DNA of 60,169 nucleotides, counting the filler, from Hausera hauseri (lineage: Eukaryota): assembly GCA_046269625.1 (NCBI GenBank). It is 12 parts of 12 records of this genome, joined end to end, with 100 filler letters (N's around TTAATTAATTAA, not from the genome) between each part and the next. Parts side by side here need not be neighbours in the genome. Positions count along the whole stretch, not along the records: positions 14,928 to 19,786 come from JBJURY010413144.1; 11 more parts are not named here. One strand, 5' to 3'. The notes beneath the pieces are model-generated. The model made no database searches and was not told the DNA's origin. It was given only the letters and a program-made list of their open reading frames with translations. This document shows positions 1 through 60,169 of this stretch, piece after piece. How positions within the stretch are numbered: the stretch's first letter is position 1; every line of letters starts with the position of its first letter. A program made the translations under genes and the position numbers.

Positions 1-789
1 TGGTTTTGTATTGATTGCTGAAATTCGGAAAACCTCACTTCTCAAGTTCTGATTGAAATTCTTGATGAATGGCGTTGAACTCAACCTCTAAATACGTACA
101 TAATCACCAATTTTATATTTTTGGCGTTTAATTGTTGCTTGTCGGTCTTGATATAGCCACATGTCCAAATCATCGGTTACATCAACCAACCGTAACCTGT
201 TGATGCTGTGATGTGTCGAATGATTGTGTGCATGAATAATATCCGACAGTACATCTACCCAGTGTTTATTGCCTTGTTTCGTAAAGAATTTATTTAGTCT
301 ACCGTGCATGGTTCGATTGAATCGTTCAACGAATGCAGCCTTGTATTGAAAAAACATAGATTTGTGGTTTACGCAGAACCGTTTCAAAACCGATGCAACA
401 TGCGAATTGTAGAATTCTTTACCAAATCCGTTTGTACATGCATCGGCGTTGGTTGTTATTGGTTTAGTAATATGTGAACAGCGTCGGCAATTTCTTTACC
501 GGATTTTTATTTGACGGCATTTGCATGTACAAAAGGACTAAACACATAAATACACTTCAGCACTTACCGATATCCATCTTAAATGCTAGTGTACGGAATA
601 ATTTCCATCAGATCCATTTGCCATACATTATTTACGCCTGCAGCACGGTATGCACGAGTTGGAAAACATTTTCTTATTGGTTTGTTCAGGCTGTATGCCA
701 ACTGTTTCCCGAGCCTCTGTTGGGTTTGTCGTCAGTTTGTCGACGCCAGCATACCCGACGGGATGACGCGGATCGAACCATACGTCCAT
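1..789 (-). pseudogene. Polinton-type rve integrase (frameshifted)
   Basis: N-terminus WFDPRHPVGYAGVDKL; core KEFYN...KAAFVERFNRTM...WVDVLSDIIHAHNHSTH; C-terminal KYKIGDYVRI, spread across several frames. Confidence 0.85.
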
Positions 790-931
790 CGTTGTCGGTG
801 TTGTCCATGTAGCTTTCGTTTGCATTGCAACAATTAGAACGGAAAGTGAATGAAAGACTCGGTAAAGTGGGACAAAAAGATGAAAACCATGTACCCATAC
901 CGCCACAACATAATATACTTGCATTCATTGT

Positions 932-1228
932 CTATACTATACTGCTGTTGCCACCGATGATACCACACAGTAATGACTTGACAACTGATAGAATTACGTC
1001 AATGAATCCTCCCTCTTGCTGGTATACGACCTCTCGTTTCAGTCGTTTACTACCAGCATTGGTAAGACCAATGAGTTGTTTTCGATACTTTAGTAAATTA
1101 CGCTTTCCACTATCAATGAGAACGTGGCTCACAACAGTATTGTACAAAATTTCCATAAAATCGTTTACTACAAATTGCGGAAATGATCGTATCATGTTTC
1201 TTTTATGTCTCGACGGGGCTTTAAGCAA
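932..1228 (-). CDS. Small Polinton protein with QQEGGF motif (adenain-type cleavage-site-like, possible core protein)
   Basis: FMEILYN...KRLKREVVYQQEGGFIDVILSVVKSLL, located between ATPase and integrase. Similar xGGF-motif small proteins are common in Polintons. Confidence 0.55.
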   Translation of the reverse strand: MLKAPSRHKRNMIRSFPQFVVNDFMEILYNTVVSHVLIDSGKRNLLKYRKQLIGLTNAGSKRLKREVVYQQEGGFIDVILSVVKSLLCGIIGGNSSIV

Positions 1229-1504
1229 AACAATAAAGTACGGTTGACTACGTTGAAGCGCATATTTCCTCAGTGTGTATTGATGCGTTGACGTAGTTGT
1301 TTATAATCGCTGTCACTTTGAGGGTAATTTGTGTCTCGTTGATGTTGTTTGAAGCACTGAATTAATTAATCGCTTAACTGCAGCGTTAAGTTTTGCTGCA
1401 GTTTATGCACGTTTCTTTTTTGACACCTGTATGATTGGTTTACGTTTAGCAATTGTTTTGCGGAAATTCTTCATTTCTTCAGTACCATCATCACATCGAT
1501 TTTG

Positions 1505-2190
1505 GAATTTGTTTATAGGCATACACGCCTTTCGGATTGAAAATATCTGTTCGTACACGCATGTCATCTGGACACTATTGTGTAAAGTCAATGAAGAGAT
1601 ATCTGTGCGGCTTGGTCGTAGCATCATGGTATGCGTCAATTAAGTAGGCCCGATTGTGAGGAAATGCTTGCCGTGCAACATAATCTATTATAGTCTGATC
1701 ACGGGGAGTTTTGAACAATACTAAATAATGTACGTTTAGATTTCTTGTTTGATGCTGTCCTCCCTGATGGAACATGTGTTGCGTAATGAAAATAACCGTC
1801 ACACCACTGTGTCGTGCAATTTTCGTGAACAGGTTGTTGAAGTCGGTTTGTTTCGCGGATTCTTGGAATAAATCATCAATGACAATAACGTCACAAATGC
1901 ATAATCGTCCGGACCCATTCTCATCAAACCCATATATTACTGTCATCGATTTTAATTTACAAAATTCCTGATGTGCTACCGAGTGTCTCTTGATCAATGG
2001 AAGCCGAGATAGTGTCCACAAGTGTCCACAGGATTTTACATGCATCATATTTCAATCCGGCAAGTGTCGTATTATGGCTTGTTGCAAACCAATTACAGCT
2101 GACAGTAACAGTAAACTACTGCCATTCGGAATTGTAATTGACCAAATTCAATCAATAAGAGTAATGACTCAGTTAGATTTCTCGTGAATC
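1505..2190 (-). pseudogene. Polinton packaging ATPase (A32/FtsK-HerA-like)
   Basis: Walker B IVIDDLFQES, LFTKIARHSGVTVIFITQHMF, RNLNVHYLVLFKTPRD, AYHDATTKPHRYLFIDF*CPDDMRVRTDIF; Walker A region degraded. Confidence 0.88.
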
Positions 2191-3128
2191 AATCTGCACA
2201 AATTAACAATGACTACTGAATATATTTATGAATCCGAACTGTTTCCCGTGCTGAGATTAACACTGTTCCGTCCACTTTGTGTCAATGTGTTTACAGTGGA
2301 AAAATTGTCATACTCGGTATTCCGACAATGGACTATGAATCGACTGTTAATCAAATTAAAAACTACAAATGTTTTAGTGAATCAAAATAATGTATTCTGC
2401 AAAAAGAACTATAAATACAACTCTCACGTTCGTTCAAACATTACTACTACTATGGAAGACGATGAAACTAAACTATTCAATGGTGATAATGATGAGACTT
2501 CTAATTCGTCATGATAGTTTGGTGACGAGAAAGGCAATGTCGAACTTCTAAAACCCAAAACAGAACCTGTTCATAATCAGCAAAACCGTTGATAAACGGC
2601 AAGTGGGAATGATTGATAGTAGAATACGCAAACGAAAATTAAAGTCGGTGGCTCGTCAAACACCGACATTTTTACCGAAACGATTTTTCCGAAAGTATCA
2701 AATGCATATTTTTCAGACTCCCGTACAGGTTTCCCTAAATTGTCCGGTGTGGTTGAAGGCAAGCACGTAAGTTATAGTTTAAAACGACTGTCGGGTCTAA
2801 ATTTGAATAAACTCACTGATGCTTTACATCAATTAAACATCGATTTAAAGTTGAATGAAACGGCCTTACAACAGCAATCTGTCGGTTTTACCAGTGGTAA
2901 AAGCTAAATTGTTTGATTTTATTGGTCGAGAAATGTCTAATGCGCCTGATGATAATTTAAAGTGTCGACCTAACATTGAATTGTAAGGATAGAGAGAAAA
3001 GACTGTGTCAAAGCCCGATTTGGTGTATAGCCGAAGAATATTTTAATTACCAACAAATGCTGTTTTACTGTTATGAACCCAATTAACGAGTATAAATTGC
3101 ATGTAATTTTAATATTGGTATAAGAATA

Positions 3129-3592
3129 ATGGTAATAGACGAAGTAAAGATTATTTTGACAGATGAAGGTGCTACTGTAACCCAGACGGGTGACAGCAAA
3201 TATTGCAAGCTACAACGTGTTTTCTACTAACGTGTTTTCGTGCAGACAGGACAATCGAATGTATAATGACGGAGATTCAATAGCAATTCTACCCCATTAC
3301 TATGGCCAACGGATATCGAAAAGCGGATTGGCAAAGCTTGTACTGACGGTTATTGGTTGTGTAATTGATTTAGGCCTCCGTGGTGAAATTAAGGCGTTGC
3401 TGGAAAACCATTCTGGACTATTGTATGATATTTCGAAAGGCAATGCAATCGCACAAATTGTATTTCTTCGATGTGAAGAGATGGAATTCAGTGTAATGTC
3501 ACTAGAATAGTGGGGATTGTTTTGTCAGTGAACCACAAAATGAACACAAAGAATCTGGTTTCAGAGATATGGACAAAACCACTTACGTTTAA
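3129..3592 (+). pseudogene. dUTPase-like gene (degraded)
   Basis: YYGQRISKSGLAK (motif II-like), GCVIDLGLRGEIKALLEN (GxIDxDYRGEI-like), KGNAIAQIVF (motif IV), C-terminal SGF. Confidence 0.8.
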
Positions 3593-3650
3593 TCATAATA
3601 ATAATTAGTTGTTTTGTGTTATAAAAAATGATTTTGTACGTAAATTAATA

Positions 3651-4188
3651 ATAGTGACTGGATTTATAGATATGGTAGCTTTCCAAGACGACAGTGCTCG
3701 GTACATGATAAAGGATTTATGCATTGTGGACGTTTGTAATATTTTAAAATCACTTGTGTAGGTATTCAAGCCATTCGTTATGTGGAAAAACGTGACAGAA
3801 AAGGCGAAAATTACCAAAGGGTTTCTCATACGACATCGTCATAGACTTTATTGGCACGAAGGCAATTCAAAGTTTTGAGTGTCATGTATCACGAGACATT
3901 TGTTATCGTTTTGAAATCCGAAATACCATGTTTTACGTTAAAGATCAAATTAGCGGTCAGAAGTTTACGCAACTGCGTTCACAATTTCCCGACCTTAGAA
4001 TGAGAACGTATTCAACATCGAACAACTCAACAATGGTGGTGGTACCTGATTATATTTTATGTCCGTATTGTAAACATGGACCGCATTGTGCGCACAAAAA
4101 ATATTTAGCGCTGTGTATAGATTGTTTTATGCAAAAAATAAACGTATTTCTTTTCTCTCATTTAAATAAGCTTCACAATATTAAATGA
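3651..4188 (+). pseudogene. DEDD-exonuclease-like Polinton/viral accessory protein with C-terminal Cys/His motif
   Basis: Manual translation: FIDMVAFQDDSARYMIKDLCIVD..*VFKPF.MW...TKGFLIRHRHRLYWHEG, then FYVK...CPYCKHGPHCAHKK. Confidence 0.5.
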
Positions 4189-4592
4189 TTATATAATTAA
4201 AAATAATTACCAATTGACAATGGATTTGTTTAAGAGGACATTACTAATGGACAATGATATATATTTCTGGACAAAAAAATAATGTGTCAACAACAACCAG
4301 TATGATGTTGTAATATAAACCCATCGTGTAAGTATAACATGTTTACATTTGTGTGATATAAACAAAACAATTTGATACACATGAATGTATAGAGATAAAA
4401 TTTTATTTTGTCTGTCTCTACAAAAAATGTATTCTGAAAACAATTCAGGTGACTCTTCTGTAAGACAAAGTACAACCAATATTCGCTCAGAAAATGCAGG
4501 TTGTGTAATGGATACAACTTACATTATCTGAGCAAAGCAATTCAATTGCTATTGACTCAAACGGTCAAAACTAAACCGGGGAAATATATTCT

Positions 4593-4692
4593 NNNNNNNN
4601 NNNNNNNNNNNNNNNNNNNNNNNNNNNNNNNNNNNNTTAATTAATTAANNNNNNNNNNNNNNNNNNNNNNNNNNNNNNNNNNNNNNNNNNNN
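4593..4692. other. Artificial contig-joining spacer (N-run + TTAATTAATTAA + N-run). The same spacer is at 10508-10607, 14828-14927, 19787-19886, 25105-25204, 30058-30157, 34152-34251, 38296-38395, 43321-43420, 48802-48901 and 55762-55861
   Basis: Identical 100-nt linker with stops in all six frames, repeated 11 times; content changes abruptly across each. Confidence 0.98.
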
Positions 4693-4829
4693 CAAGTTAC
4701 TTGGCGTTGAAGTAAACAAAAAGTTGCTTTGGCACAATGATGATGTAACGAATGTACACTATTAAATACTTTTTTTCTGTAAAGATTCGGCAAGAATTAT
4801 TTTGGATTGCCTGATTTGGAAGTTTCTAA

Positions 4830-7450
4830 GGCCACGCCGTCAACGATGTGGTGAGACTTGAACGACTAAAGGATATCTTGAGATGGTTGATTTTCTTGGA
4901 GTTTTGTCTGAGTAAAAATTGGCGAAAAATTGACTGAACCGACTGATCTGGATAAAAAATCGGAAACTAGATTGTCAACAGTGAATATGTTTAATGTCGA
5001 AGTTAAACGTGGATAAATATGAAATTTGTCGTTCTTGTCGAGTTGAAGGGTGTTTTATTGCTATTATATTAATCAACGGTTTGTGATCAGTCTGTATAAC
5101 AAAATGATGAGCTATAAGTAAGTGAGAAAAATGTCTTAAAGCAAGAACTATTGCCAGCAGTTCCCGATAGAAAGTTGAATATCTAGTTTCTGGTGGCGTT
5201 AATTTTCGGGAAAAGAATTTTAGGGGCTGATTTTCGCCTTTATACAACTGGTGTAGTACGGCACCTACTGCGATGTTTGATGCATTTGTGGTCAAAATTA
5301 GCTCAGCGTCAGGCTTAGGAAATGCTAGTATTTCAATAGTCTTTAGTTCTTCGCATAGCCTATCAAACTTATTAACCACATGATTTTTTGGTGTTTTTTT
5401 TTCCTCCGCTTAAGTGTACAAAAGATGCCGTGAGTTCCGAACAATATAGGATATAATTGTGGACGAAATGCAAGATACCTAGAAAACTACGCATTTCTGT
5501 GGTTGTCTTAAGTAGTTGGTCGTTTTTAGGAGTCTCAACTCGATCAGGCTGAGGTGAATGTCCGCTTGAGGGCATAACATGTCCAAGAAAATTAACGCGT
5601 TTTTCGAAGATGTTACATTTTGCAAAATTTATCTTTAGGTTGAACTGATTAAGTCGTTGGAAGATAGATCGTATGTGTTCCTCGTGTTGTTTAATGGAAG
5701 AAGAAGCAACCAAGATATCGTAAATATATGGGTGTGAAAAAGGGAAGTCTGAAAGGATTGAGTCGACGTGTCGCTGAAAAGTCTGCGCAGCATTCCGGAG
5801 ACCGAAAAGCATGTACAAGTACTCATAAAGACCGAAAGGTGTGGTAATTGCAGTTTTCTCGACGTCTTCCGGTGCGACAGGAATTTGATGGTATGCTTTG
5901 GCCAAATAAATTGTTGAATAAACTGTAGTAGAATTAAGCCGATGTAATATGACTTTGATTAATGGTAAGGGATATGCATCCATTATGGTTAAAGTATTAA
6001 GCTGGCAGTAATCGCCGTATGGTCGGAAGGATCCATCATTTTTGGACAACGTGGAGAGGCGAAGACCAAGGGGATTTAGTTCTACGGACAATACCCGATT
6101 GTCCGAGTTCAAAATATTCCGCCTCTACTGCCTGCCTGCGACGCGATGACAATGGATGGACCTTTTGTCGAATTGGTCTTTGGTATCGTGTAATTATATA
6201 GTGGTAAATGCCGTTTACAGGGGTGATATTTCGATCTTTCTGAAGTATACGAGGACAAGAAGTATTGATGAATTGTTGTAAACGTACTGGTAGTTGCTGG
6301 AATATTGGAAGTGACGATGAACCGAGGTTGCTAGCAGTACTTGGTGAATGTTAATTGATAGTTGGTGGGGAATCGAGTGGAATTTGATGTAGGATGGTCG
6401 TGTCTGAGACCTTATTCGAGTAAGTGTTGATGTTTAATGATTTTACTGAAGATACAAGATCGTGAGCGTCGGCATTGAGCTGTGACTGACTATCGACATT
6501 GTTCTTTGACAGCTTACGAGGTAAAACGTGATAGTTACGAGAATTAAGAAGTGGTTTTGACTGTTTTAAGATTGACTGCCTACTTATTGTTGGATGTTCT
6601 GTCGTCGGGGGGGGGGCTGCCTATTTCTGTACTATAATCTTCAGGTGTATTTAATTTCAGACATCGTTGGTTACAATGGACTAGAAAGTTATTATACGAC
6701 AGGAAATCGGAGCCAAGTATAGCCGTCTGGACGTTAGCGACTGTAAACGTCCAATGAAATGGTGGGGAAAATTTTGGTAGAGTGAAAGATAATTTGCAAG
6801 TTCTGGAAATATAAATTGGTTGACCGGAGGCGGTGTATAACGGTTTTGTTTTAAGTGAAGAATGTTTAACTAGAAAAGAAAGTGATAGTAATATGATCGA
6901 TGCACCGGTATCAATGAGAAAGTCTATGGATTGAATGTTAGAAGTGAAGATAGCAGCTTTTAGTGTAAAGACTGCAAAAGAAATGTGGCGGCAAGAAGAA
7001 TTAGGTAAGCTGCCTTTGCCAGAATCTGCCGTGAATACTGGCAGCGAAATCAGTTTTTTGGATTGGTGAGTTTGTACGATTAATGTTAGAGAAACTGACA
7101 CGTATATCAGTGGTGTAGTTATGGTTAGTTTTATAGTGGCAGCCCGAAATACAATTCCGTGCATTTGATCAAAATTTTGCATAATTGATGCAAACAATGT
7201 TATCTGAGTGTAGATGCGAGGAATAATATTTACAGCCTAAACAGCATTTATTTGCTTTGTTATTAAATTTGTTTTGATAATAACATATAAATGACCGCGT
7301 TGGTGACGGTGTTCGATTTCTGGAAAGAGAGCGCGTTCGATGAGGTGAGGAAGCATTCCGTCGATGTAAGGAAAGGTCATTCAGCTTATCATTGATGGTG
7401 TTGATTGTATGTTGTTGGTGCAGCGGAATTTAACAGGCGATACTTCCATG
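4830..7450 (-). mobile_element. Ty3/Gypsy LTR retrotransposon, gag end-PR-RT-RNase H (degraded)
   Basis: Gag Cys motif CINYAKF*SNARNCISGC; protease FLIDTGAS; RT DAYPLP...KAYHQIPVAPEDVEKTAITTPFGLYEY...YIYDILVAS; RNase H TNASNIAVGAVL...RELLAI...TDHKPL. Confidence 0.95.
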
Positions 7451-7499
7451 CACCAACAAAATGCGGTTATGAATTTTATATTTTGTGACGTTATTATCT

Positions 7500-8316
7500 A
7501 CACCCAAGGATCGGTGTTTGATATACTATCATCTCCTCAATACTACACACTATCGCTAACACCATCCAATTTCGGTGGTAACTCCTTAATAGACTGCAAG
7601 TCAGTGAATGTTTTGGCAGCAGTATATGGAAAAAGTAGCTTTTCCTTTAATGATGTCAGAAGGAAAAGCCGACTCAGTAAATGGGTAACTATCTAAGTTG
7701 GAAGCCAACGTCTTCAGTGAAGCCGGTAGAAACTGCAGTATCCAGAAATTTAATAGTAACTGACTTTTTACCCGAACAGCGGATCATTGCATTTATTGTT
7801 AGGAACTTTTCTGTTGTTTTCGGAATAATACTTAATTTCCAAATTCCGAATTTACTCGATACGTGTTTCAAGATATGATGAAGATCATATCCACTCAAAT
7901 TGTGAAACATAACTGGTAAGTTGTATTTGATCTGACGAGCCAAGTTACATTTGTTACAAGCAGGACCTAAGAATTTACCTGTAAAATGGCAGTGGTCTCT
8001 AACAAATTGAGAACCAGTTTCATGACAGAAGTAACAAGTTGTTGTATTTTTAAACCCATACCATTCAGCCGAAGTTAACGAGATCATCGGTTTTTTTGCA
8101 TCCTGGTAGAAAGGAAAAACTAAGGTTTTTACTATGTTTTCCAGGCAAGCTAAAAATTCGACTATACAATTTTCACCTACAAATTTACAATATTCAATAC
8201 GTGTTAGTCCTACTAACAAGAAACCGGCTGCAGCAGGCAAATGACTATATTTAATCTTATCGTTAAATAAAAATACAGATTTGAAGTCAGCATATACGAC
8301 AAAAGGAGGACATATT
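7500..8316 (-). pseudogene. Protein-primed DNA polymerase B fragment (Polinton/adintovirus; exonuclease plus endonuclease-VII-like insert)
   Basis: PPFVVYADFKS (ExoI), CYFC...VRDHCHFTGKFLGPACNKCNL, PVMFHNLSGYDLH (ExoII), IKFLDT, KLLFPY. Confidence 0.9.
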
Positions 8317-8425
8317 TGTGGTGTCCACAGCGGCTGGCACCGTCTGGCCTATTTGGTTGGACACGGCCGGGCGTCCGTTGCGGCAACGTCGGGTACATAG
8401 TTGGGCCCGATTCCCCGACTCGGAA
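8317..8425 (+). mobile_element. Gypsy LTR 5' head (copy A), abutting the pPolB gene
   Basis: TGTGGTGTCCACAGCG...GGCCTATTTGGTTGGACACGGCCGGGCGTCCG...GGGCCCGATTCCCC aligns with the PPT-preceded LTR start at 20179(-) and with copies at 45034(-) and 53434(-). Confidence 0.8.
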
Positions 8426-9602
8426 ATTTCACTAATTTTGTTCAAATTTTGGATTATGTGTAATGGGCACAGGACGTGCTGCCCCGAGATCTACTGAACG
8501 TTTTTAATATTTAAAACAGTTGACTTCCGAATACCAACAATCTGATCAATTTAATCATCGAAACCCAATCGTTGCCAATCTTGCAAATATTGCGTACGAT
8601 TGTCGTAATTATCGATATTTGGTTAGATTGAACGTCCTGGACGTATTTTTTTCATTGTTTAACGCAACAGGACAGTACCAAGTACATTAAATTGCGTTCC
8701 GTTATTGGTATATGCAACATATGTGCAAATCAACCATATCATTCGATAATTTGCAACAACGACAATTTATGGTCATTGCTGAATTGTTTATCGTCACCAA
8801 ACATTGACATTGTCATCATAGCAATCATCGCCTTCATTTATTTATGCGAAACCGACATCAGCCGAAGTTCAGTCCTTTTGCCGACCGTCGTCAAGACCTG
8901 TCGGAATTTGCCGCAGTCAACGAATCCACGATTGCTGAACATTGCCACCATATTTCTCTATCATTGTGCTACACCAAACTGCCGTGTGATTTTCTCGAAT
9001 GACGTTCCGATACAATTTCTGGTTGTTGCCGAATCACCTGCGCATTTGCCACTGTAAACCGGTCGTCCGTGTTTTACCTGGTTTCATCACGATTTTCTTG
9101 TTATCTGATGGCAGTTCAGCGACAATTTTCCGTCCGGAATGTCTCTAGCCGACATGTGTTAGTGTGGATTACGTCCGTCACTCACTGCAAAAAATGTCCC
9201 CAGCTGTCGTTGTCAATGGGGAATTGTTTGTCAATCCTAAAAATCCACCATCACAATCTGTCGAGAATATAATGTTAAACAGCGCACTCAGTGCCGCGTT
9301 ACCGTTATCCCAGCAAATCGATATTTATTGGAAACTCGCCAAATATCTGACTTACATTTCTCGTAGTGCTGACTGCCTACTGTGACAGTCTCATGACCCC
9401 AGTACAATCGATCCATGGTTGTTGCTAATTGCCAGTGCCTGTACGTTGTCTACTAGTCCATCAGCGAATGCCTTCAATCAGGTCATTGAAATACCATTTG
9501 ATTTTCAAATGGTTCGTACTCGAAATCGACCACTTGTAGTCGGCAAATTGAGCCCATCACATGCCATACTATTTGCTACAATGAGTTCAATTGTTGAATT
9601 AT

Positions 9603-10492
9603 CTCCACTGGTGTATTGTTCATAATGGTGGTCTTCTAATTCTCACTGCTTATTTGTTGATTAGAGTCCGTGCATGGAGTAAATGCCCTATACAAATATT
9701 TGTCGTTTCCAGTGAAACTAATCACACTATCAATTTAAGAAAAGAATTTAAACAATTCATTTATGATTTTCGAATTGCTGCCGACGTAGAAATTGTCGAA
9801 TTGGATCAAGCTGACATTTCAGCTTATGTTTTCCAACGAACAATGGACATGGATATGCGAAAAAACTCATGGAAAACATGAATTTCGATTCAACACTATA
9901 AGTTCAATCAATTCGTGACAAACATCATACAAAAGGAGATGAGTTGAACTTTGTTGCTGATGCAAAAGCAAAATTGATGTCTGTTCCTAGTATCAGTATT
10001 GATATTGAAGATTACGACGCAAAGAGCAACATTAAATCGAAAGAAGATGACAACAAAGTGCATACCAATCCAGTCGAAAATACTCAATCAGATGGAATGA
10101 AAACATCGACTACAGAACAGATACTTATTTTCACAACTGATGCTACTCCACAGCAAAATCAGCCATCAGTAATCTTTGCAAATCCAGTAAAACCACACTA
10201 GAATGAAACATCAGAACGAAATAATGAATTTACATTTTCTCCCACGGCACTAAAGGGAATGAAACCTCCATGAACCAACAGACGAATGCACAATGCCGTA
10301 AAATTAAACGAAATGATCCGCGGTAAATCTCAAAATGCTTGTTTGGTTCTCGTCAATCTTTTCAGTCCATCAAAGGACAAAACGAGTGATTACAATTACA
10401 TGGAATACGTCGAAACGCTTACCGAAGGACTCTAACGAGTTTTGTTAGTCTGAAGAACTGGCAAAGAAGTCATTACAGCATTTACCGAATAA
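9603..10492 (+). pseudogene. Intronless K-Cl cotransporter (SLC12A4-7/KCC-type) C-terminal domain fragment
   Basis: WCIVHNGGLLILTAYLL..AWSKCPIQIF...RIAADVEIVELDQADISAY; RMHNAVKLNEMIRGKSQNACLVLVNL...NYMEYVETLTEGL*RVLLV*RTGKEVIT. Contains a frameshift and stops, and no introns. Confidence 0.9.
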
Positions 10493-11122
10493 ATCCAATC
10501 ATTGGCANNNNNNNNNNNNNNNNNNNNNNNNNNNNNNNNNNNNNNNNNNNNTTAATTAATTAANNNNNNNNNNNNNNNNNNNNNNNNNNNNNNNNNNNNN
10601 NNNNNNNAGGAGGGGCAAATGAAAAAGCGTGATCCGCTGTACTGTACTGCATAATATCTGGACATTGTGTCTTCACATAGCTGTCGTTCATGTACCTTGT
10701 TGGTACAATAATTAAAGTTACAAATCTATATGGTGATATAATAGTATAACACAATTAAAATAATATACCATTTTGATACGTACAATAAAGTTTCAAGGTA
10801 CAAACTTCATCACTTTATTTATAGTAAATATCATTCAATCAAATTTCAGCCAATCAAAATGAAGTATAGCAATGATTAAACAATATACAGTCTAAATGTC
10901 AATAGTTAAGTACTTCATATGTATGAAAGACACTAGATAACTGTATAAAGTACAATTTTACTTAATGCGTGTGTGTGAGTGACACTAGATAAGTGTATAA
11001 TGTACAGTTTTACTTAATATGTGTGTGTGTACAATTAATATGTGTATGCGTTTTTTTAATGCGATTTTAGGAGTTTTCGCGCGGCGCTTTGCGCTGCGTT
11101 TCGAATAGGAGGGTGGTGATCC

Positions 11123-14100
11123 ACTTGTTAGGTGATGCACTTATTAGGTGATGCACTTATTAGGTGATGCGCTTATTAGGTGAAGCACTTATTACGTGAC
11201 GCACTTATTAGGTGACGCACTTATTAGGTGATGAGATTATTAGGTGATGCACTTATTAGGTGATGAGCTCACTAGGTGATGAGCTTATTAGGTGATGCAC
11301 TTATTAGGTGATGCACTTATTATGTGATGAGCTTATTAGGTGATGCACTTATTAGGTGATGCACCTATTATTTGATGCGCTTATTAGGTGATGCACTTAT
11401 TAGGTGATGAGCTTATTAGGTGATGTACTTGTTAGGTGATGCACCTATTAGGTGATGCACTTATTAGGTGATGAGCTTATTAGTTGATGCACTTATTAGG
11501 TGATGCACCTATTAGGTGATGCGCTTATTAGGTGATGCACTTATTAGGTGATGAGCTTATTAGGTGATGCACTTATTAGATGATAAGTTCATTGGGTGAT
11601 ACACTTATTAGGTGATGCACTTATTAGTTGATGCACTTATTAGGTGATGAGCTTATTAGGCGATGCACTTATTTGGTGATGAGCTTATTAGGCGATGCAC
11701 TTATTAGGTGATGCACTTATTAGGTGATGCAATTATTAGGTGACGAGCTTATTAGGTGATGAGCTTATTACTTGATGTACTTATTAGGTGATGAGATTAT
11801 TAGGTGATGCACTTATTAAACGATGCGCTTATTAGGTGATGCACTTATTAGGTGATTCACTTATTAGGTGACGAGCTTATTAGGTGATGAGCTTATTACT
11901 TGATGTACGTATTAGGTGATGAGATTATTAGGTGATGCACTTATTAGGTGATTCACTTATTAGGTGATTCACTTATTAGGTGATGCACTTATTAGGTGAT
12001 GAGCTTATTAGGTGATGCACTTATTAGGTGATGAGCTTATTAGGTGATGCACTTGTTAGGTGATGCACCTATTAGGTGATGCACTTATTAGGTGATGCAC
12101 TTATTAGTTGATGCACTTATTAGGTGATGAGCTTATTAGGTGATGCACTTGTTAGATGATGCACATATTAGGTGATGCACTCATTAGGTGACGAGCTTAT
12201 TAGGTGATGCACTTATTAGGCGATGCACTTATTAGGTGATGCACTTATTATGTGATGAACTTATTAGGTGATGCGCTTATTAGGTGATGCACTTCTTAGG
12301 TGATGCAATTATTAGGCGATGAGCTTATTAGGTGATGCACTTGTTAGGTGACGCACATATTAGGTGACGCACTTATTAGGTGATGAGCTTATTAGGTGAT
12401 GCACTTATTATGTGATGCACTTATTATGTGATGCACTTATTATATTATGCACTTATTAGGTAATGTACTTATTATGTGATGCACTTATTAAGTGATGAGT
12501 TTATTAGATGATGCACTTATTAGGCGATGCACTTATCGGGTGATGCACCTATTATGTGATGCACTTGTTAGGTGATGCACATATTATGTGATGCACTTAT
12601 TAGCTGATGAGTTTATTATGTGATGCACTTATTATGTGATGCACTTATCAGGTGATGCACTTATTAGGCGATGAGCCCATTGAGTGATGCACTTATTATG
12701 TGATGAGCTTATTAGGTGATGCACTTGTTTGGTGATGCACCTATTAGGTGATGCACTTATTAGGTGATGCGCTTCTTAGTTGTTGCACTTATTATGTGAT
12801 GTACTTATTAGGTGATAAACTTATTAGGTGATGAGCTTATTAGGTGATGCGCTTATTAGGTGATGCACTTATTTGGTGATGCACCTATTAGGTGATGCAC
12901 TTATTAGGTGATGAGCTTATTATGTGATGCACTTGTTAGGTGATGCATCAATTAGGTGATGCACTTATTAGGTTATGAGCTTATTAGCTGACGCACTTAT
13001 TAGGTGATGCACTTATTACGTGATGCACTTATTAGGTGATGAGGTTATTAGGTGATGCGTTTATTAGGTGATGCACTTATTACGTGATGCACTTATTAGG
13101 TGATGCTCTTATTAGGTGATGGGCTTATTAGTTGATGCTCTTATTAGGTGATGCGCTTATTAAATGACGCGCTTATTAGGTGATCCGCTTATAAATTGAT
13201 GCGCTTATTAGGTGATGCGCTAATTAGTTTATACGCTTAATAGTCGATTCACTTAGTAGATGATGCACTTTTTAAATGATGAACTTATTCGGTGATGCCC
13301 TTCTTAGGTGGTGCGCATATTAGGTGATGTCCATGTTTCTCGATGCACTTATTAGTTGATGCGCTTATTAGGTGATGCACTTATTATGTGAGGCACTTAT
13401 GAGGTGATGCGCTTAATAGGTGGTGCGCTTATTATCTGATGCCCTCGTTTGTCGAAACATTTATTCGGTGATGCGCTTATTATGTGATGCGATTGTTAGG
13501 TGGCGCGCTTATTAAATGATGCTCTTGTTTGGCGATGCACTAATTAGCTGATGCGCTTATTTCGCGATGTACGCACTACGTGATGCACTTATTAGGAGAT
13601 ACACTTATTAGGTGATGCACTTATTCTTTGATGCACTTATAGGTGATGCCCTTATTAGGTGATGCGCTGATTAGTTGATACGCTTATTAAGTGATGCACT
13701 TTTTAGGTGATACGCTTAATAGGCGATGCACTTATTATTTGATGCACTTCTTAGGTGATGCTCTTATTATGGGATGCGCTTATTAGGTGATGCACATATT
13801 AGTTGATACACATATTAGATGATGCGCTTATTAGGCGACGCACTTATTAGGCGATGTACTTATTAGGAGTTGCGATTATTATGTGATGTACTTATTAGCT
13901 GATGCGCTTATTAGATGACGCACTTATTAGGAGATGCGCTTATTTAGTGATGCACTCATTAGGTGATGCACTTATCAGGTGATGCACTTATTATATGGTA
14001 CACTTATTAGGTGAATCGCCTATTAGGTGATACGCTTATTAGCTGATGTGCATCTTAGGTGAAGCACTTACTAGGTGAGGCGCTTATTAGGTGATGCGCT

Positions 14101-14827
14101 TATTAGGTGATGCGCTTATTAGGTGATGCGCTTATTAGGTGATGCGCTTTTTGGATGATGCGCTTATTGGATGATGCACTTATTATTTGATGCACTTATT
14201 TGGTGATGCAATTATTAGGTGATGCACTTGTTTGTCGATGCACTTCTTAGGTGAAACGCCTATAAGCTGGTGCGCTTATTAGGTGATACCCTTGTTTGAC
14301 GATGTCCTTAATAGTTGATACGCTTATTAGGTGACGCACGTATTAGGTGATGCACTTATTAGGTGATACGCTTCTTAGGTGATGCACTTATTAGGTGATG
14401 CGCTTATTAGTTGATGTACGTATGTGGTACACTTATTAGGTGATGCACTTATTAATTCATGTTCTTATTAATTGATGAGCTTATGAGGTGATGCGCTAAT
14501 TTGATGATGCACTTATTAAATGATGCTCTTCTTAGGTTATGCGCTTATTAGGTATTTCTTTTATTAGGTGATGCGATTAATAGGCGATGCACTTATTAGC
14601 TGGTGCGCTTATTAGGTGATGAACTTATTAGGTGATGCACTTATTAGGTGATGCGCTTTTTAGATGATGCACTTCGTAGTTGATGCGCTTATTAGGTGAT
14701 GCCCTTGTTTCTCGAAGCACTTATTAGGTGATGCTCTAATTAAGCGATGCCCTTGTTTGTCGAATCACTTATTAGATGGTGCGCTTCTGAGTTAATGCAC
14801 TTCTTAGGTGATGCACTTCTTTGGTGG
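11123..14827 (+). repeat. 16-bp tandem satellite, consensus TTATTAGGTGATGCAC (~230 units, runs into the contig end)
   Basis: Directly visible 16-nt periodicity, with variants ...GATGAGC and ...GATGCGC. Confidence 0.98.
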
Positions 14828-17800
14828 NNNNNNNNNNNNNNNNNNNNNNNNNNNNNNNNNNNNNNNNNNNNTTAATTAATTAANNNNNNNNNNNNNNNNN
14901 NNNNNNNNNNNNNNNNNNNNNNNNNNNTAAAGAACCTTCAGTTAATAATGAATTTGGGGGGCACTGTTACCTGTCTAATGAAGAAACCTTATAACACTGC
15001 GCGCTTCAATTTTGTCCATCAGGCAGGTTATTGAAAACTACCAGTTTATAAAACAAAACAAGTTGACATAAGCAACTGTAATTTACAACATCCTGAGTAT
15101 ACGAGTAAATGATTATGCTGGTAAGTTTATAACTGAATAGAACAATTGCTTCATAGCGATAATTACGTGAGTACGCTAAGGATAGCTAATGCGGCGAAGG
15201 CAAAGACAGACGCGGAACGCAAAGAGGCAGAAAAAGCTAGCCCGCCAGATTTAGATGTCATGATGACAACTCAATTACTAAACGGTATATGGTCCAGAGA
15301 CTTGGTTAAGCAACTAATTTTAGCTGGACCAGACAATTTTGAGACTGCATTACAGTTATTTCAGAACTTAGAAATGGCACTAGATAGATGCGCTAGACAG
15401 GGTGATAGGTATGACCAAAATAATGATCGTGATAATCGGGATAGAAACCAAAACAATAGAAGATTTAACGATAATAATAAGAGTCGAGGCTATGAAAATA
15501 GAGTTCAAAATGCCGCTAATCGCAACACAAGATATGATAATGGGAACTTTAGTGATAATCAGAGCACATAATTCTTACAACAAAACAGGTTATATTTCGG
15601 ATAAGAACCAAAATAATGACCGAAGCAATAAGAACCGATATACAGATAATCGAAGTTTCGAAAATAGAAATAACGGAATCGATAAGCAAGCTCAACCAAC
15701 TCAAAACAAAATAACAGGCAGATCCAAATCACCATTGAATGAATACGGACGACAAAGGATCGGCCGAGACGGGAATCTGATTTGTTATTCATGCGGTAAG
15801 GAAGGACATATAGCTAGATCATGCCCTAATCCACGAAGCGTGTCATTTTCAGAGACCAGTAAAGCTAGCACAATAAAGGATAATTTGGAAGGAATCTATG
15901 GAAAACGAGGTGATATAAGCATGATTATCGAGATGCAGGACTTACGAAGATATATAAGAAATATGGGCGAATCTAATAATCCACAAGTAATCAAGGCCAG
16001 GAATGAATATGAAGAAAAGTTGCAGCTAATGGAAGTTTATCATGGGTTGAGAGAACCAAAAACGGAGTACAAAAATGCCAGGAAAATAAACCTAAATCAG
16101 GTAGTGGAAGAAGAAAAGCTGACTACGTCTCCAAGTGTAGACTTGGAAGCAGATACCGAGGTCGCGTCTCAAAATAAGGACAAAACAATAGACGAAGTTG
16201 AGAGCGAATTCATTGGTCCACTAATACGTAAGATAAATAAAAATAGGGGTAGAAACCCCTCACTTAGGAGAAGGTCGGGAATTCGTTTCCGATCCCCTAT
16301 TAAAAAGATTTAGAATAGAAGGAAGACTTCACCATCACCTTAAGAGATGAAACGGAGTTAAATACTCCTGTTATAAACCAAGGCGTTCCGGAAACAACAA
16401 ATATTTCGAATATCGATGAAATTAATGAAATATGTTCGTTACTTTCTAAGTTTGGAAAGATTAGAAAATTTTGGAAAAATGCAAACGAACTAACGGAATT
16501 AAGAGATGCACTGAATGATCCCGGAAGGCTACAAGAGAGACTGCAAAAGCTCCAGCAGATGAGCAAACAGTTGAATATCTCCGGAAAAGAGCAACAATTC
16601 ATAGAAAAGCTATATGAAAAGCTTAAACCCGGATTTCAGAAACAGGAAGAAAACACACCTCATGAACTCCACGAAACGTTGCAAGGCTTGATAGGAAGTT
16701 GGCAAAATAAATTAAAACTGTGGACAGGGAGCGAAACTGATTTTATGAAAATATGGTGGAATAGAAATGAGGCGTTTCCCGATCAGGTTAGTCAAGCGCA
16801 AAGACTATTAAATGCACTAAAAAGCAACCCAAAACTAAAACGCGTCAGGCGTAATTTAGAAGGACTGATATACAAGATCGAAGATGCGATAAATTCTTAT
16901 CTTCATAACAAGCCAGTATATGAACTGACTAATGTCGACCTGGAGATATTGGGCATAGGCCCAATCGATTTTCCCCCTTTAATAGCAATATTCAGCCTGA
17001 TAAAATATGGTCCTCGACGATACTCGGATTTGAAAATACGCATTGAAAGAGAAAACGAAATACGAACCAAAATCAACGACTTAAAAATTAGTGTAGTTCA
17101 CCCTGATAAAGCAGAAGCACACAGGAAAACACGTGCTTGTCTCCTCGAATTAGATGGGCATAAAGAAGAATTCAACTACATAAAGCATATCATAGCATTT
17201 GTACGAGCACCAGATCACAAACTAGAAGAAGCTGTTGGAACATTAAACGAAATAATCGACGCTAAACCTGAAATATCTAAAAAATAAGAAAGTGGATAGA
17301 CTGGTTATCTTCTTAAGTAGAGGTAATAAAGGAAAGATTAAGAGAATTTGCTATGATGGAACCTTTAATAAAACACCAATTGGAAGAAATGTTACTAGAT
17401 ATCGGTACGATGGAAGACGAAGCGAAATTGCGAATTAAATTCAAATCATTCCGAGAACTAGAATTTATGGGCAAGGGTCAAGATCAAATAACACTAACAG
17501 AAATATATAGTATGGTAAAAGAGAAGGAATTCTATAGAAAAAGAAACAAGCTAAATGATCTCCAGCGGAGACTAGCGAACATTCGTTGGGAAGGGATACA
17601 GAACCTAATGCAGAAACCATTGAAGGAAATCTCAGCACAAGAAATAGAAACATTAAAATTAATAAAAAAAAGAATCCAGCAGAATGGACACCAGGTTTCG
17701 ACCTATACTGCCACACCGAACTAACGGAAATTAAGAAGGATCCTCAGTTGACGTGCGATGAAGCCAAGTTTATAGGCAGGCTAATGGACGCAATATATCC

Positions 17801-18564
17801 AGATGCCAAAGTAATAAACCAAACGCACAAATTAATCCTACTATTAACAGAAATGGCAGAAATTGACGAGGTAGTAGCCGAACGGCTAATAAATCGAATA
17901 CGCCTTTCAAAAGAAATCCGGTTAAGCTCCTAGAAAAGACAGTGCGAGCTAAACGAATTATTGAGAGAAACAGAAGTTTATAAGAACAAGTACTTCGTCA
18001 CGGAATCTGAAATTAATGACAAAATAGAATTTACGCAAAGATGGCAGAGACAGAATCGCGGAAATAACTATCTATCAAGAGAAAGCCTTAATACAACCAG
18101 AAGAAATGTGCCGACTAATAAAAATGATACAACAAGCCTGCGGAAACGGGGATGGACTTAGGATATCCATAATGAAAACATTGCAACCACGGATAAGAGA
18201 ACTACGCGAAAGAGTCCAGGTTGGCCACGCGGCATTAGAGAACTACGGGTTACCGGACGCGGATAATGATGCCGAGTGGGATGAATACCTCCAAGGTTTA
18301 AACCAGCAAAGTCAAAGAACTCCAATGCAAATTTTTGAGTCACCTATTGGCACCCAGAAGACAAACTTCGACGTGCAAATGCTACTTGATCCCACGCTAA
18401 CTGAAAAGGAACTGAGCAGTGCATTGAAAATAAACATAAGCGAAGGTAGGTTAAGTAAATTGATTCCAACCTTAAGCAAACAATCCAGTGAAAACACCGC
18501 ATACAGCGCTGTACTCAAGCTCCTAATAAGAGAATACTCCAAACTGTTGAAAAATAAACCAGAA

Positions 18565-18795
18565 GTGGAAATTAGAGTGAAAGTATGACACGAATGGATG
18601 GACGACGAAGAAATTGAGTGCACTACCTATACCACCGTCGGGGATATAAAACAGCGGATAATGGATAAGGATGGTAGGAAAGGAGTTAATTATCGACCCT
18701 ATTTCAGGAGCAGGATATTAGACGAGCTAAAATCCTTGACAGACGTAAAGTTTATACCCCTCGAAGAAAATCAAATAATAGCAATAATCGTCAGC
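18565..18795 (+). CDS. Ubiquitin-like domain within the retroelement polyprotein
   Basis: VEIRVKV*...EIECTTYTTVGDIKQRIMDKDGRKGVNYRPYFRSRILDELKSLTDVKF matches the beta-grasp pattern (TV.D.K..I...G....RL.F.G+.L+D..SL.D); one internal stop. Confidence 0.6.
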
Positions 18796-19489
18796 GAGCA
18801 AACCAAAGATGAGGCCATGAGAAAGGCACATACAGAGCACTGCGTTGGAAGAATCATGGGGATTCAGGATGCTGCACTGTATTTCGAATACTTACAGACT
18901 GATGATGACAAACCGCAGTACGATAGGAACTTAGTCCCTCTAAGTAAAACCTTACCGCCGATGAAAGCGAAACGACCGGTCGAGAGACCAAGAAAAATAA
19001 AAGAAATTGACTATAATGCAGATCTAATTAGAGAATTGAGACAACTATTGGTACCAACCCCAAGCTCAAATAACGAAGAACTAATTGAGCAAATTAAAGA
19101 CCTAATTAGGATAGTCAATTATACCGGACTCCAAGGCGACATATTATCCGAGAAGGAAAGACTAATATATAATATAGGCCGGACAATGAAGACCTCACGA
19201 TTTAAATTATCTAAAAGCACCCTCCCTGACAAAACAGTAATTTATAGAATTATGATAGACAATACGATGGAAGAATTAAGGAAAGTCTTGATATATTTAG
19301 AAGTAAGAACTAACCCACTTCAAGAAAACGAATTCGACAAAACAATTGGGTTAGCTAAAAAAGCTGCAAGAAGGGAATCTAAAGAAATAAAATGGACTAA
19401 ATTATTCAAAAAAGAAGAAAATACAAAACGGGCTAATACGTTAGAGGACATGATACGAAATATCTCCCCGAACAATGGAAACGAACCCA

Positions 19490-19786
19490 ATTGGTTAATC
19501 AACTTGTTGACGATAATGATGCTAGTAAAGCAGATAGGATTAGTCACTATATACAAATGCGACAAATTTAAGGTGGGTCAGAAATATTCCTTGATGGACT
19601 TAGAAACATGCGAAGATGCGAGGCCTCATAAGCTCGAGACAGCAGAAAAAAATACATACTATATCAAGAGCGTGTATTAATCTCAATGGATGCAACGGAA
19701 TGCATGGTACGGAGATCCCGCAGCATATTTCATTGTGGTAATATACACGGTCATTCTTCAATAATCAAACCAACCACACCACTAAT
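19490..19786 (+). pseudogene. Envelope glycoprotein N-terminus (herpes gB/chuvirus-like class III fusogen type)
   Basis: Hydrophobic signal WLINLLTIMMLV followed by IYKC, SLMDLETC and (after a frameshift) YQERVLISMDATECMVRRSRSIFHCG; homologous to 57860-58330. Confidence 0.6.
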
Positions 19787-20077
19787 NNNNNNNNNNNNNN
19801 NNNNNNNNNNNNNNNNNNNNNNNNNNNNNNTTAATTAATTAANNNNNNNNNNNNNNNNNNNNNNNNNNNNNNNNNNNNNNNNNNNNGGCATGAACATTCT
19901 TTTGATTTGTCACAACTTTTGGTATGGTTAAATATACTAATACTATACAAACAACTTGGTTGATTACCACATGAAACATTACTTGCATAACATTTAAGAG
20001 CTTGTATTAACGTGTGCGACTGATTAGTTCTATCTGTCTGTTATCTAACGTCGCAATCTTATTGTGCCGTTTCGAGG

Positions 20078-20935
20078 TGGAAGATCAGGGCCCGCCTATG
20101 TGCCAGACGCGTCGGCAGCGGACACCCGACTGTGCCCAACCAAATGGGCCAAAGGGCACCGATCGCTGTGGGCATTACATCACTCCCCCCTCCGTGGCAA
20201 AGTGAAAACTATAAAGAGTAAAAGGGCAGAGAGAAAAAAATCGCAAAACGAAAAGTGTCTGTGTCAGCTGAGCTCAGTGTGAATAAGACGTTGGGTACCT
20301 TCAACTGATTTCTCCCTGCTATATTTGCTAAATGTGACTCTGCGTGTTGTATCTTTATGCGGTGTGTTTGTTTGCAGACATTGAGGTTAGGGAAAAAATA
20401 TGTTAGATTGTGGTGTATGTGTTGTGTCGTGCGAAGATAAGTCGGAATAAAGAGAAGAAGAGGGCGAAGAAAAAAGAGAAATTGCAGAAGGCGGATGGTT
20501 AAAGGCATTGAAAGGAGTGTTAGAAGACGAAAAGTGATAAAAGGTGTAGTGGCGGATAAATGAAGAGAGAAAAGGGTTGGATTAAAAATTGTAATTGAGT
20601 TGGATGTAAGAGTGCAAGAGGAAGATGAAACAGAGGGAGTGGTGGAGATAAGAAGAGTGGTAGGAATAAAAGTAGAATGTTTAGAAAATGAGGCAGGATT
20701 AGGAGCGGAAGGGGGAGATGGAACAGGTGTAGCAATAGATATTGGAATAACAGGGAATGTGGGAGTGGGAAAAGAGGTTGACGTGTAGGTTGGTAAAGTG
20801 TAGTCGACGAAGAAGGCGGGCTTTAAGTTGGTAATACGCAATGTAAGTTCTTTGCCATCTTTAGAGATAATGGCGTTGTGTAAGTGCAGTTGTATCAGTT
20901 TATAGGGTCCCAGGTACCTGATTCTTTAGCCATAC
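20078..20935 (-). mobile_element. Gypsy 3' end: integrase GPY tail, S/P-rich extension, PPT and 3' LTR head (copy B)
   Basis: GPYKLIQ...LRITNLKPAFF; PPT GGAGGGGGGAGTGA (20193-20180) directly followed by TGTAATGCC at 20179. Confidence 0.88.
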
Positions 20936-23900
20936 GAATTATGCCGATGTTGAGGTTTATTACATTTCAACCAATGTGAACATTCCTTTAATTCGGTACA
21001 TTGTGTTTATCACCTTTTGGTACATTGTATTTACATTGGTACATTGTATTTACATTTACCACCTTCAACCATGTGAACACTTCAATTATATGAATAAATT
21101 CCTTCAATCTTGTGTATATTGTATTTACAAAGTTTATTTTGTATCTTCGAAATATTTATCTTTCTAGCCTCATTGTAAGCCTCTGATGGCGTTCCTTTTT
21201 TATGGCTGTTACATGTACTGGATTGTAACCATAGCAATTGGTGTTATAAGGGGATTGATCATGTGGGTAATAGTACAACAACAATGGAGTTACACAAATG
21301 CAAATCAATGCAAAAATGCAAATTATGTATTAATATTTTAAAAAGTACAAATCTTGTTGTAAAAATCGTCGCATTGAATTTCGAAAATTACCATCTGCAT
21401 TGAGTAGCGGTAGGCGAATTTCAATAATTAGATTCAGAAAACACCGTCTGTGTGAATTGACGGTAAATGGATTTTGATAATTGGAATCAGAAAACACCAT
21501 TCGCATGATTCACATTAATAATCCGAGTATAAATAAACAGAACCATTCATAAAAAATAACACAAAAACTTTAGTTATACCTAATCTTTACATTTGATTAA
21601 ATCAGTGACAGGTTAGCTGCTGAGTTCAATTTAGAAGTTGTAATTTATTCCTTCTATTGACAGTTTAAACAGGAATCGTTCGAAGAGAAAATCACATCGA
21701 CGAATATTTTGATCAAGAACAAACGAATAAATACCTTCTTCACTTCAACACAATTTATACTCTTGCTCTGAAATATCATTACTAATATGGCAGAAGGACG
21801 TTCACAAGAAGTAAATGATCAAGACCCACGTGGTAATAATTCACTTGTATATTGCTAATTGCTAATTTCGTGTTGTTATTGTAAATTTTTCATATAATAA
21901 TAAATGTATTTAAAATTAAATGGAGGTTAATGGTTGGAAGGATATATCCTTCATATTATTAATACTAATTGGAAAAGAAAAAGCGAGGTGTTTGATGGTG
22001 AACAGAATAAACGAATGGGTGATCTCTTGAAGTCTACGAGGGCCTGACCGGTATAATGAAGGGACGAAATAATGCTGACCGAACTTTTATCATTTGCTGA
22101 GGATTGGAAATGTCAGAATTATGATGAATCCACCCAGACATTTGTTAGTATGCTTAATTCAGAACGATTTAATGATTTTGTTTACATGTGATCAAAATCT
22201 TCAGAAGTTATTTTTTGGGACATATTGATATAAGTTGAATTCGTTTATTATAACCCTTTTATATATCCTTATATTAGGAATACATCAAGAGACGATTGAT
22301 ACCGATGAGATAATACTGATGCGTGAATATATAACAGTATCACCTGAGTCTATTGCGAAATCGGCGGCATTATATTTGCGTGGCATTTAGATTTAGGAAA
22401 TTGCATGATATCCCCATTTACAGCATAATTCGTGGAAACGATAACTTTCAAGATCTGGGAGTATATTGTTATCATAATATAAATTAGAACATGTTTCCGT
22501 GCATAAGGTGAACGATGATCTCCCTGTCGGCGGGGTAATGGAATAGATTGTGTGATCAAGGTTAATTTAGGCTGCGGCTTGTCGATAATGATATATTAAT
22601 GCATTTATATTTGTATATTATAATCGTTCCAATGGTAGTTAATTTTGTAAATAACATAACTTTTATTAAATACATGTTTCGAAGATGTCGAAGACATTGT
22701 TGTTTGATAATAATTTTTTTTAGAAGAGATCTGGATAGTGCTTAAGTTAGATTAATGATAATTGTGTAGGATCTGACCCAACAGTAGAAAGGAACAACCA
22801 CAGGATCATGAAGACTTTAACATTAGTAATTGAATAGAAGGAAGAACGTCAAAGTAAAGTTTAGAACAACAGAATGTCGAATGTATAAGGAAACAAACTA
22901 ATGAAATGTAAACATCATGAAGGTTCATCGTAAAGGATGTGGTAACACACGTTTTACAAGTATAAAACAACTTGAAACCATAAGAGGCTTTTAGGAGCAA
23001 TAAAGTAAAAGGGATATTTAAAACACAATTCAATACTTTATTAAACAGAAACTCATGAAAGATTCGTGGAAGTATATAACATTTATACGATTTATAGAAT
23101 GTTAAAAGATTGAAAAAACACGACCATTATACGAACCATATGAGGTGGCCTCCAAGGTGGTATAATGGTCCACTAAGACGTTATGAAGACAGTTTGTCAC
23201 GACGTCATGAAGACGACTCGATGGTATCGTTATCGGTACCACACTCGGTTACATAGGCTGAACACAAGGAAGAAATTCATAAGAATTACACAATTGACGT
23301 ACGGACGAAATAGTTTCGGTCATTAAAGAATAAAGTAAATTCCTCATAGATTATGATATGAGTTATATTGAATAACATTATGATTAACTAACGACGATAA
23401 AAACCCGAAACCCTATTTTAATCATATGAATTAAATTTAAAGATCGATCAAACCTTGAAGAAATTCACTTGATGCTTTAGTAGAGGGATGAATAGATTAT
23501 TTAAATTTTCATGTAATAGTTATCAAGTATAACAATTATGGATTTGGTTGATATAGTAATAGAATGCCGAATATGACATTGAGACGGACGTAATGCCGGA
23601 AAGGTTAATACTTAATATAACACCAATATCAGAATCAAGTAAGTTGCTGTTCACTATTACATCATTGACGTAAGATAGAGATATCCATTGAAGTGTTTAT
23701 ATATATATGTATGTATAGGTATGAATGTACTTGACCGTTTGTTTTTGTCTTATTGAATAGAACATAGATTTTATGAAGTGTTTGATGAAGGGATTGACTA
23801 TAGCGAGCTACGAACCTGTGTACTGGTTAATCTGTTCAAGTTAGTGCATACAATTCGTGGAATGCCATGTGTCGTTTAATTAATATCCACTTAACAAACC

Positions 23901-24513
23901 TAAACCATTTTTTATTCGTCCAGAATACTTAGTATATACATACTATTTTATAGTAATGGTAAAATCATTAATTTATCCTTTCATTTGCGTATGTACCCGA
24001 TGTTAGAATAAAATAAATCAAATAATTAAAATAGTTATCACGAGTATATAATCAATATTATTAGAAGAAAGGAAGGAATTAGAAGGATACAGAAGAAAAC
24101 AGAAATTAATTAAAAATCCAAAAAATTGAGGTGCCCATGAAGAATTGATCATCGTACATCTTCGTAGTGTCGTTGGATCGATCATATGAATATAAGCAAG
24201 ACCTTGCAAAACATACTAAAGAACTCACTAAGCCTTTGGATATTATGAAATAAAAGTAAATTGCCTAAACGATAGAGAAATGAACAACACAATAGAGTTT
24301 AATTTTATCAAGCAAATCAGATTCACATCTTATTTATATGTTAGGTACTAATTAAGGTTTAAACTGACCCCTGTACCACTAACATATAAACTGGTGCCCC
24401 GAGTGAGGAGCACGTAATGGTTATAAGGATTTGGATTTAAGGAATGAAGCATCAAGATAAACGAATTGATACTCTATTGTCAAATATATTTAGCACCATA
24501 GCGAATTTTAGTT

Positions 24514-24813
24514 TTGGTAATTTTAGGAACAACACCTTGTGATATATGCTTTGGACCCCTCGGGAGAAAATATGCTTTGCTGAGATGCACTCATATAATG
24601 TGCACTCGTTGCGCCGATAAATGGCTGATGAAGAACCAGACATGCCCGTTCTGCAGAAGAAGAACCACATCTTATCAGTGTTGGGGAACCACCGTAGTGG
24701 TAATCCCGGATGAAGAAGAAAGTGGAACAGAAGAAGATGAGGAAGTAATGCCAGAAGATCAGCACGATCTGTATGTGTATGGACCTAACAGAATCGTGTA
24801 CATGCCAATTTGA
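24514..24813 (+). CDS. Small RING-finger (C3HC4) protein with acidic tail
   Basis: CDIC-x11-CTH-x2-CTRC-x10-CPFC, then DEEESGTEEDEE; AATAAA just after the stop; start codon uncertain. Confidence 0.75.
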   Translation: MVILGTTPCDICFGPLGRKYALLRCTHIMCTRCADKWLMKNQTCPFCRRRTTSYQCWGTTVVVIPDEEESGTEEDEEVMPEDQHDLYVYGPNRIVYMPI

Positions 24814-26088
24814 TGAAATAAAATCTTTGAATTCTGGCCTTAATAAGATGTGATAATGAAGTATAGGTAGCCTGATAGAGTCAATAATAATAAACGATGG
24901 AAAACAATAAACTGATTATAATAGCAATAGAAGCATGAAAAGAATAAATAGAAGAATTAAATGAATTAATATTGATTTTAGGATGTGTTATATGCAAAGA
25001 ATCTCCGGAAGTTAACAATGGAAGAAAAAACTCATGTCCGCTATGTTATCTCGTCGAAAAGATGAAGCATCGGGAAGATCAGTTCGAGTGCGCATACTGC
25101 GGGGNNNNNNNNNNNNNNNNNNNNNNNNNNNNNNNNNNNNNNNNNNNNTTAATTAATTAANNNNNNNNNNNNNNNNNNNNNNNNNNNNNNNNNNNNNNNN
25201 NNNNATAAATTTTTATTTCTTATGTTTTTCTCATTAAAGGGGTGGGAAAACCGCTTTGTTCCGGGGTGGGAATAGTGAAACTCAATTGGCCCCAAAAATC
25301 CTTTGTTCCGGGATGGGAATAGTAAAACCCAATTGGCTCCAATGCTCTCTGATTGGTCCTCTACTCCTACTGGCTTACTTACTTCCCCATCATGATGTGT
25401 CCTCTTCTCATTCGCCAGTTTCCCATCCCCTCGATCACGTGGTCTCCTCCTATTAGCTTCCTTCCCTGGGGGGGGGGGGGTTTGGAGCCAAGTCCTCACA
25501 TCCAACTACTGTTGTACTTTATCGTAAACATATTCTGGATTTTGCGATATACAACTTTTGAGTCTCTTTCTTAAGTCATTTAGACTTCGTCTTAGAGTAC
25601 TTGTTGTTTGTTTAGGTGATTTGGCAGGTTTTTCATTATGAAGTCGTCGATTAGGAGGAATATAATTTACATGTTTTTCAATTCCTTATTTCCATTTGTT
25701 TTCCTGTCGTACCATGAAAATTCTACCTACTGGTTTTAGTAGAGCAGCTAATATTTTCCAGGTACATTTAGTTATGGCGTAAATTGAATATGCACCTACA
25801 CATGTCATGCATCCATTTTTAAGAATTACAAATCCATAATAAAATACTAGTATAGTGGAGGCTATATTACTAACCACTGAAAATGTCCAAAGACCTTTTT
25901 TATAATTCTTTCTTGGAGGTCAAGATCTAGTACACTTTGCCATCCTTTACTATAATCTCTAGATGATGTTCCACCCATTAAGACTGCATGTCCTAATCGA
26001 TTAAACTCCTGTTATCTTATTATAGTGAACATGATTTGTTTTATGAATGTATTTAACTCATTTGGGTTACATAATCTTACATTCGCTG

Positions 26089-26130
26089 TGTGGTGCCGCG
26101 ATGGCGGGCGCGTCTGGTTCTTCCGACGGA
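26089..26130 (+). mobile_element. Short LTR head (copy G)
   Basis: TGTGGTGCCGCGATGGCGGGCGCGTCTGGTTCTTCC resembles the PPT-preceded heads at 45589(+) and 34386(-), and the start plus end of the long head. Confidence 0.6.
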
Positions 26131-26666
26131 AAGATTTCGTCCATTGAACAATCCATCCAAAACAAACCTGTTCGGATCACTTCGAATTCAGAAAGAATAT
26201 TCAGCAGGAATTCCGGTGAAACTAAATAATGCCTTATGCAAACCCCGATGGTTCTTATACTGTAATTGTTCTAATCAAGTGGTATAAATATCGGCCAAAT
26301 CTTTCGTCTCTCAAACCATTGGACAAAATGAATTTGGAGTAAATGGAAGCGATTTACGTTACGGCATTTACCGTTTAAGAAAAGTGGAATTTATAGGTTG
26401 GATGACATCCTTAAAGAACTCTACACAGCACCATGGTTGGTTTTATTTACTTGTTTCAGCACAAGAAATTGTTGATTAGTTCATGTACCACAGATGTATT
26501 CAATTTCTGCTGCGAAACTCTGTTCCTAACTTAACTACATTTAATGATTTTGGATATTGCCGTGTTTCTGCCTTTAATTAAAATTTGTTAACATAGAATA
26601 CATTTTATAATTGATGATTGATAATTGATTACAATAACGTTTGAATAAATTTTTACATTACGACTT

Positions 26667-29600
26667 TTGATTTTGGGATTTTCTCAGATTATCGTTGATA
26701 TTCGCTTTGGAATTTATTTATCAACATTAAAACTGGTGTCAGAAGTATTTTTCATTGTGTGGTGCTTTTCGGCAGTTTACTTAATCTTATTCTTTGTTTC
26801 ACTGGTTTTGGGATATCATTCAGAAAAAAAGTTGAAGATGTTTATCATATTTTTGATTGTTTGCAGCGATATATTTGTGTTCAGTCATCCTATAGTATCA
26901 GTCATCATTCTACTCCATCCATCGTTGTTTTACAATTGCACATTGACGACAAAGATTTTACACAATGTTGGATTATATAATTACTTTTCCATGAAGTACT
27001 ACCATATTATTCGTCTCATATTGCCGGATGTCTACGTATTTTTGGTATCCATTTTTGTGCTCATTTTTCTACACAGCTCGTCTACGGAGATGGACAGTTT
27101 CGAGAATATGCGCAACAAAATTCTGGATTCTTGGCTTTATCAAAGAATAAAAATCATTTTTACTCAACTTCTAATATTATTCGTCAGTATATTATCTCCT
27201 TCATTTACGAATTTCACCTATTTCTTCATGTTCATTCTCGTCGATACAATGTGGGCCGGCGGATTGCGAATTACATCACGATGTCTTTTGTCTATACGAA
27301 CATTCATCATGACCTATTTGGCGATCAATATTAGTTTAATTTATGCTGTACAGTTTGAATATTTTCGAGAATGGTTTCCAGACAATAAATTACATTCAAG
27401 ACTACTCGGGATTTATCATTTCGTCGAATTCCCATGTAGAATTAAGAATGAATTTAATGTTTTACGTCAAAGGATTTACGATTTCCTTGTTCCGCCGATT
27501 TTGGTTATATTGTACTACATTCATTCATTCGATAGTGGTGTATATTTTGATACGAAAACATTGGAGAACCTTGCCATAATGCCACAGTTTTTGAAACGCA
27601 GAGGAGCCCACAGTTATATCAATTCCAGCAACGAAACAAAATCAGAAATCATTAATGTTAGTCGTCCATTTACGTGGAGCATAATAAATTCAGTTATCAG
27701 AAACAGCTATATATTATCATTTATCGCCATGATGGTATGGAGTGTTGCATATACATCGTGGTTAACGTTCTTGTTTATTTTCACCGCATGTATTCTATGG
27801 TTAATGCCAGACGCAAGAAAGGCTTGTTTAATGTGCAGTCCCGCCATAGTAGCATATGGGATTGCAATGAACTTGGCATTTTATCTTTCAAACATAAACA
27901 TACGTGACTTAATCAATTTAATTTTGTCCCGTTTTTCATATTTGCAATTGACAACCTTTCAGTCGGATATTCCATTTGTGCCACTCTTGCTTTCGTTTGT
28001 ATATTTGATAATATTCTGGATGACTCTAAAAATTCTAGACAAAGAAAGAGAACGGAAGTTAGAAGCTATGGTACCCGGAGCTCCACAGTTTGAAGATAAC
28101 AAACTGTACAAATTATATGTGGTATTCATACGCTACGTTTGTACCAAATATTGGCTGGTTGTGTGCTGTATAAGCTTACTGATGGAATCATTACAGAAAA
28201 CAACGAACGCTATATTTATCATCTATTTCATACTCATTACATACTTTTTATATTTCTTTATGTTACAATATAATGTGTGGAGAAAGCAACTCTACGCATT
28301 CCTATGGGTTGTCGTGGGTTATTCACTCATAACCGTATTCGCAATATATACATTCCACTTCAAAATCTTCCGAGATTTATGGATTAAACTGGAATATATA
28401 TCTGGAATTAAACTTAGTGACATTGGCTTGAATTCGTATCCTCCTCACGATTTATTCGAAGCTCTAATGACTCCCGTTTCGCTTCTTGTTATTACTATAA
28501 TACAAGTGCGTTATTTTCATCAAGTCTTTATGAAAATAATTTCATTTGATACCAGAGACGGAGGAAAACGAGAATCACCATACAGACTTAAAATAACAGC
28601 ATCAACACTTTCAGCGTATGATCAAAACTTTGTTGTTTCAACATTTCATATATTGTTGGCCCGTATGCAAAGATCGAAAGGTCCTCAAGAATGGAACTAC
28701 TTTGTATCAGACGTGAACGCAGCATTCGTTATAATAGCAAGTAAAATATCAGTTTACATCAGGATTTTGGGTGATAAATTTTGGATATTTCTTGAAATCC
28801 ACATAACAAAATTCGTTATTTTTTTAATATCCTACGTAATAACAAATGATGTCAATGATTATCATTTTGACTATGCTCTTTTGGTTGCTTTACTCTTTCC
28901 CATTACACGTTTACATAAGATATTCATTTTACTGTTGTATACGCTTTTGGTAGTACAAATGTTGTCGCGAATGATCTTTCAACTTACTTTTGTAAATGAT
29001 GAGCAGTGGATTGTTGACTGCAACATTAAGAATATATTTTCTGTAAATCGCAGTACGAGAAATATGAATCTTGCAGTATATTTCGGATACACCAAATTCC
29101 ATAATTTCAGATCATCCAACTGGTTTATAACATTCAATATAATTCTATGTGCGTTTTGGTTTGTTTTACTGTACCATCAACACAGGAGAGAAACATGGCC
29201 AAGAGAAAAGAGCGTTTTGTTTCCTGAAGCCAGCTGCAAAAATGCCAACGATTCAGTGGTCAATATTTTAAAACTTACATTGAATTATATTTTTTACAAA
29301 ATAGGCTTGGAGTTATGCTTAATAATGACTGTTATTGATGCATATATACGACTCGATGCCATCTCCATGTTTTACCTAGTATTACTGTTACTATATCTTC
29401 CCTCATCTAGATTATTATGTTCACAACTTTGGCCAATATACTTAGTAATTGTCTGTTTGCTCATACCAATCCAGTATATGATTTGTGTTGGTTATTTTCC
29501 AGGATTTTGCAAAGACTATATGGTAATCACAAACCAGAACTTGGTCAAATGGCCTTTTCTTCCAAATTATGAAATTCCTCTAGAATCCAAAAAAATATTC

Positions 29601-29900
29601 GTCGATGTACTTCTCCTTGTCTTCATTTGTTGTCAGTACCACGTATTTCGTATTGAAAAACAATCATTGGACTACAAAGGTGGACGAAACATTCCAACCT
29701 TAGTCAACGATATGCCCGATATTGAAAAGAAGGATTTCACGGTTGCTGAAGTATCTGAGATATCAGACACCGTCCAGTGGGTGCCTGCAGAAGAGAAGTT
29801 TTTAAACACTTACAGCGAAGAATCAAAAGATGACTTGTCGGTATCAAAAGGTAATCATGATGATTTCTATCAATTTGATCTCAGTCCAATAAATTCTCTG
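26667..29900 (+). CDS. piezo: Intronless Piezo mechanosensitive channel N-terminal half (truncated, probable retrocopy; no pore domain)
   Basis: Multi-TM ORF with Piezo signatures NC...ILHNVGL..IIRLILPDV, SFIAMMVWSVAYTSWLTF, FWIFLEIHITK, FYKIGLELCL, LWPIY..QYMICVGYFPGFC, DVLLLVFICCQYHVFRIE. About 1,080 codons with no intron or stop. Confidence 0.9.
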
Positions 29901-29902
29901 GT

Positions 29903-29952
29903 TGGGGAACCGAGCGTGCCCGCCCCCGCTGCGCCGCGTCACTTATCCCTGT
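29903..29952 (-). mobile_element. Inverted short LTR head (copy H) with PPT-like AGGGATAAGTGA
   Basis: Reverse complement ACAGGGATAAGTGA-CGCGGCGCAGCGGGGGCGGGCACGCTCGGTTCCCC aligns with ACAGGGGGTGA-TGTGGTGCTGCGGTGCTGGACACAACTCGTCTTCCC at 45578-45624. Confidence 0.55.
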
Positions 29953-30157
29953 TAATTTTTTTTAATAACATGCACATCAGTACCTTTTATGCTCCACACA
30001 CGGGTACCTTGCATTGTCTCTACTCACATCTAGTCTCTCTCCTCCACTCGTCTGAATNNNNNNNNNNNNNNNNNNNNNNNNNNNNNNNNNNNNNNNNNNN
30101 NTTAATTAATTAANNNNNNNNNNNNNNNNNNNNNNNNNNNNNNNNNNNNNNNNNNNN

Positions 30158-31020
30158 GAATACATACATTTGTGCAACATATGTCTAATAAATTGGTGAT
30201 GAGACAAAAATACCATTTTTGCTGTAATGGCAATTGTGTACCAAGAAACAGCATTGTCCATCAACTCTGCACCATCCGTTCCCATATTGTACTCTTTCAC
30301 AATGGACGGAATTTTTATTCATACTTTAGTGGATCCTTCTTTTGATTTTTCCGCCCGTTGACATCATCTAATGAAAAGGCATTTTGAAAATTTTAACCAA
30401 TAATCGAACATTTATTGTCCAATCACTTTACCATAGTGATGCCATTATTTGCATCAACTTGTGCAAAATAAGAGCCTCTTTCTTATTTCGTTAAAGAGGA
30501 ATCCTCTTCCAGTGGACATTTATTGGTCCTATTTTCTCTCATTGTTCCAATGGTAGGAACTTTCTTTGCGGCTAGTTGGAAAAGTAAAGAATAACTATTG
30601 AAAAAATTGTCATAAAAGATCACGTTTGATTGAATTATGGGAACTTTGTCACATAAATTCAAAGTTACCATTGTGTCCAGAGGTTTATTTGAATATGAAC
30701 TTTTATCTTTTCCACAATAAAGATATATATGATAGCAATATCCACTCTTTACATTCAAACACTAGTTTTTCATACCAAACCTTATAGATTTGTTTCTGAT
30801 AAATTATTTTAATGAATTATGGCCAAAACATTTGACAATTTATTCGTCAGTTGAAAAGTATTCTTCAAATATTCCAAATTGCTTGAATTTCTCATTCAAT
30901 GCATCATAAACTTTTTTTACTTTGAAATCTTTGGGACTATCCTTTGTAATTTCATAATTATTTGAAATATAGAAAACTTTTTATTAGCAGATGTCTGCCT
31001 CTATTAATGGCACTTTTTAT
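30158..31020 (-). pseudogene. piggyBac (PGBD-type) transposase remnant
   Basis: FSTDE..KCFGHNSLK*FIRNKSIRFG, GYCYHIYLYCGK, IFYDNFFNSYSL...IGTMRENR, YNMGTDGAELMD. Confidence 0.9.
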
Positions 31021-31027
31021 TAGAGGT

Positions 31028-32240
31028 GTTATATATTGGGGTGGCCCTATTCAACTCCCTCTATATAACAATCGTTTCACTTGAGTTTATTATCACTATG
31101 TGGCCCGGTTTATTGTAATCGTATAGACTGCCTGTACCTTAACGAATTTTATATCTCTGTGCTGGTACTGTGTGCGTTGATTTGTGCGTAGTTTACGAAT
31201 ATCTCTCTCTTAGCTATATATATATATTAAGTCTCAATTTTACCTTATTGTGGTCTAATCACCCTTAAGGTGCGAAGGAAATTATAAGAGAATTTAAAAG
31301 AAAATTTAATACCAACTTTATTCCACAATAGGATACAGCTTCGATCAACACGAATCAATGATACTGGTAATGTCTATTCGGAATTTATCACCACACTTGA
31401 TTAACCAAGAAGAGAATTATCTTCTCTCTGAACTTTCTGATTCACAATTTTTAGGAATCCCTTATATAGTTTTTCTATCGCTACCTCCAGCTATTAATTA
31501 TTTGTCGCATCAATTTTTTCTTATTTTCCTTAATTGATGTCTCGACGGATACATTACAATTCAATTATTTTGAAACTTCCTATCAAATTCATAATTGATG
31601 TCTTCATGAAAATATCTCATATTTCTATTTTATTAATTTTTATATTTGCACATACAAAAGAATATGATTACGGCTATGTACATACTTTCTACATAATGTT
31701 GCTTATTTTCGGTGGTTTATAACAGAGGAATACCAAAATCTTCCTTCATACTACAATAGAGATTCTGTATGGGTAATGTGTGATATCCACTGAAAAATAA
31801 AATTCTAATGAATATTTTAATTTCTTTCATAGTAATATAAGCATTGTGAATATTTTTTCATAGCATATTTGTTAGATTGTTCCACAATGTCTTGTAGTAT
31901 TGTTTCAATCATAAAGAGTTGAAAAAGTTAAACCATATCTAATTCTGCTAAATGTTGGCAATGTTCTAACTTTTCTTTTTCATTGAATTCCTTTTTATCA
32001 ATGCCATATACAACCTATATATCCAAATTAGTCCATTTTGCATTAAAAATTAGCTTACGAATCTTATATGGAGTAGCAATTTGGTCTTCAGTATTTTCAT
32101 CATGATATTCAATTTGATATTTCCCAGCTATATCACCTTTAATTGTAAGAACACCAGTATCATCTTCCTCAATATCATCTTCATCTGTTATAGTCAACCT
32201 GCTCAGGTGGAAGTGTTCAATCCCCACCAATTTTACTTGG
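31028..32240 (-). mobile_element. Probable decayed LTR-element 3' part (ORF remnant and LTR ending ...TATATAACA) inserted at the piggyBac
   Basis: Minus-strand AATAAA signals and a terminal ACA at 31028; degraded ORF upstream; family not identifiable. Confidence 0.3.
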
Positions 32241-34251
32241 TCGAGTCTATTAAGGTTTAACGTGTGTGAATTAATAGGCGAACAAGATCAATCGATAACC
32301 AGATATCTTATTCCTACCTAGCCTTAACATATGCCTGTTTATGTGAGTGTGAGTAGGTTGTGGACCGATAAAGATTAATTTACTTACTAATGTTATAATT
32401 GACTCTGATTATTTAGGTTTTAGACGGGCTGCCGTCGGGTAGGGTAGACCTGGATGGCGATATTCCAAATTATTACTTAGTTTTATTTAATTATTCAGTT
32501 AATTAGAATCGATAACAAAACAATGGCAATACAATAAATATAATATCTCCAGAAAAAGAAATGCTATAAATTAACAATTTCATAAACACTTACAGATATA
32601 CGTGATTATCAGATACACGACAAGCAGAAACCTTTTTGTTCATATTTGACTAAAAACTGCCAAGTATTTATACTTGGTTGATCATCTGCTTTTTCACATA
32701 ATATTGTTTAAAATTCACAAAATATTGTTTAAAATCAATACAATATTGTATAAGGGCTTTTATTAATGTTTAGAACACATGTTGAAAAAGTCATTAAATG
32801 AAAGTTTCATGCGAAATAACAACGAGAATAAATGAGAAATCACACTTCAACATTTAAATGTAGCATGAGAAATTTAAATGTATCATGAGAATAAATTCAT
32901 TCAATCACTACTGAGTTAATATTCGTCAATTTCGATGGAGGTCGGAGTAAATTGTCCCAAATTTACTCAGGAAGAGGTTGAAAGAGTGTCTTGCCTGTGG
33001 ATGTTTTACATTGTATGCTGTCTGGCATATAAGGTTCACCATCCAACGTAATTGCTTCATCGATTTCTATCTGTCTTTTTCATAAAGATGTAAGAGATGA
33101 TCTTTTAAGAAGTTTGTTGGTAGGAGTACTCTCACTTATTACTTCATCCTTCCATTGTAAGCCGTTATAAATCACTTGATAACATTGCACTAATGCCGTG
33201 CTACGCAACGGCATTGCGCGCATTTCGTAAAATCGGTTTGCTAATTCTATAGTTAATAGAAGTCAGTTTGTATTTTTAGATCACATCTGGCCGATTTGGA
33301 ATGCTTGTTTTAGATAGTTTATCAAGAACTGTACTGATTGAAATTCCAAGATGTCAGACATCTAATGGAGTATGACTTCAACACAGTAGGAGATAACAGT
33401 GGCTATGTTGGAAATAGATATTTCGTCTAAATCAAAATACTCTGTTGTACTTGTTAGTGTTTTACATGGAAGACAGTTGACTAGAGCTGAAATATAATGA
33501 AAAAATGAAAACAGGACTTCAGCATCGCTTGTGCTTGTTGTTTAACACAGATGTGGTGACTAACAGTCTGATTAGAGAGAATATGGTTAAAAAATAAAAA
33601 TAGCTCAGCTACCATGAGAATGTACAACAGTGCAGGCTTTTAATACTCTTAGACCACCATTAATGTGGTAATATCATGCAACATGAAGCCCAAACAAACA
33701 CATTCATGGAATCAGACTGAATTTCAAAAGTACTGCAAACATAGCACTGCGATCTGCCCTCGCTTTGATTAAAATAGGCCCCTCGAAATGATACGTTTCA
33801 TGCATTTTGTTAATTAAATGCTGAAGCAAAACCCCATCACGATGAAGTGAACTGGTTTGATAAAGCCAGATCTGGACAGAGACAATGCATAGGTACTTTT
33901 TCTTTCAAGGCGAAATAAGACGTTTTAAGTTGACTATTGTGTTTCTTTTGAGGCAGGCTAATTAATGAATATGCCAGTCTTGTAAAGTCGTCCCGGCAGC
34001 TGTTTCAGCATGTGATATCGCATTATCAGTAGTGATAATCTTGTAGTTATGTTTGTCACCTCCGATACCTGGCATACCACGTGGCAACGTTCTGTTGCCC
34101 CTTCATATTTATAACTTAATCTGAAACTATAACAACGCAGATATGTTTTCCNNNNNNNNNNNNNNNNNNNNNNNNNNNNNNNNNNNNNNNNNNNNTTAAT
34201 TAATTAANNNNNNNNNNNNNNNNNNNNNNNNNNNNNNNNNNNNNNNNNNNN

Positions 34252-37200
34252 TGTGCTGTTCGTCTGCTAAACAAGATATAGACCAAACGGTAACAAAGCG
34301 GGACAAAAATCGTTCCGGCCTAGCTGCGTCAAACGGTGAATCTATTGCCAGAAATTGAGGGCCATGTCCTAGACCGTGGCACTACATCTCCCTCCCGTGG
34401 AAAAAAAGGAACTGTAGAGTGAAAAAGAAGGAGGTGAAACGCTAAATTGTTTAGTGCCTATTGGGTTTGGTGTGTATGAGGGGTTCTGTTCCGTCTATTG
34501 ATTTTTGCTTGCTATAGGTGCTGAATGTCACTCTGCGTGTCCTATTTGGTTGGTTTGTGCTTGGTTGTTGAACGATGTTTTGTGGTGGACGTTTTGTAGG
34601 GTTTTCTGATTCACTGTGCTGTGTTGCTTGAGGTGAAGAGGTTGAAGATTGTAGAGGGAATAAATTGAACGAGAGACGCGAAGAAACTGAAGGTGGTGTG
34701 GATGAGGAAAAATGAGAGAAAGAGGCGTGAAGAGAAAACTAAGTAAGCGATGTAGATTCAGTAAGCGGTTTGCAAGTTGGGGGTGCTTTAGTGTGAGAGA
34801 AAAGTGGTTGCTGTAACGGAGCGAAATCATGGAGAAAGTTTGAGGAAGGAATGGAAGAAGTGAGAGTTGAGTTGGAGTTGGAGGTACAATCGGCATCCGG
34901 ATTGTCATCAACGAAAAAAGCGGGCTCAAGGTTTGAGATGAGGACATTGTAGGGTTTTTCTTGGAGTAGAATGGTAGCTGTATGAGATGAGAGGTGAAGT
35001 AGTTTGTATGGACCAACATACTGAGGTCGAAAACCCGAAGATGATTGATTCTTTAGCCATACAAATTTGGTTAAGTATAAATTCTTTGGTATGTACGATA
35101 TGTTATTGTTAAATAAGCAGCAGAATGAGTTTGAGTTGACCTCGACAAAGTGCGACTGTGCCGCGCGAATGCTTTCATCTGTCGGATTGTCAACAAGGTG
35201 GGAAAGTTCAAACAGGGCCCGTGTTGGAGTCCCAAAAAGTGCCTTGGCTAGAGCACAACCCGTGGTGGTAGAAGGAGTGTTGCGCCAACCGAGTAAAACG
35301 AATGGCTAGATGGACGTCCAATTGCGATGATTGTCTGCTAGGACTTTTAAAGAAATTTTCATAGTTCGATGGAATCTTTCAAGGAGTCCATTTGCTTGTT
35401 GGTGATACGGTGTTGTATGGAAATGTGATATTCTCAAGCGTTTAACAAGCGATTTAAAAAAATCTGACTCGAACTGCGGACCTTGGTCCGTTATGATGTG
35501 TCGTGGGGATCCGAAGCGATTGATCCAGATTTTGATGAAGGCGTCTGCTACTGAATCAGTGTTTGTTGAACGGAGAGGTACGGCTTCAAGCCAGCGAGAA
35601 GCACAATCCATCATAGTGAGAATATGTTGATACCCGTTGTCGGAAGGTAAAGGTACGACGAGATCAAGATGGATGGTATGAAAACGTGATGTACATGGGA
35701 AATGGTAAAGCGGCAATTTCAGATGTTTGTTGACTTTGTATTTTTGACAGGCGACGCATTCTTTAACCCAACCCTGTACATCTGTGAGCATTGATGGCCA
35801 AACTACATTACGTTGGAGCAAGCGAAAAGTGGCTTTCGAGCCTGAATGATAGAGTGAATGCGTGTGAAGAAAAGCTGGCTTTTGCAGAGAAGGAGCGAGA
35901 ATGATTTTTTTATTACCGGGGTTAGATGTGTCGTATGCGATTCCACCAATGATTTTGAAGGATTTGAAAGAGTTAAGAATATCTGCAGACGGTTGATTGA
36001 GCTTTAGAATTTCAGTAGAAAATATTGGCTCTACCGTAATTGAGCCGATCGACCGTGATAGGAAATCCGCAACCAAATTTTCCGTACCTGAAATATACTT
36101 TATGACAAAACTAAATGTGCATAGGTACTATATCTGTCGTTCCTGCTTCGGTGATGGTTGTTTTAGTGACATGATGTGTAGCAGAGGCTTGTGATCTGTT
36201 TGGATGATATATGGACGAGAGAGGAGGAGATGTTTGAAATGTTTTACTGCCGGAACTATGGATAGTAGCTCACGATTGAATGTAGAATATCCGCTTTCTG
36301 GTTGTGTAAGTTTTCGAGAGTAAAATTCCAAAGATTCATCGATGCCGTTGGAAATTTGGTGTAATATTGCACCAGTAGCTGTGGAAGAGGCATCGGTGGT
36401 AAGTCTTAGTTCCGCGTCGGGTTTTGGGTAGGCCAGTATTTCGGCGGTTTTTAGGCCTTTGCGTAAGTGATCGAATTTGGTGACTAAATCGGGAGTCTAT
36501 TGGATTAACTGTCTTTTCTTTCCAGATGAAAGGTGTGCGAAAGGTGCCGTAAGCTTAGAGCAATGTGGTATGTATTTATGGACAAAATGTAGTGTTCCAA
36601 GAAAACTTCTCATATCTTTAGTGGTCGTTGGTAGTGTAACGTTTTTTAATTGCTGTAGTCGATCAGGTTGTGGAGAATGGCCGTGAAGAGTGATAATGTG
36701 GCCTAAGAAATTGACGCGTTTCTGAAAGAAATTGCACTTAAAGAAATTAACATGTAAGTTTTTATGACGTAGTGTGTGATAAGTGATTTGGAGGTGTTTA
36801 TGGTGTTGTTTCACGGATTTGGAGGCAACTAATATGTCGTCGATGCAGAGATGAGAAAATCAAGGCCTGAGAGAACAGTGTCGATGTGGCGTTGGAAAGT
36901 TTGTGCTGCGTTACGTAAACCGAGTGGCATAAACATGTATTCGTAAAGTCCAAATAGAGTGATGACAGCAGTCTTTGGGATGTCATCGTGTGCAACGGGA
37001 ATTTGATGGTAGGCTTTGTGAAGATCTATTGTGGAATAGGTATTGGTGTTGTTAAGACTGTGTAGGATGTCTTTTATGAGCGGTAATGGGTAAGCATCCA
37101 TGATGGTTAGATTGTTCAGTAGACGGTAATCGCCACATGGTCGAAAGGTACCGTCCTTTTTGCCACTACATGTAATGGTGAAACCCATGGTGATTTGGGT

Positions 37201-38295
37201 CTCCGAATGATACCAGATTTTTCGAGTTCGTTAAACTCTAATTCTACGGCTTTTCGTCTACGAGACGACAATGGTCTCACCTTTTGTCTGATAGGTCTTT
37301 GATGTTGGGTAACGAAGTGGTGATAAGTTGTTGACAGGGGCTTGAAGCTAGAGTCTTTTTTGAGTATGCGAAAACAAGAAGAATTGATGTAGGATTTGAG
37401 ATTGGAATCTAGTGATAAAAATGATTGAGGCGTATTATCGGAGGAGGCGGTGACTGTGATTGACAAAGAGTGGACGACGTTGTCGCCGTCACCGTTCGGT
37501 TTAACTGAATGTTTCAAAATCAACTTCGGTGTTTCTGTGTAATTGATAAAATATATAAACTACTGGATGTATCGTTATCGACCAATAAGTAATTTGCCAA
37601 ATTCACGTGTGAGTTCGCAGACGTTTGGCCTGTTGCGTTATCTGTTGGACTGTTGCTAAAGTTTACGACGGAGTCTCTACGTAGTAAACGACCATGCTTG
37701 TAGTCAACTAGCAGGTCATGTGCGGCCAAAAAATCTTATCCGATTATTGGTGATTTAATGTTGGCCACGTGGAATTTCCAGAAAAACGTGCCTGGTAAGT
37801 TTAAGAATGTAATGACTAGTTCTGTGATGCCTGTAATTCGCAAAGGTTGACCGTTGGCGGTGAAAAGCGGAGGGGAAAAATTGTCGTTGATGTAGGGGGA
37901 AAAGACAAAGGTAGGAGTGCAAAGGCAGCTCCTGAGTCGATGAGGAAATGGATATGTAAAGCATTGTTAGGGAACGGTGTAGCTTTTAACACAAAAACTG
38001 CGAAGGCGGTGTTAAGACGGCCAGAAGATTGAGCAGTATTGCCAATGCCAGAATGTGCCGTAACATCTAGCGTACTTTTTAGTTTTTTGAAGATTGTGGA
38101 GGGAAAGAAGATCACTGGTAAGCAGAAGGAGGAGGAGAAGAAAATTAAGAAAAACTGGATTTGTTTTGGTAATGTTTGCACCTTGGAACGCACGATCTGG
38201 CTAGATAATGGAATTTTGTGTGATAGATACAGATATGGCTGTCCACCGCTAATCACTCGTCATAATATCTACAACCCAAAAGACATTTATATGCA
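34252..38295 (-). mobile_element. Near-complete Ty3/Gypsy element (gag end, PR, RT, RNase H, integrase, PPT, 3' LTR head copy E)
   Basis: Gag CIYHTKFHYLARSCVPRC; FLIDSGA; RPCGDYRLLN..DAYPLP; TDASS..RELLSI..TDHKPL; integrase HHCC plus D,D35E (IHLDLV..ITDQGPQFES..NGLLERFHRT); PPT GGAGGGAGA then TGTAGTGCC at 34386. Confidence 0.96.
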
Positions 38296-38395
38296 NNNNN
38301 NNNNNNNNNNNNNNNNNNNNNNNNNNNNNNNNNNNNNNNTTAATTAATTAANNNNNNNNNNNNNNNNNNNNNNNNNNNNNNNNNNNNNNNNNNNN

Positions 38396-40330
38396 ACAAC
38401 TATCGTTACAACACTACAAAGCCACCAAAGGAACATGATAATGCTGATGATTTGTAGACAAACAACGATGAGCTCGACCGACAGACCAAGTCAACAGAGA
38501 CCAGACACTAAAAATTCAACATTCCCCACAAAACCACCAACCTTTCCACCAACGGCTCGTGATGATGATGATACTTATTAATAAAAAATGACCCAACACC
38601 ACATTCCCCTATCACTACAACGTTACCAAGACACTAAAAAGTCAACATTTCCCCATACAACACGCCCATATACAACTAAAAGTACATAACCATCACCCAA
38701 CGGCTCGTGATGATGATGCTGATAATTAATAAAAAATGACCCATCACCACATTCCCCTATCATTACAACGTTACCGAGACACTAAAAAACACGACATTTC
38801 CCCTAGCCAACTATCGTTACAACACTAAAAGCACAGAACCATCCCCCAACGGCACATGATAATGATGCTGATAATTAAAAAAAAATGACCCACCACCACA
38901 TTCCCCTAGCACTATAACGATACCGAGATACTAAAAACTTCACCAAGAAACATGGGTCCTATACAACGACGAGTCCAACTTTACCAAAAAATACATAATA
39001 AAAGAGCGACTTTGACGACACATAATAAGAAGAAGTGGGCCACAATGGGCCCAAATGACCACTTGACTACCTCAAGTAAGCCCCACAGCCAGTATTGAGA
39101 CACTTTACACGAGAAAAAACAAGCAAGAACTCGCGAAATTATACGCCTCCAAGCGGACGATAAAAAAAAAATGTTGTTGGTAGAATTTTTACGACACGCG
39201 TGTGCTGTTATACAACATTAAGATACTCGCAACCACTAAAAAAATACCCCACTTACATGACCCTGAACATGAAGAAAGAAATATCACTCTTCTATACCCC
39301 TAACTGTGACTTAAACCGCGCCCGCAACAGCAAATATCCACATATGTGTCCCTAAACCACTGCCACCGATGTAAGAAACACGACATTTACAGAAAATATC
39401 CCTCTTCCATACCCCTAAACACGACTTAAACCATGCCCGCGTCATAGAGAAACACACCATTAGCAGAAAATATGTGTCCCTAAACACGATATATCTCCCC
39501 CCAAACACAAAGAAACCACTGTAAACCACGCCCGCAACAGTAAGAAACACGTCCTTACATGTTCCAACCTGTCACTAAACGCGCTGAAGCCGACCAAAAT
39601 CCCGGCAGCGCTCTAAGACACACGACCTTAGCAGAAAATATCTCCCCCAAACACAAAGAAACCAACGTAAACCATGCCCGCCGTCGTAAGAAACACGTGC
39701 GTAACAGAAAAATAACCCTCTACTATACCCCTAAACATGACTTAAACTACGCTCGCAGCCTTAAGAAACACGCCTGTAACAGAAAATATCCCTCTTCTAT
39801 ACCCCTAAACACGACACCAAACACGTTACCGATACAAAGACACGGCACCACCACAGTCCCTTACTATACATAACTAAAGAAATTACGACATCAATATGCT
39901 GATGTCATCAAAAAAGAAGATATACACTACTACAAAGACACAACACAACTCTAACTAAAGAAGAAATTACGTCACCAAGATGTTGACTTCATCAAAAAGA
40001 ATATACACTAGCTACTACAACAAAGACACAATCCAACTAAAGAAGACATTACGTCACCAAGCCGTTGACTTCATCAAAAAAAAGATATACACTACTACGA
40101 AGACATAACACTTAACACACAACGCGTCTCACGAATAACTAAAGAGAAAAGAAATTACGTCACCAAGCTGTTGACTTCATCAAAAAGAAGATATACAGTA
40201 CTACATAGACACAACATACAACACACCAGAGTCCCTAACTAATGAGCAAAAGAACGATGATGATGACGATGCTAACTAATTAAAAAACAACGACATAATT
40301 ACTTAATTTTAAAAAAACGACACAATTACC
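38396..40330 (+). repeat. Composite A/C-rich degenerate tandem repeats (three consecutive unit families)
   Basis: ~125-150 bp unit (GACACTAAAAA..AACGGCTCGTGATGATGAT..CACCACATTCCCCTA) at 38490-38940; AGAAAATATCCCTCTTCTATACCCCTAAACACGAC unit at 39270-39820; AACTAAAGA..ATTACGTCACCAAG..GACTTCATCAAAAAG unit at 39870-40240. Confidence 0.85.
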
Positions 40331-41077
40331 CAATTTAAACAAAAAAATATGCAAGAGTTGTCTGCCTCTTCATGCGCAACCCTGAATATTCTCTTATCTC
40401 CCCTGACACGCCGACATTTTGCGCCTGAATATTTTCTTATCATCTATGCCAACCTGAATACTTTTGTCTCTTTGAGCCATTTAGCCCAGCCTGATTTGCG
40501 CGTCCGATTCCCTTACTATACTACTTACGCATTTCCCGCAACTTTAATGTCTTGAATCCTTTAAAAACCCATTAAAAATGTTCGAACTCAATACTTAGGA
40601 AATATTAGTTTTATTGACGTCCAAAGAAGGTGCCTGTGTTATCAATATCACCTCATTGCGGTACTTTGGTACATTATTCACAACAGCCTGTTCTGATTGG
40701 TTTAAGTTTAACTGCTGCTGACATCTTATTCATCAAATTATTTTTAGAACATGAACCTCAAGATTCAAGTTATAAATTAAAAATCTTGAGCATAATTAAA
40801 ATTGTGACGCAATTACAACTTTCAGTCCTATACTTCGTTTCCTAAATTTCACAAGTATCTTCATAATAAATAAATATATGAAGTCTGCAGTTTGCCACGA
40901 GTATGCTGACATATATAATAAATATATCAGCAAACCTTATATACAAGCCAGCATACAAACAGTCACTTAACTGTATATTATTACGTTTGAAAAACATTTT
41001 TTTCTGGAACATGGTCTGGTAGTTTTCAAATTATCAGAGAAATATTGTTCACATCCTTCTACATGCAGAAATAGCAC

Positions 41078-41142
41078 GTGACACAAGGATTCGAACCTCC
41101 TACCGTACACACTGAACATCTAACCGCTAGTAACTAAGCCAG
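41078..41142 (-). mobile_element. tRNA-derived SINE head
   Basis: Reverse complement TGGCTTAGTT (A-box-like)...GGTTCGAATCC (B-box); no intact cloverleaf. Confidence 0.5.
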
Positions 41143-41167
41143 TATTTGATAATAATTAAAAACAGTT

Positions 41168-41630
41168 CATCATCACCATCATGTGCCTTGTCTAAAGGTG
41201 ATGGCGATCATGTCTCTCCACATCTTTCTATCTCTTGTGCTTGATATCAAACTTGTTGATATTTTTTGTCAACGCCATGTTTGTCAAATCATCTATAATT
41301 TTCTGCCTCTGTCTTTCTTTGACTCCCTTCCCGTCTATTTTGCCTGTTGTTATTAAATTCTCCAATTCCCCCCTTTCTCATAACATATCCGAAACATTTT
41401 GATTGTCGTTTTATTAGATCTGAAGTTATTCTTCTTTTCGCATTAGTTTCTTTCAATAAATATTCATTTGACTTTTTCTCTGCCCATGACATTTTCAACA
41501 TTCTTCTCAGGAACAATATTTTTGTGGCCTCTAGATGTATTTGTTTATTCAATGTCCATGATTCACTTCCATAAAACAGTATAGGCATTATATATCTCTG
41601 TAGGACCATCTTCCTTACAAACAAATTCAG
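41168..41630 (-). mobile_element. RTE-clade LINE 3' fragment
   Basis: YIMPILFYGSESWTL...FLRRMLKMSWAEKKSNE..KRQSKCFGYVMRK; (TGA)n-like tail near 41168-41182. Confidence 0.85.
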
Positions 41631-41818
41631 TTAAAAATATTCACACTTTGTAAGTGTTAATAATAATTTATTCAATTTAATTTAACTACATGTTTGTTTC
41701 CTTCAAAGACGTTAATTTATGTGTTTTTTTCACATTATTGTTAGAACTGGTTTACAAATCTATGAACATGAAAACACAACTCGGAATAAACAAAACAACA
41801 TTGATCACCGTTATATTA

Positions 41819-42105
41819 ATCATCATCATCATCAGGTACCACGTTGTATAGCGTAGGTCATCATGGATCTCCATCCCTCGGGATTCCTGGTGTCTCCAGT
41901 CAACTCCCATTCATCCAAACCATTCAGGCATTTCATCCTCTGCCGTCCACTAATTATATTTCCTGGTATTTTGCCTGTGGTGACCAAGTTCTCCAGACCT
42001 TCTCTTCTTAAAACATGGCCAATCATAGATGTTTGTCTCTTCTAATCTTACTGATAGGAGTTATTTCTGTATATGCTTCCCGTAAAACATCTGTATTAGT
42101 TTTAT
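41819..42105 (-). mobile_element. Second RTE-clade LINE 3' fragment
   Basis: IGHVLRREGLENLVTTGKIPGNIISGRQR...WRSM, ending in a (TGA)n tail (catcatcatcatca on +). Confidence 0.85.
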
Positions 42106-43124
42106 TAATGCAATGTAATATTAATGAATAGTTACTTACCTTAACCTAATGCGTTTGAAACTGAAAAAAGTGATATAATTTGTGACAGTAAATTGACGCA
42201 GGTTTGTATTAAATCATTTGCAAGTATATTTTTTACTGCTTGTTGAGATTTATTTTGTTTAGTTTTTATAAAAAATAACACACTCAAAGCGTTTGTTGTC
42301 TCAATAAAAATGGCGATCAAAGCGTGTAGCCATTGAAAGCTACAAAAAAAAAATCAATTTTCATAAACTAATAATATTTTATGTGTATGTAAGCAGATAC
42401 ACGCTTAGATGGTTTAATACACATGATCATACGACAATAAAAATGGTTGATGGGCTTAATATATTTTTATATTCAACGTTTACAGTTGCAGAAGAATACA
42501 AATCACAAAGTCGTTATGCATAGAGAAATAGTTTTACTACACATTTTGTCACTTCCTGGATCTATACCCTTTGCATTTGTTATGCTTCTAATGATGTCTA
42601 TTTTAACTGACCAGCAATACTAATGAAATTGGATACATTTATTTTGCTTTAGTTCCGTTTTTTTTTTTTTTTGGTTATTGATACACCTTGATGGAAACAC
42701 TCACCAGTTCATTGTTGGTTGGCTGGCAGGTGTTTCTGTCACTGCGTGCGGCTACTCTTAGACCAGTCTTCATCTTTCAGTACATGTGCAAATGACGTAT
42801 TTACTTTGTCGAAAACTAATTGCAATGGCTTTCACGCATCCCAGTACCCATATAAGTGAATAGCTTTCACCATCAGGGGGATTCACAATATTTTTCTTCC
42901 GTCCAGGTACAAGATGTTTGCTCCACATCACTATTTTTTTCTGTTTTCTTGGCGCACAGCGAGGAAGTTCTGAGAGATTTTAGTCAGTGTATTAATCCTA
43001 GCCCTGATTAGAATCGCCGACAGATAACAATTTCGGAGTCTCGATCATCATTCATAGCACCAAGATTTTCAATGGAGAAGTTCGTATTTGCTTGCAGGAA
43101 GTTAGTCTTCAGCGATATATGCCA

Positions 43125-43320
43125 ATCCACCTAAAGTCTGGGGTTCAAATCCGGAGAGAGGCATCTGAGTTCAATGCAGCTGTAATTAGGTACCTCGAAA
43201 TTTAAAAGACACGGAGCTAGCCACATCACACTTTAATGCGACGATTGCCTAAAAACGTATGGTCCTAACGCCATATCCACATATACCTCAAGACATTTAA
43301 GTGACACACACACACACACA
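43125..43320 (+). mobile_element. SINE with B-box, Nin/Deu-like core and (CA)n tail
   Basis: GGTTCAAATCC, CAATGCAGCTGTAATTAGGTACC, (CA)n at the contig end. Confidence 0.45.
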
Positions 43321-44927
43321 NNNNNNNNNNNNNNNNNNNNNNNNNNNNNNNNNNNNNNNNNNNNTTAATTAATTAANNNNNNNNNNNNNNNNNNNNNNNN
43401 NNNNNNNNNNNNNNNNNNNNCAAACACGCAAACTCCACGTTTCCAATATCATTCGAACGCCCGTACCCTACTCTACACACCTTCTCTCTCTCGTCCATTA
43501 CTTCTCAAATTTTGCTTCTGGAAAAAGTTTGTATTTCTTTCTTTTGTATTTCCCGCCTTTGTCTTTTGCGACACGCAAAAACCTACCGCACCATTGAACT
43601 CGCCGATGTCGAACTGACCATAAACCGTTCATTTTCCGGCGGTAGCATCAATCGTTCCATTGAAATTCACAACTTTTACTTTCGCCTACTTTTCCTCCTC
43701 TCTCTGGCCGACTTTCCCACTTTTCCCAAACGTGCAAACACCATTTTCTGTCCTGATTCTGACATGAAATGAATTGTATGTGTCGGATATATTCTCCATT
43801 AAATTTCTTACAAGTTAAAAATTTTTGGAGATTTTAAATTCATTAACCAAGAACACTGACTCAAATTGAATTAAACAGCTATACGAATGATTTGAAGACT
43901 CTTTCGTTGCCCATATTAACATGGGTTTCAATATCAAAGGTCCTTGAATAATAATCGACAAAAGAAAACAAACTTTCCAAAACTACGAAACTAAGTTTGA
44001 TATCGCACAAATTGAAAATCGTAACTCAAGTTCTTCAAAGAAAATAGCGGAATATGTATTTATTTAAATCTTTTTCAAAAGAATTTTATTATTAAAACAA
44101 GTTCGTTTTTTCTTTTTTACATCTTTTTACAAGGCCATACGAAAAGACACACACAAGTCCGGCGAATCCGGCACATCGTCAAATTAATTGTCTTCTGGGC
44201 CGGGAACTGCTGACTGGTCTGACTACCATTATTAGTGCTGTGATGAGTGAATGGTTGATGAGACGAATTAAATTTTGCGATTGCTGTGGGAGAACCGCCG
44301 GAATCATTTATGAATTCAAATGCTATGGACTTGTCTGAATTTGTTCGGCAGCGATATTAGGTTGTTGTCTTGGAATACTGAACTGGTTTCATTCAAAAGA
44401 CACTTCACTCTCTTGAGGTTGAGCAGCATATTATACAGGTGATTCTACTCCTGCAGCGACATTTTTGATATGTAAACGATTTTCTCAAACGAGAGCTCAC
44501 TTGAGTCAACGTCGAAAAAGTCAGCTAATGGCGCTCGTTAAGGTGCTTTTTAAAGTTCTCCTCGATTTTGTTCTAATTTCTCAATCGCCTGTCGAATTTT
44601 CTGATATTTGGAGGTGAGGAAAGTATTTGCCGATATTGATTGAGCTACAAAGTTTGTAGTCGGCATCATTTTGTTGTCATTCATTTTTGGAGTGTCATTT
44701 ATCTGTAATGGCAGAATGGATAGCTAATCGGCTGACTGAATGAGACTGCCGAAATTGAGTGCCTCATTGATCATGTTCAGGGCGATCATATTGTCCGCAA
44801 TTGTGCCGCTGTTACCTCCGCCAATGAAAAATGATTGGTTGTTCGGAGTGGCACATGGGTAAGGCACCATTGACTTGCTGGCACCACTGAATAGTGTGGA
44901 CTTTAATGAATTGTTTTGCATTAGTTT

Positions 44928-45034
44928 CTGAAGCGGGAGATAGGGCCCGACTATAAACCCAACGCGGCAGCAACGGAGGCCCGGCCGTGCCCGACCAAAT
45001 GGGCCAAAGGACACCGGCCACTGTGTGCACTACA
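44928..45034 (-). mobile_element. Long LTR head (copy C), abutting the integrase tail of another Gypsy copy
   Basis: TGTAGTGCACACAGTGGCCGGTGTCCTTTGGCCCATTTGGTCGGGCACGGCCGGGCCTCCG...GGGCCCTATCTCCC; abuts NNVHISNLKPAFF. Confidence 0.85.
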
Positions 45035-45630
45035 ACAACGTTCATATTTCGAATCTGAAGCCCGCTTTCTTTATTGATGTCAATCCGGATGCCAATTTTA
45101 CCTCCAATTCGAACTCAACTCTTACTCCTCACATGCCGTCCTCAGATTTTCTAAATGACTTTGCGCCGTTGCAGCAATCACTTTTCTGTACTTCCCCTTC
45201 ATCATCTCCACCACTTTCTTCACCTTCATTACCTACATCGACTGTTTCATCGCCTTCAATTGAATCGCTTTTTTATTTGACCCATTCTCGTTACCACCTT
45301 CATTATCTTTATCACAAGCAACACCGGACACTCAACCAGATAATTTCACAAAACTTCTATCACAGAATGTCGCTCAACATCCAAACACAAATCAATCAAG
45401 TAAGGCACGCAGTGACATTAGCACCTACAGAAAGGAAAAGTTCTTTAATGGTACACAACGCCTGATACATACTAAAACCGAATAGGCATTAAAAATTGTT
45501 CCTTTGTTGCGATTCATTGTTTTCATCTTTATTATTTTTATCATTCTTTTTTACATTTACATAGTTTCTCTTCTGCCACAGGGGGTGATGTGGTGCTGCG
45601 GTGCTGGACACAACTCGTCTTCCCATCAAA
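45035..45630 (+). mobile_element. Gypsy 3' end with PPT and short LTR head (copy F)
   Basis: VHISNLKPAFF, S/P-rich tail, GTQRLIHTK, then AGGGGGTGA followed by TGTGGTGCTGCGG at 45589. Confidence 0.85.
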
Positions 45631-46481
45631 ATGCTGGTCGAGTGAATGAAGAATTTCATCAGAAAGTATGTCAAAATTGCACAGTCCATCAAAAGTCCCA
45701 GTGATTATGCCATCTACATTGCTCACAAACAGTTTCCGCAATGAAATCAAGATATCTCCCAATCGAATCATCGGAACCGGCTTCGCGTCGCCGGAGCGTT
45801 ACCTTCAATAACCAAGTTGAAGTAAAGGAATTCTCTGGTAATTCGTTTGACAGTGACCAAGCGATGCATCGGACGTCAGTGCCAGCGGCGATACAGCTTT
45901 GAAATTAAATCGCGATATCGACCGAATGCGTGAAAAGATTTGTGAAAAACGTACGAATTCGTCGATGAAATCGTTATATTCAACACCATTCGGTGGAAAA
46001 TCGGTTACTAACAAATCATCAGATCTTGCCGATTTGATAACAAGCCGGTGAAAGGTGGAAGTATCACACACGGAAACTGGTCTGACTGGAGTTCAGAGTG
46101 GAATGCTGAGTAGAAGTGGAGCATTGAAAAATGTCACTGTACGATCGAAAACTCCAGAATCCGTTGCAATGTGAAAAATCTACCAGTCGTCAAGTCAGCA
46201 GCAAACAAAAGCAACAGAGGAAAGTATTGCCAGTGAGTTGTCTGACGAAGAAAATGAAAAACAAACCGGTGGTATGCGGTGTTCAATTATGTAAAAGATT
46301 CATTGTTGGTTCTCATGTCTACATGCACTAACGCTGTACTTTACACTTATCTTTATGATTAAGGAAAATTGATGAAATTGATTACATGTTAGTTTAAAAA
46401 ATATATACATTTTGTACGGAGTTAATTGTTGCTACTGATTGAATTTACTCTAAACATGCTACGAAAATTGATTCTATAGGA

Positions 46482-47871
46482 CAGCCGACAGCATTTCGCA
46501 CAGTTGCTGGATGAAGCGCCAAAACATTTCTCAAAACCGAAGCTGCATCAAAAGAAGGTTATAGTTACTGCTTGGATCTCGAAAACTTCATTCAGTATCT
46601 GAAGAATGGCCAAGACCTGTTGACGCATTTCCAAAACAAAAAATTGACGACGCAGTCACTGTAGATTGCACTGGTAAAAATAAGTGATTTCCACCACCAG
46701 ATCAGAAATATTTCCTGAAGTCATTTTTTTGATTTGCAGAATTATTTCCAAAAACCCTAGACAGCTTCATCGAGTTAGAAAAGAACTGCATTTGATGTCG
46801 TTGCATTCGGTGTTGCTGCATTAAACCCGGATCCGAAATCAGTGGATTGGCCATTAAATATCGAAGAATTATTCCCAGTATTAGTTGAACCCAATCCAGT
46901 ATTAGTTGACCTAAAATTAAAACTACTATTAGCAGCTGCTGCTATGGCCGCAAAACATGGAATTCGAAAAAAATTCCAAATTCTGATTTGTTTTCGAATT
47001 ATTACCAATACTGAGCATAATACTTCGTTGATTGCTACCGAATACATTACCACTAGGCCGAAATATTGCACTTGACGCATTTGTAGAAGTACTACCCAGA
47101 TGAAGGTGACCTATACATCCCGTGTGCACTGATATTGTTAGATCCAAATGGAAATGAATTGTTCATTCTTGTAAATTTTAATTCTAATTAAATTTCTAAA
47201 TTTAAAAATACACAGCAGTTTGACAAATTTCTAAAACGTATCTGCATCAAGAAATTTAAATGACTTTCCAAGAAGAATATATTTCAAAAATTCAAAGTAG
47301 ACAGTCAATTTTTTGAATATTTAAACAATGTTTATACACAACTAATCATGAGGCTAATGTGGGCGGTCGGCAAGTGGTTTCACTGCAACTTTGTAAATTC
47401 TGGCGAAACCGTCATATAAGAAAGGTATTGCCAGAAAGTCGACAAAATGCACCAAAACTGCAACATTTATGGTCAGAATTGGTCAATCAAAAAGGTCTAA
47501 TTCTTCTGCATGACAACGTCTCACAAATTACTGCGCAAAAATTGAACAAAGTGGGATACGAAACTGTACCTCACCCAGCTTACTCACCAGACCTCTCATC
47601 GACCGACTACCGTTTTTTCAAGCACCTCCAAGACTTCCTGCAAAAAAGAAGGTCTTCAACAGCCAAGCAGTAGCTCAAAATGCCTTTTAGGAATTCATTG
47701 GTACTAAAACTCCGGAATTTTATGTTGCCGGAATAAATAGACTTGCTTCTTGTTGGCAAAGATGCATAGATTTTAATGGTTATTTTGATTAATAAACTTT
47801 ATTCTAAGCTGAAATATATCGCTTTAAACTTTATAGTTAAAAACCGCTATTATATTTGCACAAACATAATA
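46482..47871 (+). mobile_element. Mariner (cecropia/Hsmar1-like) remnant interrupted by a ~780-bp insert
   Basis: EAPKHFSKPKLHQKKVIVTAW | ...LLHDN...PHPAYSPDLSSTDYRFFKHL...WQRCID; 3' TIR AAAAACCGCTATTATATTTGCACAAACATAA near 47840-47870. Confidence 0.9.
46580..47166 (-). pseudogene. FG-nucleoporin-like N-terminal fragment
   Basis: MNNSFPFGSNN...GNVFGSN...SFNFRSTNTGLGSTNTGNNSSIFNGQSTDFGSGFN...GFGNN...FCFGNASTG; S/T/N-rich FG repeats; frameshifted. Confidence 0.55.
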
Positions 47872-48901
47872 ATTGATTATAGTTGCTCATATGGCAGTCT
47901 ATAACCAACCACACATACATAATTAATTATCATCGAAACAATAATTTATGACGAAAAAAGGAAATTGACAATTATGTGCTTCAAAAATATAATCAAAAGT
48001 ACCCACTTCTCCTGATTACATCAGATATTTTGACCTCTGTACAGAAGTAGATATTTTCAAAATTGTTGCTTTTCCGTTCAAAATATATCTTCAGAATTTC
48101 TGCATAAAGTTCCTACTTTTTTGTAATTTTGATCTCCGTTCAGACGTTGCAATTACATCTTTTTTTGTCGAAACTGAGCACGGAAAATCACTAAAATTGA
48201 ATTTTTGATAATATAGAAGTTCAAATTTTCAGTCGCAAGAACGCATAAACCAAGCAAGAATTTAATTGATTATGCAAGTAGGTGAAAACGCAGTGTCCAG
48301 AACAAGGATAGCATATGAGCACACATTTGCGACATGAACACGCATGTCTAGCATGTGAGCACAAATATAGATAATGTAAAAGCACGAGCATGAGAAAACA
48401 TGAAATTTTTTCACGCTCTCTTACTAAGTACGTAATGTTAGGATTGTGATAAAGTTAATAATCAATGAGCTCGCATGGTAACTACCCCCATGGCCCTGCT
48501 AATGCCCTCTTTTTACCCCATAGGGTGCAGCGAGGAGTCAGTTTTGCATGAGGTTTATTTAAGGAAATTTAAAATGTTCTACATAGTTTTATAATACATA
48601 TTTTTACTCACTAAACAGCGAGACGTTTGTTCTACATTAATTATTTACTCCCTCCTTTCTTAGACATTTAATCATCCTGTTTGATTAAAATATTAGAAAA
48701 TCTACCATAACACGTTTCTCAGAACTGAGCAGTAGCATTTTCGGATAAGAATAATAAAACATTAAAATATTTATTTACAAATAATTGCATGTCAGTTTCG
48801 TNNNNNNNNNNNNNNNNNNNNNNNNNNNNNNNNNNNNNNNNNNNNTTAATTAATTAANNNNNNNNNNNNNNNNNNNNNNNNNNNNNNNNNNNNNNNNNNN
48901 N

Positions 48902-49200
48902 TTGTTATTGCAGTACATCTTGTGCTCGGCAAGCTTCAGTACAGCTATATCGCCCCTGAAATGGGACAAGCATCATTTGCATATTTCTATTTGTCCATGA
49001 TGTTTCGTAATTTGTGGTCTGACTAGGCGCTCAAAGTCTTTGATCCAAACATAACGTTTCCTTTCTCCATCGTCTAGTAGGAGCAGATCCTTATCATCTT
49101 CTAATTCAGTATAGAATTTATCATCCTCATCCAATCCCAAGATATTGATTGATATATTGTTGTCAACATGTTGCACTTGTATTTCCAACATACTGCATTT
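48902..49200 (-). pseudogene. Polinton/adintovirus pPolB N-terminal fragment
   Basis: NNISINILG...DLLLL...RYVWIKDFERLVRPQITKHHG..ICK*CLSHF...L.EHKMYC. Confidence 0.8.
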
Positions 49201-49429
49201 GTACACTTATTTTAATGCATCAATTGCATGAACTTGCCACGTAATTTGATTGACTTAAACAGAAACTTGCTCAAATACACACATGAATCCGTCAATATGC
49301 TACTTGTATTGTCATCGTATTGCATATGTCTTATCAACGTGTTGCATTTATTTTAATGCATTAATTGCATAAAATTGTTACATCCGCTAAATTTTTTTCA
49401 TCGTCATGAAATTCGCAGTGAAACAACAT

Positions 49430-50760
49430 GTACGTATCTAAATTTATCGATTTTCGAATATTATTCAAATATTCGACTTGTGAACCGATATTCATACTTC
49501 TGACGTCATAATCGAACTCCCCATACATGATTTCCTATCTACCTACGCTTAAAGATTTGTCGATTTTTGCACCCTTCACCTTAAAAATCAAGTTAATTAA
49601 AGCATACACATATACTTGTGAATTTCTCAATGTTAATTNNNNNNNNNNTGTTAATTTACTCGGTAAAAATTCATCGCACATGATCCATTTCATTTTTATG
49701 CACGGTTTTCACAGAAGTAGAAGCGAATAAAACCATCATATTCTTCGAATATTGCATGTCTGATCGATTTTTCGAGTTCGAATCGATAATTATTCGATTT
49801 GGAATAATGTATTTGAATATATAACACCAGATTGGGATTTTCCACATATGTTTTCCTATCTGTGTGCGCTTAAAGATTTATCGATTCTTGCACCCTTCTC
49901 TTTCAATGTCACCTTTTAAGATTACCCAATTAATTAAAACAAATAAGCACCGTTGAATTACATAATATCCATTGCATAATTTTTACCATATTGACAAATC
50001 TTGTTTTAATCTACAAAGGTGCACGGCATGGCGCTAACTTTGATATTTTTATACATTTTTGCATATGGGGAATCTACTGCTGATCAGATTCTTCGAATAA
50101 CTTATGCTTGATCGAGTTTTCGAGTTCGAATCGACAGTTGCTCGATTTCGAATAATGTATTCGAATATCTAACACCAGATTGAGATTCTCTATATATGGA
50201 TTCGAATCTGTCTACGCTTAAAGATTTATTAATTTCAGTGCACTTTACCGCCAATTTCAATTGTGCAATCAAAATAAGCACCGTTTAATTACTTAGTATT
50301 TTATGTACTTTTTACTTGTTATTAAACCTTGTTTTAATACACCGCGCCGATACTGATTGTTTTATAGGTTTTCGTGCATGGAAAATCGAGTAAAGCCATC
50401 AGATCCTTCGAATAATGCATGCTTGACCGAATATTATCGAACTTTTCAATGTTTTATTCATTTTGAGACACTTGTAAATACTTTGTACACCCAATTTTTG
50501 GTCTACAAAGATTTGCCGACATGGAGAATGCGATAGTACTATTCGAATATTCAAAATCGATCGAAAAGTCGGCTTTTTATTTAAGCATCTTTTCGAATAT
50601 CTGACGTCATATTCTGATTTTCCATGTATGGATTTCTATCCGTCTACGCTTTTAGATTTTTCGACTTTTGCTTCTATTCGAATATCTGATGTCATAATCG
50701 GATACAGCACATGTTAGTTTCTATGTGTGTACGATTTGACATTTTTCGATTCCCACTTGC
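49430..50760 (+). repeat. Degenerate direct repeats (TTCGAATATCTGACGTCATA...GATTTCTATCTGTCTACGCTTAAAGATTT-like core, about 5 copies)
   Basis: Core recurs near 49495, 49815, 50160, 50592 and 50677. Confidence 0.7.
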
Positions 50761-52109
50761 TTGTGTGCTAAAATTAACTTTATAGGTTTTATTGGAAAAC
50801 CGTTATTATGGATGAAAGTACATTTGCACATGTGCGACACATCTGAAAAGTTCTATATAGATGCATTAAAACATGGGGAATCGACTGGCGCTCTCAGATT
50901 CCTCAAAAAATGTATGGGTGTCATGGTAATCGATACTATTCGGTGAAAATAGATATTTATTTGAATTGTGCACCAAATTTCGAAAATCTGAAATAGAAGA
51001 CTCGGTTAAAACTTGGCAATTCCTGTTTGTTCCCGCTTAAACATTTGTCGAATTTTGACCCCTTAGGGTCTAAAAAACCTATGGGAAATCTGTCTCAGTT
51101 GCAATTTGGATCAATATTATTAGAAATCGACTCTATCGATTTAAATTCTAATTGCACATTCACATAGTGCATCGTATTACCAATCGATTGCACCCGGTGC
51201 CGGGTGCCAATCATCAATATTGGCAATATCGTAAATCCGATATAATTGATTTTTGAATACTTTGACATGCGCTGCGCACCTGCACTGTGCACCAATCGAC
51301 ATGCACTAATGAGCACTATCGACTAGGACTTTGTCCAGATCGATTCTATCAATATTGCAGTGTGCAGCGATCGATTTCTGAAATGTGTAAAAATGTGCTT
51401 AGCAACGGTGCGTAGCGGCACCATCGCCTAGCACACTACCGATCGATAGTGCACCATGTGCATTATCGACTGGCACGTGCAAAATTGATTTATTCATTAC
51501 CTCCTACTCTACGGTTGTTTTGCCATGAAAATACCAAGAATCCCTTAGTAGAGTGAATAGTTCACCGTTCGATATTTTCGAATCTCTCCCGATAAAAATC
51601 GGACTCAAATACCCCGTCTTTAGATCGTCAACAATTTGGTTTGAGAATTTTCAGGTCGAACTAACCAACGATCAAATCACAAAATTTTTTTAGGGACAAA
51701 GATTTCTTGTAAGTGCTGCACAGAATGCAATATTTGACATAAACATATGAATCACGGGCAAAATTGATCGTATAGTGAAATTAGACAGTAGAATTGAATA
51801 ATAAGTCCAACTGAACAATAAGAACGATTAAAAACGATCAAAATATCTAAAAGCTAATCGCGACTGAATAAAAAATTCTAAAATGGAGACGGGAAAAGTC
51901 AGAATTCAAAATTCACATGTATTTCTATTTCTTTTGGTAGTCACAAACAAGAAAATAACGAGTTTATGGCAAAATTTGACAGGGACTGGACGGAGTATCA
52001 TACAAGGACTACAAAATATATTATCTGGAGTGAGAGAAACGAAAGACAATTACGAAATCATACATTTTTATTTAATCAGATCTAAACTTATCACGGTATT
52101 TCTATCGTA

Positions 52110-53300
52110 TGTGCCACTTGTCAGATCGTGTTTGAATTGCAGTAACTGACCCATAAAATTGAAATTCGGCGATATGATACTCCGCGCTTCACCCACTTAT
52201 GGGCATCGTTTAAATCGAGATTTTGACAATGGCACATAAGGTATGCGATGACTATTGTCGCTGATCTACCCACACCGGCTTGGCCCATTGGAACTTCGAG
52301 CATGCTCGATAAAATGAAATGTTTCGGGAAAATACTGAATGAGATCCTGAACGTTATTGTCTTGACAATCGATTCGTTTCGATTGAAATCAAATTTCGTC
52401 GAGAAATGATACGGTGAGAGTTAAATTTATTACGTAAGTGATTTTATTCCCAGTAAGAAATGTATTGTTCAACGTATCGAATTCGTTACCGATATAAGGA
52501 AAAGGTAATATCTGACTAGCTTTGAAATAATAGATGTCTGTCGTGTCTGCAATGGATTTAGGAATTTGCAAACACAATGCGTTTGTCGAACCGCTATCGC
52601 ATAGGTTTGGATAGGCCTTTTCGAAGTGTTTTATGCCGCCGGACAGATATAAACAATCGATGTCGTGGTTGAGCAAAAATTGAGTCAGCATTGTGATATG
52701 GTCATCTTCCTTAATTGGATAACCGAATTCCGTATAAATGATCACGTGTTCCGGTTTCGATAACTTCAGAGTTTCATTGATTATCTGAATGGCACGTCTG
52801 CTTTTGAGCTTTGACGAACAACTTGCCAGTTTTGCAGTCGTTATGTGAAATCGAAAAGAACTACAAGCGGACCTGAGATCGAAATTCGCCGTCGATAAAT
52901 TGGGAGTATTTAACATATCGTCTAATTCCAGCGAATTGACTTTGGACATTCGTTCATCGAGTTCAAAGTCGAAACTCGTAACGATTTTATGGTGCAACGT
53001 TGGACTGGTTTGTTCGGCGAAAAACGTTGGAAATCGATTGATGAAGAGCACCGGCTGAGAATTCATAATGAGACGTTGAGGAGTCATTGATGACTGAATC
53101 TGAACGGGGATCTGAACTGAGGATGGAGAAGAATTGGAGAATCCGTTGGTAACGACATTTGATGTTTCTTACTGTAAAACGTTTGAGCTGAGATTGATTG
53201 ACGGTAATGACGGAGATGGAGGAATGGGCAACTTTAAGTGGTTTGATTTGTACACGTTCCGTTAATCGGATGGAACGATAGCGTATTGAGACACATTTGA
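52110..53300 (-). pseudogene. Intronless MAP-kinase phosphatase (rhodanese + DUSP domain) pseudogene
   Basis: FDLRSACSSFRFHITTA...YLSGGIKHFEKAYPNLC (CH2/rhodanese); ASQILPFPYIGNE..KITYVINLT; QAGVGRSATIVIAYLM; ISPNFNFMGQL; the catalytic VHC is deleted. Confidence 0.9.
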
Positions 53301-53329
53301 ATTTGTCACAATGCTGTACTGATTTTTTT

Positions 53330-53434
53330 GGGGGGGAGATCGGGGCTTGCCTATGGGCCCGACGCGGCGGCAGCGGACGCCCGGCCGTGCCAAACCAAAT
53401 GGGCCAAAGGGCACCCCCCCCGGTGTGGCATGAC
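53330..53434 (-). mobile_element. Long LTR head (copy D), abutting a hAT transposase
   Basis: Reverse complement ...GGTGCCCTTTGGCCCATTTGGTTTGGCACGGCCGGGCGTCCGCTGCCGCCGCGTCGGGCCCATAGGCAAGCCCCGATCTCCC. Confidence 0.85.
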
Positions 53435-53920
53435 CCTACTAATGTTGCATGTCGGTCCGGCTTTGTCGCTTGCGTTAAGGAAATCGCTCCTCATGTCACC
53501 CGGAGCCATTGTATGATTCACAGGCAATCACTGACATCAAAAACTCTCCCCGCTTTTTGACCAAATACCCCAAAGTGTAACTAAAACACTTCATTTCATC
53601 AGGTCTAGTGCATTGTATACGGGTTTGTTTCAGAAACATTGTACCGAGATGGACGCCGATCAACTAAATCTCCTATATTACGCCGATGTCCGGTGGCTGT
53701 CAAAGGAAAATATTTTGAAGCCTGTCTACGATCTGAAAGATTAAGTCATTGCTTTTTGCGTTTCCTACTGCGTATCTTTGTGAAACGACTTGCTCCAAAT
53801 TAGTAGCTGTGAAAACACAAAAACGCAACAGACTTGGAGTCGAAGCTGACATGAGGTGCTACTTATCAAATACGACGCCAAATTTGCCATAATGCGAAAC
53901 AATATCAAGCCTCCTATTAG
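53435..53920 (+). pseudogene. hAT (Buster/ZBED8-like) transposase remnant with internal deletion
   Basis: SGFVACVK..HCMIHRQSLTSK, FIRSSALYTGLF..LLYYADVRWLSK, FPTAYLCE..SKL..KTQKRNRL.VEADMR; possible 3' TIR GGTTGAAAAACATTG near 54869-54883. Confidence 0.88.
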
Positions 53921-55861
53921 TCTTGCTGTATAACATACAACAAACTAAATTTGCATTTGTATTCAACTAACATTCAACAAAATAAATTTGTATTTGTATG
54001 CATCTTTTGGTAAATAATATATAATTGTTATGTTTCGATGGAACTTAAACAATCACCCAAACTATAACACTGATTTCTTTAAAACAGCGGTTAATATTTG
54101 ATTTTTCAAGGATTAACGTTCTCGTTAATCGAATGTCAATTTTATAATGTCTATATGGCGTGCAATCCTTTGCGTAAAGTTAACAGAATCTCAACTTAGC
54201 TATGTAATTTACTCTACTTTATTCCTAGTGCAACTCAAACTTCCCTTAAGGGGCGGTGGACAAATATAGAAAGAATTAATGACACGAACTTTATTTTTAT
54301 AATCAAATAAATTTTACTGACGTAAAGCATCCGTGTGGTCTGATGATTATGGCGAACCGCATTCTTCGAATTCGATCTACGTTTTCAGATATGTCTGATC
54401 CGCTTCACAAAATACCTCGTCTATTTTCTAACTGACTGAATTTTGAATTCAACTGATAGTATCCAACTCTATTCTATTCTTTTTCTATTAATGCTACTGC
54501 TTATATGCAGATATTCAGTGCGTGGGCTGTTATGCTAATTGATTTCGTGACGAGATTTCGTTGCCTTTTTTGAATTTTCGTAATTACTTTCAACCAAACT
54601 TCCTGTTTCAATTGTCCTTTAGAATTTCATAATCGATTTCGGTCAAGTTTTTCTGAGGTCATGCAGATAAATAAATCATAAATTTTATTGATCATTTCAA
54701 ATTCTCTTTTCTTGTTAAAATGTAATTTTTTTTTAATTTTCACATATGTAGAATGTACAATCTTTACACATTGGGTTTCTTTTTACAACATAATTTTAGA
54801 ATTTCACTCATTATTTCTAACACAGATTTCATGTGGGAGTCACGATAAATGATGCGATATTAAAAATGGGTTGAAAAACATTGGTCTAGGCTATCGTTTT
54901 TTCGTGTACTGTTATTCTTGACTTTCTATCTTGGCTTGAAGCTATCTAATTTAGGACTTTCGGTGCCGATGTCACCTTGGGAAGAGAATTACATAAGGAA
55001 TTGAATTGGAAACTCACAGAGAATACTGCTAGAAACTGTCGCGATAATTGTCAAGATAAATTGTAAAACTTTACTGTAGAAATAAGTTGCTAGGAATTTT
55101 CAAAAATCTGCCGAATAATTCTCGTAGAAATTGTAATTAACAGACAAAATATGTCGGAATAATTATTAGAAAATGGTTAGGTAAATTGTGAAAAATTGTG
55201 TTTAAAGAAATTTCTTTGTTTGATAGGGTCCTCGAGCACAAATGACTCGCAGCACCAACGTTCTCCAATGGTCGTCTTGAATTTTGAGATGACAGCAAGT
55301 AAAATACGAGTACAGCAGTGAAATTTTTCTCACCCCGTTGAATGCGCATCTGTAAACCCAATTGTTAAGCTTTGCTTTACAAACAAATCACAAAGCGAAT
55401 TTAAATACAAAAGTATTAACATATGTTAAAGTGCAAATTCAAATACGAAAATATTAATTCACGTGTGTTTGCAAAATCGCGAATACGTATAACACTAAAA
55501 AAATATTATACAAGAAATAAAATGAAATTAAAAGTTGTATTTGTTTGTATATACAGATTTAAAGAAGAATTAGTTATTCAAACTCAATCGAAAGAAAACG
55601 AAAGAGCCAATGCCTACGAACAAAGAAATGAGAATGGCAGAGTCGAAGATGCTGAGGCCCACGGACAAAGAAACGAGAATGCAGGAAACGGAAAGGTCGT
55701 GAGATCGAATGAAGCCCATAGGATTGTCCGACCGTCACTTCATGAGATTAAATCAAGGATTNNNNNNNNNNNNNNNNNNNNNNNNNNNNNNNNNNNNNNN
55801 NNNNNTTAATTAATTAANNNNNNNNNNNNNNNNNNNNNNNNNNNNNNNNNNNNNNNNNNNN

Positions 55862-58330
55862 AAAGCCTCCTATGAACAATGATAAAAAAATAAAAAACTA
55901 TCAGTCAAAGGAAAACTATCAAAAACCGTTTTATAAAAAGCAGAATCAAACGGAACAACAGCAGAAGAAGGTTAAATGGCAATAAGATCAACCTCAAAAG
56001 TCTGTTATGAGAAAACTAACGGTTAATCAGAATGGACAGCCATTATGCTTTGCATGCCAAAAATATGGGTATATGGCTTGCAGCTGCCCTAATCAAAGAC
56101 AGTAAAGTCAAAAAAAAAGAACGTTAATATAGTAGGTAATATATCTGACACGGATAATGAGCACGAAACTACAGATACAAGACCTGAAGAAACAATTGAG
56201 AAGTTACAACAGAAGATTAGATCCAAATTGAAAGAAAGTAAAACTAATACAATAGAAGATGAAGATACAATATCCGAATTAAAACAGCTGTACCTTAAAT
56301 TAAAGTAGCAACAAACTTGTGAGAGAAGACAGAAAATGAATGATGAAATTTTAGTTATTGCTCCTATCGGTAGACCCAAAAAGATTCCTGTATCAGAGTC
56401 GGATACTGAAAAGAAAAGGATTAAGAAGGACAAACCCTTGATACAATGTGAAAAACTGAGGACTATGTAATTTAACCTATTTTCTGGAAGTGAAAGTGAA
56501 AAGAGTGAGTCAAGTGAAGAAAGTAAACCCAAAGAGAAGATAAAAAGAATAAGGAAAAAGAAAATAAAGGAAAAATCCACAAGTTATGAGTCTTCACCTG
56601 TGGACTTAGATCAGGATGGCGTAGAAATAGTTCGGAAAATATCCAGTTATGCCAACCAAGAATTAATTGATGGTATTCGGTTTAGACAAGACCTGTCCAT
56701 GTTACTGTCGCCAACAATCAGTCATCAACAGTTTGCTAATTTATTGGACTTGTTGTTAATGTATGCCGCTGGCACAAGTCCATAACAAAATGTGCGATAT
56801 ATAATTTACCGGTATGCTGATAGTGAGAACGGTCGGAGAAAACACTGAAATAATGGTTACTCTCCAACAGTATAATCAGGACTTTCATGTTCTGAAGATA
56901 AAATCGTTGGATACAATAGCTATATTAAAGCATAAAATTAACGAAATAAACCAACCTCAAGGAGAATTAGAGCTACGCTTCTACGGACGAACGCTGATGG
57001 ATTATGAAACTTTATATGAAGTAGGCATCTGGGAAAACCGATACAATCCTGTGTGCATTACTTATAGACAGTCTGAACAAAAAATAATTGATGAAACTAT
57101 TACTGATGTTAGACGAAAAGAAACACAAGTTGAACATCAGAATCAGGAACAACCAGTAGAAGCTGGAATGAATATTCCCATATCAGAGCAAATACAAACA
57201 TATAAGAGAAACTGTGGTAGACCAAAAGGAACAACGAAACTATATCAGTTGAATAGCAGGAAAGCCAGAGATGACAAAATCGTTCAAAGATTATTGTCAA
57301 CAGAAGATGAATATGACGTAGTTAATGTATCACTGGCAACATTACTACAAACCTTGTTAGCAAGAATGCATAATGCATTCGTTGAGTTTAATACTAATCT
57401 GCAAATACCAGATTCACTAATGCAAGCTATAAGGAATGAGATCGCAAAGATTAGTAAACAATTTGCAGATATTCCTACGGATGAGAGGATAAATGAAATC
57501 CAGGAAAGAGTTATATTATCGAGAATGATGGAGACCGCCATATCCCGAAATAAAATTGTAAAGCAATATCCTATCTCTTATATAAAATAATAGCGATGAA
57601 TGGTATAAATCCGAATCAGGAAGAGGTATAGAGAAATATAGAAATTGCTGCCAGAGACTTAAAGGCCAATTTCGAAGGATGGGTAAAATGTAGAGCTTGA
57701 TGGATTACCAGTTTGGTTTATACAGCAATAAATGAACCGGCCCAACTACATAACAAGAACAGAATATCATCCACCTCAACAACCAAAGAGACAACAAAAT
57801 CTACAATCTGATTTCGATTTATCATTGTTAACTAAAGTTATACCCATAAGTCTTCTGTTTAGCCTGATGCTAAAAGCACTTTCAATCATTGCTTACGATT
57901 GTAGTCAAGCTAATGAAGGTCCAATATATTACATACTAGACTTAGAACAATGCCCATTTGCCAATTTGGCGTCACTAACTACAATATCGGAAAAGGAATA
58001 CCACGTTTATCAAGAGTCAAAATTTGTGAAATCTAAAGTGAAAGAATGTTTCGTTCGAAAAAATCATTTCCACTTTATTTACGGATATTGGTATCGAAAT
58101 GCAGCAATAGTTGAACCAACTACTCCGTTCGAACCAGTCCATATAAGTAAACGAATGCGTATAGAGGCCTTTGTAACAAAACAGATTAATATTGGGAATA
58201 TTCGGTTGAAGGCTCAAAAGGGAAAATCATTAATAAAAGAATTTTTGTAACTGGGACAATTCATAAAACAGGATAGCGTTTCAGCAAAGGTTTAACATTA
58301 AAATAATAAGAAATTCTCATGAACATGACC
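55862..58330 (+). mobile_element. Second gag(CCHC)-Ubl-AT-hook-env retroelement-like polyprotein (degraded)
   Basis: Knuckle CFACQKYGYMACSC at 56046-56087; Ubl LKIKSLDTIAILKHKI..ELELRFYGRTLMDYETLYEVGI; GRPK motifs; env LLFSLMLKALSIIAYDCS..ILDLEQCP..YQESK..KECFVRKNHFHFIYG. Confidence 0.75.
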
Positions 58331-58954
58331 ATAGACACAAGAGATTAAACGCACACTCATGCGCAGGCATGCAGATGACGTACTCCGTTCATGAAGTAGT
58401 CCCGATCAACATAGTTAGATGTTGATATACAAACACTAATGGTTTATAGTACACAAATGTCGCAAGTTACGAATACATTGGATAGCTTGGTACAGAAAGT
58501 TGCCATGATAATTGCGATAAATTTAAGTTAATCTTGGAGGTAATTAGGTAGAGCACAGACAGTTGTGAATATAGTTGTGCTTTAGTCGTGAATATAGATA
58601 CGGACATTTGTAAAGATAATTAGGTTTGAAGTATATCGTGAAGATTCCTGGTACAGAACAGGCTGTTGTACAGATGATTAAAGTTTGAAGCGCATTAATC
58701 CCAAAACATAACTGGATACAGCGCGTGCAGTTACAAATGTCTTGTCGTTTGAAGTGGGATCATCTTGTAGACAGATGCTTACAGAACATGAAATGTCTAG
58801 CGCTGAACTTGAACGTGCACGCAGCAAGTAACCGGTTGTTTCGGTTAACGAACAACTGAAAAAGTGGCGATGAAGATGTATGGTATGAATTAGCACATAT
58901 AAAATTACATATGAAGTAAACACATAAAATTAGTTGTTAAGTAAACACATATAC

Positions 58955-59216
58955 GCTCGTCTGCCGATCGTGTGGTTACGGGTTCAATACCAGCTGTGGG
59001 CATTGAATTTTTATTAAATCAAAACAGCTCCAGGGGCCCACCCAGCCTCAAAAATGGGTACCGGAGAAATTCTCTGGGAAAGTAAAGGCTGTCTGGCGTT
59101 ATGCTAACAACATAACCCAATTATGTGCCGATGTCTAGGAAAATATGTGGACACTAACTCCGCACATGCCTATGTGTCTTCTTAGGCGTGTACAATGGAC
59201 TTTACTTTACTAACTT
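58955..59216 (+). mobile_element. Nin-domain-like tRNA SINE
   Basis: GGTTCAATACC B-box, CCCACCCAGCCTC..AATGGGTACCGGAG..GTAAAGGC core, (ACTTT)n tail. Confidence 0.65.
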
Positions 59217-59724
59217 TATTGGGCCGAAGGGCAAAAGCCCACAGGCAGTTGAATCTGTAACATTAACAAAAAAACTGAACTGAAAGAGGGCTAAAGTGGC
59301 TTCATGAATCCCAGAATACATTTATCATGAATTCAGCCATCATGAGAATTTCTGTGCAGGGCTTCACTTGACTCATGATGGAGCATGTTGTACTGCAGTG
59401 TTACCATTGACGCCTGATAATGATTACGTAATATTTACGTTACTTTGTGCATGACAGGCATGGACAATTAACACACAGCTGAAAATAGATGCAGTCCAGA
59501 AATGGTTTTGCTAAAGCACAGACATTGTACCGGACTGCAAGGAAAATAAATGAAAATAAACTCATAGATATTTGAGAACATTTCAGACTTAGAAAAAACA
59601 CTTGAAAGTTATTAACAATATAATGAGAATACAAAGTATATAAAAAAATTATAACTTAAGTAAGTAGTAAGTAAGATTCATTTCATGCCTAAAGGCTGGT
59701 GCATTGGAAAACGTAGAGTTAATG

Positions 59725-59910
59725 TCTACATTTTCATTGTCACCAACACATGATTATGTTATCAGCATAACGCCAGGCCGCCTTTATTTTCCCAGAGAAT
59801 TTCTCCAGAACCTATTTTTGAAGCTGGGGGCCCCTGGAGCCATTTTGTCGAAAAAATCCAATGCCCACGGCTGAGACTGAATCCACAAGCTCACTAACCT
59901 CCCCCTGCTG
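59725..59910 (-). mobile_element. Inverted second copy of the same SINE
   Basis: Reverse complement matches 58980-59130 (GTGGGCATTG..GCTCCAGGGGCCC..GGAGAAATTCTCTGGGAAA..CTGGCGTTATGCT). Confidence 0.7.
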
Positions 59911-60169
59911 GTCCCTATTATAACTTAAATGCTAAGTGAAATACAAATGCATACAGATTTGCAAAAACTAGCTTAGATAGTTGCTGATACATAGACATTT
60001 AGCAATAACATATATACTAAATGAAATATTGACTAATGCATAGTGAATTACCAATCAGTGAGATGAATGAACAAACTTATATTCAGTTTGAACGCAGTTG
60101 ATTAAAATAAGGCACTCAACATACTTTGTTTGTCCTATAGCCTCATTACATCTGATGTAAGGAATACAG

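What the first reader, a model, noticed from the sequence alone, without database searches (positions are those of the whole stretch)
8317..53434. Candidate host-mRNA-capturing LTR system: a conserved Gypsy LTR head followed each time by different, often intronless host-gene sequence
Seen: one GC-rich head occurs 8 times on 6 contigs. The long ~100-nt form is at 8317(+), 20179(-), 45034(-) and 53434(-). A short ~36-nt form, resembling the start plus end of the long one, is at 26089(+), 29938(-), 34386(-) and 45589(+). Three copies (20179, 34386, 45589) directly follow a Gypsy integrase tail and polypurine tract, so this is the U3 start of the LTR. Similarity stops at about TCYCCC..GAAA, with no terminal ...CA, PBS or gag. 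What follows differs in every copy: unknown coding-like DNA plus KCC (A), MKP/DUSP (D), unknown plus Piezo (G), and coding-like segments (C, F). The outer flanks are unrelated TE remnants (pPolB, hAT, another Gypsy, LINE-like) that do not resume after the head, so these are not short solo LTRs. Established: LTR elements can make retrocopies by template switching, usually in the internal region. Inference: this family may have multi-kb LTRs whose U3 is a variable cassette of captured, sometimes chimeric or antisense, spliced host mRNAs. That would be a gene-duplication and small-RNA-generating mechanism.
Basis: partly seen in the sequence, partly recalled or inferred. Interest (0 to 1): 0.9.

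Follow-up and report, generated by a model that had tools for sequence, protein, structure and literature searches.

The report
Retrotransposon end fused to host genes
In what is probably a flatworm, a family of jumping genes has repeatedly joined the same short end-piece of itself to different intron-free pieces of host genes, stacked them and apparently multiplied them; gene capture by such elements is known, but a fixed joint at the element's terminal repeat would be a new variant.

Summary
The repeated head is real (8 of 8 found, 6 of 12 contigs) and is the 5' end of a CsRn1-type Gypsy LTR: 3 copies follow an integrase tail and polypurine tract. Similarity stops at one point, and 6 of 8 heads run straight into intronless coding DNA: ARMC7 + UbiA/COX10-like + KCC; an unknown ORF + Piezo + a second unknown piece; MKP/DUSP; two unnamed pieces. 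Cargo is sense to the head in 5 of 6. Public contigs bridge two of the joints, show alternative continuations and depth falling away from both heads, so capture, stacking and amplification are probably real. Piezo groups with trematodes. Best reading (0.45): host RNA copies joined to the LTR at a fixed point, also on the PPT side. Main rival (0.30): ordinary LTR retrocopies behind a complete short LTR. New variant of a known kind; long reads decide.

The parts
8317..8426 (+). Long LTR head (about 110 nt, 64% GC), not preceded by PPT; joined to a pPolB-like remnant upstream
8463..9057 (+). Cargo: ARMC7, start to stop, intronless, with stops and a frameshift
   Evidence: (E 7.6e-8 to human ARMC7)
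9194..9598 (+). Cargo: 5' part of a UbiA-family prenyltransferase (COX10 by recalled motif); start uncertain
   Evidence: PF01040, E 4e-15; PDB search blank
9600..10492 (+). Cargo: 3' part of a K-Cl cotransporter (KCC), joined mid-CDS to the UbiA piece; stops and a frameshift, no intron
20070..20179 (-). Long LTR head directly after PPT; followed by about 180 nt without coding signal, then contig end
20180..20973 (-). Integrase tail and polypurine tract in front of the 20179 head
26089..26132 (+). Short LTR head, not preceded by PPT; sharp left edge of an abundant unit in public contigs
26135..26581 (+). Cargo Y: unnamed coding 3' part, 2 stops in 148 codons
   Evidence: Pfam and PDB blank (19, 27)
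26582..26687 (+). Operon-like spacer: AATAAA at 26644 and pyrimidine-rich acceptor ending at 26687, in frame with Piezo codon 2-3
26688..29737 (+). Cargo: 5' half of Piezo, one open frame of 3.05 kb, no ATG, no intron
29729..29894 (+). Cargo X: unnamed coding piece, in frame with Piezo, antisense to the 29938 head, far more abundant than Piezo; other contigs enter it from a different left side at 29729
29895..29938 (-). Short LTR head facing the 26089 head; begins CGC instead of TGT
29939..30057 (-). Purine tract plus 107 nt of abundant upstream sequence that travels with X and the head
   Evidence: records 23, 24, 32; loose end at 29950
34343..34386 (-). Short LTR head after PPT (most divergent); about 90 nt non-coding with a TATA-like word, then contig end
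34387..38231 (-). Decayed CsRn1-type Gypsy internal region: gag CHCC motif at 38231, protease, RT, RNase H, integrase, PPT
4698..7041 (-). Second decayed pol fragment of the same family (65% nt identity to the one above), not attached to a head
44925..45034 (-). Long LTR head joined cleanly into the integrase tail of another copy
44170..44924 (-). Cargo: unnamed coding-like piece, probably sense to the 45034 head, then AT-rich 3'UTR-like DNA
45035..45588 (+). Integrase tail and PPT in front of the 45589 head
45589..45631 (+). Short LTR head directly after PPT
45632..46294 (+). Cargo: unnamed coding-like piece sense to the PPT-side head, then 3'UTR-like DNA and mariner-like remnants
   Evidence: sense 30.1 vs antisense 1.4; contrary strand call
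53326..53435 (-). Long LTR head with degenerate first bases; hAT-like remnant upstream
52068..53325 (-). Cargo: MKP/DUSP (rhodanese + phosphatase domains) to its stop, intronless, with stops and frameshifts

Best explanation
A CsRn1-type Gypsy family in a flatworm-like animal copies host RNAs with its reverse transcriptase and joins them to its LTR at one fixed point, the 3' edge of a conserved GC-rich 45 or 110 nt LTR start. Most likely the element's RNA ends (or nearly ends) there, so a cDNA growing along a co-packaged host RNA can jump onto that end with little homology and then copy head, PPT and internal region. This gives PPT-head-cargo copies; PPT-primed plus-strand synthesis then gives DNA that begins at TGT and carries cargo in sense. 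Further switches stack more cargo, and cargo-bearing copies are re-mobilised in trans. Shown: LTR identity of the head, fixed break, different intronless decayed cargo, two mid-gene fusions, bridged joints. Inferred: RNA origin, the jump, amplification by retrotransposition. Unknown: where the right end lies (a true multi-kb LTR pair, or ragged right ends).
For: PPT-head layout matches complete CsRn1-type elements fetched here. Four long heads lose similarity within a few bases of each other. About 6.2 kb of named coding sequence from 5 genes has no intron and is pseudogenised or fused. Cargo is sense in 5 of 6 readable cases, including PPT-side 45589. Both PPT-side heads with more than 200 nt downstream (2 of 2; 2 of 4 PPT-side heads in all) run into coding-like DNA, against 14% cargo in the window. 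Heads hold no TATA-like word or poly(A) signal (0 of 6 tested alone), unlike both fetched complete LTRs, and no PBS follows any, yet head+Y has a sharp left edge and high depth. Depth falls stepwise away from both heads in c6 (X1: about 1200, 340, 110, 51 from the left; 1000-1900, 87, 65, 51 from the right), with alternative continuations at 26167 and 29729. Piezo and X overlap in a 9-nt word where Piezo homology ends.
Against: No right end, shared R-U5, PBS, gag or second direct head downstream of any head; TSD 0 of 8. Published CsRn1-type LTRs are short and end in AAA/ATA, which fits a complete 110-nt LTR. X is antisense to its PPT-side head, that head begins CGC, and its upstream DNA is as abundant as X, which is not what a symmetrical LTR pair gives. 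The cargo behind 45589 is unnamed and an earlier, cruder test called it antisense. The Y-Piezo join keeps an operon-like spacer, so that template was not a mature mRNA. Contig depth is not copy number, and only 1 of 6 head-bearing contigs was laid against runs.
Confidence: 0.45

Rival explanations
1. Ordinary LTR-mediated retrocopies behind a complete, very short LTR. The head is the whole LTR (TGT...AAA). Non-PPT heads are 5' LTRs whose PBS-gag-pol was replaced by host RNA pieces; PPT-side heads are 3' LTRs and what follows them is the insertion site, by chance other cargo (45589) or a nested inverted insertion carried along as a passenger (29938).
For: TGT...AAA/ATA ends and 146-407 bp LTRs in CsRn1-like elements (PMC2582038); relatives L009 and L004 have short LTRs. 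Sense, partial, multi-gene, microsimilarity-joined, re-amplified cargo is exactly Tan et al. 2016. Explains the antisense X, the CGC start and the conserved upstream DNA at 29938, and the non-coding DNA behind 20179 and 34386. Integrase tails of 550-790 nt in c5 and c10 resemble 3' remnants of non-autonomous elements.
Against: 45 nt is far below any LTR listed; heads are 64-67% GC without TATA or poly(A) words whereas fetched LTRs are 31-38% GC with them. No PBS behind 4 of 4 non-PPT heads, so re-priming is unexplained although head+Y looks amplified; a PBS-like reading of the head end failed (1 of 8 at p<0.05). No 3' LTR found 1.6-4.5 kb downstream. In Tan et al. the switch points lie in internal ORFs, not at the LTR edge.
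Confidence: 0.3
2. DNA-level capture or simple adjacency: the host has compact, natively intron-poor operons, and LTR ends have been joined to genomic gene segments by aberrant (one-ended) integration, deletion or recombination; segments were then duplicated.
For: Two gene-to-gene joins are stop-to-start with spacers of about 105 and at most 140 nt, the size of flatworm operon spacers (PMC8629364, PMC12582326). Piezo lacks ATG and starts at an in-frame acceptor, as for genes whose AUG comes from the flatworm spliced leader (PMC9851317), so unprocessed sequence is retained. No poly(A) tract seen behind any cargo.
Against: No intron in about 6.2 kb from 5 genes would need an unusually intron-poor flatworm (recalled: flatworm genes usually have several introns; not tested). 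Does not explain sense orientation in 5 of 6 or the fixed break. Cis-spliced but unresolved polycistronic RNAs are an alternative source of the spacer.
Confidence: 0.15
3. Assembly artefact: short-read contigs walked through collapsed repeats and joined unrelated pieces.
Against: Head-Y is bridged in run X1 (record 3) and X-head-PPT in run X4 (record 32, another study); run X2 follows Piezo 30 letters into X (one short of the tool's 31-letter rule). Joints with 9 nt or less of overlap cannot be made by a k-mer graph. Six different cargos break at the same head position.
Confidence: 0.1

Closest known systems
LTR-mediated retrocopies of animals (Tan et al. 2016, PMC5131818; abstract and sections 5, 8, 10 read)
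   Same: Partial, mostly sense host pieces inside LTR-element sequence, several genes in one copy, short shared words at switch points, re-amplification, in one family a fixed switch site.
   Different: There the cargo replaces part of the internal ORFs between two normal LTRs and cases are few (15 polymorphic in Drosophila). Here the joint is at the edge of the LTR head, no PBS follows, PPT-side heads also carry cargo, and 4 of 12 contigs hold it.
CsRn1-clade Gypsy elements PwRn1 and AgCR1-14 (PMC2582038; passages and section 5)
   Same: Gag CHCC motif, PR-RT-RH-IN order, GPY-type integrase tail, PPT then TGT, possible AAA/ATA LTR end.
   Different: They have 146-407 bp LTR pairs, a Trp PBS and 4-bp TSDs, and no host cargo is described in the parts read.
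Maize Bs1, Veju TRIM and BARE-2 (review PMC13317346, passages only)
   Same: Bs1 stacks pieces of three host genes; in BARE-2 a template switch put foreign sequence into an LTR.
   Different: Single events; the BARE-2 insert is from another retrotransposon, not host genes; no recurring joint.
Ogre and Burro giant LTR elements (review PMC6431247, passages)
   Same: Multi-kb LTRs exist (Ogre 1.9-6.5 kb); Burro is a flatworm Gypsy with host-like domains.
   Different: Their extra domains are in internal ORFs; LTRs made of changing host coding pieces are not mentioned in the passages seen.
Pxyfem retrocopies of Plutella (PMC9674220, passages)
   Same: Multi-copy LTR-made partial retrocopies in transposon graveyards.
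   Different: One gene, shown to yield silencing RNAs; here many genes and no small-RNA data.

Membership tests
CsRn1-clade Gypsy | Gag CHCC motif (C-x2-H-x9-C-x3-C) | tested here: met
   One match in the window, at 38231(-), upstream of the c8 protease
CsRn1-clade Gypsy | PR-RT-RNase H-integrase order with GPY/F tail, then PPT and TGT | tested here: met
CsRn1-clade Gypsy | tRNA-Trp primer-binding site behind the 5' LTR | tested here: inconclusive
   None behind any of 8 heads; the 5' end of the only near-complete copy is off the contig
CsRn1-clade Gypsy | 4-bp target-site duplication around an LTR pair | not testable with these tools
   No element with both ends is on one contig; heads taken as solo LTRs: 0 of 8
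CsRn1-clade Gypsy | Placement in the clade by RT/integrase tree | not tested
   Only similarity searches were run
LTR-mediated retrocopy (Tan 2016) | Partial host coding pieces, several genes in one copy | tested here: met
   c2: 3 genes; c6: 3 pieces
LTR-mediated retrocopy (Tan 2016) | Microsimilarity at switch points | tested here: inconclusive
   9-nt overlap inferred at 1 joint (29729-29737); parents of the other joints not available
LTR-mediated retrocopy (Tan 2016) | Cargo replaces internal ORFs and is flanked by both LTRs | tested here: inconclusive
   Cargo abuts the head; no second direct head in 1.6-4.5 kb downstream; contigs are short
LTR-mediated retrocopy (Tan 2016) | Introns lost relative to the parental gene | not testable with these tools
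   No genome held; cargo has no introns, parents unseen
LTR-mediated retrocopy (Tan 2016) | Secondary amplification | tested here: inconclusive
   Depth pattern points to it but contig depth is not copy number
Pack-TIR / Pack-MULE-like DNA element | Terminal inverted repeats with TSD around cargo | tested here: not met
   Inward-facing heads on 1 of 6 contigs only; the right one continues into conserved upstream DNA; heads follow PPTs
Multi-kb LTR element (Ogre-like) | Two near-identical multi-kb LTRs with defined right end and PBS | not testable with these tools
   No right end or PBS found on these contigs

The most novel reading that the evidence does not exclude
The LTR of this family is a standing trap for host RNA: everything downstream of a 45-110 nt head is exchangeable cargo, added at a fixed joint and stacked over successive rounds, and PPT-primed copies with a sharp TGT left end and long or ragged right ends have spread pieces of many host genes in tens to hundreds of copies each through a flatworm genome. 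That would be a genome-scale exon-shuffling and retrocopy source located in the LTR, and a ready source of gene-matching small RNAs.
Probability: 0.35. Interest if true: 0.82.

Novelty: new variant of a known kind. Interest (0 to 1): 0.62.

Why it matters
LTR-made retrocopies are known as occasional accidents in the internal region. Here 4 of 12 contigs carry 9 different cargo pieces (about 8.2 kb, 14% of the window) behind the same LTR start. If the joint is set by the end of the element RNA, it makes a testable rule for where reverse transcriptase leaves and re-enters its template, and a route by which conserved genes (Piezo, KCC, MKP, ARMC7) are copied, fused in frame and amplified. In practice such copies would also be mis-annotated as host genes and inflate gene-family counts. 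Even under the ordinary reading the density is unusual.

Tried and rejected
No whole genome is held. Idea that all cargo is antisense to the element and heads are both ends of one LTR: suggested by a crude strand test, rejected by a frameshift-aware test with shuffles; still possible for c6 alone. Head end as a degenerate PBS: 1 of 8 at p<0.05, rejected. Shared R-U5 downstream: 9 of 84 comparisons reached the top of 20 shuffles, about 8 expected, rejected. Right ends by inverted-repeat motif: only the facing head in c6. Resumption of hAT or integrase on the far side: none. Conserved RNA fold of the head: z from -2.0 to +1.4 over 8 heads; Rfam blank. Head patterns in public collections: 0 in viral contigs, 1 in metagenomes, a chance match. 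Naming Y and the 45632-46294 piece: Pfam and PDB blank. No RNA holder listed; runs X3 and X4 held only 0.05 of the words and were used only after laying. The first tree run did not finish; a FastTree run was used. The operon tables in the supplement of PMC12582326 could not be read; they might show whether ARMC7-COX10 or Y-Piezo are known flatworm operons. Earlier-finding look-ups by place and sequence were empty.


Full report
Setting. The window is 12 unrelated contigs of 4.0-6.9 kb joined by N linkers, 32-42% GC, nearly all mobile DNA. No genome is held. The Piezo piece has its best hit in a trematode (33% identity, 433 bits against 323 for the next) and groups with three trematode rows at SH 98 on a long branch in a FastTree of 88 rows (names; rows covering under 400 residues were dropped). 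The host is therefore probably a non-trematode flatworm; the long branch makes this unsure.

Observation. All 8 heads are present on 6 contigs. The four long heads align in 6 of 6 pairs at 75-86%; identity falls from 0.50-0.95 over positions 1-110 to background within 20 nt. The short heads are related in 5 of 6 pairs, though leave-one-out profiles recover 2 of 4. No further copy was found.

The head is an LTR start. Intact relatives P0186 and P0187 (80-82% identity) map along c8 from protease to the integrase tail, and their tails also map just upstream of 20179 and 45589. c8 has the CHCC Gag motif of the CsRn1 clade (definition in PMC2582038, passages and section 5). The G-rich tract, short spacer and TGT match the junctions of complete elements in L009 and L004. 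The pol copies in the window are broken by stops and frameshifts.

What follows the head. Six of 8 heads run directly into coding or coding-like DNA; 20179 and 34386 have only about 180 and 90 nt before the contig ends, without coding signal. c2: ARMC7 from start to stop, a UbiA-family 5' part (the name COX10 is recalled from its motifs), then a mid-gene switch to the KCC 3' part. c11: MKP/DUSP to its stop. c6: unnamed Y, Piezo 5' half (3.05 kb open), unnamed X, then a second head facing the first. c10: two unnamed pieces. About 6.2 kb of named coding sequence has no intron; all but Piezo carry stops or frameshifts. A frameshift-aware strand test gives cargo sense to the head at 8317, 26089, 45034, 45589 and 53435 and antisense at 29938; a cruder test had called 45589 antisense, and the 45034 call is weak. 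The names pPolB, hAT and mariner for flanks are recalled from motifs; Pfam gave only Endonuclease_7 for the first.

Independent sequence. Four public runs of four studies hold c6 (shares 0.68, 0.45, 0.05, 0.05); their contigs were laid on c6 only, 1 of 6 head-bearing contigs. Head-Y is bridged in X1 (record 3), X-head-purine tract-upstream DNA in X4 (record 32). In all 4 runs a contig starts at 29729, and in X1 and X2 the listed loose ends show another left side there, so X is a separate module; homologues show that Piezo stops at this place. X2 follows Piezo 30 letters into X; the main X1 contig leaves the window at 29737 with 20 other letters, which brackets a 9-nt overlap but could also be native Piezo going on. 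X3 shows another continuation at 26167. In X1, per-contig depth is about 1200 beside the left head, then 340, 110 and 51, and 1000-1900 in X, then 87, 65 and 51; diverged unique-looking contigs lie at 4-6. That suggests about 10 copies of the Piezo piece and hundreds of the head-proximal pieces, but the tool warns that depth is not copy number, and mixed samples could mimic it. No contig spans c6.

What is missing. No Trp-type PBS behind any head, no TSD (0 of 8), no second direct head or shared R-U5 in 1.6-4.5 kb downstream, no resumption of the interrupted elements. So neither a multi-kb LTR pair nor a short-LTR pair is seen complete. Against a complete LTR: the heads are 64-67% GC, lack TATA and poly(A) words, and the short one is 45 nt. 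At 29938 the head starts CGC, and its upstream DNA is as deep as X (X2: 37.6 against 36.5), which fits an inverted passenger better than one of two equal LTRs.

Nature of the template. Piezo has no ATG; homologues place its start at an in-frame acceptor at 26687, 38 nt behind AATAAA and about 105 nt behind the stop of Y. Flatworm operon spacers peak near 100 bp (PMC8629364, PMC12582326, passages) and the flatworm spliced leader can supply the AUG (PMC9851317, passages). This join looks like an unresolved operon, as may ARMC7-COX10. The template there was a polycistronic precursor or DNA, not a mature mRNA.

Mechanism. Best (0.45): cDNA made on host RNA jumps to the 3' end of the element RNA at the head's edge; this explains the fixed break, the A-rich joint, sense orientation, PPT-side cargo and lack of a PBS; later switches stack cargo; depth decaying from a sharp left end fits variable distal cargo or ragged right ends. 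All of these steps are inference. Rivals: ordinary retrocopies behind a complete short LTR (0.30), DNA-level capture of intron-poor operons (0.15), assembly artefact (0.10).

Known systems and novelty. It works like the LTR-mediated retrocopies of Tan et al. 2016 (abstract and sections 5, 8, 10) and Bs1 (review passages); membership is open because the flanking by two LTRs and intron loss could not be tested. Four earlier notes of this scan describe internal captures in other genomes (unchecked), so capture alone is common. In the listings of six searches aimed at cargo in LTRs no title or abstract start described recurring host-gene capture at a fixed LTR position; the library lacks most subscription journals, and an unreadable supplement may bear on the operon point. 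PMC2774510 (passages) added nothing on cargo inside LTRs. Verdict: real, new variant of a known kind, interest 0.62.

Noticed in passing
window 29932-29938 (-) and 26089-26115 (+): The 29938 head differs from the other short heads by 4 T>C changes in 27 nt (A>G on the + strand), including its first and third base, and run X3 carries the same letters; A-to-I editing of an RNA in which the two facing heads pair is one possible cause.
   Followed up: partly
window 14928-19786 and 55862-60169: Long ORFs with a CCHC knuckle (c4) and a ubiquitin-like domain plus a weak Monjiviricetes fusion-protein hit (c12, E 0.009) recall the giant Burro elements of planarians, whose env region matches mononegaviral fusion proteins.
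   Followed up: no
window 1-4592: Polinton-like remnant: integrase-like and ATPase-like frames (recalled motifs) and a dUTPase.
   Followed up: no
window 11115-14826: 16-bp satellite, 232 copies.
   Followed up: no
window 20974-25104: Virus-like or Polinton-like DNA with a RING finger at 24502-24810 abuts the integrase tail of c5.
   Followed up: no
window 46740-47110: Another coding-like piece (Ser/Asn/Gly/Phe-rich) between two overlapping mariner-like fragments; strand unresolved; may be cargo continuing past an insertion.
   Followed up: partly
window 19980-20064 (-) and about 48190-48280 (+): The DNA behind the 20179 head aligns weakly with a distant part of c10 (score 43 against at most 31 in 20 shuffles); if real it would be a flank repeat and favour a complete short LTR.
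   Followed up: partly
window 28885-29104: Run X1 holds a Piezo contig with 13 differences and 3 gap letters at depth 4.9: an older copy or an exon of the parent (record 8).
   Followed up: no
L009 6986-11260; L004 3577-7445: Complete CsRn1-type animal retrotransposons with LTRs, Trp PBS and PPT lie in contigs filed as prokaryote genomes, i.e. host contamination.
   Followed up: partly
window 25205-25530: Extremely deep repeat at the left end of c6 (depth sum over 140000 in X1) with short internal duplications.
   Followed up: no

Follow-up and report, generated by a model that had tools for sequence, protein, structure and literature searches.

Errantiviruses of flatworms, nematodes and bryozoans carry a gB-type env in elements of the order GAG-ENV-POL (Chary and Hayashi, PMC13524379). 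Burro and GYPSM1 are giant gypsy-like planarian elements (Arkhipova and Yushenova, PMC6431247, citing Grohme 2018 and Jurka 2007). Burro has a total length over 30 kb, and its polyprotein of about 5000 aa is described there as containing Gag, CCHC, Smc, MATH, BIR, ankyrin, Ubi2/SUMO-like and BCL2 domains and an in-frame env, followed by PR-dUTPase-RT-RH-IN, with the dUTPase between PR and RT. The order gag, ubiquitin-like domain (Ubl), env is already known from flatworm elements (PMC13524379, PMC6431247). A sequence-only reading of the present locus had proposed an enveloped retroelement lineage with gag-X-env(-pol) order; our analysis supports the order but not its novelty.

The window, i.e. 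the whole stretch of 60,169 nucleotides that was analysed, consists of 12 contigs with N spacers between them. The element studied here, referred to as the focal copy, occupies one contig of 4.86 kb. Another contig of the window holds a distantly related sister element, of which a protein designated P0001 is an unbroken 1130-aa relative. The features of both elements are as follows.

14928..19786, no strand assigned: contig holding the focal copy, with spacers at 14828-14927 and 19787-19886
15137..15400, plus strand: likely remnant of the C-terminal part of a Ty3/gypsy capsid, from a weak match to the P0001 capsid; the N-terminal half is unrecognisable
15783..15824, plus strand: single CCHC zinc knuckle (nucleocapsid), Pfam zf-CCHC PF00098, E 8.8e-7
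15825..18339, plus strand: K/E-rich accessory region of unassigned content, interrupted by four frame changes and by stops in the ORF map
18340..18561, plus strand: short, probably helical pre-Ubl module, common to P0001 (residues about 385-460)
18562..18792, plus strand: ubiquitin-like domain (PF00240) without a Gly-Gly end
18970..19002, plus strand: basic motif KRPVERPRKIK, without the GRP core of an AT-hook
19003..19482, plus strand: spacer at the position of the weak Bcl-2-like match of P0001 and the BCL2 of Burro, without Bcl-2 signal
19495..19551, plus strand: hydrophobic segment, likely the internal signal sequence of env, with the top 19-residue hydropathy of frame 18589-19677
19549..19786, plus strand: start (~79 codons) of a gB/chuvirus-type (class III) env (PF24664), its open frame cut by the contig end
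56028..58273, plus strand: sister element with CCHC, Ubl, GRPK, Bcl-2-like region and env start, from tblastn to P0001

The focal copy is a decayed fragment of a retrovirus-like element that is present in multiple copies, and the contig end truncates it just inside env. Because assembly spacers flank the contig, both of its ends are artificial. At its 5′ side the copy itself is probably truncated near 15150-15177: summed contig depth in sequencing run X1 was 563 in 14929-15090 versus 7474 in the next bin, and X1 contigs on the focal copy showed a loose end before 15177. The copy does not form one ORF: its reading frame changes six times and is interrupted by in-frame stops at 17931-17933 and, within the Ubl, at 18586-18588. 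It belongs to a high-copy family. In X1, which is possibly the window's own source and thus not independent, 8059 contigs mapped onto the stretch of the focal copy and covered 30 of 30 bins, most of them at 85-95% identity. One sequencing run contained the family, and no RNA run was among those listed as containing it. Within 19231-19643, 13 of 17 partly shared family differences fell at third codon positions, compared with 2 of 17 near-fixed ones (Fisher p 4e-4); in the other frames the third-position count was 2 of 17. This concentration of shared differences at third positions indicates that selection acted on the family as protein-coding sequence and that the focal copy decayed afterwards.

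We also compared the focal copy with its relatives. P0001 contains, in one unbroken frame, a capsid, a CCHC knuckle, a Ubl, GRPK (at residue 586, between Ubl and env), a weak Bcl-2-like match and env; it is collinear with the focal copy and likewise stops inside env. Its capsid matches Drosophila Arc2 (E 0.0068), and there are matches for its Ubl (E 0.031) and env (PF24664, E 6.3e-19). The Bcl-2-like match (PF00452, E 0.055) is weak, and a PDB sequence search with this region of P0001 gave no Bcl-2 match. The sister element aligned with P0001 residues 191-937 at 61-70% (tblastn), the match stopping at 58273, and gave Pfam matches to PF00240 (E 3.4e-6) and PF24664 (E 0.009). It had been taken for a second copy, from 55862 onward, but is instead a distant relative of the focal copy: blastn found no match between the two, and BLASTP aligned the env start only (32% over 56 aa).

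Wider searches added no further relatives. The protein cluster of P0001 has one member, and a search with its residues 640-1130 returned only itself among 7832 candidates. Searched against proteins of 637-2000 aa, 18589-19677 matched 0 of 4948 candidates; 18028-19677, with X in place of the stop, had no match at E<=0.001 among 1.84 billion representatives. Locus searches with P0001 gave 1 pattern match in viral contigs and 43 in metagenome contigs, and those with 18589-19677 gave 113 in metagenome contigs, none of which was confirmed; no pol was linked to the family in these contigs. ESM Atlas searches with 16319-17284 and with P0001 370-790 yielded no usable match, 0 of 6 proteins matched PHROGs, and two AlphaFold models from single sequences were uninformative (mean pLDDT 34.7 and 34.4).

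A Ty3/gypsy-type gag is present. The CCHC knuckle claimed by the sequence-only reading was borne out, and the capsid remnant resembled that of P0001 weakly (score reached by 14 of 1000 shuffles), P0001 itself providing the match to Arc2. Between knuckle and Ubl, ~2.74 kb of coding DNA are rich in K and E (K+E fraction 0.17-0.34 across five segments), as had been noted; the frame changes and stops, however, do not allow it to be read as a single ORF. For the accessory region, Pfam gave sub-threshold coiled-coil-type matches only, and it did not match P0001, the score being attained by 121 of 1000 shuffles. The pre-Ubl module, which has no Pfam family, matched P0001 both by tblastn and with a score reached by 0 of 1000 shuffles.

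The Ubl assignment held as well, although weakly. The Pfam ubiquitin match (PF00240, E 0.074) is below the cut-off; all 54 PDB matches at E<=10 were ubiquitin-family chains, the best single-domain E being 0.04 with query residues 22-66 aligned to ubiquitin 16-60. It resembled the P0001 Ubl no more than expected by chance, 54 of 1000 shuffles attaining the score. The domain had been proposed to serve, as in pestiviruses, as a processing signal at which host deubiquitinases (DUBs) free the downstream part of the polyprotein. DUB cleavage requires a Gly-Gly end. The Ubl does lie in frame within a polyprotein, and ubiquitin C-terminal hydrolases cut pestivirus ubiquitin inserts (PMC8310069), but Gly-Gly was absent in or behind the Ubl in all three sequences (focal copy, sister element and P0001), which argues against such a site. 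Furthermore, the Ubl is far diverged from ubiquitin; env starts about 250 codons downstream and has a signal segment of its own about 235 codons from the Ubl. The proposal is largely refuted, and we regard it as highly improbable. Downstream of the Ubl, the string KRPVERPRKIK reported as a degenerate AT-hook was found, but its identity as an AT-hook was rejected since the GRP core is absent from all six frames of the contig. The spacer at 19003-19482 did not match P0001 (score attained by 193 of 1000 shuffles), and Pfam found no Bcl-2 in the focal copy at E<=10.

The gB-type env start is preceded by the hydrophobic segment, whose mean hydropathy is 1.92 and which coincides with the maximum of P0001 at the same place (784-802). 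Pfam matched the env start to Monjiviricetes_fusion (PF24664, profile 58-95 of 653) with E 1.9e-4 and 20 bits, against a cut-off of 27. Both env pieces of the focal copy matched P0001 with scores reached by 0 of 1000 shuffles, and tblastn aligned the env start to P0001 836-888 at 38%. From 19662 on, 18 of 38 positions were identical to Smed_errantivirus_5 by eye, a comparison that is unscored. Of the signal peptide and env Cys pattern described earlier, the hydrophobic segment and the env assignment stand, but the quoted Cys pattern crosses a frame change near 19650-19660 (the last stop of the final frame is at 19629).

The absence of protease, reverse transcriptase (RT) and integrase between gag and env was confirmed: six-frame scans of the contig for protease, RT, integrase and BIR motifs were negative, Pfam found no pol family, and P0001 runs from gag to env in one frame. 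This order could in principle come from the loss of pol, through internal deletion or replacement, in an ordinary gag-pol-env element, or from a gB-bearing BEL/Pao element like Anakin. BEL/Pao elements with a chuvirus-type env are known (PMC7642597, PMC12440569), and the accessory region differs wholly between the focal copy and P0001. However, the order CCHC, pre-Ubl module, Ubl, env, without pol, recurs in two families that look unrelated; family contigs cover the entire stretch of the focal copy; the capsid of P0001 is Arc-like (Ty3/gypsy) and shares its frame with env; and there is a single knuckle only. We therefore consider this origin very unlikely.

The description of the element as pol-less or non-autonomous was not supported. 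Since the contig stops inside env, "pol-less" is not a permissible conclusion. Another copy has at least one contig that extends beyond this point: in a 296-nt X1 contig the first 218 letters fit 19570-19786, after which it runs on past the contig end. A non-autonomous family with gag, accessory domains and env, having lost pol and being copied by a related autonomous element, would agree with the lack of a pol motif in 4.86 kb, with the high copy number and with pol being unseen in the sister element and P0001 too. But as all three sequences stop inside env, none of them could have revealed pol, and the closest described elements have pol after env (PMC13524379, PMC6431247). This explanation is unlikely. 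Equally doubtful is its extension to a satellite provirus, in which a high-copy non-autonomous family would keep gag, the 2.7-kb cargo, Ubl and gB-type env under selection, borrow pol from a Burro-like helper and supply particles rather than enzymes.

Since the gag-Ubl-env order matches published flatworm elements with pol after env, pol most likely lies beyond env. With good confidence we interpret the focal copy as a broken, contig-truncated member of a multi-copy retroelement with gag, accessory region, Ubl and gB-type env start, likely a Burro-like flatworm GAG-ENV-POL errantivirus of the Ty3/gypsy type whose pol would follow env past the contig end. Gypsy pol ORFs occur on other contigs, where no link to the focal copy is possible. 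A dUTPase at 3181-3507 was considered as a piece of Burro pol and rejected, having no adjacent protease or RT and Polinton-like neighbours, and Troyka (PMC12440569) was considered as a relative without a link being found.

In intact members of such a GAG-ENV-POL family, one long polyprotein would be made, of which Gag and the accessory domains would remain cytosolic. The hydrophobic segment before env would act as an internal signal directing the env ectodomain into the ER, and the env membrane anchor would bring the chain back to the cytosol, followed by protease, RT, RNase H and integrase. At env, cleavage would fall to signal peptidase; the other sites would be cut by an aspartic protease encoded by the element. 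The Ubl would not act as a DUB site but would serve the accessory cargo as an interaction domain that is not cleavable, comparable to the Ubi/SUMO-like and BCL2 domains in Burro.

The importance of these findings is modest; they extend the flatworm-type gag-accessory-env(-pol) elements by two families that are divergent and more compact. They also link the Ubl/BCL2 cargo of Burro to the gB-type env of GAG-ENV-POL errantiviruses, two descriptions that lack mutual citation by name; the main text of PMC13524379 has 0 occurrences of ubiquitin or Burro. The pre-Ubl module, Ubl and env start are common to both families, which points to a conserved core of the cargo. No relative of the 2.7-kb accessory region was detected in our searches; this region could hold new host-modulating domains. 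The importance would be greater if the family were truly without pol.

Among the systems compared, Anakin has a BEL/Pao backbone with env after pol. It shares with the focal copy a chuvirus/gB-type env captured by an LTR element (PMC7642597); P0001 differs from Anakin in its Arc-like capsid and in having env in frame with gag. Pestivirus insertions share a ubiquitin-fold domain in a polyprotein, but the pestivirus insert is near-authentic ubiquitin cut by host hydrolases (PMC8310069), whereas the Ubl of the focal copy is diverged and has no Gly-Gly. Non-canonical env-pol metaviruses of nematodes (Sacco et al. 2022, via PMC13524379) and bryozoan GAG-ENV-POL elements share env before pol and a gB-type env; by eye, long motifs of the P0001 env common to all six Smed rows were absent from the 8 bryozoan and 8 nematode rows listed. 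Smed_errantivirus_1-6, GAG-ENV-POL Ty3/gypsy elements of Platyhelminthes, resemble the focal copy in having gag before env without intervening pol, a gB-type env and multiple copies (PMC13524379); the focal copy differs in being broken and truncated, and its contig shows neither pol nor LTRs, both ends of the element being either beyond the contig or lost from it. Compared with Burro, the focal copy has one CCHC knuckle instead of two or three, a shorter accessory region, and a gB-type env where that of Burro was likened to F-type gypsy env (PMC6431247). Pfam and a BIR motif scan gave no MATH, BIR, ankyrin or Bcl-2 signal in the focal copy, where decay reduces sensitivity; between its Ubl and env, where Burro has BCL2, P0001 gave a weak BCL2-like match that the PDB search did not support. 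Because of the knuckle count and the lack of MATH, BIR and ankyrin signal, we call the focal copy Burro-like rather than Burro. It shares with Burro a Gag with CCHC, a long coiled-coil-like region and a Ubi/SUMO-like domain upstream of an in-frame env (PMC6431247), and this domain, weak in the focal copy, is found at the same place in the sister element and P0001.

The broken enveloped retroelement fragment occupied the whole of one contig (14928-19786) among the 12 short contigs that, with 100-nt N spacers between them, make up the window, and its parts were found in the following order.

Features of the fragment, all on the + strand
15137-15400, +, capsid remnant, weak
between capsid remnant and CCHC knuckle, +, N/R/D-rich linker
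15783-15824, +, one CCHC knuckle (PF00098, E 8.8e-7)
CCHC knuckle to Ubl, +, K/E-rich coding DNA, ~2.7 kb
18562-18792, +, ubiquitin-like domain, Ubl (PF00240, E 0.074, weak alone)
18970-19002, +, basic motif, then a spacer
19495-19551, +, hydrophobic segment
after the hydrophobic segment, +, start of a gB/chuvirus-type envelope, env (PF24664 Monjiviricetes_fusion, E 1.9e-4)

All 54 of the 54 PDB matches of the Ubl at E<=10 were ubiquitin-family chains, and a six-frame scan of the contig for protease, RT, integrase and BIR motifs found none. These results, with the PF00098 and PF24664 matches, confirm in part what a sequence-only reading had described, a gag-Ubl-env order without pol between. 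The stretch is not one ORF: its reading path shifts frame at six points (near 15565, 16315, 17300, 17690, 18030 and 19650-19660; placed with the help of the stop map), with in-frame stops at 17931-17933 and 18586-18588. Two structure models were uninformative. The basic motif, previously called a degenerate AT-hook, does not contain a GRP core; P0001, a database protein discussed below, carries one in the same interval.

The env frame was still open where the contig ends, ~79 codons past the first env cysteine motif; the env profile has 653 positions. Consequently, a pol after env could not be observed either way, and the description 'pol-less' is not warranted. No pol was seen for this family; we nevertheless consider a family without pol improbable. 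Of the two interpretations in the sequence-only reading, the enveloped lineage with gag-X-env(-pol) order is supported and the non-autonomous gag-env element is not.

Homologue and locus searches with the fragment found no relatives. One public sequencing run (X1), which may be the window's own source, matched it with 8059 contigs covering 30/30 bins, at identities of >=99% (n=480), 95-99% (1410), 90-95% (3630) and <90% (2539). In a 296-nt contig the first 218 letters fit 19570-19786 and the remainder extends beyond the contig end. At the stop within the Ubl, contigs from other copies do not agree with the window, and close to the frame change in env they no longer fit, so both breaks seem particular to this copy. 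Between 15320 and 19550, X1 contigs also show at least 15 joints skipping 17-1398 nt, which would fit family members that carry internal deletions. Codon position was examined for 34 differences up to 19643 (one frame), out of the 40 that were listed of 50. Third positions accounted for 13/17 differences at <90% of depth and 2/17 at >=90% (Fisher p 4e-4, with the threshold picked after the table had been seen); thresholds of 0.85 and 0.95 gave the same picture, and the other two frames gave 2/17. We read this as a family that diversified under selection on this frame, the present copy then decaying neutrally.

From 55862 onward lies a second element with its parts in the same order. It had been taken for a second copy, but no DNA match to the fragment was found and the protein match is confined to the env start.

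Sister element
55862-58273, CCHC, Ubl (E 3.4e-6), GRPK, Bcl-2-like region, env start; 61-70% to P0001

Its match to P0001 ends at 58273 and is not resumed before the contig end, which indicates that env is cut by unrelated DNA. Its Ubl ORF, used as a query, retrieved a single protein, P0001 (1130 aa, 75%), which holds in one frame a capsid resembling Arc (Drosophila Arc2, E 0.0068), CCHC, Ubl (E 0.031), GRPK, a Bcl-2-like region and env (E 6.3e-19), and likewise stops inside env. The Bcl-2 family match (residues 651-748, after the Ubl and before env, where Burro has its BCL2) is weak (E 0.055) and found no support in a PDB sequence search. P0001 is collinear with the fragment. Shuffles reached the observed score in 0/1000 cases for both env pieces and for the module before the Ubl, 14/1000 for the capsid remnant, 54/1000 for the Ubl alone, 121/1000 for the K/E ORF, 193/1000 for the Bcl-2 region and 318/1000 for the entire Ubl-to-env spacer. 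These controls, together with collinearity, indicate that two very different families share an in-frame series of gag, pre-Ubl module, Ubl and env with no pol between, while their other cargo differs.

Among the nearby contigs there are a Piezo frame, remnants of gypsy pol and of Polinton-like elements, and a satellite, pointing to a repeat-rich eukaryote as the source. The Piezo channel frame (26649-30056, +; 1136 codons, PF24871 E 2.2e-91) itself indicates a eukaryotic host and, lacking stops, few or no introns in that part. The satellite (11115-14826; 16-bp unit, 232 copies, 78% matches) occupies most of one contig. Polinton/Maverick-like remnants at 1-4592 and 7692-8348 contain integrase-like and ATPase-like frames (by eye), dUTPase (PF00692, E 1.2e-9), endonuclease VII (E 4.3e-6) and DNA_pol_B_2 (E 0.019). 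Two decayed gypsy pol regions share 65% identity across 1.4 kb; no connection of either to the env elements was shown.

Other features of the window
4855-7236, -, gypsy pol remnant: protease, RT, RNase H
34445-38259, -, gypsy pol remnant: RT, RNase H, integrase
9585-9878, SLC12 gene fragment
24502-24810, RING finger gene fragment
30486-30761, piggyBac-type DDE transposase fragment
52124-52420, dual-specificity phosphatase gene fragment

A ~110-nt repeat on four contigs (8316-8426, 20069-20182, 44924-45037 and 53331-53427; 76-86% identity) is likely LTR-edge or short interspersed sequence. The inverted repeats 58980-59160 and 59716-59884 (77% across ~180 nt) are possibly small DNA transposon ends.

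Order, breaks, family size, a selection signal and a single-frame relative are observed for the element. Judging from relatives and general knowledge of polyproteins, intact members would make one polyprotein. The hydrophobic segment would act as an internal signal, env being threaded into the ER and anchored, with pol placed after env in the cytosol; cleavage would be the work of signal peptidase and of an aspartic protease encoded by the element. Host hydrolases require a Gly-Gly end to cut ubiquitin inserts, and Gly-Gly is absent in or behind the Ubl in 3/3 sequences (fragment, sister element and P0001), so the host-DUB processing site suggested earlier is unlikely. The pestivirus inserts that host hydrolases cut are near-authentic ubiquitin (PMC8310069). 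A binding module among cargo related to apoptosis and ubiquitin, the kind of role put forward for Burro, would fit better.

Planarian Burro is described as one polyprotein of Gag (two or three CCHC knuckles), Smc, MATH, BIR, ankyrin, Ubi2/SUMO-like, BCL2 and env in frame, followed by protease, dUTPase, RT, RNase H and integrase, with decaying fragments in Dugesia japonica (Arkhipova and Yushenova, PMC6431247). With a single knuckle and without a detected signal for MATH, BIR, ankyrin or BCL2, the fragment is called Burro-like here and is not filed as Burro. Errantiviruses of Nematoda, Bryozoa and Platyhelminthes are reported to have solely HSV/gB-type env in a GAG-ENV-POL arrangement, with nine flatworm elements tabulated, six of them from Schmidtea and present in 1-215 intact copies (Chary and Hayashi, PMC13524379); the main text of that paper does not mention Burro or state whether the six are Burro copies. 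By eye, the Schmidtea env rows in its supplement 2 share the YQE...EC...CG start with the fragment, Smed_errantivirus_5 agreeing at 18/38 positions with one gap from 19662 on, and share long further motifs with P0001; the bryozoan (8) and nematode (8) rows among those listed there are without these motifs. Counting against the reading as a Burro-like GAG-ENV-POL errantivirus are that no pol was seen for the family, that searches with the fragment found no relatives, that this comparison is by eye, that PMC6431247 likens Burro env to F-type env, and that the structure models were uninformative. The gag/env order, the likeness to Schmidtea env and the published arrangements together suggest that the element works like the GAG-ENV-POL gB-type errantiviruses, of which, judged from its gag-to-env part, it is probably a member.

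Follow-up and report, generated by a model that had tools for sequence, protein, structure and literature searches.

Does the long open reading frame with Piezo homology at this locus belong to the animal's own Piezo gene, or was it copied and moved there between repeats? The first-pass annotation had proposed a young, intronless retrocopy bracketed by two inverted LTR heads. We analysed the frame, its two ends and the surrounding repeats in the window (the whole stretch of DNA that was analysed, 60,169 nucleotides, filler included), along which all positions are counted; the piece that carries the frame lies at 25205-30057, with its right edge at 30057.

The Piezo coding block

One frame stays open between 26649 and 30056 (1,136 codons); the stop codon TAA at 26646-26648 precedes it. 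Within this frame, Piezo is encoded by the following feature:

26688-29728, plus strand: Piezo coding block that spans the N-terminus to TM24, in six blade units of four helices, recognized by Pfam, HMMER, structures and alignment.

The block comprises 1,013 codons at 33% GC. Its N-terminus and its end were placed by alignment with 11 homologues, and it ends five codons past NDMPDI, which aligns with the family motif NPxPDF before TM25. The block protein matched the Pfam family PF24871 (Piezo_TM1-24) with 307.8 bits, against a curated cut-off of 28.8 (E 2.1e-91), and HMMER retrieved 527 Piezo relatives, 236 of them at E <= 1e-10, with the best match at 33% identity (E 1e-128); nothing in the protein libraries was closer than 33% identity. 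Solved Piezo structures (PDB chains) matched at E 6e-64. In the hydropathy scan, 26 partly overlapping peaks lay from nt 26712 to 29630 and resolve into about 22-24 distinct segments; the tail that follows the block has none. Taking as conserved those columns that were at least 80% identical in 40 homologues (MAFFT alignment), 79 of the 104 family-conserved columns are kept and the changes are mostly conservative. The amino-acid make-up of the block protein is AT-biased. Only a handful of differences between runs and window were found in the ORF; the four shown are one synonymous change and three replacements, two of which fall in one variant contig. Towards the nearest relative, at 33% identity, the comparison is saturated and gives no basis for dN/dS.

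Segment 26688-29728 is a real intron-free coding block for Piezo TM1-24, and it is free of decay, with no stop or frameshift and with its conserved columns kept. The uninterrupted Piezo N-terminal ORF that had been proposed is thereby borne out, and so is the absence of the beam, cap and pore after it, as the homology stops at 29728: none of TM25-38, the beam, the anchor, the outer helix, the cap and the inner/pore helices was found within the piece, up to 30057, and all 42 conserved columns past the block end are absent from it.

In the tree, the block protein was sister to two trematode Piezos (SH-aLRT 100; 31-33% identity), and this position points to a flatworm origin. These Piezos, from Calicophoron daubneyi (A0AAV2T2S1, 3,243 aa) and Heterobilharzia americana (CAH8635442.1, 3,087 aa), are the nearest by both score and tree, and align with the block at the N-terminus and at the motif before TM25, but the branch of the block protein (2.41 versus 0.36-0.40) is about six times either trematode end branch. 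Such a long branch could also reflect a divergent paralogue. With the solved Piezos (mouse Piezo1 5Z10/6B3R, mouse Piezo2 6KG7 and entry 9W7X) the block shares the N-terminal blade, including Piezo_TM1-24, about 24 hydrophobic helices and the motifs SY..(x)MMxWS..SW and YFH, and its alignment to 9W7X runs from residue ~30 to residue 1121; unlike them, the piece holds only TM1-24. For human PIEZO1 a total of 51 exons is given (PMC8526690), and against this number a stretch of 3.04 kb without an intron is unusual. No precedent for an uninterrupted 3-kb Piezo exon was found in the literature.

Copy number was assessed in run X1, the best-matching run, which holds 85% of the words, with depths summed over the contigs that match the window. 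The summed depth was 50-93 in the bins covering 26663-29578. Over 26987-27796 only one contig was present, and its depth (50.8) equals the bin depth, so that no other contig at >=85% identity lies there; this absence of a second copy is a statement about the contigs of one run, from which filters leave some records out. The Piezo part is single-copy, and the lack of a second copy at this identity in X1 disfavours a young retrocopy.

The two ends of the block

The Piezo homology ends at 29728/29729, where a multi-copy repeat, here called R, begins:

29729-30057, plus strand: copy of the dispersed repeat R, left-truncated at 29728/29729 and running off the piece.
29904-29940, minus strand: right GC-rich head, inside R, translated as VGEPSVPAPAAPR in the open frame.

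The summed X1 depth over R was 5,100-6,500, versus 50-93 over the ORF. In other copies of R, seen as loose ends in X1 and X2, the letters before 29729 differ from the window and agree with one another; longer X3 and X4 contigs of R likewise extend leftwards, and an X4 contig of 973 nt contains 29729-30057 unbroken, with 5 differences. The copies are about 1-3% diverged from the one in the window. Between 29690 and 29760, GT dinucleotides occur only at 29703, 29742 and 29751 and none lies at the junction, which is thus a breakpoint and not a splice donor. Patchy similarity is present around the breakpoint (GAAAAG versus GTAAGG), no A-run was found at the end of the Piezo part (29728), and the helix that is conserved after NPxPDF in all homologues is displaced in the window. 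The junction was seen in two differently labelled runs, X1 and X2, one of which may be the assembly's own source, so that this support is only partly independent. The X2 contig (29171-29758, depth 6) extends 30 nt beyond the junction, and the X1 contig (28774-29737, depth 87) extends 9 nt beyond it, after which 20 letters do not match the window; a 31-letter bridging rule applies to such contig extension.

The frame of the block continues into R for 109 codons with no stop before the edge of the piece. The first-pass annotation had placed the end of the ORF at the right head, but there is no stop through the head to 30056, and the Piezo homology ends about 175 nt earlier. Openness across R was reached by 0.3% of dinucleotide shuffles, and G makes up 0.29 of codon position 1 and 0.09 of position 2 in this frame, a coding-like periodicity. 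Other copies of R are open in the same frame upstream of the junction (10 codons from loose ends), which makes the openness a property of R and not a sign of selection at this locus; the frame remains open to the edge because this copy happens to share the Piezo frame. No protein relatives of the tail encoded by R were found in Pfam, in a search of 5.8 billion proteins or in the ESM Atlas. The ESM Atlas recognition score of the tail is low. Neither the tail nor the flanks matched a transposon protein (Pfam on ten open frames, the 5.8-billion protein search and the ESM Atlas), and neither copies of R nor relatives of the gene were found in JGI metagenomes by an exact 30-nt pattern and a protein-guided scan. 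The tail had been thought to skip ahead within Piezo after KKDFT, with NHDDFYQF resembling the downstream HSGDY.F region, a resemblance that did not hold up in BLASTP against two full-length Piezos (E >= 0.66). As a candidate for a later Piezo part the tail was rejected, its best short match falling in another region.

At the 5' end, three features bear on how translation could start:

26665-26687, plus strand: T-rich tract ending in CAG, likely a 3' splice acceptor, in phase 0 with the Piezo frame.
26838-26840, plus strand: first in-frame ATG; a start there would drop TM1.
26435-26443, plus strand: candidate end of a first mini-exon, gcaccATGg followed by GT (ATG/GTTGGT), as read from the sequence.

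The acceptor-like site tttctcag/ATT at 26687/26688 contains the only AG in 26600-26740. Homologues align with the block from their first residues, and their Met falls at ~26688-26700, within a few codons of 26688. No in-frame ATG occurs from 26649 to 26837, and two database Piezos begin at a position aligned with the ATG at 26838. The tract at 26665-26687 likely acts as a 3' splice acceptor, either in cis or for a spliced leader that is added by trans-splicing. According to PMC12582326, which refers to Cheng et al. 2006, the reported spliced leaders (SLs) of parasitic flatworms all end in an AUG that is able to serve as start codon, a use that requires an acceptor followed by a frame without ATG. 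The block resembles this configuration in that its frame starts right after the acceptor, lacks its own ATG and begins at the Met position of the family, but no SL gene is present in the piece, and trans-splicing here is a candidate route. No RNA run was found to contain the stretch. Joining 26437 to 26688 would remove a candidate 250-nt intron and give M-IIVDIRFG... in frame, and such a cis mini-exon ending in ATG would explain the missing start equally well as an SL AUG.

Origin of the block

The reading that we favour, with a confidence a little better than even, takes the block as a large exon, the first coding one, of the Piezo gene that belongs to the animal itself, entered through a splice acceptor and broken by a young, in-frame copy of R. 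The gene would be native and single-copy, the exon would encode blade helices TM1-24, and the animal would be a flatworm outside the sampled trematodes. The exon would be entered at the 3' splice acceptor tttctcag/ATT, and the initiator AUG would come from upstream: a mini-exon with ATG at its end (candidate at 26435) could provide it, or else a flatworm spliced leader, which ends in AUG. The break at 29728/29729 would be due to a young, left-truncated, coding-like dispersed repeat that by chance has the same frame. On this reading, R was probably inserted while the Piezo part stayed in place, and the remainder of Piezo would follow past the edge of the piece. Against a native exon it can be said that an uninterrupted 3-kb exon has the look of a cDNA-derived copy, that a constrained coding exon would not be expected to contain a repeat, except one that is very recent, removed by splicing or tolerated, that chance would place a coding-like repeat in frame with the exon in 1 case out of 6 at best, and that the very long branch is compatible with a divergent paralogue.

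A chimeric or captured retrocopy is an unlikely alternative, in which a reverse transcriptase at work on the RNA of R jumped to a Piezo mRNA as its new template and went on towards the 5' end of that mRNA, or in which, as the first-pass annotation had proposed, an LTR element captured a piece of the mRNA. Template-switch chimeras and LTR-mediated retroposition are known in animals. The intron-free run of 1,013 codons, compared with the many exons of human PIEZO1, would be expected from such an event, as would the direct joining of the Piezo part, in the same orientation, to a left-truncated repeat, and the patchy similarity at the breakpoint fits a microhomology join. The locus thus looks like processed retrocopies, LTR retroposition and LINE chimeras in having an intron-free partial coding sequence beside a truncated repeat, with the same orientation and a patchily similar join; it differs from them in that no parent, no poly(A), no 5' end of mRNA type and no matching LTR pair were seen. 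Copies made by LINEs usually retain the 3' part of the message, unlike the block, which is its 5' part. The low divergence of R, about 1-3%, would make the event a young one whose parent ought still to be visible, but no parent at >=85% identity was seen among the X1 contigs. The claim of a young retrocopy is further weakened by the 5' end, where neither a 5'UTR with ATG nor a copied spliced leader is found and the T-rich tract and only AG lie exactly at the N-terminus of the protein, and by the 3' end, where poly(A) is absent and the Piezo part is cut internally at 29728. The X1 depth of ~140-280 over 26177-26662 (from the left head to the ORF), far below that of the repeats on either side, and heads without demonstrable homology also argue against it.

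Of much the same low probability is that the gene is intact, with R either retained in the mature message as an in-frame insert in the TM24-TM25 loop or spliced out via an internal donor (candidates GAA/GTATCT at 29750/29751 and AAG/GTAATC at 29850/29851), and Piezo resuming beyond the piece. This would account for the lack of stops in the 109 codons of R that are visible and for their coding-like periodicity, for the lack of decay in the Piezo part and for a junction present in two differently labelled runs, and the length of flatworm Piezos (3,087-3,243 aa) indicates that extra loop sequence is tolerated. It is opposed by the same-frame openness of other R copies upstream of the junction, by a tail without relatives and with a low ESM Atlas recognition score, and by the displacement of the conserved helix after NPxPDF.

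It is improbable, though conceivable from the sequence, that the locus encodes a blade-only Piezo, in which TM1-24, fused in frame to a tail of at least 109 residues encoded by R, would be expressed via its own 5' intron or an SL acceptor and would act as a modulator or dominant-negative of full-length Piezo.

Very improbable is the second option of the first-pass annotation, a TIR-like or double-LTR mobile unit with inverted ends at 26089 and about 29940-29952 and the Piezo fragment as its cargo. Besides the right head listed above, two features at the left of the piece are relevant:

26089-26170, plus strand: left GC-rich head (26089-26124) with a short repeat, ~520-600 bp upstream of the acceptor.
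25205-25528, strand not assigned: repeat of very high copy number (X1 depth 23,000-142,000), at the piece's left end.

Both GC-rich strings quoted in the first-pass annotation are present where it had located them, and both lie in repeated DNA. Their inverted match is one of two GC-rich islands in AT-rich DNA, at 72% over 29 nt ungapped or ~70% over 46 nt gapped (score 15), a score reached in 0.2% of shuffles of the GC-rich core; with 360-nt flanks, block shuffles gave p 0.046. The match is weak and was not found under BLAST-like scoring, and the 150 nt inward of the heads align no better than shuffles (z about 1.3), and the two heads are not demonstrably homologous; a pair of matching LTR or TIR ends is not supported. 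The left head coincides with a repeat edge, as one contig of X1 begins at 26090, and a copy in X3 ceases to match the window after 26167; the X1 depth is ~130-150 at 25996-26026, 1,202 at 26139-26146 and ~120-340 at 26255-26275, with 2,212 in the bin 26015-26176. At the other end two X1 contigs depart from the window after 29950, which would fit such a unit, but the right head lies ~175 nt inside R, with high depth and unbroken contigs on both sides, and the high depth right of 29950 together with the X4 contig unbroken across 29729-30057 makes it internal to a longer repeat. Moreover, the cargo is single-copy and both ends are multi-copy, the right head folds no better than shuffles, the heads form no unusual hairpins, and a search by eye for a flanking duplication beside 26089 and 29940 found none (CGCTG left of 26089, CTTATC right of 29940). 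The ~540 bp between the left head and the ORF had been called coding-like, but in 26089-26667 no run without a stop is longer than 65 codons, compared with 63 +/- 15 in shuffled sequence (p 0.39), and no Pfam match was obtained. The repeat at 25205-25528, with two 47-nt tandem units (25247-25340, 85% identical) and a G13 run at 25468-25480, is not part of the Piezo unit; it has no Rfam family above threshold (one match at 19 bits versus a gathering score of 62, E 0.96) and no tRNA according to ARAGORN, and no notable tandem arrays were found. The left head is the edge of a short repeat different from R, the two heads define no mobile unit, and a new kind of gene-carrying mobile unit is not supported by the present evidence.

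An assembly artefact, in which a contig end was wrongly prolonged by repeat sequence while the true Piezo exon carries on, is just as improbable: there are repeats at either end of the piece, as is typical of short contigs, and 20 letters of the junction-crossing X1 contig differ from the window after 29737, but contigs of X1 and X2 both cross the junction, by 9 and 30 nt, and stop about where a transition from unique to repeated sequence is expected for 31-letter words.

Meaning for Piezo and the flatworm lineage

If the block is the first coding exon of a native gene, as we favour, this locus would give access to the Piezo gene of a flatworm lineage that evolves fast and is poorly sampled, with about 40% of the coding sequence (1,013 codons; a typical Piezo has ~2,500 aa) in one exon. 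Given the 51 exons of the human gene, it would then be a strong example of the loss of multiple introns, and it may also illustrate how an exon can receive its start codon from elsewhere, be it a spliced leader or a mini-exon. If a young repeat has indeed broken the exon in frame, the locus would be either a channel gene that was disabled recently or a naturally blade-only Piezo; in the latter case, it would be a repeat-driven truncation that was retained.

The Piezo blade reading frame

A frame scan of 25205–30057, the piece of the window studied here, found one + strand frame open from 26649 to 30056, directly after a TAA at 26646–26648. The elements referred to in the text are the following:

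25205–25528, an extremely abundant repeat
25529–26011, a moderate repeat
26089–26124, the left head, a GC-rich string
26435–26443, a possible mini first exon
26688–29728, + strand, the Piezo block (N-terminal blade)
29729–30057, dispersed repeat R, whose part of the open frame is called the tail
29904–29940, − strand, the right head, a second GC-rich string

The first-pass annotation had described an uninterrupted Piezo N-terminal ORF, and this was borne out by 1,013 intron-free codons whose translation matched Pfam Piezo_TM1-24 (307.8 bits, E 2.1e-91). The same annotation had the ORF ending at the right head, where there is in fact no stop codon; it is the piece edge that cuts the frame off. 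GC content is 27–37% across the ORF, climbing to 40–44% where the ORF meets the piece edge; at the left, the piece begins at 53%. A HMMER search against 1.84 billion representatives returned 527 relatives, the best with 33% identity and E 1.3e-128, and the named relatives were Piezo proteins, with the trematodes Calicophoron daubneyi and Heterobilharzia americana at the top, followed by molluscs, one nemertean and hemichordates. Solved Piezo structures matched at E 6e-64, the alignment spanning residues ~30 to 1121 of 9W7X and reaching residue 1116 of mouse Piezo1. A hydropathy scan revealed ~24 hydrophobic segments at 26712–29630 and none in the tail. Among columns at least 80% identical across 40 long homologues, the ORF keeps 79 of the 104 within the covered part, the remainder being mostly conservative changes, while the 42 conserved columns past TM24 are absent.

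The junction with repeat R

Contigs from four public sequencing runs (X1–X4) were mapped onto the piece, X1 containing 85% of its words. In X1, the summed depth across the ORF bins (26663–29578) is 50–93, and bins 26987–27796 have the depth of a single contig (50.8), so no other X1 contig at ≥85% identity mapped there. At 29741–30057 the X1 depth is 5,100–6,500, other copies of R extend left of 29729 with identical foreign letters (loose ends in X1 and X2), and an X4 contig of 973 nt contains 29729–30057 with 5 differences. Thus, R is a dispersed repeat, and the copy here, diverged by only ~1–3%, is broken off at 29728/29729.

In the protein alignment, NDMPDI (29706–29723) aligns with the family NPxPDF motif before TM25, and the helix that follows this motif in every homologue is missing from the ORF. 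No GT is present at the junction, which is therefore a breakpoint rather than a splice donor. That the gene is intact, with R either exonised or removed by splicing, is considered unlikely.

The tail codons (29730–30056) are open in the Piezo frame, as are only 0.3% of dinucleotide shuffles, their G fraction is 0.29 at codon position 1 vs 0.09 at position 2, and the same frame is open too in ten codons from the loose ends of other R copies. By these properties R looks coding in its own right, and the in-frame join is a modest coincidence. No Pfam family matched the tail, a search of 5.8 billion proteins gave no relative, and the Atlas gave no look-alike. An earlier proposal that it skips ahead within Piezo found no backing, as the tail matched no later part of Piezo (BLASTP E of at least 0.66) and the best short match lay elsewhere than in the proposed region.

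Native gene, retrocopy or mobile unit

The first residues of the homologues already align at the ORF 5′ end, with the homologue Met at about 26688–26700. There is no in-frame ATG within 26649–26837, and a start at the first one, 26838, would lose TM1. Directly before ATT ATC GTT (26688) stands ttttgattttgggattttctcag, whose AG is the sole AG within 26600–26740, and we read it as a putative phase 0 3′ splice acceptor. The AUG could come from an upstream mini-exon, since joining 26437 to 26688 preserves the frame, and 26435–26443 is a possible mini first exon. The context of the ATG at 26435, gcaccATGg within AT-rich DNA, is strong for initiation, and GT comes immediately after. From this ATG it is 250 nt to the acceptor-like site downstream (26687), and the phases agree. 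Alternatively, a flatworm spliced leader would donate the start codon; in the passage of PMC12582326 citing Cheng et al. 2006, all reported parasitic flatworm spliced leaders have an AUG at their end able to supply one. Whichever source applies, the 5′ end is unlike that of a processed copy.

A chimeric or captured retrocopy would fit a frame that is intron-free over 1,013 codons (human PIEZO1 has 51 exons; PMC8526690) and a Piezo block that abuts a truncated repeat directly. We nevertheless consider it unlikely, and the young retrocopy first proposed is disfavoured: despite the youth of the R copy, no parent with ≥85% identity turned up in X1; the 5′ end lacks an ATG and resembles a splice acceptor; and poly(A) is absent. 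Neither is there an LTR pair, and the upstream flank at 26177–26662 has a summed depth of ~140–280, far under the repeats on both sides. Furthermore, a parent more than 15% diverged would leave many stops in an unconstrained 3-kb copy at 33% GC, whereas the ORF has none, so the Piezo block has been under selection until very recently. These points lead us to favour, by a modest preference, a native Piezo gene whose first coding exon is large and free of introns and would have received R recently.

A TIR-like or double-LTR unit enclosed by the two heads is highly improbable. Both strings exist and both lie in repeated DNA, but they do not form a homologous inverted LTR pair: they align at 72% over 29 nt or ~70% over 46 nt gapped, BLAST-like scoring reports no match, longer flanks give a borderline alignment (p 0.046), and inward of the heads the next 150 nt are dissimilar between the sides. 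The left head opens a repeat at 26090 (X1 depth 2,212 in bin 26015–26176), while the right head sits ~175 nt inside R, with high depth and unbroken contigs carrying on beyond; two X1 contigs depart from the window after 29950. Neither head folds unusually, and the piece holds no Rfam match above threshold and no tRNA by ARAGORN. The 580 bp between the left head and the ORF, formerly taken for coding-like DNA, are open at shuffle level and match no Pfam family.

Further left, 25205–25528 reaches an X1 depth of 23,000–142,000 vs 50–93 in the ORF, and no Rfam family above threshold or tRNA matched it. It contains two tandem 47-nt units (25247–25340; 85% alike, CAATTGG in each), followed by a G13 run (25468–25480). 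Depth drops rightwards from ~2,800 to ~90 over 25529–26011, which has minus-strand open stretches of 49–77 codons without a significant Pfam match and may be a decayed mobile-element interior.

A contig-end artefact is likewise highly improbable: the junction is passed by an X2 contig (29171–29758) reaching 30 nt beyond, and by an X1 contig (28774–29737) by 9 nt, below the 31 letters required per side. Agreement with the window ends at 29758 in the X2 contig and at 29737 in the X1 contig, whose next 20 letters differ (29737–29757). These letters may belong to a variant copy of R or to a second junction allele.

Source organism and occurrence in public runs

Within the ORF, X1 differs from the window at 26752, 26756, 27260 and 29683, a number too small for a selection test. 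T>C (Phe>Ser) and T>G (Ile>Met) occur together in a single X1 variant contig (depth 42); the others are a synonymous C>T and a G>C (Gly>Ala). Two X1 contigs (depth 5 and 16) each carry a 126-nt in-frame skip of 42 codons (27959 to 28086 and 28045 to 28172), perhaps from a minor variant or from a relative within the sample. Low-coverage X3 and X4 contigs match the ORF briefly and near-perfectly before 170–255 unlike letters; the breaks (27595, 28011, 28852–28886, 29173), none with GT or AG, could reflect a rearranged copy, chimeric contigs or another context.

The piece, or portions nearly identical to it, occurs in four runs of 2024 with four different organism labels from four studies, at a single-copy depth of ~3–8 (X2–X4) vs 50–90 (X1). 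In a quick maximum-likelihood tree the ORF protein is sister to the two trematode Piezos (SH-aLRT 100), on a very long branch of 2.41 vs 0.36–0.40 for the trematodes; long-branch effects are possible. By this placement, the source of the Piezo block is most likely a flatworm outside the trematodes sampled. The occurrence under four labels would be compatible with a single flatworm species that lives as guest or parasite with the other animals sampled.

Follow-up and report, generated by a model that had tools for sequence, protein, structure and literature searches.

A decayed, probably Burro-like Ty3/gypsy copy with env next to gag in Hausera hauseri

Organisation of the two copies

The window, i.e. 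the whole stretch of 60,169 nucleotides of H. hauseri DNA that was analysed, consists of 12 short contigs and the N-linkers between them, and two of these contigs carry the copies described here, c12 (55862-60169) and c4 (14928-19786). All motif positions were reread in six frames, and both copies had the order knuckle, helical domain, ubiquitin-like domain (Ubl) and env, which bears out the common arrangement seen in an earlier note on this DNA. The motifs quoted in that note were all found in their places. The two AT-hooks that it listed, IGRPKK (56366) and CGRPKG (57213), both lie in c12, and a GRP motif is absent from all forward frames of c4. The features of the two copies are listed below, P0002 being the longer relative described in the next section.

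55863-56126 (+): gag downstream of the capsid domain (3' part), the contig starting mid-gag; stops at 55983 and 56103
~56031-56087 (+): degenerate zinc knuckle, inside the 3' part of gag
56111-56623 (+): charged linker, short helical hairpin and first GRP (AT-hook-like) motif (56366-56383); stops at 56306 and 56468
56624-56821 (+): conserved four-helix domain directly before the Ubl; stop at 56783; HMM of the relatives, iE 2.1e-13
56847-57068 (+): internal ubiquitin-like (beta-grasp) domain, without a C-terminal di-glycine at its end
57213-57230 (+): second GRP (AT-hook-like) motif, read from the sequence, in the linker between the Ubl and the Bcl-2-like domain
57333-57718 (+): Bcl-2-like helical domain with BH1- and BH2-like segments; frame change near 57561, stops at 57629 and 57698
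57813-57887 (+): hydrophobic segment, predicted internal env signal sequence (hydropathy; helix 786-801 of the P0002 model)
57888-58330 (+): N-terminal ~140 codons of env, a gB-type/Monjiviricetes-like fusion glycoprotein; frame change near 58215, stop at 58274
58331-58885 (no strand): low-copy flank past the break; depth 0-7
14928-19786 (+): c4, second divergent family member; capsid remnant at ~15240-15400, intact knuckle at 15768-15827
18340-18558 (+): helical domain of c4
18559-18795 (+): Ubl of c4
19474-19784 (+): start of env of c4, cut by the contig end

Copy c12 was collinear with residues 191-937 of P0002 at 61-70% identity. Its gag part was 62% identical to residues 190-282 of another relative, P0003, from the second base of the contig and 70% to P0002 191-223, and Pfam gave no match for the knuckle. 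The charged linker was 64% identical to P0002 219-452, where the P0002 model has low pLDDT except for helices 246-301. The Ubl matched Pfam ubiquitin just under the cut-off (E 3e-5), and env matched PF24664 (E 0.009) and was 71% identical to P0002 771-921, the similarity fading at ~58275-58330, where the copy ends. GRP[RK] motifs were present in 5/16 relatives checked.

With 8 in-frame stops (55983, 56103, 56306, 56468, 56783, 57629, 57698 and 58274) and five frame changes (near 56115, 56822, 57561, 57755 and 58215), c12 is incapable of making the polyprotein. The frame containing the Ubl (56805-57587) is open over 261 codons, as might be seen in a host gene domesticated from such an element; however, these stops and frame changes, which split the Bcl-2-like domain, and the location of the sequence in a high-depth repeat family make domestication extremely improbable.

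At the protein level c12 and c4 were similar (tblastx, E ~1e-11), and blastn gave no match between them. Pairwise scores judged against 2000 shuffles were significant for the knuckle (z 13.0, 0/2000), the helical motif (z 4.9, 4/2000) and the two env pieces (z 11.1 and 16.1, 0/2000 each), and not for the Ubl (z 0.9, 354/2000) or the Bcl-2 region (z -0.7 and -0.3). An HMM of the helical domain plus Ubl, built solely from seven outside relatives, matched c4 with iE 1.8e-7 and c12 in two frames, and this match and the env scores extend the significant likeness beyond the knuckle. The Ubl ORF of c4 had no Pfam match, and a Bcl-2-like domain was undetectable in c4 by the relatives' HMM, by shuffle scores and by further profile comparison; a match of profile A3 to c4 (probability 99.7) was discarded because A3 contains a c4 row and the match was therefore circular.

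As the note had stated, the gag-to-Ubl spacer is ~2 kb shorter in c12, the distance from knuckle to Ubl being ~0.8 kb in c12 versus ~2.8 kb in c4. Knuckle-to-helical distances in seven relatives were 104-275 aa, which makes c12 typical and c4 the long form. The additional ~2.5 kb of coding sequence in c4 (15830-18310, +), between knuckle and helical domain, belongs to the repeat family of c4 and had no credible match in Pfam, PDB or the relatives. A designer-PPR match to this region was rejected, no stretch of it passing.

Depth was calculated as the sum over run X1 contigs at 80% likeness; these sums do not count copies, and X1 is possibly the source sample. In c12 it was 2,946-34,312 over 55862-58309 and 0-7 over 58310-58885, falling from 11,200 to 6.4 at 58310, and the flank at 58288-58680 was spanned by one identical contig. 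The repeat ends at this step, about 140 codons inside env, a protein of about 600 residues in the relatives. Neither an env nor a pol remnant was found in 58251-60169 by tblastn with nine env/pol proteins (best E 0.49), and Rfam gave two matches in 58200-60169, both sub-threshold. The depth of c4 was 440-25,290, with 30/30 bins covered, the extra 2 kb included, and thousands of related run X1 contigs cover both c12 and c4. No LTR-like direct repeat was found, none of c12, c4 and the contig L001 (see below) spanning both element ends. Because c12 and c4 both stop inside env, the absence of pol from them is uninformative. Separately, positions 58970-59894 hold two inverted arms (75 nt at 88% and 43 nt at 77%) of a SINE- or MITE-like repeat with very high depth, up to 594,902 summed in run X1.

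Relatives and the position of pol

Using the Ubl ORF, a single longer protein was obtained among 1687 candidates. This protein, P0002 (1130 aa), aligns with 97% of the Ubl ORF at 75% identity and comprises capsid, knuckle, Ubl and a PF24664 env (E 6.3e-19) in one ORF that ends inside env. Its capsid-to-env part is 810 aa long and has no pol domain from knuckle to env, and no element boundary separates Ubl from env, both being in the same ORF. No loci for P0002 were found in viral_contigs or metagenome_contigs, and a near-length protein search with it returned only itself.

When P0002 was compared by phmmer with 1.84 billion representatives, 1381 matches were obtained (E up to 0.001), and 24 relatives picked among the 150 of them listed, long ones favoured, were scanned with Pfam. 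PF24664 was present in 18/24. Downstream of env, 12 of these 18 had a protease and/or RT, with RT reached in five (P0007, P0011, P0018, P0023 and P0038), and none had a pol domain upstream of env; the other six stop in or just after env and are hence silent on pol. An env-alignment scan confirmed two loci among 517 pattern matches. The natural contig L001 encodes a single ORF of at least 3426 aa with the order Ubl-Bcl-2-like-env-PR-RT-RH-IN (Ubl to residue 94, Bcl-2-like 325-417, env 470-1109, then PR, RT at 2155, RH and IN at 2691), contains merely the last residues of the helical domain and gave no match to dUTPase. In P0011, helical domain plus Ubl, env and full pol form one ORF, and the pol order PR-RT-RH-IN is present in L001, P0007, P0011, P0018 and P0023; c12 ends upstream of the pol position. 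The locus L002 encodes P0017 (gag, helical domain, Ubl, GRP motif and Bcl-2-like domain), with env in the same frame after a TGA. The full order was thus pieced together from overlapping natural proteins (P0002, P0017/L002, P0006, P0011 and L001), no single record spanning every domain.

Regarding its class, the capsid profile was nearest to dArc1 (E 1.8e-9), and a Metaviridae-type capsid with a CCHC nucleocapsid was found, as in Ty3/gypsy elements. The gB/Monjiviricetes-type env lies straight after the gag region and before pol, as in errantiviruses. Taken together, c12 is very probably a decayed Ty3/gypsy copy that belongs with the Burro-like GAG-ENV-POL elements and breaks off within env, and its pol is likely to have lain downstream of env. 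The enzymes are probably missing from c12 because the copy breaks off inside env and in relatives pol comes after env. Judging from the sequences of the relatives, this lineage would not be expected to carry pol between gag and env.

The conclusion of the earlier note that the two copies represent a real family and not a one-off deletion is supported, because the gag-Ubl-env junction is an intact ORF in P0002 and thousands of related contigs occur in run X1. Its implication that this family lacks pol found no support, since pol follows env in L001 and in 12/18 env-bearing relatives. Pol could nevertheless have been truly lost, from its place after env, in a non-autonomous gag-Ubl-Bcl-2-env subfamily mobilised in trans by a full-length relative. 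For neither the c12/P0002 nor the c4 subfamily was any pol seen; P0002 stops in env and P0013 just after it, and none of 4948 candidates was a longer relative of c4, which is weak evidence. In the env tree of 26 rows, c12 and P0002 were joined in 100/100, and with 3/23 branches resolved the tree singled out no nearest pol-bearing relative beyond this pair. However, c12 and c4 end inside env, the same ORF runs on into protease or RT in those 12 relatives and L001 has the order Ubl-Bcl-2-env-pol, so that we regard such a loss as unlikely.

Since env matches PF24664, a Monjiviricetes fusion family, and the contig is short and repeat-rich, the arrangement might also have arisen from an endogenous viral element, with a chuvirus-like glycoprotein fragment beside an unrelated gag-Ubl repeat, or from an assembly chimera. 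Against this, the junction is an uninterrupted ORF in P0002 and L001, depth is continuous over it and c4, a divergent copy, shows this order again. Both origins can practically be set aside in favour of a broken-off GAG-ENV-POL copy.

Several other observations were made on the relatives. The lone in-frame TGA of L002 (3058-3060), which separates the Bcl-2-like domain from the env signal segment and has otherwise open flanks, could be a mutation or a read-through site. P0011 (HBK71150.1), a gag-Ubl-env-pol polyprotein, is filed as a hypothetical protein of a Flavobacteriaceae MAG and is likely to be animal DNA in a bacterial bin. P0028 combines a PF24664 env start with mitochondrial ribosomal protein L47 (Pfam E 1e-28) in one predicted protein, through either a gene-model fusion or an insertion. 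At least two aspartyl-protease copies per polyprotein follow env in L001 (2-10282), P0006 and P0007, and in L001 a separate ORF after pol (10617-12107, +) encodes a domain that Pfam assigns to the RNase T/DEDDh exonucleases (E 1.4e-5). Additional pairs of hydrophobic segments occur within or after pol in L001 and P0007, and by eye they flank what look like fibronectin-III-like motifs. Within the window, on contigs other than c12 and c4, there are two decayed ordinary Ty3/gypsy pol regions (4693-10507 and 34252-38295, -), which shared 65% identity over 1.4 kb and were 29-43% identical to the RT-IN part of L001.

Accessory domains and a possible topology of the polyprotein

The architecture listed in the earlier note overlooked a Bcl-2-like domain between Ubl and env. 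An HMM of this domain from the relatives matched both c12 frames (iE 1.6e-20 and 3e-9), and the family profile matched Bcl-xL over BH1 to BH2 (E 1.7e-5). Pfam Bcl-2 was matched in 7/7 rows, all below the cut-off (best 2.1e-5), and the canonical BH1 NWGR motif was not kept in the seven aligned rows. The region is modelled as helical in P0002 (pLDDT 63-81), so that profile likeness and model together point to the BH1/BH2 helical core of the Bcl-2 family. The relatives' HMM did not find the domain in P0006 and P0011. All nine rows with a Bcl-2-like domain also have a hydrophobic segment just before env, 26-58 residues past the BH2-like GW motif; the distance in P0002 was counted from a GW eight residues early, which leaves this range unaffected.

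The four-helix domain preceding the Ubl is modelled with four helices in P0002 (381-456, pLDDT 78-92). Two overlapping profiles matched the LEDGF IBD chain 2mtn weakly (E 0.09 and 0.021); a focused four-helix profile did not recover 2mtn at E up to 10, its best PDB match having E 0.43, and Pfam gave no support for a TFIIS-N/IBD identity. The ESM Atlas returned no usable match for P0002 380-760, and for P0017 555-712 all scores were under 0.9, Ubl clusters being among the matches.

Assembled from the overlapping records, the polyprotein of intact relatives starts with capsid and knuckle, continues with the four-helix domain, the Ubl, the Bcl-2-like domain, the hydrophobic segment and the gB-type env, and closes with protease(s), RT, RNase H and integrase. 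From this domain order, the N-terminal gag-helical-Ubl-Bcl-2 part would remain cytosolic; translocation of env into the ER, its ectodomain in the lumen, would start at the hydrophobic segment, and the transmembrane helix of env would bring the chain back to the cytosolic side, where pol would follow. Signal peptidase and the protease of the element may then cut the chain up. After the cut, by analogy with cellular Bcl-2, the hydrophobic segment could be kept as a tail anchor of the gag-Ubl-Bcl-2 part or of unprocessed Gag, which would keep Gag at the Env-bearing membrane, and the anchored Bcl-2-like domain could damp host cell death or signalling. One may speculate, at rather long odds, that a conserved cassette for host manipulation is present in compact Burro-like elements and was the ancestral core of the giant Burro elements. 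In it, a TFIIS-N/LEDGF-IBD-like four-helix module and the AT-hook-like motifs would act as an element-encoded chromatin or integrase tether, and the Bcl-2-like domain, with the env signal segment as its tail anchor, would act as a viral Bcl-2 encoded by a retroelement.

Comparison with known elements and other features of the window

This architecture is not new, having already been published for Burro/GYPSM1, giant planarian Ty3/gypsy LTR retrotransposons (Jurka 2007; Grohme et al. 2018; both as summarised in PMC6431247). According to that summary, their polyprotein consists of retrotrans_gag with CCHC knuckle(s), Ubi2/SUMO-like and BCL2-like domains, env, PR, dUTPase, RT, RH and IN; env is related to the mononegavirus fusion glycoprotein and lies in frame between gag and pol, and decayed fragments with stops and frameshifts are described. 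The relatives of c12 have the same domain order in one polyprotein, and in c12 itself the Ubl, the BCL2-like domain and then env follow one another as they do in the gag ORF of Burro/GYPSM1. In contrast, the distance from knuckle to Ubl is ~265 aa in c12 and P0002 while Burro ORF1 has 4,873-5,140 aa, and one knuckle is present in the family of c12 where 2-3 are given for Burro (PMC6431247). The giant internal region of Burro, up to 25 kb, with its BIR, MATH/TRAF, ankyrin and RING cargo, has no counterpart in c12 or P0002, Pfam having detected none of these four domains in P0002 at E up to 1; dUTPase, as noted, was not matched in L001. Thus c12 is Burro-like and would work as Burro does, yet its differences in size and cargo keep it from being classed as Burro proper.

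The helical domain before the Ubl is unmentioned in the Burro section of PMC6431247, and among the literature examined the Ubl/Bcl-2/env order is described there alone; the primary Burro papers may annotate the domain or compact forms. For Burro1, a protective role of the BIR region in stem cells is reported second-hand (PMC13465017), and what is available of PMC8532177 adds solely expression data.

Errantiviruses of the GAG-ENV-POL type with an HSV/gB-type env have been described in Platyhelminthes, Nematoda and Bryozoa (Chary and Hayashi, eLife 2026, PMC13524379). They resemble the relatives of c12 in the gB-type env and its position before pol, and they span ~12-18 kb including the authors' flanks. 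Compared by eye and unaligned, the P0002 env shares YQES..K.KEC, ELREY/F and C.TGES with Smed_errantivirus 1-6, and TNYKGIFLS is identical in Smed_6 (PMC13524379). Because the word "ubiquitin" is absent from the main text and supplements of that paper, an accessory Ubl is not annotated in it.

The env of c12 is in the same Pfam family, PF24664, as the glycoprotein of Anakin elements. These BEL/Pao elements with a chuvirus glycoprotein are said to have been described by Dezordi et al. in 2020. Unlike them, the relatives of c12 are Ty3/gypsy-like, with the dArc1-like capsid mentioned above and Integrase_H2C2/rve after RT-RH. Furthermore, BEL/Pao gag has three knuckles, whereas the family of c12 has a single CX2CX4HX4C knuckle.

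These results mostly correct how such loci are read: elements of this lineage normally have env adjoining gag, and therefore pol is not missing there. They also place the Ubl-Bcl-2-env cassette of the giant planarian Burro in compact, highly divergent relatives, where it is accompanied by a conserved four-helix domain that is unannotated in the portions of the literature examined. With the small Bcl-2-like domain, present where a BIR was not found, one can simply test whether control of apoptosis arose twice in the lineage.

Elsewhere in the window, an uninterrupted frame of more than 1,100 codons (26649-30057, +) matches Piezo TM1-24 (Pfam E 3.9e-91), and this intron-free stretch suggests an intron-poor gene or a retrocopy. 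By eye, the 158-codon ORF at 1575-2051 (-) resembles a fragment of a Polinton/Maverick-type packaging ATPase, and the 259-codon ORF at 52389-53168 (-) resembles a MAP kinase phosphatase, with rhodanese and the start of the phosphatase. Finally, positions 11115-14827 are occupied by a short-period tandem array of ~3.7 kb with ~79% identity between offsets.
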